64,000 nucleotides of DNA, taken from the NCBI RefSeq assembly GCF_963921235.1, contig NC_086107.1, positions 101,744,001 through 101,808,000 of the forward strand, written 5' to 3'. This DNA is from Mobula hypostoma (taxonomy: Eukaryota). This document shows, one piece after another, positions 1 to 64,000 of the stretch. The notes under the pieces were generated by a model. It worked only from the letters and a program-made list of their open reading frames with translations. It had not been told where the DNA came from and made no database searches. A program made the translations under genes and the position numbers. How positions within the stretch are numbered: the stretch's first letter is position 1; each line of letters starts with the position of its first letter.

Positions 1-319
1 CCAGTGAATCTGAATCACAGCAAAAAGTAGCCAAGAATGGGAATGACTACTTTTATCATTAACCTCATCATGGATGCAGTCTGTAGCACCTTCAAGATGC
101 AATGCAGCAATCAGTTTCTTTGATGACATCTCCTAAACCGATTGATCCTATCTGTATTCAGTAATTACAATGTGCAGTCGAACCAAGAAACTTAATCAGT
201 GATAAGTAATTGAATTGGAATTATGTTTTTGTTTGTTAGCATAATATAAGCATTTTAAATCTTTTTTACTATTTGAGGAAATAGCAAATAGCAACCGAAC
301 CATATTAACCACAAGTGAA

Positions 320-1182
320 GTGCCAGGGTACTGAAAGGTGGCTAATGTTGTGCCTTCATTTAATAAGGGATGCAAAGAAAAATCTACACTAGAAAGCTCA
401 ACATCATTGATAGGTAAGTTACTGGAGGGAATTCTGATGGATAAGATTTTCCTGCATTTCAAGAGGCAGAGGTTATTTAGGGATAGTCAGCCTGCTTTTG
501 TGTGTGGGAGATCATGTCTCATGAATTTGAGGTTTCTGAAGAAATAACCAACAAAGTGGATGAGGCCAAGGTAATAGATGTAGTCTGGACTTCAATAACG
601 CCTTTGATAAGGCTCTGCGTGGTAGGTTGCTATGGAAGTTACACTGCATAGGATCCAGGGAGAGACAGCAGCAACTGGCTTGGTGGTAGGAAGCAGACAG
701 TGATTGTGGAAAGTTGTCTTTCATACTGGAAGCATGTGACAGGTATTTCAGGAGTAGTTGATAGGCCCATTATTATTTGTCATCTATATTAATGATTTGT
801 GAGAGAATGTACAAGGCATGTTTAGTAAATCTACAGATGACACTAAAATAGATAGTGTGGTAAACAGTGAAGACGGTTGTCAAGAACTGCAGTGGGAACT
901 TGATCAGCTGGGTAAATGGGCTGAAGAATGGCAAATGAATACCAATTCAGACAGCGAAGACGGTTGTCGAGAACTGCAGTGGGAACTTGATCAGCTGGGT
1001 AAATGGGCTGAAGAATGGCAAATGAATACCAATTCAGATAAGTGTGAAATATTACATTCTTGGAAGACAAATGAGGATACAACTTTCAGAGTGAACAATT
1101 GGGCCCTAAGTGTTGTAGGACAGAGGGATGTGGGAGTACATGGCTCCCTGAAAGTGGACTCACAGGTAGACAGGGTGGTGAA
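320..1182 (+). mobile_element. CR1 LINE ORF2 fragment
   Basis: VANVVPSFNKG, GRSCLMNL, SKSTDDTKI, KWAEEWQM motifs. Confidence 0.9.
864..1037 (+). repeat. 87-bp tandem duplication inside CR1
   Basis: 864-950 and 951-1037 differ at two positions. Confidence 0.95.
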
Positions 1183-1260
1183 TGTTGTATATTTAATATT
1201 TCAGTAATACTGTAAATATATCATTTGACTAAGCATTTTTGTTGTTTACATATGGATTTA
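1183..1260 (+). mobile_element. Possible 5' fragment of a Gypsy LTR
   Basis: Starts TGTTGTATATTTAATATTTCAGT, abruptly ending the CR1. Resembles LTR starts I recall from this lineage. Confidence 0.4.
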
Positions 1261-1830
1261 TTGTGTATGCCTGCAATAAATCTCAGAGTTGTATATAGTG
1301 ACATATATGTACTTTGACAATAAATTTACTTTGCACTTCGAATTTTATTTTCAAATCAAAAGTTAGCAGAAGGTTTACATCAGAACTTCCTTGTTCTTTT
1401 TCCAGGAAGACATTCCAAATGTCTGTAGTCACTTCTATGGTATTGCTCACAAATTCTCAGCAAAGGGAACAGTCTCTCTACTTGCTAATATTGTTTCTCT
1501 CTTCACGGCCAATCTGTATTGGCATAGCCTGTCAATCAGGCTGTAATGTTCACCTACTGAGTTCAAGAAAGCATAGTTTGAAATTTAATTTGGAAGCTAC
1601 AAAAATGGTGTAACCTACTGGATAGGAAGGTACAGGATTTAAAACCAGTGACAATGAAAGACTGACAATATAATGCTGAGTGATAGCAGTATGCAACTTG
1701 GATGGGAACCTGCAGATTATGCTCCTCTTTGTGGTAGAGGTCACAGGTTTGGGAGGTGCTGTCAAGGCAGCCTTAGAGAGTTACTGCAACATATTTTGTA
1801 GATAGAACACATTGCAATCACTGTGCAGAG

Positions 1831-1909
1831 CAGGGACTCCAAATCTTTTTTAGGCCATGGACCCTACCATTAACCAAGGGGACTATGGACCCCAAGTTGG
1901 GAACCCCTG
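1831..1909. mobile_element. Short hAT-type MITE
   Basis: Ends CAGGGACTCCAAA / GTTGGGAACCCCTG resemble Charlie-type TIRs. The TSD is degenerate. Confidence 0.6.
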
Positions 1910-2124
1910 GCATAGACGGAGAGAATAATTAGCATGAATGTTGGAATGCAAAATAAGCTGTATTGTTCTGGAAAGTACTGAACATCTTAGGAGTTGTTGG
2001 ACCTGCTATCATCATGGTAAGTGGAGATATTTCTTCATATTCCTCAATTGTACCTTGTAGATGGAAAAACCCTGATGTGTCAGGAGACACTGATTTTCTC
2101 TTGTAGTCATGGTATACATATAGT

Positions 2125-4572
2125 TAGTTGAATTTAAGAAACAAGGGTAAGAAGACCCTGATGAGAGCTATTTACAGATCTTCGAACAATAGCCAGGATG
2201 TGGTCTACGAATTACAGCAGGAGGTAGAAAAAGCATGTCAAAAGGGCAATGTTACATTAGTTATGAAGGGTTTCAATATGCAGGTAGATTGGGAAAATCA
2301 AGTTGATGCTGGATCCCAAGAGAGAGAACTTGTGGAATACCTCTGATGAGTTTTTGGAGCAGCTTGTAGTTGAGCCCATTAGGGGATCAGTTTTTCTGGA
2401 TTGGTTATTGTGTAATGAACCGATATCCATAGGGGGCTTAAGGTAATGGAACCCTTAGAAATCAGTGGTCATATTATGATAGAATTTACCTCGCAATTTT
2501 GAGAGGGAGAAGCTAAAGTCAGATGTACCAGTGTTATAGCAGAGTAAAGGGAATTAGAGGCATAAGAGAGGAGGTAGCCAAAGCTGATTGGAAGGGGACA
2601 CTAGCAGGATGATGGCAGAGCAGCAATGGCTGGAGTTTCTGGGAGCAATTCAGAAGGCAGAGGTGAGATACATTCCAAAGAAGAGGAAATATTCTAAAGG
2701 AAGGATGACACAACTTGGCTGACAAAGGAAGTCAAGGCCAACATAAAAGCAAAAGTGAGAACAAAAATTAGTGGGAAATTAGAGGATTGGCAAATTTTTA
2801 AAAACCATAAGGGGAGAAGAGATGAAATATGAAGCTAAGCTAACCAATAATATCAAAAATGATCCTCTTAATTTTTTCAAATATATAAAGAGTATAAGGG
2901 GTAAGAGTAGATATTGGTCTGCTGGAAAATGATGCTGGAGAAATAGTAATAGGGAACAAGGAAATGACAGACAAACTGATTAAGTGTTTTACATCATTCT
3001 TCACTGTGGAAGACACTGCTAGTATGGCAGAAGTTCAAGAGTGTCAAGGGGCAAAAGTGAGTGCAATTGCTACTACTAGGGAGATGGTGCTTGGGAAACT
3101 GAAAGGTCTGAAGGTAGATAAGTCACCTGGACCTGATGGGTTACATCCCGGGATTCTAAAAGAGGTAGCTGAAGAGTTTGTGGAGGCATTGGTAATGATC
3201 TTTCAAGAATCAATAGACTCTGGCATGGCTTGGAGGACTGGAAAATTGCAAATGTCACTCCAAACTTCAAGAAGAAAGGTAGACAGAAGAAAGGAAATTA
3301 TAGGCCAGTTAGCCTGACCTCAGCGGTTGGAAAGATGTTGGAGTTGATTGTTAAGAATGTGGTTTCAGGGTACTAGGAGGCACATGATAAAATAGGCCAA
3401 AGTCAGCATTCTTTCAAGCATGAAATAAAAAGCAGGTGAGACAAAGAAGAATCGGGATTTTCAGAAGGCTTTTGACAAGGTGACGCACATGAGGCTGCTG
3501 AACAAGAGCCAAGGTATTGCAGGAAAGATACTAGCATGGATACAGAATTGCTTCTTGCCAATCAGCCAATGAGAGGGAATAAAGGGATCCTTTTCAGACT
3601 GGCTGCTGGTGACTGGTGGTTTTCCACAGGGGTCTGTGTTCAGACCACTTCTTCTTACATTGTATGTCAATGATTTGGATGATGAAATTGATGGCTTTGT
3701 GGCCAAGTCTGCAAACAATATGAAGATAGGTGGAGGGGCAGGTAGAGTTGAGGAAGCAGAGAGGCTATAGAAGGACTTAAGACAGAATAGGAGAATGGGC
3801 AAAGAAGTGGCAGATAGAATACCGTGTCAAGAAGTGCATGGTCATGCACTTTGGTAGAAAGAATAAAAGCATAGACTATTTTAGCGAGAAAATTCAAAAA
3901 CCTGAGTTGCAAAGGGATTTGAGAGTCTTCGTGCTGGATTCCATAAAGGTTAATTTGCAGGGTGAATTGGTGATGAGGAAAGCAAATGCAATGTTAGCAT
4001 TCATTTCAAGAGGACTAGAATGTAAAAGCAGGGATGTAATGCAGAGGCCGTATAAGGCACTGGTGAGGCCTCATTTGGAGTATTGAGAGCAATTTTGGGC
4101 TCTTTATTTAAGAAAGGATGTGCTGATATTGGAGCAGGTTCAGAGGATGTTCACGGGAATGATTCTGAAAACTAAAGGGTTATCATATGAACAACGATTG
4201 AAGGCTCTGGGCCTGAACTTGCTGGGATATAGAAGAATGAGAGGGATCTCACTGAAGCCTATCAAATGTCAAAAGGCCTATTTAGAGTGGATGTGAAGAG
4301 GATGTTTCCTTTAGTGGGGGAGTCTCGGACAAGAGGGCAAAGCCTCAAGATAGAGGAACCTCCATTTAAAACTAATCAGTGGAATTAATTGCTACAAGCG
4401 GCTTGGAGGTCAGGTGACTGGGTACATTTAAAGCGGAAGTTGATTAGTCAAGGTGTGAAAGGTTATGGGAAGAAAGCAGGAGAATGGGGTTAAAAGGGAA
4501 ATGGATCAGCCATGATGAGAAGGTGAAGCGGACTCAATGGGCCTAATTCTACTCCATATATCTTATGGTCTT
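2125..4572 (+). mobile_element. CR1 LINE, long degenerate ORF2 (EN to RT) and 3' tail
   Basis: IYRSSNN, KSPGPDGLHPGILKEVA, KALVRPHLEY, and 3' end CTAATTCTACTCC...TCTTATGGTCTT. Confidence 0.92.
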
Positions 4573-4929
4573 AACTGAGTATCGGATCAATGGTGACCCT
4601 CCCCCCCCCCCGATATATTATTGGCAGGGTATTCAGCAATGGTAATATTTTGATCATTAGGAACTCTTGTGGTAGATGGTCACTTACTGGCATTTTCATG
4701 GCACAAATGTCACTTGCTAATTATCAGCACATGCCTGAATATTGTCTAGACACAGATCCCAAGAATTAATAAGAAAATGACTCTGCACTTCTTGCTGAAT
4801 ATTAGATGTTGCTGTTTTCATAGACTCATAGATAATGGAAACTGGCCATTCAGCCCATTGTCAATTTTTATCAATCAGTTTTTATTATCCCTTTATTCCC
4901 ATCATTTCCAACCCACAACCCCACCTGCA

Positions 4930-5148
4930 TAGATTCCCACACAGTAGAAGCCATTTATAAAAGCCATCTAAGCCTACCAACCTGCACATTTTTGGGAGCT
5001 GGAAGAAAACCAAAACATCCAGAGGAAACCTATATTATCACAAGGAAAACATGCAAACTTCACACAAATATGTCTGGAGGTCAGAACTGAACCCAGGTCA
5101 GTGGAGCTGTGAGGGAGGAACTCTACTAAAAACACCACTGTGCTGCCC
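4930..5148 (-). mobile_element. HE1/V-SINE-like tRNA-derived SINE
   Basis: Minus-strand GGCAGCACAGTGG head, GGTTCAGTTC B-box, GTTTGCATGTTTTCC...GGTTTCCTCTGG core. Confidence 0.8.
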
Positions 5149-5361
5149 TAAGATCAAGAAATGTACAGCATTGGCATTCACATGAATAACACATGTCATT
5201 CCATTTCTGTGGCTCTGTAAATGAATTTCAAGCCAAGTTTTTATCTCAAGGGAGGCATGCAACTGTAGAATCCTACATATGGATTATCACACCTCCAACT
5301 CAGTAGCACTGTTAATCCTACCTATGTTTGGGTGATGGAGAAACCTTTGGACAGACATAGT

Positions 5362-6020
5362 GACACACAAAATGCTGCAGAAACTGAGCGGATGAGACAG
5401 CATCTATGGAAGGAAATAGACAATCTACATTTTCTTCACAACCCATCTTTGGGGCTGGAAAGGATGAGAGGAGATAGTTACCAGATGTTAGAGAAATAGA
5501 TGTTTATGTCATCAGATTGGAGACTACCAAGGTGGAATATGATATGTTATTCCTCTAGCATGCATCTGGCCTCAACTTGGCAGCAGAGGAGGCCCTGGAC
5601 AAATACATCAGTGTGGGATTGGAAACTGGGTGATCTTGACTATTATGGCAGAGGAGTGAAAGTGCCTATACATTCCTCTCTCTGGTTCCCCTCCCCATTT
5701 CTTTCCCTTTATTCCATGGTCCACTGTCCTTTCCTACTGGATTCCATTTTCAGCTCTTCACCACTTCCACCTATCACCTCCCCCTCCTGCCTATCTTTCC
5801 CAATCGCCTAGATTCACCCATCACCCACTAGCTCTTGCTCCAATCCCCAGCCACTCTTTTGCACTATCTCCCCTTGTTCTTTCCAGTCCTGAAGAAGGGT
5901 CATGACCCAAAACTTCTACTGTCCATTTCCCTTCACATTGATGTGGCTTGGCTCATTTGAGTTCCTCTAGCATTTTGTGTGTTGCTGCAGATTCTCAGCA
6001 TCTACATTCTCTTGGGTCTC
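5362..6020. mobile_element. Penelope-like fragments in inverted arrangement
   Basis: Minus-strand terminus plus GIY-YIG C-terminus (5480-5620), then a plus-strand UTR with degenerate hammerhead CAGTCCTGAAGAAGGG..CCCAAAAC (5884-5920). Confidence 0.75.
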
Positions 6021-6469
6021 CATCTGGGCAAAGATTCTCTGCAAGCCCTTTTTAATCAAACCTGAGCACCATGAGAACAACTTGCTGTTCTATAGAAGAT
6101 GTAAATCATACAACGGAAACTAATGCATTTACACTGCAGTTGCAAAGCCTTCCTATTCAACGCATTGACTGCAATTTAAGCATTAACCTTTGTCTTTGAA
6201 CACTGCATAATGTGAGGTTTGATAACTGAAATTGACAAGCCTTTCTACAATGGAAAAGCTAAGTTCTAGTCTCTGCATTAAACTATAAATCGAAGTCAAA
6301 AAGACTTGCTCCATCCCACTAGGCACAACCTGTAAATTTTCAGGTAGCCTTTCCATTTCACCAAGCATTGCATCATCTGCAGCAAGTGATGGCTGCTCAA
6401 GGAACTCAGGCTCAGGGGAGAGTTACCTGAACACTGTTTCAGAAAGCAGTCATACCCATTAGATTAACT

Positions 6470-8345
6470 ACTTCAAATTTGGTCTGTGGCCAGTGTCAAG
6501 ACTGTGTGACTGCAAGTGAGGCAGACAGGGGGGTCCAAGATATAGTACTGGAGGAGACTCAGCCCTTTAACCTGTCCAAAAGGTTTGAGATTGTTGCTCC
6601 CTGTGAGGATGAGAGTGGGAGCTGAAGGAACGATGAGCAACAGAACCCTGGCACTGTAGTTCAGAAAGTCATTCAAGAGTGGGGACAGAAGAGAAATGCA
6701 GTTGTAATTGGAATAGCATAGTCACGGAAAAAGACACAATTCTCTGTCACAAGAATCAAAAAGTCCCAATGGCTGCGTGGTCTACATGATGTCCGAATTC
6801 AGACATCTCATCTGACCTGCAGAGGAATTAGAATGGGAGGGGAAAAATCCAATTGTCATGATCCACAAAGTTAGGTAGAGGGACAGGCAGTGTTGAGGAA
6901 GCAGGGAGTCTGCAGAAGAATGAGCAAAGAAATAGCAAATGGAAAATAGTGTAGGGAATAGTATGCTATTGCATTTTGGTAGAAGGAATAAAGGTATAAA
7001 TTATTTTCTAAACAGGAAGCAAATTCAGAAATCAGAATCCAAAGGGACTTGGGATTCCTAATGCAAGATTTCCTAAAGGTTAACTTGCGGGTTGATTTAG
7101 TAATATGGAAAGCAAGTGCAGTGTTAGCATTCATTTCAAGAGGACCAAAATGTAAAATCAAAGATGTAATGCTGAAACTTTATAAGGCATTGGTCAGACT
7201 GCATCTGGAGCATCGTGAGCAGTTTTGGGCCAAACTATCATTCCTATAAACTCCTTCTTGGAGATGGTACAGAGAAGGTTCATGAGAATGATCCAAGGAA
7301 TAAAAGGGTTAACGTATGAGGAGCATTTAATGGCTCTGGTTCTGTGCTCACTAGAGTTTAGAAAAATGAGGTAGGGCTGATCTCGTTGAAACCTATCGAA
7401 TATTGAAAGGCCTGGAGTGGGGAAGTCTAGGACCTGAGGGCAGAGCCTCGGAATATAAGGACATCACTTTAGAACAGAGATGAGGAGGAATATCTTTAGT
7501 CAGAGGGTGGTGAATCTTTGGAATTCATTGCCACAGGTGACTGTGGAGGCCAAGTCATTGGGTATATTTAAAGCGGAGGTTAATAGGCTCTTGATTAGTG
7601 AGGGTGTTAAAGCTTATGGGGAGAAGGCAGGAGAAGAGAGGGACAGAGATTTTCAGAGAGAAATTTATAAATTAGGAATCAGGCAACTGAAGGCAGGGTC
7701 CTTGGATTGTCAAACGGTAAAATACAGGGCATGCAAAAAGCCGGGTCAGTGGCATGAGCACATGGTTCTGGTTTTCTAGCTATTAGGAAGGATGTCATTA
7801 AGTTGAAAAGAGTGCAGAAAATAGCTAAAGGATACTGGGACTGGAAGGCTTGAGTTATAAGAAGAGGCTGGATGGGTTGGGGCTTTTTTCCATGGAGTGC
7901 AGGAGGCTGAGAGTAACCTTATAAAGGTTTATAAAATCATGAAGGATGGAAGGGAGGGAGGTTCTAAAGCTAAAGAGCATAGCTTAAAGGTGAGTGGGAA
8001 AGATTTAAGAGAGATCTAAGGGGAAACTTTATTACGCTGAAGATGCTTTTTTATGGAATGCGCTGCCAGAGAAAGCTGTACAAAGGGTGAAATTACAATA
8101 ATTGAAAACCACAGGTCACATGGATAGGAAAATTTTAGAGGACGTGGGCCAAAACTGGCAAATGGGACCATGAAGAGTACATCTTGGTCAAAAGATACAG
8201 GTTGGGCCAAAGGGTCTGCTTCTCTGCTGTATCACTATGAATGCAGTTGAGAAGGATAAGAAATCAGTCATGATCAAATGGTGGAACAGATACGATGGGC
8301 CGAATGGCCTCCCTGTCCCCCCCCCCCCCCATGTCTTAAGTTCTG
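6470..8345 (+). mobile_element. Cluster of CR1 fragments (ORF1 piece and two ORF2 3' ends)
   Basis: LYKALVRLHLE, FSQRVVNLWNSLPQ and CR1 3' tails. Confidence 0.85.
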
Positions 8346-8493
8346 ATGAGTACCATAACCTTTGAAATTATCATGTAAGTCAACCTGTGTGGGAAAATAG
8401 ACTTTTATGTCTGCTATCATTTATCTTATTTCATCCACACCCCCCCCCACACACACACCCTATTCACTGTCCAAAGACTAATACTTCACTAAC

Positions 8494-8610
8494 CTTGCAG
8501 TACTGTTTGCTGAGGAATTAATTCATCTTCAAGGTTAACTCTTTCGGTTCCATTTGAGCTCATCATCACAGTCACAAACTGTCTAAACTGTAAGAGGTGC
8601 TTAAGAAGCC
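8494..8610 (-). CDS. MEI1: MEI1 coding exon 7 (GLLKHLLQFRQFVTVMMSSNGTERVNLEDELIPQQTVLQ)
   Basis: Acceptor ccatag. The N-terminal part resembles human GLLRQLLKYDLFVSMIM. Donor CAAG|gttagt; read-through would hit TAG. 117 nt, phase 1 to 1. Confidence 0.85.
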
Positions 8611-8880
8611 CTATGGTAATATGAAAAACAGATTTTATTAAGGGTTTTAGTTTTGATTTTAATTATGAATTCTGGTCCAATCACTGATTTTAAATATTAT
8701 CTTAACACTTATTTATTTCTATCACACCATTTCAAAAACTTCAACCTCTCTTATTACCCCTCCCTATCATCATAATTGGGCGAGATATCAGCCACACTGA
8801 ACCAAAGTGCAGTCCACAGTTTCAATCTAGATGCTGTCAGAAAGGGATCTGCAAAAGCAGGTGAAAGAAAAGCACAAACT

Positions 8881-9090
8881 ACATCTAGTGGCCACTTTAT
8901 TAGATAAACCTGTACACCTGCTTGTTTATGCAAGTATCTAATCAGCCAATCTTGTGGCAACAACTTAATCCATAAAAGCATGCAGACATGGTCAAAAGGT
9001 TCAGTTGTTGTTCAGACCAAACATCAGAATGGGGAAGAAATGTGATCTAAGTGACTTTGACTGTAGAATGGTTGGTGCAGTTAGACAGGT
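8881..9090 (+). mobile_element. Tc1-like transposon 5' end fragment
   Basis: AGTGGCCACTTTATTAG TIR-like start, then MGKKCDLSDFD..MVGA transposase N-terminus. Confidence 0.7.
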
Positions 9091-10267
9091 ATCATGGAGA
9101 CTGGAACAATGAGCGCAGAGACATGTTCATGATGGCTATGTAATGAGTAATTAAGGTAAAGAGGAAGGATCAGAGAATTAAGAGAAAGATCAAGGAGACA
9201 TATTCTTTAAGACAGCGGTCCCCAACTACCGGGCTGCAGAGCATGCGCCACCGGGCCGCGAGGAAGCGATATGATTTGGTCAGCTGCACCTTTCCTCATT
9301 CCCTGTCACAGCCACTGATCAGCCATTACACATGCGAGGTCATGACCCGCGTGTCATCCGTGTCAGGGCGGGAAGGCGATCAACTCCTCGAGCTTGCAAA
9401 TGACAGTGGGCTGAAAAGTATGTTTGACATAACATCTCTGTCAGCATTCTGGATCAAAGTCAAGGCTAAATATCCTGAGATAGCCACGAAAGCACTGAAA
9501 ACGTTGCTTTCATTTCCAACATTTTTCTGCGAAGCGGAGTTTTCTGCAATAAATGCAACGAAAACTAAATTGCGGAATAGACTGGACATCAGGAACCCCC
9601 TTCAAGTATCGCTGTCTCCCATCACCCCTCGATAGGACGTTGTTGTTGCAGGGAAACAAGCCCAGGGCTCCCACTGATTCAGCGATATTGGTGTGTTGCA
9701 ATGATTTTATATATTCATACGGGGAAAATATATGCTGTGTGTTTAATATCCAAATATTACTTAAAATGTTATTATGCTATTGACTTATAAGTGACTTATA
9801 TAACCATATAACAATTACAGCACGGAAACAGGCGACCTCGGCCCTTCTAGTCCGTGCCGAACGCTAATGTCACCTAGTCCCGCCGACCTGCACTCAGCCC
9901 ATAACCCTCCATTCTTTTCCTGTCCATATACCTATCCAATTTTTCTTTAAATGATCATATCGAACCTGCTTCTGCCACTTCTACTGGAAGTTCGTTCAAC
10001 TCTTCAAGCTCCCCTGATAATTGATTTCTCATTATATCCATGCGAGGAAAATATGCGGTGTGTTTAATATTAAATTCGTTAGATAAACCCTTTTAGAAAC
10101 AAAATTGAGTGTATTACCCACTTATCACCTATATTCCGGTAGTGATTAACACCCACCCCCACGAACAGAATCGCCAAAAAAGATTTGCTTTGGGGGGGGG
10201 AGGAGGAGGAGGAGGCAGGTAACGACGCGCATGCGCATTGGTGCCCGCGCAATGCTTCATGGTCATT

Positions 10268-10504
10268 TTAAACGTAAACAACAGGAATTCTGCAGATGCT
10301 GGAAATTCAAGCAACATACATCAAAGTTGCTGGTGAACGCAGCAGGCCAGGCAGCATCTATAGGAAGAGGTACAGTCGACGTTTCAGGCCGAGACCCTTC
10401 GTCAGGACTGACGAAGGGTCTCGGCCTGAAACGTCGACTGTACCTCTTCCTATAGATGCTGCCTGGCCTGCTGCGTTCACCAGCAACTTTGATGTATGTT
10501 GCTT
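10268..10504. mobile_element. Young Penelope-terminus insertion forming a perfect 97-bp inverted repeat
   Basis: Arms 10309-10405 and 10408-10504. TSD TGCTTCATGGTCATT (10253-10267 / 10500-10514). Confidence 0.9.
10373..10410 (-). ncRNA. Minimal type I hammerhead ribozyme motif
   Basis: Minus strand reads CAGTC CTGACGA AGGGTCTCGGCCT GAA ACGT C GACTG: stem I CAGTC/GACTG, CUGANGA and GAAA cores, short stem II, palindromic ACGT stem III, GUC cleavage triplet. Confidence 0.8.
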
Positions 10505-11623
10505 CATGGTCATTGTAGTCTTTTGGGTAAACAACGCATTTGGCTGCTACTCTTGTTCGTTGGCAACCCTACCGCCCCCGGTCGGCCGGTCCGCAAGAAT
10601 ATTGTCAATATTAAACCGGTCCGCAGTGCAAAAAAGGTTGGGGACTCCTGCTTTAAGAGCTTCTACATAGAGACAGCATGGGCAAGGGTAAAAATGAAGA
10701 ACGAAAGAAGGCCACAGGCCTTGAATGAAATAATTCTTCTACCCACAAACTATCTTGTAAAAGCACTTACTTTATGGATCCACTCTTTTTCACCTCCTTT
10801 TATCTTCCAAAAGTTAAAAAAAAAATAAGATGCCAAATAAAAACTTAATATGGAGGAATAGATGCTCATTAAAAGGTTGACTTGTGTCTGACATACAACC
10901 TGAGGAAGAGACATGAACACATCTCCAATAAAGCTTTGCAACTTCACCCCCTACCTCATTTACCCCTTTGCAATAAAGCTGAAGTGACCAAACTGGAGTT
11001 GGAATTTTTTTAAATCTTAGCCAAGGTCAGTTTGACAACACCCCAAAATCAACAACTTCTAGAATAGACCACCACTTCAAGTTATAGATCATTCTGACTT
11101 ATATTATCAGACCCTCATTGTCACTAGGTCTAAATTTTGGAATTCCCTCCCTTAAAGCATTATAGTAATAGCTTTACCAGAGCACTGCAGTTGTTCAAGA
11201 CAGCTGCTTACCACTATCTTCTCAAGAGTAATTAGAAATGAGTAATAAAATGCTGGATTTGAAAGTAACAACCAGACCAAAAAAAATTAGTAAAAAAATG
11301 ATCATTTGACCCAATCCCAATAATTACTAGATACTTCACGGAAGCACATTCCTAAATTATGTGACCAGATACTAAATGAATGAGAAGTGTGCTACTAACA
11401 AACTATGACTATCTCAAGGAAGGTAAAAGAAAGGTAAATAAATTTACTCTAAAGAAACTAATTATTAGGTTAATATCACCATATTTCATTGTAATTTATT
11501 ATATTTTAAAAGTGATTGAAAGAAACTTCTAACTGAAAATAATAACATTAATGGCATTAAAACTAATAATCAAAACAAATTTTAGAACTAAAATACCACA
11601 CAGAAAATACACTTCAAACTTAC

Positions 11624-11827
11624 CAAGAGAGTTTATTTGCAGTTCTTTGGTCTGTGCTGCCTCCATGACTGATATGATGAGTTTGCAAAGTCTCTCATTG
11701 AAGTACAAGGAGAGCTTCTCAACAATAGGAGGATAACTATACATTGCACAGAAAATATAGCACACTGATGCTCTCACTGCTTCATCGGGGTAAGCCAGTG
11801 CCGCTTCCATATGCTTCAGCAACATTG
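11624..11827 (-). CDS. MEI1: MEI1 coding exon 6 (SMLLKHMEAALAYPDEAVRASVCY...AAQTKELQINSL)
   Basis: Strong match to human LVYPSEGIQASVCY...GAQTKELQINCLG. 204 nt, phase 1 to 1, donor TTG|gtaagt. Confidence 0.95.
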
Positions 11828-12024
11828 CTTATAAATGAAAAAAATTACAAAAATGTGCTTAAAATAAACTACTGCAACAATATTTCAATACAAGCAATTT
11901 TAGCTAAATCTTTCTTGCACTGAATTACAAAATTGCCTAACTACACCAGTATTTATGCTCTATAAGCCTCCTTCAAGCTTACTTCATTTCACCCTGTCAA
12001 CGCATTTTCCTATTTGAAAATCTA

Positions 12025-12362
12025 AAAAAAAACTGCTCATGCTCGAAATCTAAATTAAAAACAAAATGCTGGAAATACTCTACAAGTCAGGCCTAAAATG
12101 TTGGAAGGAAACAATTATTGCTTCAGGTTGAAGACCCATCATCAGAATGTCAGACCCTTCAATATTAAACATTAACTTTGTTTCTCTTCCCGCAGATTTC
12201 CAGTGCTTTCTGATATTGTTTTCTCACTTTTGCAATTCTGATAAAGGGTTGGTGGTTCTGAAGCATTACTGTTTATCTCTGCACAGATGCTATCTGACCT
12301 GATGAGTGCTTCCAGCATTTTCTATTTTTCACTTCAGACTTCCAGCATCTGTATTTGTTTAT
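12025..12362. mobile_element. Older Penelope-terminus inverted pair
   Basis: Degenerate AAATGCTGGAAATACTC ... CAGATGCTATCTGACCTGATGAGT..TCCAGCATTTT. Similar decayed copies lie at ~38055-38187, 42480-42610 and 42715-42885. Confidence 0.65.
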
Positions 12363-13234
12363 TTTAATATAAGAGGAATGAATCAGATTTCAAAAATGCT
12401 TCACCATTTTGTTCCATTTAGAATGCTGAAAAAAAAACAATGTCAGAAGAGGGCATAAAAAAAATGTAGTAGATGCATTATACTAGGATATCCTAAATGC
12501 ACTTCTGAAGTTACTACGCAGAGGACATGACTAAGGTCAGAACATGAAGTCAATGGGGAAAGTAGTGGAACAAAGAGCTAGAGATGAAGCAAGCTTTTCT
12601 GACAACAATGAAGCATTCAATATGAAGTCCGTGGGTATCAAGTTTTGATTCAAACCTTAAACAAAGTAAAATAGCTGTTGTGAATGAATCCAGCACCCAG
12701 AACCTTACTATGCAGCAGAGTTCTAGCTGAAACACTATCAGTTGCTTCATCATTGACAAGAGGATGTTGTCAGGAGAATGTTAATCAGCAAATTTTGGCT
12801 GTTTCAGAGATAGACTCGACTATTTGGAAAGAAGGTCCAGAGAATTCAGTAAGCAACAACATACATTAGTCTTCTGGAGCCTGAACGATTCTCTTGCCAA
12901 CTACAAAATACTTGTAATTTTGGCCTTTTGTTAGCTCTTCAGCCGTACCGTAGATGAAGCTAAACAAAGCCTTCCAAGAGTAGCTCACTGTCTGTCAAAT
13001 TTGAGTCAGAGTCATATGAGTCTTTATATACTGACTTGTGTGCTAAATACCTACTCTGTGAAAATGGTGGTCATCTTTCTAGCAGATATTTTGGAAAATT
13101 AAAATCTTCCCTACAGTGTTTCTATAATCAGATAAACTAAAAGTCTGTTCAGTTTTAACTTCATTCTAGGTTATTTTTGAGAATTTTTTTCGTAATTCAT
13201 TTATTGGTTAAAAAGCCTAACTGGTATTAATGGA

Positions 13235-13771
13235 TCAGACCACTCTAGGTGAATTGTGAGCATTTTTGGGTCCCTTATATAAGAAAAGATATGCTGACAT
13301 TGGAGAGGGTCCAGAAGAGGTTCATGATTCTGGGAATGAATGGGTTAAGATACAAGAAGCATTTGATGGCTCTGGGCTTGTACTTGCTGGAGTTTAGAAG
13401 AATGGGGGGGATGTCATTGAAACTCATCGAATATTAAAAGACTGAGATAGAGTGGATGCGGAGAGGATATTTCCTATAGTCGGAGAGGCTAGCACCAGAG
13501 GGCACAACCTCAGAATAGAGGGACACCACTTTAGAACAGAGATGAGGAATTTCTTTAGCCAAAGGCTGGTGAATCTGTGAAATTCATTGCCAAGTCATTG
13601 GGTATATTTAAAGCAGAGGTTGATAAGTTCTTGATTAGTAAGGGTAGTGAAAGGTTTTGGGGAGAAGGCAGGAGAATTGGGTTGAGAGGGATAATAAATC
13701 AGCCATGATGAAATAGTGGAGCAAACTCAATGGACCAAGTGGTCTAATTCTGCTCTCATGTCTTATGGTCT
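13235..13771 (+). mobile_element. CR1 3' fragment
   Basis: FWVPYIRKDMLTLERVQKRF and tail TCTTATGGTCT. Confidence 0.9.
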
Positions 13772-13925
13772 GAAAGGGTCCAATTGTTCTAGTAAGCTCT
13801 GCTTTTTCATGTGAATATTAAATAAGATACAATAAGCGAAACTATAATATATGGTAGACTAGAAGAATGTTGCTTTTCCCATCCTATCATATCATCTTGA
13901 TATTTTTATTTCTCCAAATACTTAC

Positions 13926-14031
13926 AATATCTGTGGATCAATTTCTCTGCAAGGAATGGGATAATGAGCAACAATTTCCCCATCAGCGTAAATATTGGCA
14001 AGCTCTTCCTCATTCTGCTTTTTTCTGATAA
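13926..14031 (-). CDS. MEI1: MEI1 coding exon 5 (LSEKSRMRKSLPIFTLMGKLLLIIPFLAEKLIHRY)
   Basis: Acceptor cttttgcag, donor gtaagt, 106 nt, phase 0 to 1. Resembles human [32 protein letters not shown]. Confidence 0.9.
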
Positions 14032-14564
14032 CTGCAAAAGAGATAAGTAAGATACCAACAAAATGATCCACACGATAAGTAGCAAGATAAATAGACAAGG
14101 AATACAACAATATGTTAATTGGGCCAGAAGTGTCTGAAGCTATCAATTTGTAGACCTGTTCTGACAATGACATAAGGATGGTTATAAACAGCAAATATCC
14201 AATAATCAGTTATCCATTGCTTAGAAATCCTAGTTATACAGCATCTGGCTCACTGAGTGCTGCTTCCTATGGTCCTCTTAAACTCACTGGGGCCCTTTTT
14301 CCCATATTGCCTTTTGAAACATCCGGTTTGCTGTAGCATTAACATAAAAATGTATTGAAGTGCAAGTATTAAAAGTGCATTAGTCCAGAAAACTAGCCAG
14401 TCCAGCACCAAACTCCAATAGATGCTGGAGTACTGCAGTCCTACTGCATTTCAGAGAGGAGATGTTTCTTAAATGATTGAGAGATAGCTGTCCCACAGTA
14501 TGATGGGTACAAATATTTTGAACTGATAGAGCAAAGCAAATAAGCACCAAAGTTTAAGGTGAAG

Positions 14565-16180
14565 CAGGATCTCCCAGGTAGTAATTTCTAGATTGCTGCC
14601 TGTGCCACGCACCAGTGAGGGTAGAAACAGGATGATTTGGCAGATAAATGCGTAGCTGAGAAGCTGGTGTAGGGAGCAGGGCTTCAGGTTCTTGGATCAT
14701 TGGGATCTCTTCTGGGGGAGGTATGACCAGTTCAAAAGTGACGGGTTGCACCTGAACCTGAGGGGGACCAATATTCTCTCAGGCAGGTTTGTTCAAGCTG
14801 TTGGGGAGAGTTTAAACTAATTTGGCAGGGGGGTGGGAACCAGTGTGAAGGAACTCAGAATAGGACAGATGATAAAAAAGTAAAGATAGCATGCAGTCAG
14901 ACTGTCAGAAAAGGCAGGCATGTGATGGCAGTTAGTTGCAGCCAACAGGCTTTGTATCGAATCATTAGGGATACAGAATCAGAAAGGATAGCAAATACAG
15001 TATTCAAGGTGTTGTATCTAAATGCGCGTAGTATAAGAAATAAGGTGGATGATCTTGTTGCACTTTTACAGATTGCCAGGTATGATGTTGTGGCCATCAC
15101 TGAATCGTGGCTGAAGGATGGTTGTCGTTGGGAGCTGAATGTCCAAGGTTACACGTAATATCGGAGGGATAGGAAGATAGGCAGAGGGGGTGGTGTGGCT
15201 CTACTGGTAAATAATGGCATCAAATCAGTAGAAAGATGTGACATAGGATTGGAAGATGTTGAATCCTTGTGGGTTGAGTTAAGGAACTACAAGGGTAAAA
15301 GGACGTTGATGGCAATTATATACAGGCCTCCCAACAGTGGAGGTGGACCACAGGTTACAACAGGAAATAGAAAAGGATAGTCATGGGAGATTTAGGCATG
15401 CAGGTCGATTGGGAAAATCAGGTTGGTAATAGATCTCAATACAGAGAGTTTGTTGAATGCCTAAGAGATAACTTTTTAGAGCAGTTTGTCATTAAGCCTA
15501 CTAGGGGATCAGCTATACTGGATTGGGTGTTATGTAATGAACCAGAGGCAATCAGGGACCTTAAGGTAAAAGAACCCTTAGAACCAGTGATCACAATATG
15601 ATTGAGTTCAACTTGAAATTTGATAGGGAGAAAGTAAAGTCTGATGTAGCAGTATTTCAATGGAGTAAGGAAAATTACAGCAGTATGAGAGGGGAGTTGG
15701 CCAAAGTAAATTGGAAGGAGCTGCTGGCAGGGATGTCAGCAGAGCAGTAATGGCACGCGTTTCTGAGAAAAATTAGGAAGGTTCAGGACATAAGTATTCC
15801 AAAAATGAAGTAGTACTCAAATGGTAAAATAGTTAACCATGGCAGACAAGGAAAGTAAAAGCTATTGTAAAAGCAAAAGAAAAGGCATACTAAAAAGCAA
15901 AAATTAGTGGGAAGACAGAGGATTGGGAAGATTTTAAAAACCTACAGAGAGCAACTAAAAAAATCATTAAAAGGGAAAAGATGAAATATGAAAGCAAGCT
16001 AGCAAATAATATGAAGTGGATAGCAAAAGGTTTTTCAAGTATGTTAAAAATAAAAGACAAATGAAAGTGGATATAGGATCACTAGAAAATGAGGCAGGAG
16101 AACTAATAATGGGGGACAAGGAGATGGCTGATGAACTAAATGAGTATTTTGCATCAATCTTCACTGTGGAAGACACTAGG
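14565..16180 (+). mobile_element. CR1 fragment: ORF1 SGNH-esterase end and ORF2 endonuclease
   Basis: FRFLDHWDLFWGRYDQFKSDGLHLN (ORF1); YLNARSIRNK, ITESWL, YRPPNS, ILDWVLCN (APE endonuclease). Confidence 0.92.
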
Positions 16181-16398
16181 TGTGATCCTGTATATTTGTC
16201 TCCATTCTGTTTCAGCTAAAAGAAAATAAAAATAGAAAAACCTACAAACATTTTGGGCTTTTCTGTGGTCCTATCATCTGCATTAGTGCAATTTCTAAAA
16301 TTATAAACTCTTCAGCAAAGCAGATAGAAATTGCACTTACAACTAATTATTATCATCATTATGAAAATACTGCAATATCTATCCATGGAATTACTGAC

Positions 16399-16472
16399 CT
16401 GTTTTTGACATTGATCCAACACACAGCATACAATCTCATCTGATTTAAATTCTCCCATAAGAGCTGCAAGGA
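16399..16472 (-). CDS. MEI1: MEI1 coding exon 4 (VLAALMGEFKSDEIVCCVLDQCQKQ)
   Basis: Acceptor ttttttcag, donor CAG|gtcagt, 74 nt, phase 1 to 0. Resembles human [25 protein letters not shown]. Confidence 0.88.
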
Positions 16473-17469
16473 CTGAAAAAAAACATTTGGTTAGGACTGT
16501 TGGTTAGGACTGTTAAAGACCTGTTCCGTCAATCATTCACATATTCTAACGTCAATGGCTGTTTTTGTATGGCAACTCAAGAATACAAGTGTATTCAAAA
16601 GCAATATAATTAGGGGAAGAATAAAATTTATATTTATTGTTCAAAGACATGATGGTTTGGCAACTGGTTCACTGGATGCTGACTCCTACACTCCCTTTAA
16701 CACACTTGGACCTTAGTTTCTGCCTTTAAACTCATTGGGACTCTGGTTTCCCACACTCCCTTTAAAATAATCTGGTTCTGTTTCTATGTTTCCTTAAAAA
16801 TTACTGGGTTCACTGGAAAATATTTTATACTACTGCTGTGTAACATTTGAAAAAAGAAGTGAATTAAAAGAAAGAATAATGTCAAATAATCCAGAAATTC
16901 TGCCAGTTCAACCCTATCGTTGTCATGAATTAAGTTTTATTGTATAAACTTTATTTTAATAAATGAAAATAGTTTGATAAATAACTAATATAGAACCTGA
17001 CCTAGAAATTCTCTGCATTCTGCAATGTTTATTTTGAACATTATGCAAATAAATTTGAGCTTTTTCATGCACACAAAGCACAACTCTGCAAATTCAATCC
17101 AGAGACCATGCTTGATACCACTTTTGAAAAATTCTCATGCACACATACAGTATACAAGATCCACCAACAATGCAGCTCATTCATACTGACACACTTTGAC
17201 ATTAGACCCAAAGTTTCTGTAGCATTAATTTTACTACAATTGAAAGTAAACTTTGCATGAAAAGTATCTAATTCTTACCTAATTGTATTTTCCTGTTAAA
17301 AAAATGTATAATTTATGTTTATGTTTTTCTTGTGAACGCTGCTCACATGATGCTATGTGCTTTAGATGCCGCTATAAGTAAGATTCTTATTGCAGCTATG
17401 CATACTACATGTACTTCAGTATATAACAATAAAAGAGATCAAAGTAGTTTTCCTAGTCTTCACAGTTGG

Positions 17470-17902
17470 ATAAAACTTTGGTTAGGCCACACTGAGTACT
17501 GTATGCCATTCTGGCTACCTGTTTGTGGGAAGGATGTGGAAGCTTTGGAGACAGTACACAAGAGGTCTATCAGGATGTTTATGATATTATGAGAGGCATG
17601 GATGGGGTGAATAAAATCTCTTTCCCAGAATAGAAGATCTAGAGTGCATAGGTTGAAGCTGAGAATGGGAACATTTACAAGAGGTATGCAGGGTAAGTTT
17701 CACTTACACAGAGAATGGTAGGTGCCTGGAACACGCTGCTAGTAGTGGTTTGAGAAGCAGATACAACATTTCAGAGGCTTTTAGATAGGCACATGATTAT
17801 GCAGAGCTTGATAAGGATCATAAGCAGCCAGAATGTATTAGTTTAATTTTGCATCATGTTCAACGCAGACCTCATGGGCTGAAGGGCTGTACTGTGCTAT
17901 GT
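17470..17902 (+). mobile_element. CR1 3' fragment
   Basis: LGHTEYCMPFWLPVCGKDVEALE and a CR1-like tail. Confidence 0.8.
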
Positions 17903-18078
17903 CCACACATACAGTCACAACAGACATTTCCAACCATGCTCCTGTATTTCCACTACTAATAATCTCTCCACCTACTCCCAAGATCTGTAGCCTTCTCGAT
18001 ATCTTTCTTCTGCTAGTTCCACAACAAAAATAAAGAATTCCACTGATAGACGGTATTGAACCAAACTAGCCTGAGTCC

Positions 18079-18389
18079 AATCACAAGCAAGAGAAAACCT
18101 TCAGATGCTGGAAATCCAAATAACACACACAAAATGCTGGAGAAACTCACCAGGCCAGGCAGTATCTATGGAAAAGATTACAGTCGATGTTTAGGGCCAA
18201 GACCCTTCATTAAGACTGGGTAAAAAGATGAGGAGTCAGAGTAAGGTTGAATTCCCCTCCCCCACTTTCTTACTGACTCCTCATCTGTTTTTTCCAGTCT
18301 TGATGAAGGGTCTCAGCCTGAAACATCAACTATACTCTTTTCCATAGATGCTGCCTGGCCTGCTAAGTTCCTCCAGCATTTTGTGTGTG
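18079..18389. mobile_element. Penelope-terminus inverted pair with decayed hammerheads
   Basis: Inverted arms and TSD TAGCCTGAGTCC (18067-18078 / 18390-18401). Confidence 0.85.
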
Positions 18390-18839
18390 TAGCCTGAGTC
18401 CCGGGCTTTAATATGTCTTTTTGAGTGCCACAGAATTTATAGATCTCTTTCCTTAAATTACAGAGGGTCATGAAGCAAGCTATCAGGGAAAATCCAGAGA
18501 GAATCTCCTATCTAATTGTGTATTAATGCACAATTGAGCATTCATACACAATTAGAGTCAGGACAACATGGTAAGCTTCATTCTTCAGTGGCTCTCAGTG
18601 CAGTATTTACCAAATATTCTTTAGAGGCACAAGGGAATGCAGATGTCTCTGGTCAAGAGGCCACCAAGCAGTGATGTCCATTGATGATGTGGCTCAGACT
18701 TGGCTGTTTTTTGTTGGTATTTGTTGGAAACAGGGCAGAGACATAGGGTTTAGGGTCAGGAATGAGGGGTAGTTAAAGGTCAGGGACAGTAAATTAAGAG
18801 CCTGGGCAGGAAAATAAGTCCAGATTGAAGCACTCTGTG

Positions 18840-19620
18840 GTCGAACCTTAGCGATCCCGAAATTTCTGTTGCAGGACTGAGGAGAATGATCCCAGTTTGG
18901 AATTTCTGTTGCAGGACTGAGGAGAATGATCCCAGTTTGGAGACCCATACTGTTGGCGAGAGTACCAAGTACAGGGGGGTGGTGGGGGGGGGGTCATGAA
19001 TACCAGTGGACCCCCCCAGATCACCTACATTGGAGCTCCGTGAAAGTCCTATAGTCAAGGCCCATGTGAGTCTAGAAAAAGAGGCCCAAAGATCAAACTT
19101 GGCAAAGTCCGTAGGGCAATGCCAAAAGTCAAAGTCATGGGCACTATGGGGAGATAGAAGCCTGAAGGATGAAGTCCAAAGATAGAAGCCTGAAGGAGTC
19201 ACGAGGCCCCAAGCTGCCATGGTTGGTAATCCGTGCAATTCGGAAGTCGAGGCCAAAGGCCAACTCGTGATCAGTGTCCTGGGGTGAACTTAAAAATTGA
19301 AGGCCTGATGTCTGCAAGTCAGAGAATCTAGGATAAGGACTGCAGGTCTGGAGGTGTTGAAGGCCTGTATGGGTGTGTGAGAGGGTGGGAGGTTTTGGGA
19401 AAGGATTTTGTTTTGCTGTTGGCATTGTTTTGCTTTGTTGCTGTTGCGCTTGTATTGTTCTGCGGAACATAGTGGGCATGTTATGTTGGCGCCAGAATGT
19501 GTGGCGACAATTGCGGGCTGTCGCCAGCACATCCTTGGGTATGCTGGTTATTAATGCAAATGATGCATTTCACTGTATGTTTTGTTGTACATGTGATAAA
19601 TAATTCTGAATCTGAATCAG
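18840..19620 (+). mobile_element. Repeat with Rex-like 3' end and internal tandem duplications
   Basis: Ends in gcatttcactgtatgttt...aaataattctgaatctgaatc. Exact 40-bp tandem duplication at 18861-18940. Confidence 0.5.
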
Positions 19621-19627
19621 CTAGAAT

Positions 19628-20285
19628 CTGAAGCAACACACAATCTGCTGGTAGAACACAGCGAGTCAAGCAGCATCAGTGGGAGGAAAGAAACTGTGGA
19701 CATTTCAGGCCAAAACCCTGCATCAGGACTGAGAATAGAGAGGCAAAGTGGTTAACATTGAGAAGAGAAGGGCAAGAAGGGACTTCAAGGCATCTGGTAG
19801 ACTGAAGGAGGAGGACAAGATGACAGGCAGGTTCTGTCATGTAGGAGAGGTGAGGTTGGGGTGTGCATGGGGAAACCGTAGTCAGTAAACAATAAACAGA
19901 AGCAGACAGAGAGAGGAAAAAGAAGAAAATTTACAGACAGTGCAAGGTAGGGGAGAAGCATGTGAAGATGAACGATAAGCAGGAATACTATTGCTGGATT
20001 CTGATAAGCAAAGTAGTTGAGAATAGGAACCATTAGGAGAGAGCAGAACCTATTAGGAGGTTGGGGTGGGGGAGGGAAAATACATGTGTGCTGAGTTAGT
20101 AGATGGACGAGAAAGGGGACAACAATAGGTGAGGGGGGCTGGGGAGGGTGAAAGAGAAGTCAAAAATGGGAAGGCTGGAGGATCAGAAGAAGGGAGTGAT
20201 AAATGTGGAGAGAGAAATTATAAAAAAGGGGAGAAGGTATTACCTAAAATTGGAAAACTCAACATTCATGTCACTGGGCTGTAGT
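19628..20285 (-). mobile_element. Penelope-like 3' end (GIY-YIG tail, UTR, terminus)
   Basis: Minus-strand LQPSDMNVEFSNFR* at ~20240-20285 and a decayed hammerhead at ~19695-19731. Confidence 0.75.
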
Positions 20286-21002
20286 CCTTGCACCCGATTA
20301 ATATTTCTCCATTTAGTGGATCAACTAAATGGAGCATATAGGCTCCAGAACTGTGAAATTGGCCTGTGTAAATTTTTTGGCAAAAGATTTACTAATTTCT
20401 TGCTAATATTATTTGACAGTATGAGTAACATGACCAGCTCTGCTCAACAGATTAGTTTTACAGTTGCACGTGCACAATTTGTGCCCACTGTATTAATGAA
20501 GTCAATCTTTGAACAACTTTGATATGACAGCTGCTCTACAAAATTGCACAATATTTCAGTTTATACTGATACATCAACAACACCTGCTCTTCTGTTATTG
20601 ATACAAATAACATCCAGAATCCACACATGGCCTTCTTAATCTAAGATACTTTGCTCTTTAAAAACAGCAAAACCAGCCATGGTATTCCTGGAACACAACG
20701 TATCAAAAACCTCATCATGCTGGTGAATCCACAGCTGCTTGAATGAATGGTACATGTCTGACACATGGCTATGGCTAATTGTTTCTCTGACCAATCCACA
20801 TCTCATACACATGCCTCACAACATAGCAATTTACCATATGAAATTTACCAATTTCCCCTACCAACCATCAACTGTTATTTAAAGAGATACTCTTCTTCAT
20901 CTCTGCAATCAGATTTCTGAACAGTTCATGAACCCAAGAACACTACTTCATTATTCCTTTGTTTGTTCTAATTATAATGCTTGGGGAAATGGTCAAGGAT
21001 AT

Positions 21003-21540
21003 CTATTATTTATTTAGGGATACAGTGCGGAACAGGCCTTTCCAGCCCTACGAGCCAGACCACATAGCCACCCACTTACTGTATATACCACTAGACAATT
21101 TACAATGACCAATTAACCTACTAACTGGTATGTTTTTGAACAATGGGAAGAACCTGGAGCACCCAGAGGAAACCCATACGTTCATGGAGAGAACATACGA
21201 ACTTTTTACAGGCAGCACCAGAAATGAACTCCAAACATCCTGAACTGTGATAGCATCAAGCTAACCACTATGCACCATGGCACCCAAAGCATTGAGAAAG
21301 TTAAACTCCTGCACTGAGGGGAGGTAAATATGATATGGTCTAAGGAATCATGGTCATATAAGGAGGAGACAAACCTGCCGGCCCACTCAGTCTACACTGA
21401 TTATTGATCATCTGCTTAATACAACCCTACACTAATTCTCCCCTTATCACCATCAACTTCCCCCCAGATTCTAACACTCACCTATAAACTAGGGACAGTT
21501 AACCTATCAACCCACATGTAAGAGGAAACCAGAGCACCTG
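21003..21540 (-). mobile_element. Two V-SINE-like elements
   Basis: Same core (GGAGCACCCAGAGGAAACC on the plus strand) and A-rich tail. Confidence 0.75.
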
Positions 21541-21675
21541 TTACTTGTTATATTTTATAACTTTAAAACATTAATTCAAAGGAAGACACGGGAGTCTAAA
21601 ATGTGGATCTAATTTTGTGTTTACTTCAAGAGAGCTGTACAGATGTCACATGCCGACATGATGATCTATGCAGTT

Positions 21676-23239
21676 GTTTGTGAACCCTTTGTAATAACCT
21701 GTTTTTCGGCGTTAATTACTCATAAAATGTGGTCTGATCTTCATCCAAGACACAATAATAGACAAACACAATCTGCCTAAACTAATAACACACAAATTGT
21801 ACTTTTCATTTCTTTATTGAATACATTGTTTAATCATTCTCAGTCCAGGCTGGAAGAAGTATGTGAACCCTTGTATTTAATAACTGGTAGAACCTCCTTT
21901 AGTAGAAATAACCTCCACCAAACATTTCCTGTAATTGCAGAGCAGACTTTCACAATGGCAAGGAGGAATTTTAGACCATTCCTCCAAACAAAACTGTTTC
22001 AGTTCATCAATATTTCTGGGATACCTTACTTGAACAGCCCTCTTCAGGTCATACTAAAGCATCTCAATTGGGCTAAGGTCTGGATTCTGACTTGGTCATT
22101 CCAAAACATGATTTTGCTTCTTTTTAAACCATTCTCTTGTTGATTTACTCTTGTTGTTCAGATCATTGTCTTGTTGCGTCATCCAACTTCTATTAAGCTT
22201 CAGGTGACAGACAACTACCCTGACATCCTCCTGTAAAATGTCTTGATACAATTTTGAATTCATGGTTCCCTCCACAATTGCAAGCTGTCCAGGCCCTGAG
22301 GCAGCAAAGCAACCCCAACTAATGATGCTCCTTACACCATGCTTCGCAGTTGGGATGAGGTTTTGGTGTTAATATGCAGTGCCCTTTTCCCTCCAAACAT
22401 CGCTGTATGCATTTCTGCCAAAAAGTTCAACTTTTGTCTCATCTGTCCACAAATCATTTTCCTAGAAGCATTGTGGAACATACAGCTAGTCTTTTGCAAA
22501 CTTGAGACATGCAGCAATGTTTTTTTTTAGGTTCAGTGGTTTCTTCTGTGATGCCATTCCATGACCACCATTCTTGCTCAGCATTTTTTTTCATATAGTG
22601 AACACATGAACAAAGACTTTAGCAACTTCTAGAAATTTCTTTGGGTCTTTTGCTGTTACCTTTGGGTTCTTTTTCACCTCCTTCAGCATTGCACGTTTTA
22701 CTCTTAGTGTGAACTTTGCAAGGTGCCCACTACTAGGAAGAGTACTGAATTTCCTCCATTTGTAGACAATTTCTTCTACCGTGGACTGACGAACACTCGG
22801 GTCCTTAGAAAAGCTTTTGTAGCATTTTCCAGCTTCATGTCTCTCTACAATTCTTCTTCTAAGGTCCTCTGCAAGTTGTTTTGATCAAGGCATAATGCAC
22901 ATAAACAGATGTTCCTTGAGAAGAACTTTGCGTGTGTAAATCCAGCCATTGCTATTCTGCCTTATTTCTGCTAGTGTCCTCTTCCAATCAGCTTTGGCCA
23001 TCTCCTCTCCAATGCTATTGACTCTGTGTCTTTTTTTATAGGGCAGGGCCCCTCTATACTCCACACCTCTAATTTCATTTTATTGATTGGAATACCTGAC
23101 TCCAGATAGCTTTTGTAGAAGGAAAAGTTCACTGAAGTTTCACATACTTTTTTGAACCTACACTGTGATTGTTTAAATGGTGTACTCAGTATTGACGAGT
23201 AGTAGTACAATCTACTGTGTTACTCATTTAGGCAGATGA
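21676..23239 (-). mobile_element. Degenerate Tc1/mariner DNA transposon interrupting the Gypsy 3' LTR
   Basis: Frameshifted transposase remnants (W.DETKVELF, TAKHG, QDNDL.., WND...QNPDLSPIEML). Related inverted ends at 21770-21802 and 23204-23238, and an internal repeat tgtgaaccctt. Confidence 0.85.
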
Positions 23240-23564
23240 CACTCCTCTCTGCTTAGCTATAAACTTCAACTCAATAGAGAATGTATCTCAAGTATATACA
23301 CAGTATATCATATAATACAACTACTACATACAGACATCCACAGCATAGTAAGTTTTAAATTCTCCCACTTAGGCCTAAAGATTTAATCACTGCGGAAGAT
23401 TTATTATTCTTGTGGAATAACATCTTTCCTGACAAGGGAGGTCACTTTGCTTGGCAAGTGAGACTTGTGGCTGTGAAAATAATCTCAGGTTCTGGGGCCT
23501 CCTCCGTGGTGGTTGTAGGAGTTGACTCAGACTGCAGGAAATTATTCTGATAGTGGTAGCCACC

Positions 23565-24106
23565 TTTGTTCTCCTTCCTTTTCTCCTTCTAATTTCTGCA
23601 TCTTGATCTTGGGAAGATGCATTTAATTCACTAGAGTATTTTCTTATTAATCCTTCTATTGTTCTCTTTACAATCTGATCTCTCCTCTTGGTTTTCTCAC
23701 CCCCAACATCATCTGACAAATCTTGTTTTCGTATCTCCATTGACTCCTTTTTTTTAGGCCATTCATCTGTCTGGGCTTTGGTCTTTGCATTTACTTTTAC
23801 AAGCAGCCTTTCACTCCCACTTGAAGTTCATGTACCCAGAAAAGATTCTCATTCTTTATACTCAAAAAAGGCCAATGCTTGCATTTTTCCTGAATCTCCT
23901 TGAACTCTCTTCCAGCTTAAAACCAAGCCACATTTCACAAGTAACTGCCTGATTAACATATCAGAAGTTTTCTCAGATATGCTGCCAACAAAAACAGTTG
24001 TAGTCGGACCACTACTTTTGTCACCTTCATGATTCCTCTGAGCAGCATGGTCCTTCCTTGGTCCAATATTCTTTCCAACCAGAGGCACAGAGGTTGGCAC
24101 CAACAC
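23565..24106 (-). pseudogene. RBM25: Intronless RBM25 retrocopy fragment (RRM and downstream region), disabled
   Basis: Translates to VLVPT...GPTTTVFVGSISEKTSDMLIRQLLVKCGLVLSWKRVQGDSGKMQA...EYKE*...LLVKVNAKTKAQTDEW...TKRRDQIVKRTIEGLIRKYSSELNASSQ, closely matching RBM25. No introns; contains a stop, a deletion and frameshifts. Confidence 0.92.
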
Positions 24107-25056
24107 CCGTTCATCCTCTGTTGGGCCAAAATTCATGGTGTATAACATGGAGACAGTAGTGGCATCATCCAGCACCTTCCTTAATTTGCTTTCAGTTCGC
24201 TTCTTTGCAGGAGATGTGGCATGCAATTGGTGGATGGATTTCTAATCATGTTGTTGTTGACTCAGCCTATCACATCCCCACAAAGCTGGCCGATCTGATT
24301 TTACCACATACAAGCTCAATGTGGCTTTTTGGTTACTGTATTTCACTGTCACGTCATTCCCACTGGAGTTATCTTTTCTCCAGTACAAGTTCTTACATGG
24401 ATACCTACAGGCTTCAGTCTGATATCTTTGAAATGCTGTTCAAATTTATTTTGTGGAATGATAAACAGCTGAACCAGTGTCTAATTCCATTTTAACTAAT
24501 TTACTATTCACTTCTGGTGTAAGCCATATTGCTTGTCTACTGTTAGTTTTCACACTGCAAGTCTCAAGGCTACAATCCTGTGTCACTCTCATCATTGTAG
24601 TTTTTAATCAACAGCACGCAGGTCAATGCTCTCTTTGAAACTACAACTTGACTTTATCTTTTTCTCTTCCCTGTGCAGTCTCTTCATTTTTGTCTGCCTG
24701 ACATACTCTTTGTATGTGTCCTACTTTGTTGCACTTTCTGCAAGTTCGACCTTTAAATCTGCACTTGTTTGATGTATGTGAGCCCCTCCCACAGCAGTAA
24801 CACAATTTGTTCAGCCAGGCTGGTTTCTGTTTAGATGCTGCAATTTTGCTCATGCTCACTTTTATTCCTGACTGTAACTCAATTGCATTTCTGTCTGCCA
24901 TTTCCATTGAAAGAATAATTTCAACTGCTCTTTTAAATGTAAGTTGTGCTTTAGTTAGGAGCCATTTTTGAATGCTTTCTTGAAAGATTCCACAAACTAA
25001 ACGATCTCTCAGTGCATCATCATGCCCATTACTGAACTGACAACGCTCAGACAATC

Positions 25057-25144
25057 AACAGGAATTCTGCAGATGCTGGAAATTCAAGCAACATACATCA
25101 AAGTTGCTGGTGAACGCAGCAGGCCAGGCAGCATCTGTAGGAAT
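25057..25144 (-). mobile_element. 88-bp Penelope terminus inserted in Gypsy gag
   Basis: Near-identical to 10280-10366. TSD GCTCAGACAATC (25045-25056 / 25145-25156). Confidence 0.9.
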
Positions 25145-25440
25145 GCTCAGACAATCTCTTGTATTCAACCATGTATGCTGAAATAGACTCCCCTTCTTTT
25201 TGATTCCACTTATGAAACCTAAGGTGTCCTGTAGTCAACAATAACTTTGATTCTAAATGTTCATGCATTACTTTGACAATATCAGCAAAGCTCATTTCTG
25301 CTGGTTTGGTTGGAGCAGTTAAACCTTAAAGCAAACTGTATGCCTTTAAACTCAATGCATTTAGCAAAATTGGTACCCATTTCTCATTGGCTCTTTCATT
25401 TGCTTCGAAATATTGTTGAATTAGCTCTGTATACATGAAC

Positions 25441-26225
25441 CTGCTATTTAATCAAACTCATCTATCTTTGCAACACATGACCATACACTTCCCCACACAG
25501 TATTTGTTCTGTCATTTCTTTGCCCATTCTCTTAATGTGTCTACTTTCCTCTGCAGACTCCCTGCTTCTTCAACATCACTTACCCCTCCACCTATCATTA
25601 CATCAACCACAAACAAACCTGGCCACAAAGACAATAATTCATCATCAAAATAATTCACATAATAGTGAAAAGAAGCAACTTCAACACCGACACCTGTGAA
25701 ACACCACTAGTCACCAGCAGCCAACCAGAAAGGGACCCTTTACTCTTTGCCTCCTGCTAGTCAGCCAATTCTATCCATGCTAGTATCTTTCCTCAAATAC
25801 CATCGGCTCTTAGCTTGTTTAGCAGCCTCATTGTCAAAGGCCTTCTGAAAATCCAAGTAAACAACAACCGCTGATTCTCCTTTGTCTAACCTGCCTGTTT
25901 TATTCCCTCAAAGAACTCCAACAGATCTGTCATGCAAGATTTCCCCTTATAAGGAAACCATCCTGACTTCATCCTACTTTACCATATGCCCCTAAGTAAC
26001 AGAAAACTTCATTCTTATTAATAGACTCCAACATCTTACCAACTACTGGTCAGGCTAATTTGCCTATAATTTCCTCTTTTTGCCTCTCTCTATTCTTAAA
26101 GAGCAGAGTGACATTTGCGATTTTCTAGTCCGCTGGAACTATTCCAGAATATAGTGATTTTTGAAAGATCACTGCTTTTGCATCCGCAATCTCTTCAGCC
26201 ACCTTTTTCAGATCCTAGGTATCTT
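25441..26225 (-). mobile_element. CR1 RT fragment truncating the Gypsy 5' end
   Basis: Reverse-complement CR1 RT sequence similar to 3240-3900. Confidence 0.85.
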
Positions 26226-26254
26226 CAGACATTTCAACTACACACATATCACTT

Positions 26255-28330
26255 TATACAATCCCAGATTCATTTTCTCGCAGGCATGCTCAACAAATCC
26301 ATAATAGAATAATAACCATAAAAGAATCAATGGAAGACCGCACCAACTTGGGTGTTCAACCAGTGTACAAAAGACAACACACTGTGCAACGTCAAATAGA
26401 AAGAGATAATAATAATAATAATAATGAGCAATAAATACCAAGAACTTGAGATGAACTGAGTCCAAAGGATGTGGAAGCTTTTCAATGATGGGGCAAGTAA
26501 AGTTGAGTGAAATTATCCACTTTGGTTCAAGAGTCTGATGGTTGAAGGATAATAACTGTTCCTGAACCTGGTGGTGAGAGTCCTGTATCTTCTTCCTGAT
26601 GATAGCAGCGAGAAGAGAACATGTCCTGGGTGGTGGGGGTCTTTCGTGATGGATGCTGCTTTCCTGTGATGGACTGGGCAATATCCACTACTTTTTGTAG
26701 GATTTTCCAATCAACGGCTGTTAGGCTGTGATGCAGCCAGTCAATATACTCTCCAATACTTATTTATAGAAGCTTGTCGGTTTTAATGTCACACCAAATC
26801 TTCGCAGATACCTAAGAAAGCAGAGGCACGGGTCCTGCAAAATAATAACACCGAGGAATTTAAAATTGTTGACCCTCTCCACCTCTGATCCTCCAGTGAG
26901 GACTGGCTCATGGACCTCTGGTTTTCTCAAGTCATAATCAGCTCCTTGATGTTGCCACCATTGAGTAAAATGCTGCTACGGCACCACTCAGCCAGATTTT
27001 CAATTGCCCTCCTCTATGCCGATTCATCACCACCTTTGATTCAGCCCACAACAGACAGAATATTGACTGGCTGCATCACAGCCTAATACGGAAACACCAT
27101 CAACAAACTTGAGTATGGCATTGGAGCTGTGCTTAGCCACTCAGTCATATGTGTAAAGTGAGCAGAGTGGGGACTAAGCATACAGACTTGTGGTGCACCT
27201 GTGCTGATGGAGACTGTGGAAGAGATGTTGTTGCCAATCCAAAGTGACTGGGGTCTGCAGGTGAGGAATTCGAGTATGCAATTGCACAAGGAGGTATTGA
27301 GGTCAAGGTATTGAAGCTTATTGATTAGTTTTGAGGGGATGATGGTATTGATGCTGAGCTGTAGTCAATAAAGAACATTCTGATGTATGTATCTTTGCTG
27401 TCCTGATGTCCTCAAGTTGAGTGAAGAGCCAATGAGATGGCATCTGCTATGGACCTGTTGCTCCGGTACGAAAATTAGAACAGATCCAAATTGCTTCTCA
27501 GGCAGGAATTGACATGTTTCATCATCAAACTCTCAAAACACTTCATCACTGTGGATACAAGTGCTACTGGATGATAGTCACTGAGGCAGGTTACCCCGTT
27601 CTTCTTAGGCACTGGCATAATTGAAGCCAGCTTGAAGCAGGTGGGTACCTCAGATTGCCAAAGCAAGAGATTAAAGATTTCAGTGAACACTCCAACCAGT
27701 TGATGAGCACAGGTCTTTATTACTTGGCCAGGTACCCCAACTGGACCAGATGCTTTTCATGGGTTTACCCTCTTGAAGGTTGCTTGCACATTTGCCTCAG
27801 AGACTGAAATCATAAGATCATCAGGGGCTGTTGGAGTTTGTGATGGTTCCTCCATGTTTTGACAGTCAAAGCAAGCATTGAAGGCATTGAGCTTATCTGA
27901 GTGAATCCTTGTTGTCATCCATGTCACTTGATTCAACTTTATAAGAGGTATTCAAGACCTGCCACAACTGTCAAGCATCCTTCATTGATTCAAGTTTAGT
28001 CCAAAATTATCACTTTGCACATGAGATGGCTTTCCAGAGATCATACCTGGTCTTCTTGTAACTTTTTTGGTCACTAGACATGAAGGCCTCTGATCTGGCC
28101 CTCAGCAGATGGTTCATTCATGATCTCATGGTTCATTCAGGGAATCTGATTAGGGAAGACACTGAATGATTTTGTAGAGGCACACTCATCTACAACTATT
28201 TTAATAAAGTCCGTGACAACCATGGTGTATTTATTCGGATCCAAAGATGAGTCATTGAACGGCCCAGTTTACCACTCAAAGCAATCCCGTAGCTGCTCCT
28301 CTGCTTCTTGCGACCACCTCTTTGTTGTCC
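26255..28330 (-). mobile_element. Degenerate Rex1/Babar-type LINE
   Basis: Fragments EIFNLLLWQSEVPTCFKLASIMPVPKK..LSDYHPVAL, STGAPQ, ITKDPHHPGHVLFSLLSSGRRY...RFRNSYYP. Confidence 0.85.
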
Positions 28331-29421
28331 TAATCTCTGAAGCTTAGCTCTTTACTTTCACCTGAGTGTGGTGCAATGTGTTTGAAAATCCGACTTTAAG
28401 TGGATTGTGTTGGAAATTTACTACAGATCATAGTCAACACTGAGGCAACATATCCAGTTTGTTATAATTGCTGTATTACATATGTGTCATTCTCTAAGGA
28501 GAGACAAATTTATCTTCTCCTTGAGCAAGAAAATGCAGTCAATGGTTTAGTAGCTCATCAATTTTTGGGACTCTGATTGCAGTCAGGGTGAAACTAACTG
28601 CAGCCACAGAACCTTTGGGGATCTGTCACAAAGTGCAAGAACATACAGTATAGCAATTGCAAGAAATTTTACTCATTCAACAGCTTTCTTATCATAGGCT
28701 CTTGTAACTAAATGGTCACTGTCTGTATATATCATGACATGGTCTGTACTCTGATTTTGGGTGATGGTGGCAAATAACTTCCATACCATTGTTTATTATT
28801 TGGATGGTATCTCCAACTGGACAACCTAACTAATTCAAATCATCCACACTTCCCATCATCCCTACAGCTGATGTTCCTCTTTTCCCACCCTCATTGCAGC
28901 TTTTGTTTACTTCCCAATTCTGAAGCGTCTGCAACAAAAAAAACGTAAGCTGTTATTCTTCCCACAGTTGTGACCTGACATCTGATTATTTGCAGCATTT
29001 TTGTTTTTATTTTTGAAAGTCTAACCACTTCCTTTAGCATAAAATATCATTATGATCACCAAATTCACTACCATCAACATTGTGGATCTCACATTTGACC
29101 AGAAATGCAAATAAAGCAGTCACATAATTACTGTGGCTCCAAGATCACATGGGTTTTCTACAATATGGGATTCCTGACTTTTCAAGCACTAGCCAATATC
29201 TACATGCCTACTTGAATGCTATTTCAATACCACTCCATCACCATCCCAAATTTCTCCTCCCTCTCTCCCAATGCTAGCTACAAAATGTTATAGTTTCTTT
29301 GGTACCACCTGCCAAATGCAAAATATGTAATACCAAAAGTATAAGGACAGCAACTTAATATGCCAGTCATTATCTGTAAGTTTTCTTTCCTAAGAACCCT
29401 ATAACTTGGAAATAAATTTAT

Positions 29422-30000
29422 CAGACCATACACCATAAGACATAGGAGCAAACTCAGCAATTCGGCTATCAAGTGTGCTCTGCCATTCCATCATGGCTGA
29501 TTTATTATCCCTCTCAACCCCACTCTTCTGCCTTCTGTCCATAGCTGTTGAAACCCTGATTAATCAAGAGCATGTCAACCTCTGCCTTAAATACACTCAA
29601 TTACTTGGCCTCCACAGCTGTCTATGGCAATGAATTCCAGAGACTCACTATCGTCTGGCTAAATAAATTCCTCCTCATCTCTGTTCTAAATGGGTGACCC
29701 TCTGTTCTGAGGCCGTGTCCACTGGTCCTAGACTCTCTCACTATGGGAAATATCCTCTCCACATCTACTCTGTCCAGGCCTTTCAATATTTGATAGGTTT
29801 CAATGAGATCCTTTTCCATTCTTCTAACTCCAGCAAGTACAGGCCAGAGCCATCAAACACACATTAACCCTTTCATTCCAGGAATTATTCTCATGAACCT
29901 TCTCTGGACCTTCCCTAATGCCAGCAACATCTTTTCTTAGATAAGTGGCTTAAAACTGTTCACAATGCTCCAAGCATGGTCTGATCAATGCCTTATAAAG
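29422..30000 (-). mobile_element. CR1 3' fragment
   Basis: DLIETYQILKGLDRVDVERIFP...RRNLFSQ and tail. Confidence 0.9.
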
Positions 30001-30009
30001 CAAGTAATA

Positions 30010-30889
30010 GTAAACTGCTGCCAAAGTTTCTAACTAGTGTCAGTCACGTGCACTTCTGACACTACACTGTACTTAGAGTGAACAGTTTTTAAATAGTATT
30101 TTAAATTGTGTTTGTGTTAAAAAAAATGATTTTTCTCACTGATAGCTGCAGAGAAAAAGGTAGTAAGACAATTCAGAACTGTTTTGCTCACTGTGGTTTC
30201 AAGCATTCAGGCTAGAAGATGCCAGAAAAAGCCAGAAGTGAAAATGAAACAATTTCACTACTTCAATGAGTTAGGAACCAAGAAGAATTTGAAGGTATTT
30301 ACAATCATCTTGAATATTACAATGAAAATAAAGATTTGGAGAATGCAATCATCGAAAGCATTGTATGAAGACAGTCAATTATCTACACCGGGTGCCTGTG
30401 TACTGCAGTGGTATTGATTTGTTCTAATGTGTTCTACATTTCATTTAAATACATAATTTGTTACTCAGTTAAATGGTAGTTGGCGCATGGCCAAGTGGTT
30501 AAGGCATCGGTCTAGTGATCAGCTAAGGCAGCGTGTTGTGTCCTTGCGCAAGGCACTTAACCACACATTGCTGTGCGACAACACCGGTGCCAAGCTATAT
30601 CAGCCCTAGTGCCCTTCCCTTGAACAACATCGGTGGCGTGGAGAGGGGAGGACTTGCAGCATAGGCAACTGCCAGTCTTCCATACAACCTTGCCCAGGCC
30701 CGCGCCCTGGAAACCTTCCAAGGTGCAAATCCATGGTCTCATGAGACTAACAGATGCCTGTTGAAATGGTAGTTTGTCTTTTTTATTCCTTTTTAACCAT
30801 TTCCATGAAACTTCGGCTAATTGGGGCCACTGCTTAATTGGGCCAAAATTAACTGGTCCTGATGGATCCCAATTAACCAGAATACACTG
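30010..30889 (+). mobile_element. Tigger/pogo-like DNA transposon remnant split by a SINE
   Basis: Similar to the copy at 56935-57510. Terminal AATTAACCAGAATACACTG. The family assignment is inference. Confidence 0.6.
30482..30762 (+). mobile_element. tRNA-derived SINE with CORE-like centre, inserted with TSD
   Basis: A-box TGGCCAAGTGG, TGTGTCCTTG.GCAAGGCACTTAAC core, TSD AAATGGTAGTT (30471-30481 / 30764-30774). Confidence 0.8.
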
Positions 30890-31029
30890 CACTTGCAAAA
30901 TTGCATGCAAATTTTGTTTTGTACTTCATGAATGAGAACAGTCAGATCCCTCTGCACAGCAGCATTGTTCTTTCTCTCCATATAAACAACATTGTTCTTT
31001 TCTATTCTTCCTATAGATCATTTCACATT

Positions 31030-31610
31030 TCCTTACATTATACTCCATCTGTCAACTTTTTTTATCCATTTGTTAAACCTATCTATTTCCCTTTTAGGCT
31101 CTATTGTTCTCACTTTGCATTATCAGCAAACCTGTCTGCAATACACTCATCACCTTCATCTACATCATTAATGTAAATTGCATGTGGTTGAGGGTCAAGC
31201 ACTGATTCCTGTGGCACTCCTCAAGTTACAGCATGCCAACCTGAAAATGACCCATTAATCCCAGCTATTTTTTTTGCTACTTAAGTAGTCCATTACCCTT
31301 ACTGTTACCAGTGTCACGAGCAGTAACTTTTAATATGGTATTTCAGTGAATATCTTTGGGAAATACAAATACACTATGTTTCTCCAATTGTTCCATTATT
31401 CACCCTACTCTTTACACTCTCAAATAAACCTAAGAATATTAACAGTTTCATAAGACTATGCTAATCCCACAAAACCTTCGTGATTTTCTAGATATCTTCC
31501 TACTGCGTTCTCATTAACGAATTCCAGCATTTTCCCAATGATAGATGTTAGGCTAACAGGCCTATAATTACCTGTTCTTTAACTCCCTCCTTTTCAGTGG
31601 TTACACTTGC
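31030..31610 (-). mobile_element. Old CR1 RT fragment
   Basis: Degenerate reverse-complement CR1 RT (GVPQESVL, RFADNAK). Confidence 0.75.
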
Positions 31611-31810
31611 ACCTATTAATGATAAGCACCCTCTTCGTGGCAAAGAGCTGTTTCTAATGCTGCTTATATGGTTTTCTTCTTCAAAACAAATAAATTCTAT
31701 TAATGAATGAACTGGAAGACTGAGTGATATGTCTGTCATGACTGAATAGCTAGAGTGCGATGTAGGTTGTGTTAAGTGAGTGAGGATTTGTTGGGCCAGA
31801 GAAGTATTAG

Positions 31811-33280
31811 GTGTATACAGCCTGTGCCCCTCAGCTATGTGGAGTACTTCGCCATGTATTCAACCTGAGCCTGAGGCTCCGGAGGGTTCCTGTGCTGTGG
31901 AAGACATCCTGCCTCGTCCCTGTGCCGAAGACGCCGTGCCCCAGTGGCCTCAATGACTACAGACCGGTGGCTTTGACCTCCCACATCAGGAAGACCCTGG
32001 AGAGACTTGTTCTGGAGCTGCTCCGACCTATGGTCAGAACACACTTAGATCCCCTCCAGTTCGCCTACCAGCCCCGACTAGGAGTTGAGGATGCCATCGT
32101 CCACCTGCTGAACCGTGTTTACGCCCACCTGGACAAGCCAGCGAGCACTGTGAGGGTCATGTTTTTTGACTTCTCCAGTGCGTTCAACACCACCCGCCCT
32201 GCTCTGCTGGGGGAGAAGCTGACAGCGATGCAGGTGGATGCTTTCCTGGTGTCATGGATTCTTGACTACCTGACTGGCAGACCACAGTACGTGTGCTTGC
32301 AACACTGTGTGTCCAACAGAGTGACCAGCAGCACTGGGGCTCCACAGGGGACTGTCTTGTCTCCCTTTCTCTTCACCATTTACACCTCGGACTTCAACTA
32401 CTGCACAGAGTCTTGTCCTCTTCAAAAGTTTTCGGATGACTCTGCCATAGTTGGATGCATCAGCAAGGGAGATGAGGCTGAGTACAGGGCTACGGCAGGA
32501 AACTTTGTCACATGATGTGAGCAGAATTATCTGCAGCTTAATGTGAAAAAGACTAAGGAGCTGGTGGTAGACCTGAGGAGAGCTAAGGTACCGATGACCC
32601 CTGTTTCCATCCAGGGGGTCAGGGTGGACATGGTGGAGGATTACAAATATCTGGGGATACGAATTGACAATAAACTGGACTGGTCAAAGAACACTGAGGC
32701 TGTCCACAAGAAGGGTCAGAGCCATCTCTATTTCCTGAGGAGACCGAGGTCCTTTAACATCTGCCGGACGATGCTGAGGATGTTCTACGAGTCTGTGGTG
32801 GCCAGTGCTATCATGTTTGCTGTTGTGTGCTGGTGCAGCAGACTGAGGGTAGCAGACACCAACAGAATCAACAAACTCATTCAGAAGGCCAGTGATGTTG
32901 TGGGGATGGAACTGGACTCTCTGACGGTGGTGTCTGAAAAGAGGATGCTGTCCAAGTTGCATGCCATCTTGGACAATGTCTCCCATCCACTACATAATGT
33001 ACTGGTTGGGCACAGGAATACATTCAGCCAGAGACTCATTCCACCGAGATGCAACACAGAGCGTCATAGGAAGTCATTCCTGCCTGTGGCCATCAAACTT
33101 TACAACTCTTCCCTTGGAGAGCCAGACACCCTGAGCCAATAGGCTGGTCCTGGACTTATTTCCTGGCATAATTTACATATTACTATTTAACTATTTATGG
33201 TTTTATTACTATTATTTATGGAGCAACTGTAACGAAAATCCAATTTCCCCCGGGATCAATAACGTATGACTATGACTATT
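31811..33280 (+). mobile_element. Young, 5'-truncated Rex1/Babar-type LINE (RT domain and 3' end)
   Basis: ORFs 31811-32515 and 32543-33142 share a frame and are split by a single TGA. RT motifs DYRPVALTS, QFAY, FFDFSSAFNT, GAPQGTVLSP, FSDD, YKYLG. (TATGAC)n tail; CpGs retained. Confidence 0.92.
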
Positions 33281-33577
33281 GTTTGGCAAGTGATGGAGCA
33301 GTTTATGAATTTAGTATTGTGGTTGTTAGCAGGTACAATTTAGTATGTCTTCACTGATCTCCATCAAAAACAACATTGTTAAGTTTATTGCAGACAGTAA
33401 TTCATGTACTTGGAGATTTTGCTCCTGGCATAGGTTGTCTGCAAGTGTCAAGTAGCAAAAGTGTTTACCAAAAATTTGCTAGTTCCTCGGAAAAGGCAGT
33501 GAAACAAATCTGCTAGCACAAAACATGAATCATTTGGCACTATAGCATGGTAGCATGAATCATAGCAATGACAGTAC

Positions 33578-33628
33578 CTTCAATCACCAGGTTCAATGTG
33601 ACACTGTCTTCAATAGATTGCAGCAAAT
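33578..33628 (-). CDS. MEI1: MEI1 coding exon 3 (DLLQSIEDSVTLNLVIE)
   Basis: Read manually, not in the ORF track. Acceptor ttgtag, donor GAAG|gtactg, 51 nt, phase 1 to 1. Resembles human GLLCSMEDGSVTDLCIE. Confidence 0.9.
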
Positions 33629-34900
33629 CTACAATTAACACAAAACATAAAACAGGATATCTACATAAACATGCTGGATTAGAGATTGCCTTACCACCTT
33701 TTAACAACACTAAACCATAAAATATGGGTCATTTTAAAGCTGCTTTGAAAAAAGTCACAGAGCAAGATCTTCAATTGCAGGGTTTGCAGAATATCATGCT
33801 GTGCTGAAATGACAGTGTTAGATTTAATGCAATGTTCTCTACTGAGCCATTATAAGTCCTCTCCAGTATTAGCTTCAGAGAAGTGACCTCTATAACCTGC
33901 TCTTAAGAGGACATAGCATAACACCAGTGTGGTTATTGATTCTATGGATGCCAAATGATTGGAGGAAATTGGTAGAGTAAAATGACCAGTAAACACAGAG
34001 ACAGGCTGGTTAATGATAATTCTCACAGAAAGCATGTTATTTGTGAAATGGGACCATGGAGACTCTCTGGTGCTAGTCAGGTGTTGCTAAATGAAGGTTT
34101 CCAGTATGCTCTCTGTAAGAACATGAGTGCCATCTTTGATTGCTTGTACTTTTGAAAAATCAGATATACAGGCAAATAATTGAACAGTTCTGTCTACTCC
34201 TGGAAGATAAATGAATAGTGGATGAAGTTTTCTCTCCTTCAATATGGAAATTAAAATGACAAGAATGTAATTTGATTACAAGAAGGTTTCTGGGGGAAAT
34301 GGGGCTAGTAAAACCATGTGGTCTGTGAGTAACTAACAGCTGTTGTTTTTGAGACCCATTGAGGTCAAAAACCTCAGTACATGCAAATTTTGCATGTGGC
34401 ACAACAGCCTACATCACATTGTCAGAAAATGGATACCTGCACAAATGAAAATTCCACATAAAAGTCAGGACTCAGATTTCTCAACAGGCACACAGATACA
34501 CAAAATATTGCTTTTTTCTGGGTTAAGCAACAATCTCGACTACACAGTAAAATACATACATCAGAATGACCGCAAAAATTACCAGATCAGAACAATAAAT
34601 CAAAAAATGTACGTATCAATTGAATGAATCTCATAAAATAGCTGTGTAGAAAATGCTTATGATTTTCAAATGATAAATCTCACCATCTGTAGTCCAACCA
34701 TGCTCTTTTCAGAATGAAAAGAAACATTTATTGGGCAGTAGAGCATACTCTATATCTAAATCTGCTACACTGACACAGTAGCCCTTGCTGATCCTTAAAT
34801 ACTCGCAAGTTCAATTCCTACGCAATAAGCATTCCTCATATTATATAATTAAGAAAAATATTACAAGAATTACCCTTAGCTTTGGACACACAAGACTTAC

Positions 34901-35024
34901 CCATCAAAGTAATTATGAAGTGAATGCATACTCGACCATCCATTGAGAGCAGTTCTACCACCTTGCCTGGGTATCTAACTAGGACATCCCGAAAGCAAGA
35001 CAGTAAATACTTTTTGCGAACAAT
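34901..35024 (-). CDS. MEI1: MEI1 coding exon 2 (IVRKKYLLSCFRDVLVRYPGKVVELLSMDGRVCIHFIITLM)
   Basis: Strong match to human LVRKKHMLSCFQDALVRH...DQRVCIHFISVLF. Acceptor ttttcag, donor ATGG|gtaagt, 124 nt, phase 0 to 1. Confidence 0.95.
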
Positions 35025-35919
35025 CTGAAAAGCAACCAATAGTGAAATCAGTACAAAACAATTGATGTAAAATTCATCTATGCTGAAAATGAGTACTCAT
35101 TCATGAATCACAGGAAGCCAGTATGCAACTTCAGATAGTAAATAAGCAAACTGGAAGGCCTTTATAAAAAGGGTTTGAATTACACAAATCTTTCATTTAG
35201 AAAAACCTGGATTAATTTATTAAAGTCAATGCAAATTAGTTTCAGGCAAATCATGCCTAATTTAGCTGGCTATGCTTTTCAGAAAGAAAGAGTCGGAGGT
35301 CTGACAGAAGACTAAAACCAGAAATGTTAACTGTTTTTCCCTTCACATGTGCTTCCTGATCTACTGAATATTTCCAGCATTTCAGTTTTCATTTTTATTC
35401 CAGTGAAAATATTGTACAGCAACAAAAACTGGGATACAAGGTACAGCAGATTTATGTATTAATCTGTGTGACTCAGTCAACTTCTGACTTTTTGTTTGAA
35501 TTTTTGTTTTTCCATGCATTTTATATTCAAACATGAAGCTCCCAAAATGACAGCAACAGTAATGAAACACGTAAAATTTATCTGCAGTGATATCTGAAAA
35601 TGATAGTTCTTACTTAATCACAGACAAATTAAATTTTCTTACTCAGTTTCCCTGAAATTGTGAAATTGTAAAGAGGAAAGAGGCAATACTCTAAGTGCAT
35701 TTGTTTCATCAGTGACATCCTGTGACTTCAACTATAATTTGACATAGCTCATGAAGGCCAAGGTCACAATCAGTCTCAGTTTCTGAGTTTCTACATCATC
35801 TCTGGAATATTTAAGTTTATTTGCTGCTGCATTAAAGAAGTCACCCAAACTATGTATATACCCCAAAAGGTAACTGTATCTATCCCTTACTCAGCTTGCA
35901 GGAGCAAGCAGAGCAGGAG

Positions 35920-37521
35920 CTTGGGAAGCTGAAAGGTCTAAATATAGATGTCCCCGGACCAAAGGACTGCACTCCAGGATTCTGAAAGAGGTAGCTGAAG
36001 AGATTAGAGAGACATTATTAGTGATCTTCAAAAACTCACTAGATTTTGGAATAGTTCTAGAGGACTAGCAAATTGCAAATGTCACTCCACTCTTTAAGAA
36101 GGCAGGGAGGGAGGCAAAAGAAAGGAAATTATAGGCCAATTAGCCTGACTTCAGTGGTTGGGAAGATGTTGGAGTCAATTGTTAATAAGGATGTGATTAC
36201 AGTGTACTTGGAGACACATGATTAAAAAAAAAGGCCATAGTCAGCATGGTTTCATTAAGGGGAAATATTGCCTGACAAATCTGTTAGAATTCTTTGAGGA
36301 AACAGTAGGCATGCTAGACAAAGGAGAGTCAATGGATGTTATTTACTTGGATTTTCAGATGGCCTTTAACAAGGTGCCATACATGAGGGGGCTTAACAAG
36401 ACAAGAACCCATGGTGTTACAGGAAAGATACTAGCATGGATAAAAAATTAGCTGAATGGCAAGAAGCAAAGGATCAGAATAAAGGGGGGCCTACACTAGT
36501 TGGCTGCTGGTGACAAGTGGTGTTTCTCTGGGATTAGTACTGGGACTGTTTCTTTTCACATTATATGTCAACAACTTGGATGACAAAATTGATGGCTTTG
36601 TGACCAAGTTTGCAGATGATCCATATAGGTGGAGGGGCAGGTAGTGTTGAGAAAGCAAGAAATCTACAGGTGGAGGTCAGGTTAGGAAATGGGCAAAGAA
36701 GTGGCAGATGGAATACAGTGTAGTGAAGTATATGGGAATGAACTTTAGTAAAAGGAATAAGAGCATAGACTGTTTTCTAAACAGGGAGCAAATTCAGAAA
36801 TCAGAGATGCAAAGGGACTTGGAAGACCTCATGCAGGATTCCCTAAAGGTAACTTGCAGGTTGAGTCAGTAGTAAGGAAAGCAAATGCAATGTTAACATT
36901 TGTTTCTACAGTAGAATATAAAAGCAAGATTGTAAAGCTGATGCTTTATAAAGCATTGGTCAAACTGCATTTACAGTATTGTGAGCAGCTTGGGGCCCCT
37001 TATCTAAGAAAAGACGTGCTGGCTTTGGAAGGGTCCAGTAGAAGTTCATGAGAATGATTCCAGGAATGAAAGGGTTAAGATATGAGGAGTGTTCGATGGC
37101 TCTAGGCCTGTACTCGCTAGAGTTTAGAAGAATGAGGGGGATCGCACTGAAACCTATCGAATATTTAAAAACCTAGATAGCGTGGATGTGGTGAAGATGT
37201 TTCTTATAGTGGGAGAATCTAGGATCAGAAGGCACAGCCTCAGAATAGAGGGGCATCCCTTCAGAACAGAGATGAGAAAGAATTCCTTTAGCCAGGGGGT
37301 GATGAATCTGTGAGATTCATTGCCAGACAGGTATGGAGGGCAAGTCTTTGAATATATTTAAAATGGAGGGTGATAAGTTCTTGATTAGTAAGGGAGTGAA
37401 GGGCTATGGGGAAAAGGCAGGTGAATGGGGTTGAAAGGGATAATAAATCAGATATGATGGAATGGTGGAGCAGACTTGATGGGCTGAATGCCCTAATTCT
37501 GCTCCTATGCCTTATGGTCTA
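35920..37521 (+). mobile_element. CR1 ORF2 RT and 3' end
   Basis: SQHGFIKGKYCLTNLLEFFE, DVIYLDFQMAFNKVP, KFADD and tail. Confidence 0.92.
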
Positions 37522-39039
37522 ATAGGCATGGCCTTCTGCCTGTTTAAGCATTCTCCAAAATGCGGCTATTCATACACTGTTCTCATATCTTTAGAAAGCC
37601 CCCCTCTGTGGTCCAGAAAACTTCCCCCAGCCCCCTTTTAAATGACGCCTATCCCAATAATACTGCTCCCTCTTTCTCCAATATTGGTATCAGTGCCCCA
37701 TAAATTTTCTGGCCATTGATCAGTTGCATAATTGTCTGATCTTATTTGCATTTTAATTTAACTAAAGCTGCTTATCCCTTCAGCAGAACATTTCTTATAG
37801 TTCTTTACAACATTTTCACATGAATTTAGCAACTGGATCTTTCTCCTCCCATACCCATGTTGTTCTCTAGCTACAGCTAGAGTATACTTGGAATAGAGGG
37901 AACACTGTTAAGCTTTACTCATTTGATTTCTGATATGACAGATTTGCTGTATGAGAAGAGTTTAAACAGACTGGGCTTATAACAATAGAATTTAGAAAAG
38001 TGAGAAATGATCTCATTGAAATGTGCAATATTATTCAAGCACATGACAAGATAGATTAGTCCTGATGAAAGGTCTTGGCCAAAACATCGTTGCTCATTTC
38101 CCTCTATCAATGCTGCCTGACGTGCTGAGTTTCTCTAGTATTTTGTGTGTGTTGCTCAAGATTTCCAGCATCTGCAGAATCTCTTGTAGGGTTGTAAGGC
38201 AGGGTAATGTCTCCTGTGGCTGAAGTATCTAAAAGCAGAGTCAGCATCTCAAAATAGGTATCAAACGTTCAAGACCAGTGAAGAGAAACTCCTTCATATT
38301 GAAGGTGGTGAATCTTTACTCAATCACCAGTATGTTCAAGACATTTCAGTGGATTGTTCGTAATTAAAGGAATAAAGAAATATGGAGACACAAGACACTG
38401 CCAGTGCTGGAATCTAGAGCAATAACCCCTGATGTAGGAATACAACCCAAAGAATCAACAATTCCTTTCCCTCCACAAAGTCCCAGGATTTAGACCCAGT
38501 GATAATAAGGGACCAGCTCCACATTGCCAGATACCTAGTGGGAGGAGAAGCTAGAAATATATGTATGCCTTGCTTCCCTGGTCCTTCTCAGTGGTAAAGA
38601 TCATGGGTTTGAGAAAATGAAGGTTGTTCAGAACAAGTCCAAATGATAGGACCTCTAACTGTGCATGTGAGTTTGATGCATTATCTATGTCACAGAAATC
38701 TACTGACCTGGCTTTTACCCTGCATGACTTCTAAATTCAGATATACATTTATCTATCATGTGTCAGCACTTCTATCCAGCCCTAAGCACCCTGCAGGCTG
38801 TCCCCAGGTAATGAATGCTCAACTCATAGACACTCCGAGATAACACAAGTTGAGCATTTGAATGAGCTCCCATAACATTATTAAATTCAAATTTCTTATG
38901 TATGTACTACTAATGGCAGAACTAGTTTTGTATCTCTCTCTCCATTTCCCTTCCCTTATATCCTTTGCCTTTCTCTACCTCTTACACATCAACGGGTTTA
39001 CTATTTTTTGTATTACACTGAAGAAATCCACATGGCCCA

Positions 39040-39270
39040 TCAAGTCTCTGGTGGCTCACAAAGCAATGGTATTCCCTGTAACCTATTCTCCCACAATCCT
39101 ATCAATTCTACCATCTACACACTAGGAACAATCTCATTGCCCAATTAACCTACAAATCAGCATATTTGTGGGATGTCACAGAGAGAATGTTTAAAATCCA
39201 CAGACACTACTGGAGGTTTGGGTAGAACCTGGGTCACTGGAGCCAGGAGACAATAGCACTCCACGCTGTG
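39040..39270 (-). mobile_element. V-SINE-like element
   Basis: Degenerate tRNA head and core. Confidence 0.65.
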
Positions 39271-39659
39271 ACATTTGTTCTACCACTAACATTGACCAAA
39301 ATATTTTTTATTCTTTGCCCCACAGATGCTGTTTCTAGCAATTTCAGTTTATACTCATTTTCAAATCTATCCATGAATTCTCTCCTCCCTATCAGTACAA
39401 TCTTCCACAGGAACTACAGCCCTCTTAGATCTCTACTCTCCTTCACTTACAGCACAGAAAAAAAAAGGACATGGTGAAAATACTCAGCAGGTTAAGTGGC
39501 ATCTGTGAAGAGAAAGAGTTCATATCTCAATTTGAAAACAATTTTTCCAGGTCTGAACCCTGCCTTTACTGATTTTAATTTCTCCAATCCACAGTAATAA
39601 AAGGGCTAACCTCTCCCTCAGTTTTAGTTTCAAAGGAAAGATGACAGCAGATAGAAGAC

Positions 39660-40350
39660 ACCGTACAACACGTTGATAAGGCTGCATCCAGGGTGTTAGG
39701 TACCGCTTTGGTTACTCTGTTCCAGAAAAATATTTAGTGCAAAGACTTACAAGAATGTTGTCAAGTCTCAAGGGCCTGAGTTACAGGAAGAGGTTATGCA
39801 GGCTGAAAAATAGGACATCTTATGAGGGGTCATCTTATAGAAGTGCATGGAATCGCAAGGTGCAGCGGAGTAAATGCAGAGTCTTTTTCAGGGTGTAGGA
39901 AGCAAAAAAAGCTTGAGTCTCAGATGGCGGAGAGAAATTTAGAGAATACCAAGGGGATAATTTTGTCAAGCGGGGGGGGCGGAAGAAGAGTATATATGGA
40001 GTGAGCTGCCATGGGAATTGACTGAGGAAATAAACAACATTGGAAAGACTTTTGGACAGGTATATGGATAGGAAAAGTTTGGATATGGGCCAAATGCAGG
40101 TAAATTGGACCAGTTTAGCTGGACATCTTAGTCAGCATGGTCCAGTTAGTCCATAGGGCCTGCTTCTGTGTATATATTCTATTGCTATATGATATTCTCT
40201 TAGATCTACTGAACTCCTCCAGCACATTATTGCTAAAGGAATATGATATTAGTGCAGGAAGTGGCACTGAAATAAAAGATCAACCATAATATAACTGAAT
40301 GGCAGCACAGGATACAAGGGGCCTAATGGTCTATTCCAGTTTTTATTCTT
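39660..40350 (+). mobile_element. Old CR1 3' fragments
   Basis: Degenerate CR1 3' region. Confidence 0.7.
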
Positions 40351-40574
40351 AAATTAAACCTTCACATTATAGAAGACAATGAACATGCAGTGTGATAACC
40401 TGCAGAGCTAATGACCAAGAACTGGAAAGTGGGATTATACTAATTTTACGCAATTTTAACCAGCATGGTAAGTAATTTCCTGTACTGAAGATTTTAGATG
40501 ATTCAATAAAAACAATCTAACATTAGCATTGAAAGAAAAATGAATTTTACACAATATACTTTCTCCCTCCTTAC

Positions 40575-40736
40575 TGAAATGCTGTTTTCTTCCACAATCT
40601 CTATTACACAAGCAACGCAGATCAGCTGTTCCCTTTCCTCCATATTGTCCCTGAACCGCATTGTCCAATGCCCATCATGGCGGGAATGGTTCCATTCGCA
40701 AACCACATTATAGTTGTCAGGATTCACGTCCTCCAT
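40575..40736 (-). CDS. MEI1: MEI1 coding exon 1 (MEDVNPDNY...HSRHDGHW...LICVACVIEIVEENSIS)
   Basis: Resembles the MEI1 N-terminus as recalled (human HYRHDPRW...RLCLACALELL). 162 nt, phase 0, donor TCA|gtaagg. An upstream acceptor (tttttag) opens the exon at 40757. Confidence 0.9.
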
Positions 40737-40959
40737 TTAGCACAATGGCTCTCCACACTAAAAATGTAATGATTTAATTTAAAAATTGACATTTAAAGTA
40801 TCACTAAACATTAGAAAGTTTCAAATGTTTGTAAACATTTGTAATCAAATACAAATGGGTACCAACTGTTATCTTGCACTGCAGTCATAAAAGGTAATAG
40901 ATCCCAATAATATTTTCAAGTCATTCCCAAATTGGGGAACACAACCTCAAAGAGAGGCT

Positions 40960-41560
40960 TTGAATAGTTAGAGCATTTACAGGAAATACGATAAATAAAA
41001 ACATACTCTGCACTAGCTCATAAATAAGCCACTCATAAGGCTGCTTGGGATTCCCCAGGATCAGCCTTTTAACAACAGCTGTTGGTGTCGGCATCGGCAT
41101 ATAGGGCTGGAGCATGTTTTACCAAGGGTGAAAAAGTGGGGTTTTCATTCATGAATGATTGCCAATCACTGTGTTCATCTCACAGAAACTGGAATAGCAC
41201 AAATTCCTCAATCAACTTTGCAATATCTCCCCAGAAAACCTGCGCTCACGTCCGTGATCCACATAGCTCTCCATTCCCAATCGTCCTCTTAATACACCTG
41301 CTGGACCGTGCTCCCAGTCCCAATAATCCTGTTCTCCCTTCACCGCCCCAGTTTCCCAATATCTTTCACTTCATGCAACAACTCCACAGCTCTCCACATA
41401 TGATCTAAGGTTCTTTATTTTTCATATTCCTCTTCTCACAAAACCACTCTATACCCTGCCCTCCGGCTCCTGATCCATATTCATTATTCTAAGCAATCCT
41501 TCCCTCGCCAAACGTTTGCATAGCCGTCTCAACCTGCTCTCAATGATCGAATAGCCTTGG
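40960..41560 (-). mobile_element. Possible ancient L1/Tx1 ORF2 C-terminal remnant
   Basis: Minus-strand ...MWIT...VFWGDIAKLIEE resembles the L1 C-terminal region. Weak. Confidence 0.35.
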
Positions 41561-41589
41561 AATAACCCAATGACTGTCCTCCCCTCCCC

Positions 41590-42035
41590 TTCTGACGCCG
41601 ATCTCGCTCGTCCGCCGCCGGGCTTCCACGGCTCTCACAGTGTGTTGAATGCTCCCCTCAGAAAGGCCAGACGGCTTCCCCCTCCCCACTCCGGGAAAGA
41701 AGGCCGGCGCCACCCTCGCGCTGTATGCTCGGCGGGCTCAGGGCTCCTCGCGCCTCCCTCCACCGCCGAACAAACGACCAGCGCTCGCGCTCCGGCCGAG
41801 GCCGAGGCCGCCGGCTAACCGCGCGAGGCCACCACATGCTCCGGGCTCCAAGGAGAGGTAATGGAAAGCGCATGCGCAGAGGTGGGACGAGCAAGAACTT
41901 GCCGCTCAAATCCGTCAATTGGGATTCGTCATTCAGCTCCCCGTGTCCGGGGCTGATCGCGAAAACCGGTGGGTCACGGAGGGGCGCGATGTAGTTGAGC
42001 CGATATTGCCTTGGAAAATTCGCACAACCGCCTCT
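41590..42035. promoter_or_regulatory. CpG island / MEI1 promoter, possibly bidirectional
   Basis: The main CpG-dense non-repeat stretch in the window, about 0.9 kb upstream of the MEI1 ATG exon. Contains the NRF1 palindrome GCGCATGCGC (41868-41877), an E2F-like TTTTCGCG on the minus strand (~41957-41965) and YAACNG MYB-like motifs. Confidence 0.8.
41820..41870 (-). other. MEI1: Candidate first (5' leader) exon of MEI1
   Basis: The ATG exon has an upstream acceptor, so an upstream exon is required. A donor GCG|gttagc lies at 41820/41819, just downstream of the NRF1 site. The TSS is unknown. Confidence 0.4.
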
Positions 42036-42984
42036 GACTCCAGGTAAACATTAACTGGAATTATGGAAATTGAAGAAATTACAGCAGTAAGATTATTGTT
42101 CCGTTTGGCATAATTGACTGTGCACTACATCAATACGTTTGTATGTTTAACCAAAATAATCGAATGTGGTGGCATTGATATTATTGTACTCGTATAAAAA
42201 TTAGTAATCATTAACATTTAGAGTTTGAGAATCATGGCATTAAGATATGCTGGAAAAGTACAGAAAACAGCAGATTGAAGCAGTTCTGTTTGTGAAATTT
42301 TCACAGTTAAATATAATCACCAATTTGTTCCAAAAACATTTCCAAAGGTACCCTTCAGATTAATTTAATGTATTTTATTAATATATTCTGGGGTATTCTA
42401 GATCACCTGCACATGCATTGCGGTTTCTTTTATTAGCCAATGAATAAAGCATAGTGAAGAGATAGATAACTGTTTCTAGTCTTTAAAATAGCAGAATCAG
42501 GCAACATTTGTGAAGAAACAAGTTAATGTTTTAGGTCAGTCTCTGTCTTTGAGCAGATACTTCTTGACCTGCTGCTGAGTATTTTCAACATTTTCTGTTT
42601 GTATTGACATTCTTTTGCTTTTTTTATGGATAATCTGTAAACTTTTTGAGCATCTAACCCTTAAATGTTTTATTTTTATTTTAATTGGGTATTTGATACT
42701 GCCTGGAAAAGCTTGAAGCAGTAACACACACAAAATGCTAGAGGAACTGATGCAATCAATCTTGATGAAGGGTTTCAGCCCAAAGCATTGACTCTCCATT
42801 GCTGGTGCCTGATCTACTGAGTTCCTCCATAATCGTGTGTGTGTTTACTCTGGATTTCCAGCATCTGCAGAATTGCTTGTGTTCAAAATTTAAAACAGTG
42901 GGATGATTGAGTTTCTACAAGCACATCCAACATTTCTTACTGTTTTATAGCTCCACCTGTTAGAAATAAACTGATTCTAAGTGA

Positions 42985-43159
42985 AGAACAGGAATTCTGC
43001 AGATGCTGGAAATTCAAGCAACACACATCAAAGTTGCAGGTGAACGCAGCAGGCCAGGCAGCATCTCTAGGAAGAGGTGCAGTCGACGTTTCAGGCCGAG
43101 ACCCTTCGTCAGGACTAACTGAAGGAAGAGTGAGTAAGAGATTTGAAAGTTAGAGGGGC
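42985..43159 (-). mobile_element. Penelope-terminus insertion
   Basis: 16-bp TSD AACTGATTCTAAGTGA (42969-42984 / 43160-43175). Confidence 0.9.
43081..43116 (-). ncRNA. Minimal hammerhead ribozyme motif
   Basis: AGTC CTGACGA AGGGTCTCGGCCT GAAACGTC GACT within the TSD-flanked insertion 42985-43159. Confidence 0.78.
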
Positions 43160-43329
43160 AACTGATTCTAAGTGACTTCAGTTTTACTGGGCCCTTTCAG
43201 ACCACACGCTATCAATTGTTGTCTCAATTTCAGTAATGATGTTCTTATCTCAGGAATTCAATTCTTTTGTCCATCTATGAATAAAGCCAACGTGGAGACT
43301 CAAAGATAAGTGATCCAAATTAAGTGTAA

Positions 43330-44300
43330 TTTCCTGGAGTCTTATTTATTCATTCAGTTTAGGAAGCACGCTATGTTCCCATTGGCCATGAAGAAGGTGC
43401 AAAGCCAGATTTACAACAATGATATCAGACTAAAGGGGTTAGGTTGTGAGAATAATTTGCAAGCTAAGCTTGTACTTCCTTGAGCATGGTAATATTAAGG
43501 GATGATTCAATCCAGGTGTTACAAATGATTAGAAGTATTGATAGAGCAGGTTAAACATTGATCAATACAGCACAGGAACAGGCTTTTCGGTCCACTATGC
43601 CAACCTAAACTAACTCTGACTGCTTATACCTGGTCTGTATCCCTCAATTCCCTGCCAGTTCATGTGCCTGTCTAAATCCCTCCCGAATGTTATTGTACCT
43701 GCTTCCACTGCCACCCCTGGCAGCAGGTTTCAGGCACCTACCGTTGTCTGTTTTCTTTTTAAGGCCTTGTAACTCTCCTTAAACGTTTCCCCTCTTACAT
43801 TAAACTTACATATTTCCACCCTGGGGAAAAAAAGACGCTGACTATCTACCCTGTCTAGACTTCTCTTAATTTATGTCAAGTTGTCCCTCAGGCTTTGATA
43901 CTCCAGAGAAAACAATCCAAATTTGCCCTACCTTCTCTTATAGCTAATACACTCTAATCAAGGCAAGGTCCTCATAAATCTCTTCTGTACCTTATTGCAA
44001 ACTTCCACATCCTTTTGTAATTTGCTGATTAAAATTGCACACAATACTCTAAGTGTGGCTTTACCAAAGTTTTTTAAGCTGCAGCATGACTTACCAACTT
44101 TTATACTCAACACTTCAACTAATGAATGTATGCTGCACATCTTCTTTACCACCTATCTATGTTGTTGCCATTATACTATCTGGAAGTATTTCCTTTACAA
44201 AAGGGTAGTGGAAATCTGGAGACCATTTCCTAAAATTCTACTGAGGCCAAGGGTTCAATTGGAAAGTTGTAAACTGAGATTCATTGAAATTTCTTGAGTA
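43330..44300. mobile_element. CR1 fragments on both strands
   Basis: Minus-strand CR1 3' end (~43565-44170) nested in an older plus-strand CR1. Confidence 0.75.
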
Positions 44301-44789
44301 AAGACACTTGTGAAGTTGTTTAAAAAGATTCATTTTGGACACAGCTGCATTCATAGGGATGGAGATTTCTCTTCAAATTATTCAGCTTCTAAAGTGGCAG
44401 AAGTCAAAGCTGCACCATTGCTCCAGATCTATTCTATATATGTGTAGACTGGGTATGCTGGAAGCTACATTATGCAATGCTTCACTAGCTTAGGCACAAA
44501 CAATGTTGCTGTCCTAACTCTGACATGCTTTGAGTGCCCTTACAAGCTTTCTGAGCAAAATGAATCCCTCTCTTTTATCCTGAAAATAATACTGTTGAGA
44601 ACTAAAATGCAGACTATCAGAGAGCAGCCTTGTGAACTCAGCAATAAACATACCGTGGCAAACAATGTTAGAATGGTAAAATCATTCATCTACCTGTTCA
44701 CAGATCAGCTGTGGTTTGTGACATACAGGTAACAGCAAGGCAGAAATGAAAACTAATATCAGTCTCCTCTATTGATCCAGCGTTACAAT

Positions 44790-45545
44790 GGCAGAAATTC
44801 TTCCTTCCAAATCTTTTGAAAGGCATAGAACTTTCCCCTTAAAGATGTAATGGCAATGCTATTACCTCCTCACCTCCTGTTGCCTAGGGACCAAACATTT
44901 TTTCAGCAATTTGAGCAATTTTTTTCAGCATAGTCTATTACATTTACTGTTAATGATGTGGTATCCTCTATTGGAGAGACCAAATGAACATTGACTAGCA
45001 GCTTTCAAGATCATCTCCATTTGATCCACGTGCATGACCTGGAGTTACCTGTCACTTCAATTATTCGTCTTGTTCCCATTACTTCGCTGTCTGTTTCTGC
45101 ATTGCTCTGATAAAGCAGAATGTAAGCACAAGAAACAGCACCACCTTCCAGCTGGACACAGTAAATCCTTCAAGCTTCATTGAGTTCAATAATTTAGGAT
45201 AATAAGCATTTCTACTCCCACTCCATATTTGCAGCATCTCTTTGAAATGCATTTGGTAATTTTATATAATTGTTCTACACTTTCACTTGCTGTAGTTTTG
45301 TTACCTAGCACTATTATCAATGTTCTTATTTAGGTATAACCTGCTCTCCTTGCCAGTACAAATCTTTCCTTTCATTCTCTCCTTCCACTCCAGTGCCAAC
45401 CCCAGTACCTACCTATTAAAACTAGTGTATTTCTAACTATGCCTTGTTGTGACTGAAGTTCATCAACCTTAAACAATAATTCTTTATCGCTCCAAAGACG
45501 CTGCCTGGCTTGCTGGATATTGCCAGTATTGTTTGTTTTTACGTC
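44790..45545 (+). mobile_element. Old Penelope-like element 3' part (GIY-YIG endonuclease remnant and terminal repeat)
   Basis: ~44957-45198 reads CG..SIGETK*TL..SFQDHL...LPV.HFN...K.QH..FQLDT.NP....IEFNNL. It is followed by a pyrimidine-rich UTR and a degenerate GACGCTGCCTGGCTTGCTG terminus. Confidence 0.75.
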
Positions 45546-45986
45546 TCTTGGTCTTCAGTTTTCCTCCCTTTGATTACACGTCCATGCATTGCTTTATCTA
45601 CAGATTTCGAAATTTTATCCTGTGCCTTCATATCTAATCAGTGATTTGTATTTGAAGTCAGTGTTTTTATACTGCCTCCAATCATTGTCAATATCGATTT
45701 CCCTCCAAACTGAAAAGCAGCCTTTCAGCACAGTTCTGCCTCTGTGGCAACATAGTGTATATGTTACTACTGTTCCTTTCATTCCATAGGCTTCAATTTT
45801 TCAATTTTGCTTACCAGTTTTTTCTCTTAAGCAGTGACTTGCTTCTACCACAGCTCTGTGAATTCTGAAGTTCCTAATGGGTCCTTGTGGCATCTACACA
45901 AATGAAGCAGCTGTTGTTTGAAAGAATGGGTGTATAGTTTGTTCAGATTGTTGGTCTCCACATCTTGCTGGTGAAGAGAATCAAAA

Positions 45987-46443
45987 GACACAAGAGATAC
46001 TGCAGATGCTAGAAATCTTGAGCAACACACACAAAATGTTAGAAGAACTCAGATTAGGTAGCATCTATGGAAGGAAATATTTTAGTCTGAGACCCTTCAA
46101 CAGGACTGAGACTGTTTATTTCTCTCCAAAGATGCTACCTGATCTGCTGAGTTTCTCCATAATTTTGTATAAAGAGAATCAAAATACCTGTTATAATCCT
46201 GGATGTTCCTCCACCAAAAGAAGTTCAAAGAATGCTGGAGTGGTCTTGACTCAAGTGTTAGCACTTCAGTTAAGTGAACCATTGAGTATGTTCCATTTCT
46301 TCAATAATATCCTGAAATTCTCTGTGAAGTAATATCTCTGTGCTGGAAGCAACACGCACAAAATGCTGGAAGAACTTAGGCCAGGCAGCATCTATGGAAA
46401 AGAGTAAACGGTTGACATTTCGGGCTAAGACCCTTCAACAAGA
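45987..46443. mobile_element. Two Penelope-terminus insertions
   Basis: TSDs AAGAGAATCAAAA (45974-45986 / 46172-46184) and CTGTGCTGGAAG (46338-46349 / 46444-46455). Confidence 0.8.
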
Positions 46444-48569
46444 CTGTGCTGGAAGTTGGTTTGCCTCATTGAAGTTCAGATTAGATTACCTGTTTTAGAA
46501 ATTTAATGTTCACAGTGTGGCCTAGCCATTGTAGTTGATGGACATGATCAGAGCCTTAGTGCTTGGGTTGATGATATATAAGAGAACAGTAATAATAAAT
46601 TACGGATCCTAGCTAGTGTCATTGAAGGATTTTTACTAGAGGCAGATTTGTTAAGGCTGCGACAGTGCTTTGAGGTACTTATGGTAAATTGTCTATGATC
46701 TAAGTGTACAGAACAATGGGATCACTGCTTTTTGGTAGATCAAAAAACATTTTATCTCCGATGGCTGATGGCTTCACCTGCTCATTAAGGAGGCTGTCAA
46801 TTACATCATTGAAGTTGTTCTTCAGATATGGGAAGTGATCTACATCCTCCAGGACCTTGTTATAGATCTTTATTACTGGGGAATGGCTATGTTGTGCAAT
46901 GCAGACAGAATGATGAAGGATTTTTGTGTATGCCTGTGATTCAATTGCTCATTTAGACACTTAAATGCTCTCAGCAACACAGCATTAACCACTCTTTCAG
47001 GCGATGGCATTCCAGATACTTTCTACTCTCTGGGTGAAGAAAATCCTCCTCAGATGCCTTCTAAATCTTTCCCATTACCCTAACCTAGGTCCTCTAGTTT
47101 TATCTACTTTTGATACTGTGAGTTTTTTTTTGAGAATTTTATCAAGCACTCCATAAGAAATCTACAGCAGCACCATCATCAGCTTTCTGCTGTGGTAACA
47201 TATGATGAGTCATATATAATTTTGGGTTTGTGCACAATAGTTGTTTCTTTAATTCCTATGCTCCTTCAAGCATTTTAATTCTATCAGTTCCTCCGAAAAA
47301 CAGATGCCCCAAAGCTCTAGTGATCCATGTTTGATTCTGAGGGAGAATTAGCTGTAGGGAAATAAGTAAGAGAATGGAATTTGATGAGATTGCTCTGAGA
47401 GCCAGCATTGACTCAGTGGCTGAATGTGTTCCTTTTTTTGTCATAAGATAAAATGAGAAAGATCAGCATTGTTTTATATGCAAAGTGGCCTAGTATTGAA
47501 GCAGATTATGAGGACAGAACATTCCAGAACAAGGTGGTTGAAATGCCGAATGATTCTGCAAGTTATTTAATGAATACGTTACATCTGTTGATAGTTTAAA
47601 TTAACAGCCATTTTCTGTATCTTAGAGATACTGAGACGTCTTCTTATCTGTGACCTTTCCAGTGAATATCATTTCTGAAAACTTCTCTACCACCTAGGTT
47701 AAACTGGCCAGCCTACCTCATATTTGAATGGTGTGCACTTGGCATTCTCTGGTCCTCTAGTGCTACTTCTGTGGTACATCTTCCTTAAGCCCATGTAATC
47801 TCCTCTGATATCACCCTGCATTCTCTTACTTGGTTTTTAAAAAAATGTATTTGCCATATCCTGTCTCAATGCACAGATCCTTTGTTGGCTACACCCATCC
47901 TCTTATTGCCCGTGTCTAACTATATGCTCACAGGAAAATTCTGCCTTCATTTTATAAATCATTTGAGTGAGATACAAAAAGTACTTAGTATTCCAGAAAG
48001 ATAATATTTAATACATTTTAAGTCTTTTTGTGTTTTTCTGCACCACTTTAACATTGAAGGAGCAGAGAATGATTTTGCCTTTCACTCCTTAACAAAATTA
48101 CTCTCCCTCTTTTGTTCCTTTCCTTATTTTTTTTTGTATGCAGGCATATTTAACAGTTCGACCTGTCTTTACTAGCTGTGTTTAAAACAAGTGCCAGTTG
48201 AATCTCTGGTCTTCCTAATTACTTTTCAACAAAAAAATCATTGCTTTATGGAAAAAACATGGAGTTTATTGTAGAAAATGGATCATCTGACCACAATGCT
48301 ACTGATAGCTTTTCAAATTAGCAATCCCTACTCACTCATCTATACTTTTAAATACTTTTCTAATAATCAGATATGATCTTACTGAGTGGTAGAAGAGATT
48401 TTAAAGCCTCAATATTGTTGTGAACTATACTACTTTATAGAATTAATGCAACATCCGTATAGCTCTAAGCCACTCACTTAGTGCCAACATCATTCTCATG
48501 AATTCATTATGTCCCAAGGCAACAGCAGAGAACTTCTTCACCAGCTGAAAATAATAGGTGAGCTCCATA

Positions 48570-49160
48570 ATATTAGATCTTTAGATTATGAGGACACGCA
48601 GTCCTCTTTTGCATGCATTAAGAAATGATACAATATTCCTCCGGTGTGATATCACAGAAACACAGGACAGACCAAGACAGAAAAACTAACAAAAAACACA
48701 TAATTATAACATATAGTTACAACAGTGCAACAATACCATAACTTGATGAAGAACAGGCCATAAGCACAGTAAAAAAAAGTTCAAAGTCTCTCGAAAGTCC
48801 CACATCTCCCGCAGACGGGAAAAGGAAGAAAACTCTCCCTGCCATGCCCGACCACAGTCCAACTCTGAGTCGTCTGAAACTTCGAGCTCCAACCAGCCCT
48901 CCGACACCAAGTACCGAGCACCATCTCTGCCGAACGCTTCGGCCCCAGCCTCGGTCGCCAGCAGCAGGCAAAGCCGGGGATTTTGGGGCCTTCCCTCCGG
49001 AGATTCTCGATCGCACAGTAGCAGCAGCAGCAAAGCAGGCATTTCAGAAACTTCTCCAGATGTTCCTCTGTGCTTCTCACATCTGTCTCCATCAAATCAG
49101 AATTGTGCATGGCATCCTACTTACAAATACGATATCATTTCACTGGAGAGCTGCGCTTAG
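48570..49160 (-). mobile_element. CpG-retaining LINE 3' UTR-like repeat (probably Rex-type)
   Basis: GC-rich segment ending in a short ATCTAA-like tail on the minus strand. No coding similarity recognised. Confidence 0.5.
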
Positions 49161-50934
49161 GGATATATCTTCTGATCTCCTGCAAAAATCTGACAAGGAT
49201 GCAGATTTTAAATTAACCAATGCATGTAACTAGATATGAAATATGTAAAACATGTTCAAAAGGAAATAAACTATGTAAGAGTTCTGCTTCTCTCTGTTCC
49301 TAATGGCAATGAAAATAGTCTTACCAAATGCAGTACCAAACAGGCCTTTCAGACCACTGTGTCTATACTGTCATGTGGTTACCAACAAATTCATGAGATG
49401 CCTTAGCAGTTTCTCTCTGTTCAATTTTATGAAAGATCACCTTTTTTTTCATCTTTACTATGGTCAAGTATTTGCATCATCATTAACTTGCTGAGCCTTG
49501 TTGCTGTGCAATTAACTTCCTTATAAATAAACTTGATTATTAGCGTTAGGCTGAGCATAACAATTTGGCAGGATGGTATTTATTGCTTTTGAAATAGAGG
49601 TTGAGATGGGCATCTTAAGTGGTCTCTAAAGTGTTATACTGTAATTAAAGAATAATTGTTAGTTCAGTAGCATATTGTTCCATTCATGGTGCATGTAAGG
49701 GCACAGGTTTCAATTCACCATGCCCTGTTGGTAAAGCAGCCTGTTGATGGAAGCCACTTTAATGTTGGGATCAATGATTGAAGTGTGAGCAGAAAACTCA
49801 GGCTTTAACATCAGTAAATACACTGTAATACTTCTTTATCACTTTGTTTCAATGAGTTTAAATAAAGCAACATAAAACAGCATTAAACAAATTTAAGCAA
49901 TTTCATTATACCATGTAACTACTTCCTTTGTAACTAAGTGCTAAAACTTCTCCAAGGGCACCACTAACTTCACATTCAGTGGCAACGTCTGATCTGAAAT
50001 TATTTTGGCAACATTAGTGCTGAAACCATGTTAGTGAATAAACCATGTTATTAAAAAGCACATTTTCACATGTTCCTCAATTCTTAATGTCTGTAGTGGC
50101 TTTTCTCTGCAAGGTGGTACCAGAAATGAAGGATATATATAGAGCCCTAAAGTAGCTGAAATAATTCAAAAATTCAAAGGTCAAAGTAAATTTATTACCA
50201 AAGTACATGTATGTCACCATATATTACCATGAGATTTGTTTTCTCGCAGATATAAACTGTACATTTAGACTCCTCATCCTAAGGAACACAATATCATGAT
50301 CAACACATATAACATACAAGCTGAAAGAAATACATCATTACTTTGTTAGCAATAATATTGTGTGTTATGCTGGGAATGTAAGGATGTAAGATGACAATTC
50401 TGCCTAAAGAGTACAGATATTGATACAGGAATTAATCTGAGCATTCGGTGAATGAGACCAAAAGATGTGTTTGGTGCCAGCTTGAAGGTAGAGGTGCCAG
50501 AAACGTTTCTAAATTCTGTGGAGGCGAGTGGAATGGAAAATGAGGACAAAAAAAACTGGGAAGGAGTAGAGGGGGCAAAATGAAATTGTTGAAAATGGAA
50601 TGGACATAGTCAAAGATCCTAGAAAATGTGGGAATGAATTCCCTGATGAGGAAAAATGAAATCATCTCAGGAACATTGGAAAGGAAGATGGCATTATAAG
50701 AACAAATGTGACAAAGGGAAAGAAACTAGAAGAATGAACTTCCCTTACAGGAAGCAGGGTGGTATAAGACATACCCAAAGCAGCTACCAATATAGGAATT
50801 GTAGTATGAGAGGCTTGTTCCCTGAAATGTCAACAGGATAGTTGAGGGAGAAGGAAGTTAAGAATCTGAAATTGACCAAATCGGTGAGTGGCAGCAAAGC
50901 TTTTACTTCAGGGTTTGATTAAGAAGTAGGATAC

Positions 50935-51912
50935 ATGAAGAAGGCTGATGATGTTGTGGATAGTGTAGAAGGTTGTTGTAGGTTACAACAGGACATTGAC
51001 AGGATGCAGAGCTGGGCTAAGAAGTGGCAGATGGAGTTCAATCCAGAAGTGTGATATGGTGCACTTTGGAAGGTGGAACTTAATGGCAGAGTAGAAATTT
51101 AATAACAGGATTCTTAGCTGTGTGGAGAAACAGAGGGATCTTGGGTATGTCCAAAGATCCCTCAAAGTTGCCATAAATTGAAAGAGTGGTTTAGAAGGTC
51201 TATTGTGTGTTGGCCTTCATTAGTCGGGGTTTCAATTCAAGAGCCACATGGTAAAGTTGCAACTCTATAAAATTCTCAATAGATCACACATAGAGTATTG
51301 TGTTCAATTCTAGTCACTTCATTATAGGAAGGATGTGGAAGCTGCAGAGGATGCAAAGGAGATTTACCAGGATGCTGCCTGAATTAGAGAATATGTCTTA
51401 AAGACAAAAAGTTGAGTGAGCTAGGGCTTTTCTCATTGGAGCGAAGGAGGTTGAGAAGAGACTTGATAGAGGTGTATAAGATGCTAAGAGGCACTGATGG
51501 AGTGGGCAGCCATAACCTTTTTCTACAAAGCTTCTACAAAGTAGCAATGGCTGATACAACATTACATACTTCTAAGGTGATTCTTCTGCTTATGCTTGTT
51601 ACTGCGCAAGCACTGTCGGACGGCTGTTATAACACGCAGTCGGTGTGAACGGCGTGGGAGTTAAATTGTGAAATAAGTTTTGGAGGAAAGTATAGGGTGG
51701 AAATCAAAGGTGAGTGTTTTACACAGAGAGTGGTATTTGAAAGAAACACACTGCCGGGGTGGTGGTAGAGTCAGATATAATAGGGATATTAAAGAGACTC
51801 TTAGATAGGTTGAAAGAAAAATGGAGGGTTATGTGAGAGGGAAGGGTTAGATTGATCTTGGAGGAGCTTAAAAGGTTGGGCTGAAGGGCATGTACTGTGC
51901 TGTGGTTCTATG
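50935..51912 (+). mobile_element. CR1 3' fragment
   Basis: LQQDIDRMQSWAKKWQMEFNP, LFSLERRRLRRDLIEVYKM. Confidence 0.9.
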
Positions 51913-53199
51913 TTAAGTAGCCTCAATTCATTTATAAAAGTATATTTTCTACAAAGAAACCAGCCTAGTTTGAATCCATTTTCTTTAAACCACTTGTTAT
52001 TTGGAGGAAGTAGAAAGAGACCTCTCCAAAAAGTTAGCACAGCCACACTGAATCAAATGCCCTTAACTCAATGTTTTTTTTGTGGTTCCAGATTAACACT
52101 GACAATTTGCTGGGTAAGTAAAAGTGTCTGGCTCAAAATGCTACTTCATTGTCAGTTCTTACTTATTGGAGTTAGGGCCTTGGTAGACTGTTGAATCAAA
52201 AAAACAATACAGTATAAAATTTTCATATCTTCATCTGACAACTAGCTACCACTTGGGATTGAATATTTTGTAGTACCCAGTTTTGGATATGAACACAGGG
52301 CTTTATCTAAAGTACACAGCCAGTAGGCCCTGGTGTGGTCTGAATTTAGACAATGAGTGTCGAATAACCAACATGGAAGGCTGTTTTCTTGGCAATTCAT
52401 TCCACAGATTTCCTCAAGTGAATTTTTTAATTTTCTGTAATATTTCTAAAATTGGGCATGGAAATAGATAAAACAGGGCTGTATCTAGATGTGGCAAGTA
52501 ACAGCGTTATCTTTCAGTATTTTAATCAAAAGCAGGGCACATGTGATGGAATCTGGTTTAGCAAGATACACATAAAGTAGATACATCAGCATTTTGACAG
52601 CCAGAAAGAGAAACACGATGAAATTGGGAATGGGTAAACTTCAAGGGTCACTGCTGTGGATCTGTATGGGTGAATAGAGGACCATACCCACATTTAAATT
52701 TTACTTATTGTGAAGGTTCACAGGCACAGAATGTTTAGTAGGCAACATGCCTTGCAGGCGTGGAATTTCAAAACATGTCCGTATCTTAAGAAAAAAATAG
52801 GGGAAAGGGGAATAAAAGGCAAAGGGCATTCTTCTCTTCGTATCTATAGTTGTAAAAGGTAATCTCTTTCCTGTAGTCTCTTGCAGTGCTAGGCCTCTCC
52901 GAATTCTCCATGCTCTGCTGAATCTAACCTGTTGCACAGACTTGATATTTAAGTATTGTGACTGCACTAGCTGGTTGTGGTTGTAAATTCTGAAATTTCC
53001 TCCATCTCTGTTGCTTCCTAAGTCACTCCATAAAATCAGCATATTTAGTAATGCTATCACTGACTTGTCCTAATATTTTCAATAGTCTGTTTAATTTTGT
53101 TTGAGAATGCTCCTGGTAAATGCCATGTTAATGTTGACATAGCATTGAAAATTGTTGTTTTCAAGTTTCTGCATTTTTTCCATAAAAATGTATAAGGAT

Positions 53200-53627
53200 G
53201 ACAGTACACTTTACACTGCACGCTGTCGGAGCAGTGCTGCCAGGAAAATCAAGGACACGACCCACCCAGCCAACACACTTTTCGTCCCTCTTCCCTCTGG
53301 GAGAAGGCTCAGGAGCTTGAAGACTCGTATGGCCAGATTTGGGAACAGCTTCTTTCCAACTGTGGTAAGACTGCTGAACGGATCCTGACCCGGATCTGGG
53401 CTGTACCCTCCAAATATCCGGACCTGCCTCTCGGTTTTTTTGCACTACCTTACTTTCCATTTTTCTATTTTCTATTTATGATTTATAATTTAATTTTTTA
53501 ATATTTACTAATTTTTACTATTTTTAATATTTGTAATCCATGGAGTGGGAAGCACAGAATCAAATATCGCTGTGATGATTGTACATTCCAGTACCAATTG
53601 TTTGGCGACAATAAAGTATAAAGTATT
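53200..53627 (+). mobile_element. Rex1/Babar LINE 3' end
   Basis: KDTTHPANTLFVPLPSGRRLRSLKTRMARFGNSFFPTVVRLLN* followed by a 3' UTR and AATAAAGTATAAAGTA tail. Confidence 0.85.
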
Positions 53628-54593
53628 AAAATCAATGTGTTCACCTATAAATTTGAATAAACCAAATGGAAATTGCTTCTCCCAGATAATTGAACTATTA
53701 GCTTGAATTATTGTTTGGAAAGAAGCCACCAGCAGTGATACAGATTTCTTACAAACAGTAGAATTACTTTGATACTGGTGCCATACAAGGCTGCATCCTT
53801 AGTCCCCCACTCTACTCCCTATGCACTTAGGACTTCATCGCCGGATTCTGCTCCAACTCCATCAACATATTTGCATATATTACCACTATGGTAGACCGTA
53901 TCTCAAATAACAATGAGGTGGAGTACAAGAAAGAGGTAGAGAACCTGGTTGCAGCTTGTTACAACAAGCCAAGAAAGCTCACTAGCACGTTTACTTCCTC
54001 AGGAGACTAAAGAAATTTGCATGTTTCCTTTGACCTGTACCAATATTATCGATGCACCATAGAAAGCATCCTATCCAAATACATTATAACTTGGTACAGC
54101 AACTGCTCTACCCGTGCCAACAAGAAACTGCAGAAAGTTGTGGACACAGTTAAACACCGCATGGAAACTAGCCTTCCCTCCATGATCTTTGTCTACACTT
54201 CTCACTGCTTCAGCAAAACAGCCAGCATAATCAAAAACCCCATCCACTTCAGACATTTAAGCAGAATCTGAGAGGAACTACTTCTATCAGAGGGTGGTGT
54301 GAATTTGAAACAAGCTGCCAGCAGAAGTGGTAGATGCTGGTTCCATTGTAACATTTAAGAGAAGTTTGGGTAGGTACATGGATGAAAAGGTTATGGAGGG
54401 CTCTGGTCTGAGCGCAAGTAGATGGGACTAGGCAGAAGAACAGGTCAGCATGAAAAGGGCTTGCTTTTGCATTGTGGTACTCTCTTCTCATCAGGCAGAA
54501 GATATAAGATCCTGAAAGTACATTTCACCAGGCTCATGGTAAGCTTCCGTCCCAATATTAAAGACTATTCAACAGAACCTTAATATGATAAGA

Positions 54594-55810
54594 TTTATTT
54601 TATTTATTTAGAGATACAGCGCAAAACAGGTCATTCTAGACCAATAATTTGTGCCACCCAGCAACCACCTATTTAATCATAGGACAATTTACAATGACTA
54701 ATTAACCTACTAAACGGTACAGCTTTGGACTGTGGGAGGAAACTGGAGCACCCAAAGGAAACCTATGCAGTAAAAACATAAGAAATAGGAGCAGGAGTAG
54801 GCCATCCAGCCCATTGAGCCTGCCCCACCATTCAATAGGATCATGGCTGATCTATCCATAAACTCAGCTCCATCTGCCTGCCATTTCCCCATAACCCTTA
54901 ATTCCCTTACTATGTAAAAACCTATCTAACTGTTTCTTAAATATATTTAGTGAAGAAGCCTCAACTGCTTCTCTGGGTAGAGAATTCCACAGATTCACCA
55001 CTCTCTGGGGGAAAAACAGTTTCTCCTCATCTCCGTCCTAAATCTTCTCCCCTGAATCTTGAAGCAACGTCCCCTAGTTCTAGTCTCACCTATCAATGGA
55101 AACAACTTTCCTACTTCTATCTTATCTATCCCATTCAAAATTTTGTATGTTTCTATAAGATTCCTTCTCATTCTTCTGAAGTCCAGAGAGTATAGTCCCA
55201 GGCAACTCAATCTCTCCTCATAGGTTAACCCCTTCCTCCCTGGAATCAACCTGGTGAACCTCCTCTGCACTGCCTCCAAAGCCAGTATATCCTTCCTCAA
55301 GTATAGAGACCAGAACTGCACACAGTACTCCAGGTGCAGCCTCATCAGTACCCTGCATAGTTGCAGCATGACCTTCCTGCTCTTGAATTCAATCCCTCTA
55401 GCAATGAAGGCCAACATTCTGTTTGCCTTCTTAATAACCTGTTGTACCTGCAAGCCAACTTTTTATGATTCATGAACAAGCACTCCCAAGTCCCTCTGCA
55501 CAACAGCATGCTGCAATCTTTCACCTTTTAAATAATAATCTTCTCTTCTATTATTCCTTCCAAAGTGAGTGAGCTTGCATTTACCAACGTTGTATTCCAT
55601 CTGCCAGACCTTAGCCCACTCACTTAACCTATCTATATCCCTCTGTAGATGCTCCACATCCTCTGTACAATTTGCTTTTCCACTCAGTTTAGTGTCGTCA
55701 GTAATGGGGAGAACAGATGAACTCTGTAGACCATGCTGGAATTGAACTCCGAGTCTGACGCCCCGAGCTGTAATAGCATCACACTAACTGCTACACTACC
55801 TTCAGTGCCC
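54594..55810 (-). mobile_element. V-SINE-like element split by CR1
   Basis: Tail at 54594-54770 and tRNA head at 55700-55810. Confidence 0.75.
54774..55698 (-). mobile_element. Well-preserved CR1 3' end inserted in a SINE
   Basis: ORFs 54995-55453 and 55463-55657 encode the CR1 RT C-terminus. TSD CAGTAA (54768-54773 / 55699-55704). Confidence 0.92.
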
Positions 55811-56554
55811 TGATAGACGCTTGACCTCTGAATCTAACTCGTTATGACTTTGCACCTTCACTCTCTGTGTAATACCCTGTGTACCTGTACTTCACTCTCT
55901 CTGTAACACCTTAGTCTATACTCTTATTGTTTTACTTTGTACTACTTCTATGCACTGTTCTAATGAAATAATCACTAAGAGCGGAATGCAAGACAGGTTG
56001 TTCACTGTATCTTGGAATATGATAATATTGAACTAATTTACCAGTTTATGAATGCAAGTTGCTACCTCTGTCATTTCATCCAGAAATATTGTTTAATTTG
56101 GTGGGAGGGTGGTGGGGGTGGGTGAGAAGGGAGCAGTGGAACAGGATTTTCAGTTCCCAATTGCTCATTTCTAAATTAGAAAATGTAGACCGGATTAATG
56201 AAGAGCGGATTATGTAGGATAGGAAGGTGGGATCCAGATAACTAAGTGTCCCACTGATGCCCAAGTATCAGCCTAATATCATGTACGTAAATTGACAACT
56301 AGTGAACCCACCTGAAGGGCAAAAGTGCTTTTAAAGACTGTCCAGCATCCCCCAAATCCTTCTTGGATTAGCTATATACAACTCCAGTGCCTGTCATAGG
56401 AAGATTGAAAAATTCCAGGGAAGTTTGATGTTTGGCATGTTTGTGTGAAAAGATGCAATATGCTAGATGTATGTATGATTCTTGTTTATTGCAGGCTTGC
56501 CAAAAGCTACTATAAAATTTCCTGTGCTATATGAATCAAGTGATTTGAGATCCA

Positions 56555-56756
56555 ATCACAAACAAAAGAAAACCTGCAGATTCTGGAAATGCAAGCACAT
56601 ACACAAAGTGCTGGAGGAACTCAGCAGGCCAGGCAGCATCTATGGGAAAGAGTACAGTCGACGTTTCAGGCTGAAACCCTTCAGCAGGACTGGACCCAAA
56701 ACGTTGTCTGTATTCTGGCCTGGCCTGATGCGTCTCTCCAGCATTTTGTGTGTATA
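56555..56756. mobile_element. Penelope-terminus inverted insertion
   Basis: TSD ATTTGAGATCCA (56543-56554 / 56757-56768). The hammerhead core is mutated to CTGCTGA. Confidence 0.85.
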
Positions 56757-56934
56757 ATTTGAGATCCAGTCATTTTTCAGTGGTATTATTTGAAAGAGTA
56801 ATTGATCTACTGAAAACAAAACAGAATAATTGCATTTATTGTTTGGCATCAATCAACCAGACTTGGGTAATTTTCATTATGCTACAATGGCCAGAAGTAG
56901 CATATTACAAAGAAACATATGTGAATGGATTCTG

Positions 56935-57510
56935 GTTAATTTGTCCGTAAGTTAATCAGGGCAGCTGCTTATTTAACACAACTCTTAAAGAACAAAAGTT
57001 AATCAGGAAAAATCGCCAGGATTTCCCTCATTTATTTAGGACACTATGCCACTTAATTGGGACAGGAGACTGTTACCAAACAGTTTCTAACTGGTGCCAG
57101 TTACATGATCTGGTGTGACTGTTGGATGCTACACTGTGCTTAGAGCGAACAGTTTTTAAATAGTGTCAGTTGCATATGTTTGTGTTCAAAAGCAATGATT
57201 TTTGTCACTGATAGTTGGTAAGAAATAAGCAGTAATGCTATTTAGAATTGTTTTGTTCACTGCAGTTTCAAGCTTTCAGGCTTGGAGATGCCAGAAATGA
57301 CCAAGAGTGAAAATGAAACTATTTCACTACTTCAATAAATTAGGAACTACGAAGAATTTGAAGGTATCGACAACAATCTTGAATGTTACAATGAAAATGA
57401 AGAGTTGGAGGGTGCAATCGTCAAAAGCATTGTATGAAGGCTGTCCATAATCTGCACGATATGTCTGCACTGATTTTACTCATTTACGGTCAATCAAAAG
57501 AACGCGGCAG
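56935..57510 (+). mobile_element. Second copy of the Tigger/pogo-like remnant
   Basis: Extensive similarity to 30010-30400. Confidence 0.65.
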
Positions 57511-58962
57511 CATGTTGGTTGTCTGTTGTATCCAATGATGACAGTGAAACCTGCATGGGACAGTTTTTAAAGTGGAAAAACCATTGCATAGGAACAGTTT
57601 CACTCTCTTGACCTTGGATGTCTGGGTCCAGTGGGTTATGGTCCATCTACACACATATGTCTAAATAAGAATTGTGATGTAGGCTTGAGATTATTCCTCA
57701 GAATTTTATTAAGTATTCTCCTGTAGTCAAGGCCATAGAGGCCTCTAATGATTTCTGTGCATCTGGCACATTGCAATCTGTTTTATTAAATGGTCTTAAA
57801 TTTACATTAGGAAGAGGTTAGACTAAAACAATAAAATAATCCAGGGTCATACATTGGTTTGATTTGGGGTCAGTTATCTTTCAATCATCCTTGAAATGCA
57901 GGATGCTGATTCCTGAAACTAATTCTGATTACTCCTGCTTTAGGCTTGTTAAATAAGGACTAATTTTTATCTTGTAATGCCTGACACAGAAATGCTAATG
58001 ACTATTGCCTGTCAAAATATCTAAAATGAATTTACTTAAGCTTGCATAATGCTGACAAGTCAAGTAATTGCATTCAAAAAAATTCTATTCCATCTTACAG
58101 TATATGTATTTAATTTTTTATACCCTCTGCCCTCAAGAAAAGCAGAATATGGTAATTGGTGATGTGGTTGTCACAGAATCTTTCATTGTTGTATTAATGA
58201 CACGTTCATGATGAGCTGATTAACTAAAATGCCTGTGCAGATTGTTTAGATAAACTGCCAGCAAACTGGAATCAGATCTGCATAGAACCCAAGCAAAGAC
58301 ATTTGGGTGACTTTTCTTAAATGTTAGTCCTATTAGAGTTCTATTTTGGGAAAGGTTGAATTGATGAACTCATGCAGTGCCCTCTGGGCTAAGAAAGGGA
58401 ACAATCAACAAAAGCTCCTACTAGTCATTATCAGGAAATGATTCCTGCTGCAAAGTGCATGTCACCTATGCCTCAGTCAGTAGCTGAGTAAGAAAGGTGC
58501 TCTGTCCCATTTCAGAATCTTGAGCATGGAATCCAGGCTGGCATTCCAGTACATATTTGAAGGGGTGCTGCGCTATTATAGAATATAGAACAGTATAGTA
58601 CAGGAACAGGCTCTTTTGGCCCACAATGTCTCTGCTGAACACAACACCAAATTGAACTAAACTTCCTCTGCCTGTACATGATCCATATCTTTCTATTTCT
58701 TGCATGTTCATATGTTTATCCAAAAGCCTCTTAAATGCCCTGATCATATCTGAACATAGAACAGTACATCACAGGAATAGGGCATTTGGCCCACAATGTT
58801 GTGCCAAACCAGCAAAAAGTAAATCAAAAACACACACTAATCCTTCCTACCTACACCATGTCCATATCCCTCCATCTTCCTTATTTCCATGTGCCTATTC
58901 AAATGTCTCCTAAAAGCCTCTGATATATTTGCCTCTACCATCATAACAGACAGCACATTCCA

Positions 58963-59193
58963 TCTCTTTGAGGTATGCCTACCCTGAAGAAGTTTAAATC
59001 CTCTCTTCGACGGGAGTTCAGTGAGACCCTCTCTCACTGCTCCCCCTCTGTGATCTCCGCCTCTCTCCGCAACTCCTTCCCCATCTTTCATCCTTCAGTC
59101 CTGACGAAGGGTTCCAGCCCGAAACGTCGACTCATCGTTTCTAACTGATGCTGCACGACCTGCTGAGTTCATCCAGCGTACTGAAAGTGTTTC
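58963..59193 (+). mobile_element. Penelope-terminus insertion of a second subfamily, inside CR1
   Basis: TSD CACATTCCA (58954-58962 / 59194-59202). Intact hammerhead motif. Confidence 0.8.
59097..59132 (+). ncRNA. Minimal hammerhead ribozyme motif (variant stem II)
   Basis: AGTC CTGACGA A GGGT TCCA GCCC GAAACGTC GACT. Confidence 0.78.
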
Positions 59194-60234
59194 CACATTC
59201 CACGCATCCTCTACTCTCTGAGTAGAAAACTTTCCTCTCACCTCCCTCTTGAACTTACTTCCTCTCACCTTCAATGCATGCCTTCTGGTATTAGACATTT
59301 CAACCCAGGGAAACAGATACTCCCTGCCCAGTCTATGCCTCTCATAATCTTGTAAACCTCTATCAGTTCTCCCTCAGCCTTCAATAGTCCAGAGAAAATA
59401 ACTCAAGTTTACCCAGCCTCTCATGATAGCACATGCCTTCTAAATCAGGCAACGTCCTGCTAAACCTCTTCTGCACCCTCTCCAAAGCCTCAACATCCTC
59501 CCTGTAGTAGGACAACCAGAAATGTACACAATACTCCAGATGTGGCCTAACCAGAGTTTTAGAAGTTGCAACATAACCTCTTGACTTTTGAACTTAATGC
59601 TTTGACTAATAAAAGCAAGCATTCCATAAGTCTTCTCAACCACCTTATCCACCTGTGTACCCACTTTCAAGAAGCTATGTTCTTGGATCCCAAGATCTTT
59701 CTGCTCAGCAACGCTGTTAAGGACCTAGCCTTTAACAGTGTACTGTCTCCTTGCATTTGCCCAACAAAGATGCAATACCTCACATTTATTTGGGATAAAC
59801 TCCATCTGTCTTTTCTCAGGCCCTATCTGCATCAGATCTATATGATACTGTATTCTTTGCCAGTCTTCTACACTATCTACAACTCCACCAATCTTGGTAT
59901 CATCTACAAATTTACTAACCCACCCATCTACATTTTCATCCAGGTCATTTATACACATCACAAACAGCAGAGGTCCCAGCATAGATCTCTGCGGAACTCC
60001 ACTAATTACAGACCTCCAGCTCAAATAAGTTCCTTCAACCACTACCCTCTGTCTTCTATCAACAAGCCAGCTCTGAATCCAAACAGCCAATTTGCCACAG
60101 ACCCCATGCATCTTAATCTTCTGGATTAGCCTCATGAGAGACTTTGCCAAATGTCTTACTAAAATCCATGTAGACAACATCCACTGCCCTACCCTCATCA
60201 ATCTCTCTAATCATCATGTGAAAAAACTCAGTCC

Positions 60235-61095
60235 AAATCAGGTTTGATTATCACTGGCATATATCTTGAAATTTAGTAATTTTACAGCAGCAGCTCAATG
60301 CAATATATGATAATATAGAAAGAAAAAGATAAATTGATTAGTGTGTGTATATAGAATAGTTTTAAATAGTGCAAAAACAGAAATAATATATTTTTAAGTG
60401 AGATAGTGTTCATGAGTTCAATGTCCATTTAGGAATCACATGGCAGAAGGGAAGAAGCTGTTTCTGAATAGCTGAGTGTGTGCCTTCAGGCATCTGTGCC
60501 TCCTTCCTGATGGTAACAATGAAAAGAGGGCATGCCCTGGGTGATGGATATTGCCTTTCTGAGGCACCACTCATTGAAGATATCTTGGGTACTACAAAGG
60601 CTAGTGTCCAAGATGGAGCTGTCTAATTTTTGACTTTTTGTAGCTTCTTTTGGTCCTGTGCAGTAGCAACCGCACCGCACCCCCCCCCCCGCCAATCCGG
60701 TAAAACAGTGATGCAGCCTATCAGAATGCTCTCCACAGTACATCAATAGAAGTTTTTGAGTGTTTTCAAACTCCAAATGAAATATAGCAGCTGTCTTGAT
60801 TTCTTTATAACTGCTTTAATAGGTTGGGACTAGGTTAGATCCTCAGAGATCTTGACACCCAGGAACTTGAAATTGCTCCCTTTCTCTACTTCTAATCCCT
60901 CTTTGAGGATTGGTTCACGTAACCTCGTCTTACCCTTCCTGATGTCCACAATCAACTCTTTTGTTTTACTGACACTGAGTGCAAGGTTGTTGCTGCGACA
61001 CCAATCAACTAGCTGGTATATCTTGCCCCTGTATACCCTCTCATCTCAATCTGAGATTCTTCCAATGGTTGTGTCATCAGCAAATTTATAGATGG
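60235..61095 (-). mobile_element. Rex-type LINE fragment
   Basis: KFADDTT...L..WCRSNNLALSVSKTKELIVD remnant and a Rex-like 3' UTR. Confidence 0.75.
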
Positions 61096-61161
61096 TAAGG
61101 AATGACTGCTATGCACAATGAAATGCTGGCTCTCCCTAATTAGGCCATGGGTTTCCAAATA

Positions 61162-61164
<3 letters not shown>

Positions 61165-61192
<28 letters not shown>
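61165..61192. repeat. (AT)n microsatellite
   Basis: Pure AT dinucleotide run. Confidence 0.95.
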
Positions 61193-63174
61193 CCTCCCTC
61201 TAAGAATTTTCTCCAGCAATTTCCCTACAACTGATGTGAGACTCACTGTTCTATAGTTTACAGGATTTTCCCTTGTTCCCTTCTTAAATAGAGGTACAAC
61301 ATTAGCCACTCGCCAGTCCTCCGGGACCGTGTCTGTGGCTAGAGAGAACACAAATGATAATGGTCAAGGGGCCCACAGTCTCATCTCTTGTCTTCCTTCA
61401 ATAACCTGGCGTAAATTCCATCAGTCCCTGGGGACTTATCCACCTTAATACTCATTAAGAGGCCCAACACTTCTTCCTGTTTGTTCTCTAAACACCCTAA
61501 TGTATTTATACACTCAGTACTTATTTCCTGGTCCTCCATACCCTATTCCTTGGTAAATACTGAAGCAAAGTACTCATTGGGTATCTCATTCACATTCTCT
61601 GTATCCAAGCAAATGTTCCACCCTTTTATCCTTGAATGACCCTATCCTCTCCCTAGTTTTCCTCTTACTCCTCATGTATGTATACAGTACCTTGGGATTT
61701 ACTTTAATCCTATTTGCCAAGGACTTTTCATGGCCTCTCCTGGCTTTCCTAATTCCTTTCTTTAGTTCTTTTCTGGCTTCATTATACTTGTATTCTTTGT
61801 TTGTTCCTAACTTCTGAAGCTTCATATACTTTTCCTTTTTCTTCTTGACTAAATTCATCACCTCTCTGGATATCAAAGGTTCTCTTATCTGTCCATCCCT
61901 GTCCTTGCTTCCAACAGGAACATACCTTTCCTGTACTCTGTGCAATTGATCTTTAAACATCCTCCATGTGTCTGATGAGGATTTGCCAGAGAAAAGGTGT
62001 TCCCAATTAACTCTTCTTAGTTCCTGCCTAATGCCTTTGTAATTTGCCCACAAAGACCATAGCTATCCTGAACATCAAGAAGTTGTGGTGACTGTTCTCT
62101 ATCTGTTCACCCACTGAAAGGTCAATCACCTAGCTAGGCTTATTATCCAACACCAGGTCCAGAATGGCTCCTCCTCTCATTGGACTGTTCAGATTTAAGA
62201 AACCTTCCTGGATACACTTAAATTCTGCCAGTCTAAACCTTTTACACTAAGGAGGTCCCATTTTATATTAGGGAAGTTGAAATCCCCCATGACAACAACT
62301 CTATTCCTTTTACACATATCCTCCTTCTGATTACATATCTGTTCCTCAATGTCCCAGTAGGTATTAGGGGGTCTATAGTACAATCCCATTCCAGGCACCT
62401 ACCATCCTACCACTCTCTGTTTTAAAAAAAAACTTGTTTTGCATATCTCCTTTAAACTTTCTCCCTCTCATGTTAATTATATATCACCTTGTATTTAATA
62501 TTTGCTTCCCAGTGTTTGCCAAGATCGTGCTGGAATATAACAATTCTTTGCAAGCTGTTCTTAGCAGATCCAATTTTAACCTCAGAGACAGACTCTGACT
62601 GTCTGCCCCATCTATGCCTCACATAATTTTCTATCAGGTCTCCTCTAATCTAGGCAAGGAACCTCTTCTGTGGTTTCAGTGGCTCCAGGTCCTTGCTGTA
62701 ATGGGGCAACCTGAACTGCATACAATTATGTAAGTGCAGCCTAACTGAAGTTTTATATATACTTTTGTATTCATTGCCTCAACCAATAAAGGCAAGCATA
62801 CTGTATGCCTTCTTGACCAACCTATCTACTTGTGTGGCCACTTTCAGTGAATTATGGACTTGGACCCAGGATCCCTCTGCACATCAAAGCTGTTAAGGGT
62901 TCTGCCATTAACTATATAATTTTCCCTTCCAAAGTGAACCAGCTCACACTTGCTCAGATTAAGTTCCATCTGCTGTTTATATGCCTATAACTGATGTATA
63001 ATCCTGCTGTACCCTTTGAAATCCCTTTACTCTGTCCACAATTCCGCCAATCTATGTGTCAACCCATGCATCTACATTTTCATCCAAATAATTTATATAC
63101 ATCACAAACAAGAGGCCTTAAGACCAATCCCTATGGAACACCACTGGTCACAGCCATCCAACTAGAACATTGCA

Positions 63175-63395
63175 GGGCACTGCTGTAGCACAGCATTAGC
63201 ACAATGCTATTACAGCTTTGTGGGGGGGTAGGGGGTAGAGTTCAATTCTGGCATAGTCGGTAAGGAGTTTGTGCATTCTCTCCATCACCGTGTTGGTCTC
63301 TTCTGGGTGCTTCAGTTTCCTCCTGTAGTCTAAAGTACAGGTTAGCCCGAAAGAACCTGTTCCACACCGTATCTGTAAATAAAATAAATAAACAA
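63175..63395 (+). mobile_element. V-SINE-like element
   Basis: GGCAC..GTAGC head, GAGTTCAATTC B-box, GAGTTTGTGCATTCTC core, AATAAA tail. Confidence 0.75.
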
Positions 63396-64000
63396 TACCC
63401 TTCCACCCTCAGCATCTATGGGCAAGCAAATTCTGAATCCAAACTAGCAATTTACTGCCAATCCAATGCATGATACTCATATGGTTCTGCCTACCATAAG
63501 GGACCTTGTCAAGTGTCTTACTGAGGTCCATGTTGGCGTTATCTACTGCCCTACGCATTCATCGCCTCCTCAAAAACTGAATCAGATGTGTAAGACCTGA
63601 CCTGCCATGCACAAAGCTATGCTCACTGGTACAATTCCCAAATCCTGTTTTCCAAATGCTTTTAAGTCCTTTCTCAAGAAATTGTCTCCAATGGCTTCCC
63701 TATGATGGAAGTAGGGCTCACAGGCCTATAATTTCTTAGATTATCCCTATTTTCCTTCCTGAACAAAGGAACAACAACATTGGCTACTCTCCAGTTGTCC
63801 AGTACCTCACTTGGTTCTAACAAGGATACAAAAGTCTTTGTCAACATTCCAGCAATTTACTCTCTTGCCTCTTTCAATAACCTGTGATTTATCTAGTTGG
63901 GGTCTGAGGGTTTATCCACCTTAATGCTCTTCAAAAGATGAAGCAGCACTTCCTTCTCGATCTTACAATTCCCCACACTGCTCTCACTATCCTCTATGTA

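Follow-up and report, generated by a model that had tools for sequence, protein, structure and literature searches.

Short hammerhead-bearing inserts in a cartilaginous-fish genome as probable truncated insertions of Penelope-like elements

Endonuclease-bearing (EN+) Penelope-like elements (PLEs) are described as inserting with an inverted 5′-truncated copy and a one-sided tail of 30-40 bp (Craig 2021, PMC8557442), and TSDs of 8-10 bp accompany this pattern (Arkhipova 2013, PMC3846280). The tail is equated with the distance between two reverse-transcriptase (RT) start sites in the account of Poseidon PAc of Anolis, in which both strands are cut and extended (Frangieh 2024, PMC11167929). Minimal hammerheads, occurring singly or in opposite-strand pairs 100-700 bp apart, have been ascribed to truncated PLEs in passages that do not name cartilaginous fish (Cervera and De la Pena 2014, PMC4209133). 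The window, by which we mean the whole 64-kb stretch analysed here, resembles EN+ PLE insertions as set out in these sources (PMC3846280; PMC8557442) in the 5′ truncation, the head-to-head arm, the palindrome or microhomology at the junction, the one-sided 30-40 bp tail, TSDs near 10 bp, the GIY-YIG domain at the ORF end and the hammerhead in the terminus. It is unlike them in that its TSD-bounded inserts are terminus-only (88-311 bp) and very dense (24 confident arms in 64 kb), that its TSDs reach 16 bp, and that a preferred 5′ end may exist at stem I of the hammerhead. The pattern is one already described for the PLE class; the one small puzzle is that many stumps share a stopping point.

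A profile of the terminus was built from 12 arms of the window, with five shuffled windows and the reversed window as controls. It gave 26 matches at E < 1 in the window, of which 24 (E < 0.01) cover 2,549 bp, and none in the shuffled or reversed windows, which bears out the more than a dozen related termini of the initial annotation. Very old fragments are among the profile matches:

28921..28986 (+), very old terminus fragment
35317-35381 (+), very old terminus fragment
39472-39563 (-), very old terminus fragment
42496-42601, very old terminus fragment

The family is very large, with 81,077 contigs aligned in run X1. Its density agrees with the initial annotation, but a single family of single structure does not hold (four TSD-bounded inserts are two-armed and inverted, four single-armed); most copy pairs are only 65-88% alike, and several subfamilies of differing ages are present. 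Three near-identical copies had been proposed, and 10268, 25057 and 42985 are indeed so (128/134, 86/87 and 84/87 pairwise) and form a young subfamily. The TSD-bounded insertions are as follows:

10268..10499 (both strands), two-armed head-to-head insertion, 232 bp; tailed inverted arm 10268-10411 (-), tailless direct arm 10408-10504 (+); 15 bp TSD 10253-10267 / 10500-10514
18079..18389, two-armed insertion, 311 bp, tail on inverted arm only; 12 bp TSD 18067-18078 / 18390-18401
25057..25144 (-), single arm with tail, 88 bp, young subfamily; 12 bp TSD
42985..43159 (-), single arm with tail, 175 bp, complete hammerhead; 16 bp TSD 42969-42984 / 43160-43175
45987..46171, two-armed insertion, 185 bp, tail on inverted arm; 13 bp TSD
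46350..46443 (-), single arm without tail, 94 bp, end at stem I outer edge; 12 bp TSD
56555..56756, two-armed insertion, 202 bp, tail on inverted arm, core mutated; 12 bp TSD
58963..59193 (+), single arm without tail, 231 bp, different subfamily; 9 bp TSD

TSDs are exact at all eight insertions for which clear duplications of 9-16 bp had been claimed, and the measured insert lengths (88-311 bp) match the proposed 90-310 bp or so. Random placement, repeated 3,000 times with identical search windows, gave matches of at least 12 bp in 0.07% and of at least 9 bp in 0.9% of cases. At 10268, five of the 15 bp of the TSD also match the element end. The AT content of the eight TSDs is not raised (58% vs 60% in the window), unlike the ATT preference of PAc (PMC11167929). 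Seven older copies tested for a TSD have none, the best match being 4-6 bp. The 42985 insertion is present in organism B, and its empty site is found in a related organism (E), where one contig joins 42890-42968 to 43160-43420 and omits exactly the insert and one TSD, the flanks differing at 13 of 340 positions. The recent mobility that had been claimed is supported by the exact TSDs, the near-identical young copies and this clean empty site.

Four of the eight TSD-bounded inserts consist of an inverted 5′-truncated arm and a direct arm, and inverted pairs also occur in three older copies. A tail of ~35 bp lies on exactly one arm in all four two-armed inserts with TSDs, and likewise in old copy 5363; two of the single arms have it and two do not. 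A single arm, or head-to-head inverted arms with a one-sided ~35 bp tail, is the published signature of 5′-truncated PLE insertions. Old copy 12028 departs from the pattern, with tail-like sequence on both arms, and the tail arrangement of old copy 42707 is ambiguous. At 18079 the arms are 107/124 identical and the hammerhead core has decayed in both, and the direct arm of 45987 begins at the 3′ strand of stem I, which is the cleavage site. The inverted arm may have arisen either by twin priming or by fold-back. The inverted second arm with its one-sided tail, the defining pattern, had been overlooked in the initial annotation.

The older copies and the protein remnants are as follows:

5363..6017, old two-armed copy, no TSD; inverted arm (-) into endonuclease end, direct arm (+) with tail
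5469..5633 (-), GIY-YIG endonuclease C-terminal remnant directly upstream of the terminus; score 96 vs shuffled maximum 43.5 (n = 40)
12028..12353, old inverted and direct arms, no TSD, both with tail-like sequence; possibly two events
19620..20302 (-), old single copy with the last 20 endonuclease codons, ~500 nt of 3′ UTR and the terminus
38055..38187 (+), old single arm with tail, no TSD, starting at stem I
42707..42882, old short inverted arm and direct arm with tail, no TSD
44927..45532 (+), old copy with frameshifted GIY-YIG remnant, 3′ UTR and decayed terminus 45464-45532
50446..50878 (-), decayed PLE RT C-terminal region; score 110 vs shuffled maximum 60.5 (n = 15), profile iE 0.0007

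In three old copies the terminus lies downstream of a GIY-YIG remnant in the right order and strand. Two are clear (5469-5633, and 44927-45193 (+) with score 89.5 vs shuffled maximum 51, n = 40) and one is weak (20243-20302 (-), score 48 vs shuffled maximum 45, tblastn E = 0.004). All three remnants reported beside older termini (44957, 5480 and 20240, the last being the weak one) were recovered, and the proposed link to PLEs is supported. The closest RT-bearing relative of the endonuclease remnants is a whale-shark protein with RT and GIY-YIG, and a Cx2-5Cx2C linker motif occurs in 40 of 41 aligned relatives; the window itself holds no linker. With these proteins as proxy, the remnants most likely belong to the linker-zinc-finger (Neptune-type) lineage, unlike PAc (PMC11167929). 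Within the window the endonuclease link concerns old subfamilies only, with no autonomous partner of the young 10268/25057/42985 subfamily and no full-length or partial-tandem autonomous copy. The RT remnant at 50446..50878, absent from the initial list, has no terminus nearby.

The whole hammerhead motif is present in three of the 15 arms that reach the core, the same number as initially annotated:

10372..10410 (-), minimal type I hammerhead, complete, with stems I and II of 5 and 4 bp and a palindromic ACGU
43079..43118 (-), complete minimal hammerhead; predicted scissile bond between 43085 and 43084
59096-59133 (+), complete minimal hammerhead within the 58963 copy

A fourth arm (10408, +) has the core and lost the 5′ strand of stem I at the inversion junction, and in the 25057 copy truncation falls 3′ of the hammerhead, leaving no ribozyme. 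Upstream of the motif, ~43 nt of pyrimidine-rich sequence are kept in the 42985 copy and ~134 nt in the 58963 copy. The minimal type I features are a conserved core, an extra base after A9, stems I and II and a palindromic 15.2-16.2, and the complete motifs, with their palindromic ACGU, agree with the minimal hammerhead assigned earlier. As described for metazoan PLE hammerheads (PMC4209133), there is an extra nucleotide between 9 and 10.1 with G at 10.1, stem I has 4-5 bp, helix III has no loop, 15.2-16.2 is palindromic, and copies are dispersed singly or as opposite-strand pairs; stem II has 4 bp, unlike the 7-8 bp in Schistosoma. Paired cells make up 98% in stem II, 77% in stem I and 86% overall, vs 16-42% when slid, for a structure derived from the same sequences. 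The Rfam search of the window gave seven matches up to E = 10, none of them a hammerhead. Covariation in stems I and II, put forward in the initial annotation as a test, does not exceed that of shuffles (0.211; 167 of 500 as high), with two double-sided changes; stem variation is otherwise one-sided G-U/G-C, genome-wide too (at 43093, 19% in X1 and 74% in X12). Position 11.1 is U in six and C in six of 13 aligned arms. The catalytic CpGs (G8, ACGU, GUC) decay at 7.5-9.9% of depth vs 8.6-12.5% at CpGs outside the core (X1). In the predicted fold of the monomer, a core-sequestering hairpin lies 4 kcal/mol below the active skeleton.

We consider it probable that these are ordinary insertion products of endonuclease-bearing PLEs, of the Neptune clade most likely and of several subfamilies, in a cartilaginous-fish genome. 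The TSDs, the empty site, the inverted arms and the one-sided tail fit the heavily truncated PLE insertions that the initial annotation had named as its second alternative. By analogy with PAc biochemistry, an RT-GIY-YIG protein would bind the pLTR part of the transcript and nick the target strands 9-16 nt apart. Primed at a nick, RT would begin copying at either of two internal sites that lie ~35 nt from each other, which would account for tailed and tailless arms and for the two 3′ ends that are seen. As the structure of the inserts shows, synthesis usually halts 90-230 nt on, in many cases shortly beyond the hairpin of the hammerhead. The cDNA may then be joined to the other target end as a single arm, or an inverted second arm may arise, either primed at the second nick and begun at the other start site or copied by fold-back, the two arms being joined head-to-head via 2-3 nt of microhomology; gap filling leaves the observed TSD. 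The hammerhead would ride along in the pLTR: source elements would retain it, probably acting as a dimer or aided by protein, and in copies it would decay neutrally. As reported for PAc (PMC11167929), 3′ ends fall at two discrete positions that are separated by the tail and lie downstream of a minimal hammerhead, the products fit cutting and priming of both strands, and the cleavage site is unused as an end; the PAc ORF starts inside the hammerhead and the window's frame there closes within about 16 codons, so the layout differs. The window offers young, sharply delimited and densely packed examples of an insertion pattern that is known but has been poorly explained. Their value lies in the family's tens of thousands of contigs within a single genome and in the relatives from which empty sites can be recovered. 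Two questions on PLEs become countable: whether the inverted arm arises by twin priming or fold-back, and whether insertions stop at a transcript start.

In keeping with truncated PLE insertions, the 5′ ends of arms spread from model position 61 to about -116, summed contig depth steps down upstream of the core (13.1 M there, then 5.0 M and 1.2 M), and other copies continue past 43158 in the contig comparison. Four of the eight main arms stop within 4 nt of one another (model 15-18), where stem I has its outer edge and the cleavage site lies ~32-35 nt downstream; the second arm of 10268 ends at 22. This clustering is post hoc (n = 8; P about 0.01-0.08 depending on the null), and the four other main arms end elsewhere. 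Truncation points had been named as a test of a distinct non-autonomous family; they do vary over several places, but are not fully random, leaning towards the stem I edge. These ends could be explained, though we think it unlikely, if an RNA 5′ end (a start, or processed at a splice acceptor) coincides with the A that precedes the hammerhead core by four bases and RT initiates internally 100-135 nt downstream; many short inserts would then be complete run-off ('strong-stop-like') copies of the 5′ segment, not failed 3′-end copies, and could be transcribed and remobilised like a SINE. It is similarly doubtful that PLE protein in this lineage mass-produces short insertions by such run-off, followed by jumping or folding back aided by stem I. 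Genome-wide, that A, at 43116, is among six listed places of loose ends in all four runs (284, 275, 232 and 43 contigs), with median loose lengths of 93, 157, 79 and 77 and agreement of 0.37-0.52; X12 also lists 43115 (91 contigs, median 206, agreement 0.35), and subfamily divergence points have shorter medians (11-25). However, over about 20 letters the loose consensus at 43116 matches what lies upstream in another subfamily. Immediately upstream of this place the reference copy departs from other subfamilies, so that the place collects their copies ending anywhere nearby. The A sits in a YYANWYY context, which is initiator-like, and at the stem I edge of six arms a pyrimidine tract precedes YAG-TC, which is acceptor-like; such motifs are short, however, and contigs cannot show RNA ends. 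The Penelope promoter, start site and an intron are reported to lie in the pLTR (PMC2377424), the intron ending at the 5′ end of helix I (PMC4209133). The stem I stop site could mark an RNA 5′ end, with the genome-wide pile-up there confounded. If real, a stem I hot spot would link the two in vitro RT start sites with a fixed RNA end, and the hammerhead region would gain a part in integration. Run-off, if true, would make the short inserts a 'strong-stop'-like PLE replication product; genome data would then reveal the transcript start, a SINE-like non-autonomous cycle could arise from the inserts without a separate master gene, and the hammerhead fold would shape integration even without cleaving.

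The initial annotation also suggested a retrozyme-like non-autonomous family, in which tandem units are transcribed, dimers self-cleave to monomers or circles, and PLE protein reinserts these in trans. Non-LTR retrozymes as described (Cervera 2020, PMC7229834; Li 2026, bioRxiv 10.64898/2026.07.22.740005) are likewise short, non-coding, hammerhead-bearing and pLTR-related, with TSDs > 4 bp, and those of vertebrates stem from pLTRs and occurred in the single chondrichthyan examined (bioRxiv 10.64898/2026.07.22.740005); the intact minimal hammerhead in three arms and the family size are compatible with this. Unlike them, the window has no head-to-tail unit arrays (none among the 26 terminus matches and 18 tandem-repeat rows), no fixed unit length and ends off the cleavage site, which starts none of the eight main arms and one of 12 arms overall and is not among the 24 loose-end places listed of 838; its motif belongs to the minimal PLE type, whereas retrozyme repeats carry the canonical type I with loop contacts (PMC7229834). 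Outside the window a few contigs do show head-to-tail joints (from 43116 back to 43082, with 2 contigs in X1, 2 in X5 and 1 in X12; from 43115 back to 42997 in X1 and X16), but PLE partial tandems look the same. Moreover, head-to-head arms have one hammerhead on each strand, and a cis dimer therefore cannot form within one transcript; the several subfamilies, the variable lengths, the covariation no higher than in shuffles and the decay of catalytic CpGs like other CpGs also speak against it. For the window the retrozyme reading is largely refuted, and we regard it as very improbable.

Palindromes are unstable, and internal deletions are visible in the older two-armed copies 45987, 56555 and 5363. 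That the inserts are relics of longer insertions, later shortened by pLTR recombination (solo pLTRs are described, PMC3846280) or by deletion at the palindrome centre, is nevertheless hardly credible, since 10268, the youngest of the two-armed copies, forms an almost perfect palindrome (arms 97/97 identical, 2-nt centre), and single arms end inside the pLTR at differing points with intact TSDs, which full-pLTR recombination would not give.

With a nucleotide profile made from 12 arms (an arm is one copy of the terminus), 26 matches are obtained in the window at E<1, of which 24 are at E<0.01, and none in five shuffled windows or in the reversed window. The more than a dozen related termini of the initial annotation are thus borne out in this repeat-rich animal DNA of 40% GC. 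On the hammerhead strand, the terminus runs from a pyrimidine-rich 3' UTR through the 5' strand of stem I to the core CUGANGA and one extra A, and continues through a 4 bp stem II, GAA-ACGU-C, the 3' strand of stem I and about 60 nt to the inner end, beyond which a tail of about 35 nt is optional. Single arms and head-to-head inverted pairs both occur:

25057 and 42985: single-armed inserts with tail, bounded by target site duplications (TSDs)
46350 and 58963: single-armed inserts without tail, TSD-bounded
10268, 18079, 45987 and 56555: two-armed head-to-head inserts, TSD-bounded
5363-6017: old two-armed copy, tail on one arm
42707-42882: old two-armed copy
12028-12353: old two-armed copy, tail-like sequence on both arms, perhaps two events

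Exact TSDs of 9-16 bp flank all eight named inserts, which are 88-311 bp long; chance matches of at least 12 bp arise in 0.07% of 3,000 random placements, and those of at least 9 bp in 0.9%. None of the seven older copies tested has a TSD, and the TSDs of the inserts show no AT-rich target preference. The tail is confined to one arm in each of the four TSD-bounded two-armed inserts. The arms of 10268 are identical at 97 of 97 positions and share two bases where they meet in the middle; five bases of the end that lacks the tail also match the TSD. The tailed arm is the left one in all four (10268, 18079, 45987 and 56555; chance 1 in 8) and the right one in the old copy 5363 and apparently in 42707. 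In another detail of an old copy, at 5469-5490 (-), the inverted arm lacks about 200 nt of 3' UTR present in the direct arm, and the stop codon is fused to the pre-hammerhead tract at a common 9-10 bp word, resembling a microhomology deletion.

The short inserts are real and recently mobile, as first proposed: the TSDs are exact, three young copies (10268, 25057 and 42985) are 95-99% identical to one another, and the site of 42985 is found empty. A contig of organism E, a related organism, joins 42890-42968 straight to 43160-43420, so that precisely the insert (175 bp) and a single TSD (16 bp) are missing; the flanks differ at 13 of 340 bases. In organism B, a contig spans from the element interior into the right flank, the side on which B has coverage, and therefore organism B carries the insertion. 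Because most arm pairs outside the young trio are only 65-88% alike, the window holds several subfamilies that differ in age. The family as a whole is very large, with 81,077, 48,144 and 12,654 contigs aligned to it in three DNA runs; summed contig depth is not copy number and was never taken as such. Pattern scans for additional loci, two each, gave none in viral contigs and none in metagenome contigs. The family may already be catalogued in Repbase or Dfam. Family joints mapping to 43066->42987 and 43013->43048 reach contig depths of 195 and 135 in sequencing run X1 vs about 9 for unique flank, which suggests small amplified derivative subfamilies, one a partial tandem without hammerhead and one a 34-nt deletion form.

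The termini are linked to Penelope-like elements (PLEs) by protein remnants, the endonuclease ones scored against the endonuclease of a whale-shark protein:

5469-5633: GIY-YIG endonuclease remnant, score 96 vs shuffled maximum 43.5 (n=40)
44927-45193: GIY-YIG endonuclease remnant, score 89.5 vs shuffled maximum 51 (n=40)
20243-20302: weak endonuclease remnant, score 48 vs shuffled maximum 45
50446-50878: reverse transcriptase (RT) region remnant, score 110 vs shuffled maximum 60.5 (n=15)

Random segments gave control maxima of 96 and 84.5, probably from segments overlapping true remnants, and shuffles were used in their place. A same-strand terminus lies downstream of all three endonuclease remnants, so that the annotated association of old termini with GIY-YIG stands firmly at two places and weakly at 20243-20302. 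The 48-residue remnant at 5481-5624 is not recognised by Pfam and owes its identification to homologues: nine proteins matched at E<=0.001 among 1.84 billion searched, one of which led to the whale-shark protein, which has both an RT and a GIY-YIG domain. With the latter as query, 97 longer proteins were found, mostly RT and endonuclease ORFs of 820-1,100 aa. When 41 PLE proteins, most of them distant, were combined into a profile, it detected the RT remnant alone clearly, with 44924-45059 at chance level. Of 41 aligned relatives, 40 have a Cx2-5Cx2C motif in the linker region. In passages of PMC8557442 a motif of this kind is a mark of Neptune and Nematis, and the vertebrate PLE groups are Neptune and Poseidon in part of a 2026 preprint (bioRxiv 10.64898/2026.07.22.740005); membership in Neptune is therefore likely, by proxy from the linkers of relatives. 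The window holds no autonomous element that could partner the young subfamily. The closest named proteins matching the endonuclease remnants are skate and whale-shark gene models, so the DNA is most likely that of a cartilaginous fish, perhaps a ray. One of them, P0004, models a skate neuromedin-U receptor with a PLE-derived last exon, and three others (P0003, P0134 and P0135) similarly end in an exon derived from a PLE endonuclease; all four are likely annotation artefacts or exonisation.

The complete hammerhead motif is retained in three of the 15 arms reaching the core, the number first annotated. It has a base between 9 and 10.1, G10.1, a short stem I and palindromic 15.2-16.2, the traits given for PLE minimal hammerheads in sections of PMC4209133. 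Stem positions pair in 86% of cells vs 16-42% with slid partners; the covariation looked for in stems I and II does not exceed that of shuffles, 167 of 500 being as high. An Rfam scan of the window to E=10 gave seven matches, none to a hammerhead, and its microRNA matches merely reflect palindromes. Folding z-scores of 12 hammerhead stretches are unremarkable (11 above -2), and for the monomer a hairpin that buries the core is predicted to be more stable than the active skeleton by 4 kcal/mol. Lunse, in 2017, is said to have reported that PLE hammerheads cleave as dimers; where two arms stand head-to-head, their motifs occupy opposite strands, so no dimer can form within one transcript. Depth-weighted CpG decay at G8, ACGU and the cleavage site is 7.5-9.9% in X1, and at CpGs outside the core a similar 8.6-12.5% (both rough and contig-weighted). 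The copies are therefore without visible selection for catalysis.

We consider ordinary PLE insertion with truncation the probable origin of the inserts, the alternative that the initial annotation had held beside a retrozyme-like system. An inverted arm, a one-sided tail and a TSD, all present in the window, are the published signature of PLE insertions (parts of PMC8557442 and PMC3846280), and single minimal hammerheads and opposite-strand pairs have already been attributed to truncated PLEs (PMC4209133, in part). TSDs, an empty site, two 3' ends, head-to-head arms, the endonuclease link and neutral decay of the copies are established. The target would be cut by staggered double nicking, with internal priming at two sites and early termination; the second arm may arise via twin priming or fold-back, and joining could proceed by microhomology. 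In the portion of PMC11167929 concerned, the tail corresponds to the interval separating two RT start sites, and both target strands are cut and extended. The loose ends (alignment breaks) at 42987/42990 are not taken for RT start sites; there the tail of the reference copy, 42985, departs from the majority tail, which is about 12 nt longer.

A less likely account is that copying ran off a defined RNA end, located at the outer edge of stem I. In the terminus model, in which the core begins at 22 and cleavage falls after 49, the eight main-arm 5' ends, read by hand, are at 61, 18, ~18, 16, ~15, ~-10 to -17 (set to -20 for the clustering test, outcome unaffected), -25 and -116. Four thus lie within 7 nt at this edge, with a chance of 0.0095, 0.064, 0.016 and 0.078 under four nulls, a post hoc clustering with n=8. 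Among the contigs, loose ends are listed at the corresponding base, 43116, in all four runs (X12 additionally lists 43115), and the loose parts are long and heterogeneous. By the usual definitions of initiator-like and YAG acceptor-like motifs, the context of 43116 is initiator-like and preceded by a pyrimidine tract with YAG. Penelope has a transcription start site and an intron within its pLTR (excerpts of PMC2377424), and the 5' end of helix I is where this intron stops (excerpts of PMC4209133). However, the reference copy diverges from other subfamilies just upstream of 43116, so that ends belonging to a broader region gather at this base, and the consensus of the loose parts opens like the upstream sequence of another subfamily. 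Given the cluster, the loose ends, the start-like context and the Penelope precedent, a defined RNA end is possible, unproven. The run X16, whose assignment to RNA is a guess, has 5,088 aligned contigs, whose loose ends match those of the DNA runs, and speaks neither for nor against expression. A narrow literature search found no paper joining Penelope with strong-stop cDNA, and none joining Penelope, Neptune, shark and non-autonomous; supplements of PMC4209133 and the 2026 preprint may list shark motifs.

A retrozyme cycle is very improbable. What defines retrozymes is a head-to-tail arrangement of units, each with a complete hammerhead, together with RNA in monomer and circular form (parts of PMC7229834 and bioRxiv 10.64898/2026.07.22.740005). 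Unlike non-LTR retrozymes, the unit forms no head-to-tail array in the window. A few head-to-tail joints do occur among contigs (at least five contigs over three runs for the commonest joint listed), but PLE partial tandems predict them as well. The cleavage site is absent among the 24 loose-end places listed (there are 814 further ones) and begins none of the eight main arms and one of 12 arms overall (the second arm of 45987). Least credible of all is later shortening of longer insertions.

The short insertions share the window with other elements. Insert 10268 is within an apparent hAT-type DNA transposon relic (8994-10650), whose terminus near 10650 is presumably Charlie-like and whose transposase-like frame at 9147-9635 has no Pfam match. 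Insert 25057 abuts the edge of a gag-like remnant at 24641-25054 (-). An LTR retrotransposon is the probable source of this remnant, and its weak zinc knuckle misses the Pfam cut-off (E=0.0024). Two open frames at 23387-24241 (-), intron-free and processed-pseudogene-like, presumably resemble the RRM region of RBM25, a name unconfirmed by Pfam or structure-sequence search, which gave no match. At 31811-33142 (+) lies a fairly intact 3' part of a non-LTR RT ORF (RVT_1 E=2e-19, ALKBH8_N-like C-terminus), which we take to be Rex1/L2-like. Decayed LINE fragments, in both orientations, complete the set:

2898-4543, 6871-7779, 13293-13777 and 25476-26212: decayed CR1/L2-type LINE 3' fragments
29457-30002, 35981-37526, 54864-55783 and 59563-61626: further decayed CR1/L2-type LINE 3' fragments

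What the first reader, a model, noticed from the sequence alone, without database searches (positions are those of the whole stretch)
21546..25440. Gypsy LTR element that has swapped its pol core for a spliced RBM25 mRNA segment
Seen in sequence, on the minus strand and in order: gag with zinc knuckles, DTG protease, the start of the pol linker (ESKLRKVLDDATTV, ~24150), ~540 nt of intronless RBM25 (24106-23565), the pol C-terminal tail, a PPT and an LTR remnant. RT, RNaseH and the integrase core are absent. The RBM25 piece has no poly(A) or TSD and is co-oriented with the element, unlike a LINE-made processed pseudogene. Established: LTR elements can capture co-packaged mRNAs by template switching. 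Inference: this is such a capture, and the purine-rich 3' junction (AGGAGAACAAAGG) may be the microhomology. Multiple genomic copies would mean a host-gene-carrying non-autonomous LTR family.
Basis: partly seen in the sequence, partly recalled or inferred. Interest (0 to 1): 0.8.

Follow-up and report, generated by a model that had tools for sequence, protein, structure and literature searches.

The report
Gypsy family carrying spliced RBM25 exons
This is one dead copy of a jumping gene in a cartilaginous fish whose copying enzymes are replaced by an intron-free piece of the host splicing-factor gene RBM25; the hybrid likely arose by a known copying slip and likely multiplied to hundreds of copies or more, far beyond the published cases I read.

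Summary
Confirmed, with corrected coordinates. On the minus strand a decayed Ty3/Gypsy element keeps gag, protease and pol linker (to ~24159), the pol tail and a PPT. About 2.5 kb of RT, RNase H and integrase is replaced by ~600 nt of RBM25 (24163 to ~23563, not 24106). The piece crosses three positions that are introns in fish RBM25 DNA and carries a 16-codon insert seen in only 3 of 122 RBM25 proteins. It joins pol in frame over a ~5-nt overlap, with no poly(A) or TSD. The 5' LTR is lost and a Tc1 transposon breaks the 3' LTR. Contigs from three organism labels cover the RBM25 part at about 1,200-2,500 times single-contig depth (a rough scale, not a count), and diverged contigs bridge both junctions, so this is a multi-species non-autonomous family. 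The mechanism is known (Tan 2016, template-switch retroposition). The scale is unusual: Bs1 has 1-5 copies. The scan had already noted this family at 8 or more other places in the same genome. The 3' microhomology and the LTR remnant remain untested.

The parts
24640..25470 (-). Ty3/Gypsy gag, decayed, its first codons missing; two CCHC zinc knuckles at ~24800-24700
   Evidence: tblastn P0125/P0126/P0129 E~1e-88; zf-CCHC E 0.0024, below the curated cut-off
25055..25141 (.). ~87-nt short repeat inserted in gag, flanked by a 12-15-nt target-site-like direct repeat
   Evidence: 97.8% to 10276-10366; the same 12-mer at 25156-25145 and 25056-25045
24159..24639 (-). aspartic protease (DTG) and pol linker up to the breakpoint
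   Evidence: P0125 residues ~270-419; Pfam protease at P0125 297-383; loose ends of 128 contigs at 24159 in run X9
24159..24163 (-). 5' junction: ~5-nt overlap (GCCAC) shared by pol and RBM25, in frame
   Evidence: Gypsy match runs to 24159 (table 7); RBM25 match starts at 24163; both in frame -1. RBM25 side inferred from codons, not from DNA
23563..24163 (-). spliced RBM25 fragment: end of one exon, a 16-codon insert (24154-24107), then four exons covering the RRM up to the KKEE exon end; one stop, a small deletion and frameshifts
   Evidence: intron positions from fish loci L001/L002/L005 and read-through ORFs (31 of 41)
23375..23562 (-). pol C-terminal tail (~60 codons) with stop
   Evidence: P0131 last 27 residues E 7e-6; frames
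23242..23374 (-). 3' UTR and polypurine tract (23250-23242)
   Evidence: sequence; contigs span tail to PPT (table 8, records 1, 2, 9, 17)
23239..23241 (-). first 3 nt (TGT) of the 3' LTR; other copies continue with different sequence from here
   Evidence: loose ends at 23239 in 149, 17, 147 and 185 records of X1, X19, X9, X16; LTR identity inferred
21671..23238 (-). decayed Tc1/Sleeping Beauty-type DNA transposon inserted in the 3' LTR, outer left end missing
   Evidence: HTH_SB E 1e-14 at 22591-22884; inverted repeat 23237-23139 / 21771-21867, 72% over 99 nt
21546..21670 (-). putative 3' part of the 3' LTR, ending TAACA
   Evidence: position and TG...CA termini only; not aligned to another copy

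Best explanation
This is a dead copy of a Gypsy retrotransposon whose RT, RNase H and integrase genes are replaced by a spliced ~600-nt piece of host RBM25, likely captured when reverse transcriptase switched templates to a co-packaged RBM25 mRNA and back, and likely copied afterwards hundreds of times or more by enzymes from intact relatives. Steps: (1, inferred) during minus-strand synthesis RT left the element RNA in the pol tail, copied RBM25 mRNA from the KKEE exon end back to the Ala-Thr codons, and returned to the element at a ~5-nt overlap in the pol linker; (2, shown) the result lost ~2.5 kb of pol, kept gag, protease, tail and PPT, and is in frame at the 5' join; (3, shown as presence, inferred as mechanism) the chimera exists as many diverged copies in at least three organism labels, so it spread as a non-autonomous family, likely before those lineages split; (4, shown) this copy then decayed: stops, frameshifts, a short repeat in gag, a Tc1 insertion in the 3' LTR and loss of the 5' LTR.
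For: Pol discontinuity: P0125 match stops at residue 419 and resumes only in the tail; RT 504-645, RNase H 708-839 and integrase 950-1148 all fall in the gap, 0 hits in the window. Spliced cargo: in fish loci L001 and L002 introns lie at LLA|KCG, KLQ|AFG and NG|, and 31 of 41 representatives with the IRQLLA motif read into an intron there, while the window reads straight through (104-residue ungapped match to P0121, 77%). No poly(A) and no TSD at either end (only A8 run is internal, at 23755), whereas the short repeat in gag does carry a TSD-like repeat. Both ends lie inside the coding sequence (RBM25 is ~820 aa; the piece ends near residue 255 of P0006). Family: 20448, 22486 and 19129 records laid from runs X1, X9, X16 on 1.5 kb; median summed depth over RBM25 is 1,200-2,500 times and over the junction bins 480-960 times the depth of long single contigs; 8 of 32 listed contigs bridge the 5' junction and 3 of 32 the 3' junction with 31 or more letters each side, each ~14-19% different from this copy. 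The anatomy matches Tan et al. 2016 (PMC5131818 sections 5, 6, 8, 9 read).
Against: No genome was held, so copies could not be counted, and their LTRs, TSDs and flanks were not seen. Summed contig depth is not a copy number and overlapping short contigs inflate it. None of the 8 listed X1 contigs bridges the 5' junction by the 31-letter rule (best: 25 letters). The 5' overlap is short, and its RBM25 side rests on codons with one wobble base unknown. The 3' overlap was not measured. In this copy the RBM25 frame and the pol-tail frame differ at the 3' join. The tail is tied to this lineage by 1 of 5 C-termini tested. This copy has no 5' LTR, so its own LTR-type integration cannot be shown.
Confidence: 0.87

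Rival explanations
1. A LINE-made RBM25 retrocopy inserted into a genomic Gypsy copy; a later deletion removed its 3' part, poly(A), TSD and the pol core; this shortened element then multiplied.
For: LINE-driven retroposition is common in cartilaginous fishes (14,081 retrocopies, assigned to non-LTR elements; bioRxiv 10.64898/2026.06.26.734816, passages and section 6 read). A deletion can hide poly(A) and TSD.
Against: Needs two events. The 5' join is a clean in-frame overlap of ~5 nt. No poly(A) or TSD remnant. The 3' end sits at an exon end, ~1.7 kb short of the stop codon.
Confidence: 0.06
2. The chimera formed at the DNA level: break repair or microhomology-mediated joining between a Gypsy copy and an RBM25 cDNA or retrocopy, followed by LTR-type amplification.
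For: Short overlaps and replacement of internal sequence are also products of end joining (established knowledge). The final anatomy is the same.
Against: Needs free cDNA plus a 2.5-kb loss at the same site. Sense orientation and replacement of pol repeat in other cargo families noted by the scan (unchecked notes), as co-packaging predicts and random repair does not.
Confidence: 0.05
3. The many copies arose by segmental or tandem duplication, not by retrotransposition.
For: Flanks of other copies were not seen here.
Against: Other copies diverge from this one right at its private insertion (loose ends at 23239 in all 4 runs), and bridging contigs differ by 14-19%. No second copy lies in the 64-kb window.
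Confidence: 0.02

Closest known systems
LTR-mediated retrocopies of animals (Tan et al. 2016, Genome Res 26:1663, PMC5131818; abstract and sections 5, 6, 8, 9 read)
   Same: Partial spliced mRNA replaces part of the internal ORF; truncated at both ends; no poly(A) or TSD; short microsimilarity at the join (median 6 bp there, ~5 nt here); sense orientation; in-frame potential; secondary amplification as a non-autonomous element.
   Different: Their amplified cases have a few insertion sites. Here depth and bridging contigs point to hundreds of copies or more, shared by three organism labels. Cartilaginous fishes were not among their species.
Maize Bs1 (as summarised in PMC5131818 section 9 and PMC13317346 passages; the original papers not read)
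   Same: LTR element carrying spliced host exons, with all copies sharing switch points.
   Different: 1-5 copies, three parental genes, reported to give a chimeric protein. This copy is dead and has one cargo.
Ty3/Gypsy 'K02A2.6-like' gag-pol elements of fishes (P0125, P0126, P0129)
   Same: Gag with two CCHC knuckles, protease, linker and C-terminal tail align; the relatives have the PR-RT-RH-IN order in one ORF. Assignment to the Mag clade is recalled and was not tested.
   Different: RT, RNase H and integrase are absent and replaced by host sequence.

Membership tests
Ty3/Gypsy LTR retrotransposon (derivative) | gag and protease homologous to elements with PR-RT-RH-IN order | tested here: met
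Ty3/Gypsy LTR retrotransposon (derivative) | PPT followed by TG at the 3' LTR start | tested here: met
   23250-23239; loose ends at 23239
Ty3/Gypsy LTR retrotransposon (derivative) | paired LTRs, PBS and 4-6-nt TSD | tested here: inconclusive
   5' LTR and PBS lost in this copy; 3' LTR broken by Tc1; other copies not available whole
Autonomous Gypsy element | RT, RNase H and integrase present | tested here: not met
   0 hits in the window
LTR-mediated retrocopy (Tan 2016) | host insert is spliced | tested here: met
   three intron positions crossed; introns taken from other vertebrates, not from this species
LTR-mediated retrocopy (Tan 2016) | insert replaces internal ORF sequence (element discontinuous) | tested here: met
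   ~840 codons of pol missing
LTR-mediated retrocopy (Tan 2016) | no poly(A) and no TSD around the insert | tested here: met
   a 6-mer seen near both ends depends on a letter private to this copy (97% of X1 depth reads otherwise at 24158)
LTR-mediated retrocopy (Tan 2016) | microsimilarity at the 5' switch point | tested here: met
   ~5 nt, 24163-24159; RBM25 side from codons only
LTR-mediated retrocopy (Tan 2016) | microsimilarity at the 3' switch point | not testable with these tools
   no intact pol or RBM25 DNA of this species at that site; one search found no close pol tail
LTR-mediated retrocopy (Tan 2016) | secondary amplification with shared switch points | tested here: met
   8 of 32 and 3 of 32 listed contigs bridge the two junctions; junction depth 480-960 times single-contig depth
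LINE-made processed pseudogene | poly(A) tail, TSD, and continuous target on both sides | tested here: not met

The most novel reading that the evidence does not exclude
The founder made a Gag-protease-RRM fusion protein (the 5' join is in frame), and the RBM25 RNA-binding domain helped the element's own RNA get packaged or processed. That would explain why RBM25-bearing copies make up roughly 54-86% of the depth of this whole Gypsy lineage in three organism labels. Such cargo families, not LINEs plus selection, would then shape the odd retrocopy repertoire reported for cartilaginous fishes.
Probability: 0.12. Interest if true: 0.82.

Novelty: new variant of a known kind. Interest (0 to 1): 0.5.

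Why it matters
Template-switch capture of host mRNA by LTR elements is established, but the published amplified cases I read have a few copies. Here a vertebrate splicing-factor fragment rides in a family that appears to be as abundant as the rest of its Gypsy lineage, in several species. That gives a large natural data set for dating one capture and testing whether cargo can be selected for the element's benefit. It also affects pseudogene counts: a 2026 VGP preprint lists unusual top retrocopy parents for cartilaginous fishes, SUDS3 among them, and attributes the pattern to non-LTR activity and selective filtering. One capture followed by amplification is an alternative that can be tested directly. 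The cargo also preserves an RBM25 isoform with a 16-codon insert found only in two shark models and one unnamed transcript-like protein among 122.

Tried and rejected
No own genome was held, so no direct copy count. Earlier-findings look-ups by sequence and by relatives returned nothing. A search for close pol-tail proteins gave 0 of 7 candidates at E<=10. A search of 1.84 billion representatives with the 130-aa junction ORF gave 267 hits; none of the best 150 covered both the pol linker and RBM25 (earliest query start 26), so no chimeric protein is on record there. An exact junction pattern in metagenome contigs gave 0 matches. Rfam on the whole window gave 0 matches. No RNA holder was listed. 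Run X19 is only guessed to be RNA: 3 of its 8 listed contigs bridge the 5' junction, which I do not count as shown transcription. A 6-mer near both ends of the insert was rejected as a TSD (private letter, pol discontinuous). Literature searches: RBM25+retrotransposon (29 papers, 20 listed, none on this by title or abstract start); non-autonomous LTR+captured+host gene+vertebrate+copies (6); cartilaginous fish+LTR retrotransposon+retrocopies (1); shark+Gypsy+processed pseudogene+LTR+transduced (0); Mobula+transposable elements+Gypsy (0); elasmobranch search (38, 10 listed, none with the term elasmobranch). The preprint's main text has 0 occurrences of RBM25. Its supplementary tables were not seen and may list RBM25. 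Repbase and Dfam are not searchable here and may hold this family.

Full report
Observation. The region was read on the minus strand and translated in three frames. A homologue search with the gag ORF gave 13 proteins. The full-length gag-pol P0125 (1319 aa; Pfam order protease 297-383, RT 504-645, RNase H 708-839, integrase 950-1148) aligns to 25439-24152 with residues 19-419 (E 3e-88). Residues 420-1250 of P0125 and 415-1250 of P0126 give 0 hits at E<=1 anywhere in the window. The C-terminus of a related gag-pol (P0131, last 27 residues) aligns at 23455-23378 (E 7e-6). This was 1 of 5 C-termini tested; the other four gave no hit there. The stop codon follows at 23377-23375, then a short UTR, a purine tract at 23250-23242 and TGT. 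About 840 codons (~2.5 kb) of pol are therefore missing.

The insert. The 85-aa piece 24106-23849 finds 186 proteins, all 120 listed being RBM25 or unnamed look-alikes; the best is Heptranchias perlo P0001 at 79%. The cluster of P0001 has 3 members. The unnamed P0122 reads ATTVSMLYTMN directly before the RRM exon, identical to the window at 11 of 11 residues from 24163. It includes a 16-codon insert (24154-24107) of the same length as in isoform X2 (P0121), which gives a 104-residue ungapped match at 77%. Only 3 of 122 RBM25 proteins carry this insert. It is likely an alternative exon, but its DNA was not seen.

Splicing. Vertebrate genomic RBM25 loci from metagenome contigs (7 loci; L001, L002, L005 and L006 examined) show GT-AG introns after IRQLLA, after GKLQ and after the NG of the next exon in L001 and L002, and a long intron after the KKE exon end in L005. 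Among 145 new representatives, 31 of the 41 with the IRQLLA motif read on into an intron there. The window crosses these three internal positions without intervening DNA, and its 3' end coincides with the KKEE exon end, where P0001 reads into an intron. The intron positions come from other vertebrates, not from this species.

Junctions. There is no poly(A) near either end (the only A run of 6 or more is internal, at 23755) and no credible TSD. A 6-mer near both ends relies on a letter private to this copy: 11,624 of 12,004 depth units in X1 read otherwise at 24158. By contrast the 87-nt repeat inserted in gag has a 12-15-nt target-site-like repeat. At the 5' join, 128 contigs of run X9 match the pol linker to 24159 and then leave the window sequence, while the RBM25 match begins at 24163. 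That gives a ~5-nt overlap, with pol and RBM25 in the same frame (-1). The RBM25 side of the overlap is inferred from codons. At the 3' join (~23570-23563) both sides are purine-rich, but the overlap could not be measured. In this copy the RBM25 and tail frames differ there; a private indel cannot be excluded.

Copy number and spread. No genome was held. Twenty runs from 9 organism labels and 11 studies hold part of 23150-25500; I laid 4 of them on 23100-24600 at 80%. X1 (organism A, possibly the source sample), X9 (C) and X16 (I) gave 20448, 22486 and 19129 records, covering 30 of 30 bins. Median summed depth over the RBM25 bins is 1577, 2490 and 1213 times the median depth of the long listed contigs. 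The 5' junction bin is 665, 955 and 476 times and the 3' junction bin 785, 857 and 528 times. The tool warns that summed depth is no copy number and overlapping contigs inflate it, so I take this only as 'hundreds or more'. RBM25 depth is 0.54-0.64 of the tail depth and 0.72-0.86 of the protease/linker depth in the three runs, so RBM25-bearing copies seem to be a large part of the lineage. Of the 32 contigs listed (out of more than 65,000 pieces), 8 bridge the 5' junction with 31 or more letters each side (X16 3, X19 3, X9 2, X1 0) and 3 bridge the 3' junction (X1, X9, X16 one each). They differ from this copy by ~14-19%, so they are other loci. In X1, 84% of laid records are under 95% alike, so the family is old. 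In X19, only guessed to be RNA, RBM25 bins are about twice as deep as the flanks, as the host mRNA would give; this shows nothing about transcription of the chimera.

State of this copy. A LINE-like fragment (69-74% to repeats at 3155-3846 and 35976-36735; the CR1 label is recalled) abuts gag at ~25470, so the 5' LTR, PBS and gag start are gone. After PPT+TGT, 149, 17, 147 and 185 records of the four runs continue with other sequence, while this copy runs into a Tc1-type transposon (HTH_SB E 1e-14; 99-nt inverted repeat, 72%) that ends at 21671. The next 125 nt end in TAACA at 21546 and are likely the LTR's 3' part; this was not aligned to another copy. CpG depletion in the insert (o/e 0.13) is like that of gag (0.17) and the window (0.23).

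Mechanism. Shown: replacement of the pol core by a spliced, doubly truncated, sense-oriented host fragment, an in-frame 5' join with a short overlap, and many diverged copies with the same joins in three organism labels. Inferred: double template switch by RT in a particle that co-packaged RBM25 mRNA, then mobilisation in trans by intact relatives. The loose ends at 24159 show that members without this cargo exist. Rivals (LINE retrocopy plus deletion; DNA-level joining; segmental duplication) need extra events or fit the data less well.

Comparison. Tan et al. 2016 (PMC5131818; abstract and sections 5, 6, 8, 9 read) describe this anatomy in flies, mosquito, zebrafish, chicken and mammals, with microsimilarity at 25 of 29 fly junctions (median 6 bp) and secondary amplification to a few sites; Bs1 has 1-5 copies. 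A plant review (PMC13317346, passages) gives further LTR captures. So the mechanism is known and the scale is the variant. A VGP preprint (10.64898/2026.06.26.734816; passages and section 6; supplements not seen) reports 14,081 retrocopies in cartilaginous fishes with unusual top parents including SUDS3 and explains them by non-LTR activity and filtering; RBM25 is not in its main text. My searches found no paper on this family, but repeat databases could not be searched.

Earlier notes. The scan had recorded this RBM25 family at other places of the same genome (11 notes fit, 8 shown), with claims of 500 to thousands of copies, and sister families with SUDS3, SH3KBP1 and CLIP1 cargo. They gave me the lead to test copy number. 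My depth data agree in order of magnitude. I did not test the sister families.

Verdict. A real, high-copy, multi-species example of a known mechanism; interest 0.5. The bold reading, that the in-frame RRM helped the element spread, is not excluded (probability 0.12) and can be tested by per-copy frame counts and dN/dS.

Noticed in passing
window 24154-24107; P0001, P0121, P0122: RBM25 has a 16- or 20-codon insert before the RRM exon in two Heptranchias models and one unnamed protein only (3 of 122); likely an alternative exon of cartilaginous fishes, preserved in the captured cDNA. One other model has a different short insert at the same position.
   Followed up: partly
window 10274-10504 (also 18083-18390, 42981-43119, 56558-56774, 25055-25141): Dispersed short repeat family forming long hairpins; at 10309-10504 the two 97-nt arms are 100% complementary with a 2-nt spacer. 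The core resembles a minimal hammerhead motif of Penelope-like elements (recalled); Rfam found nothing at gathering score.
   Followed up: partly
window 21671-23238: Decayed Tc1/Sleeping Beauty-type transposon with long internal inverted repeats; its outer left end and most of the LTR start are missing together.
   Followed up: partly
window 25476-26220: LINE-like fragment abutting the truncated gag; 69-74% to repeats at 3155-3846 and 35976-36735.
   Followed up: no
table 7, window 24554: 139 records of run X16 leave the window sequence at 24554 in the gag-protease linker, not among the top loose ends of X1 or X9; may mark a subfamily in that organism.
   Followed up: no
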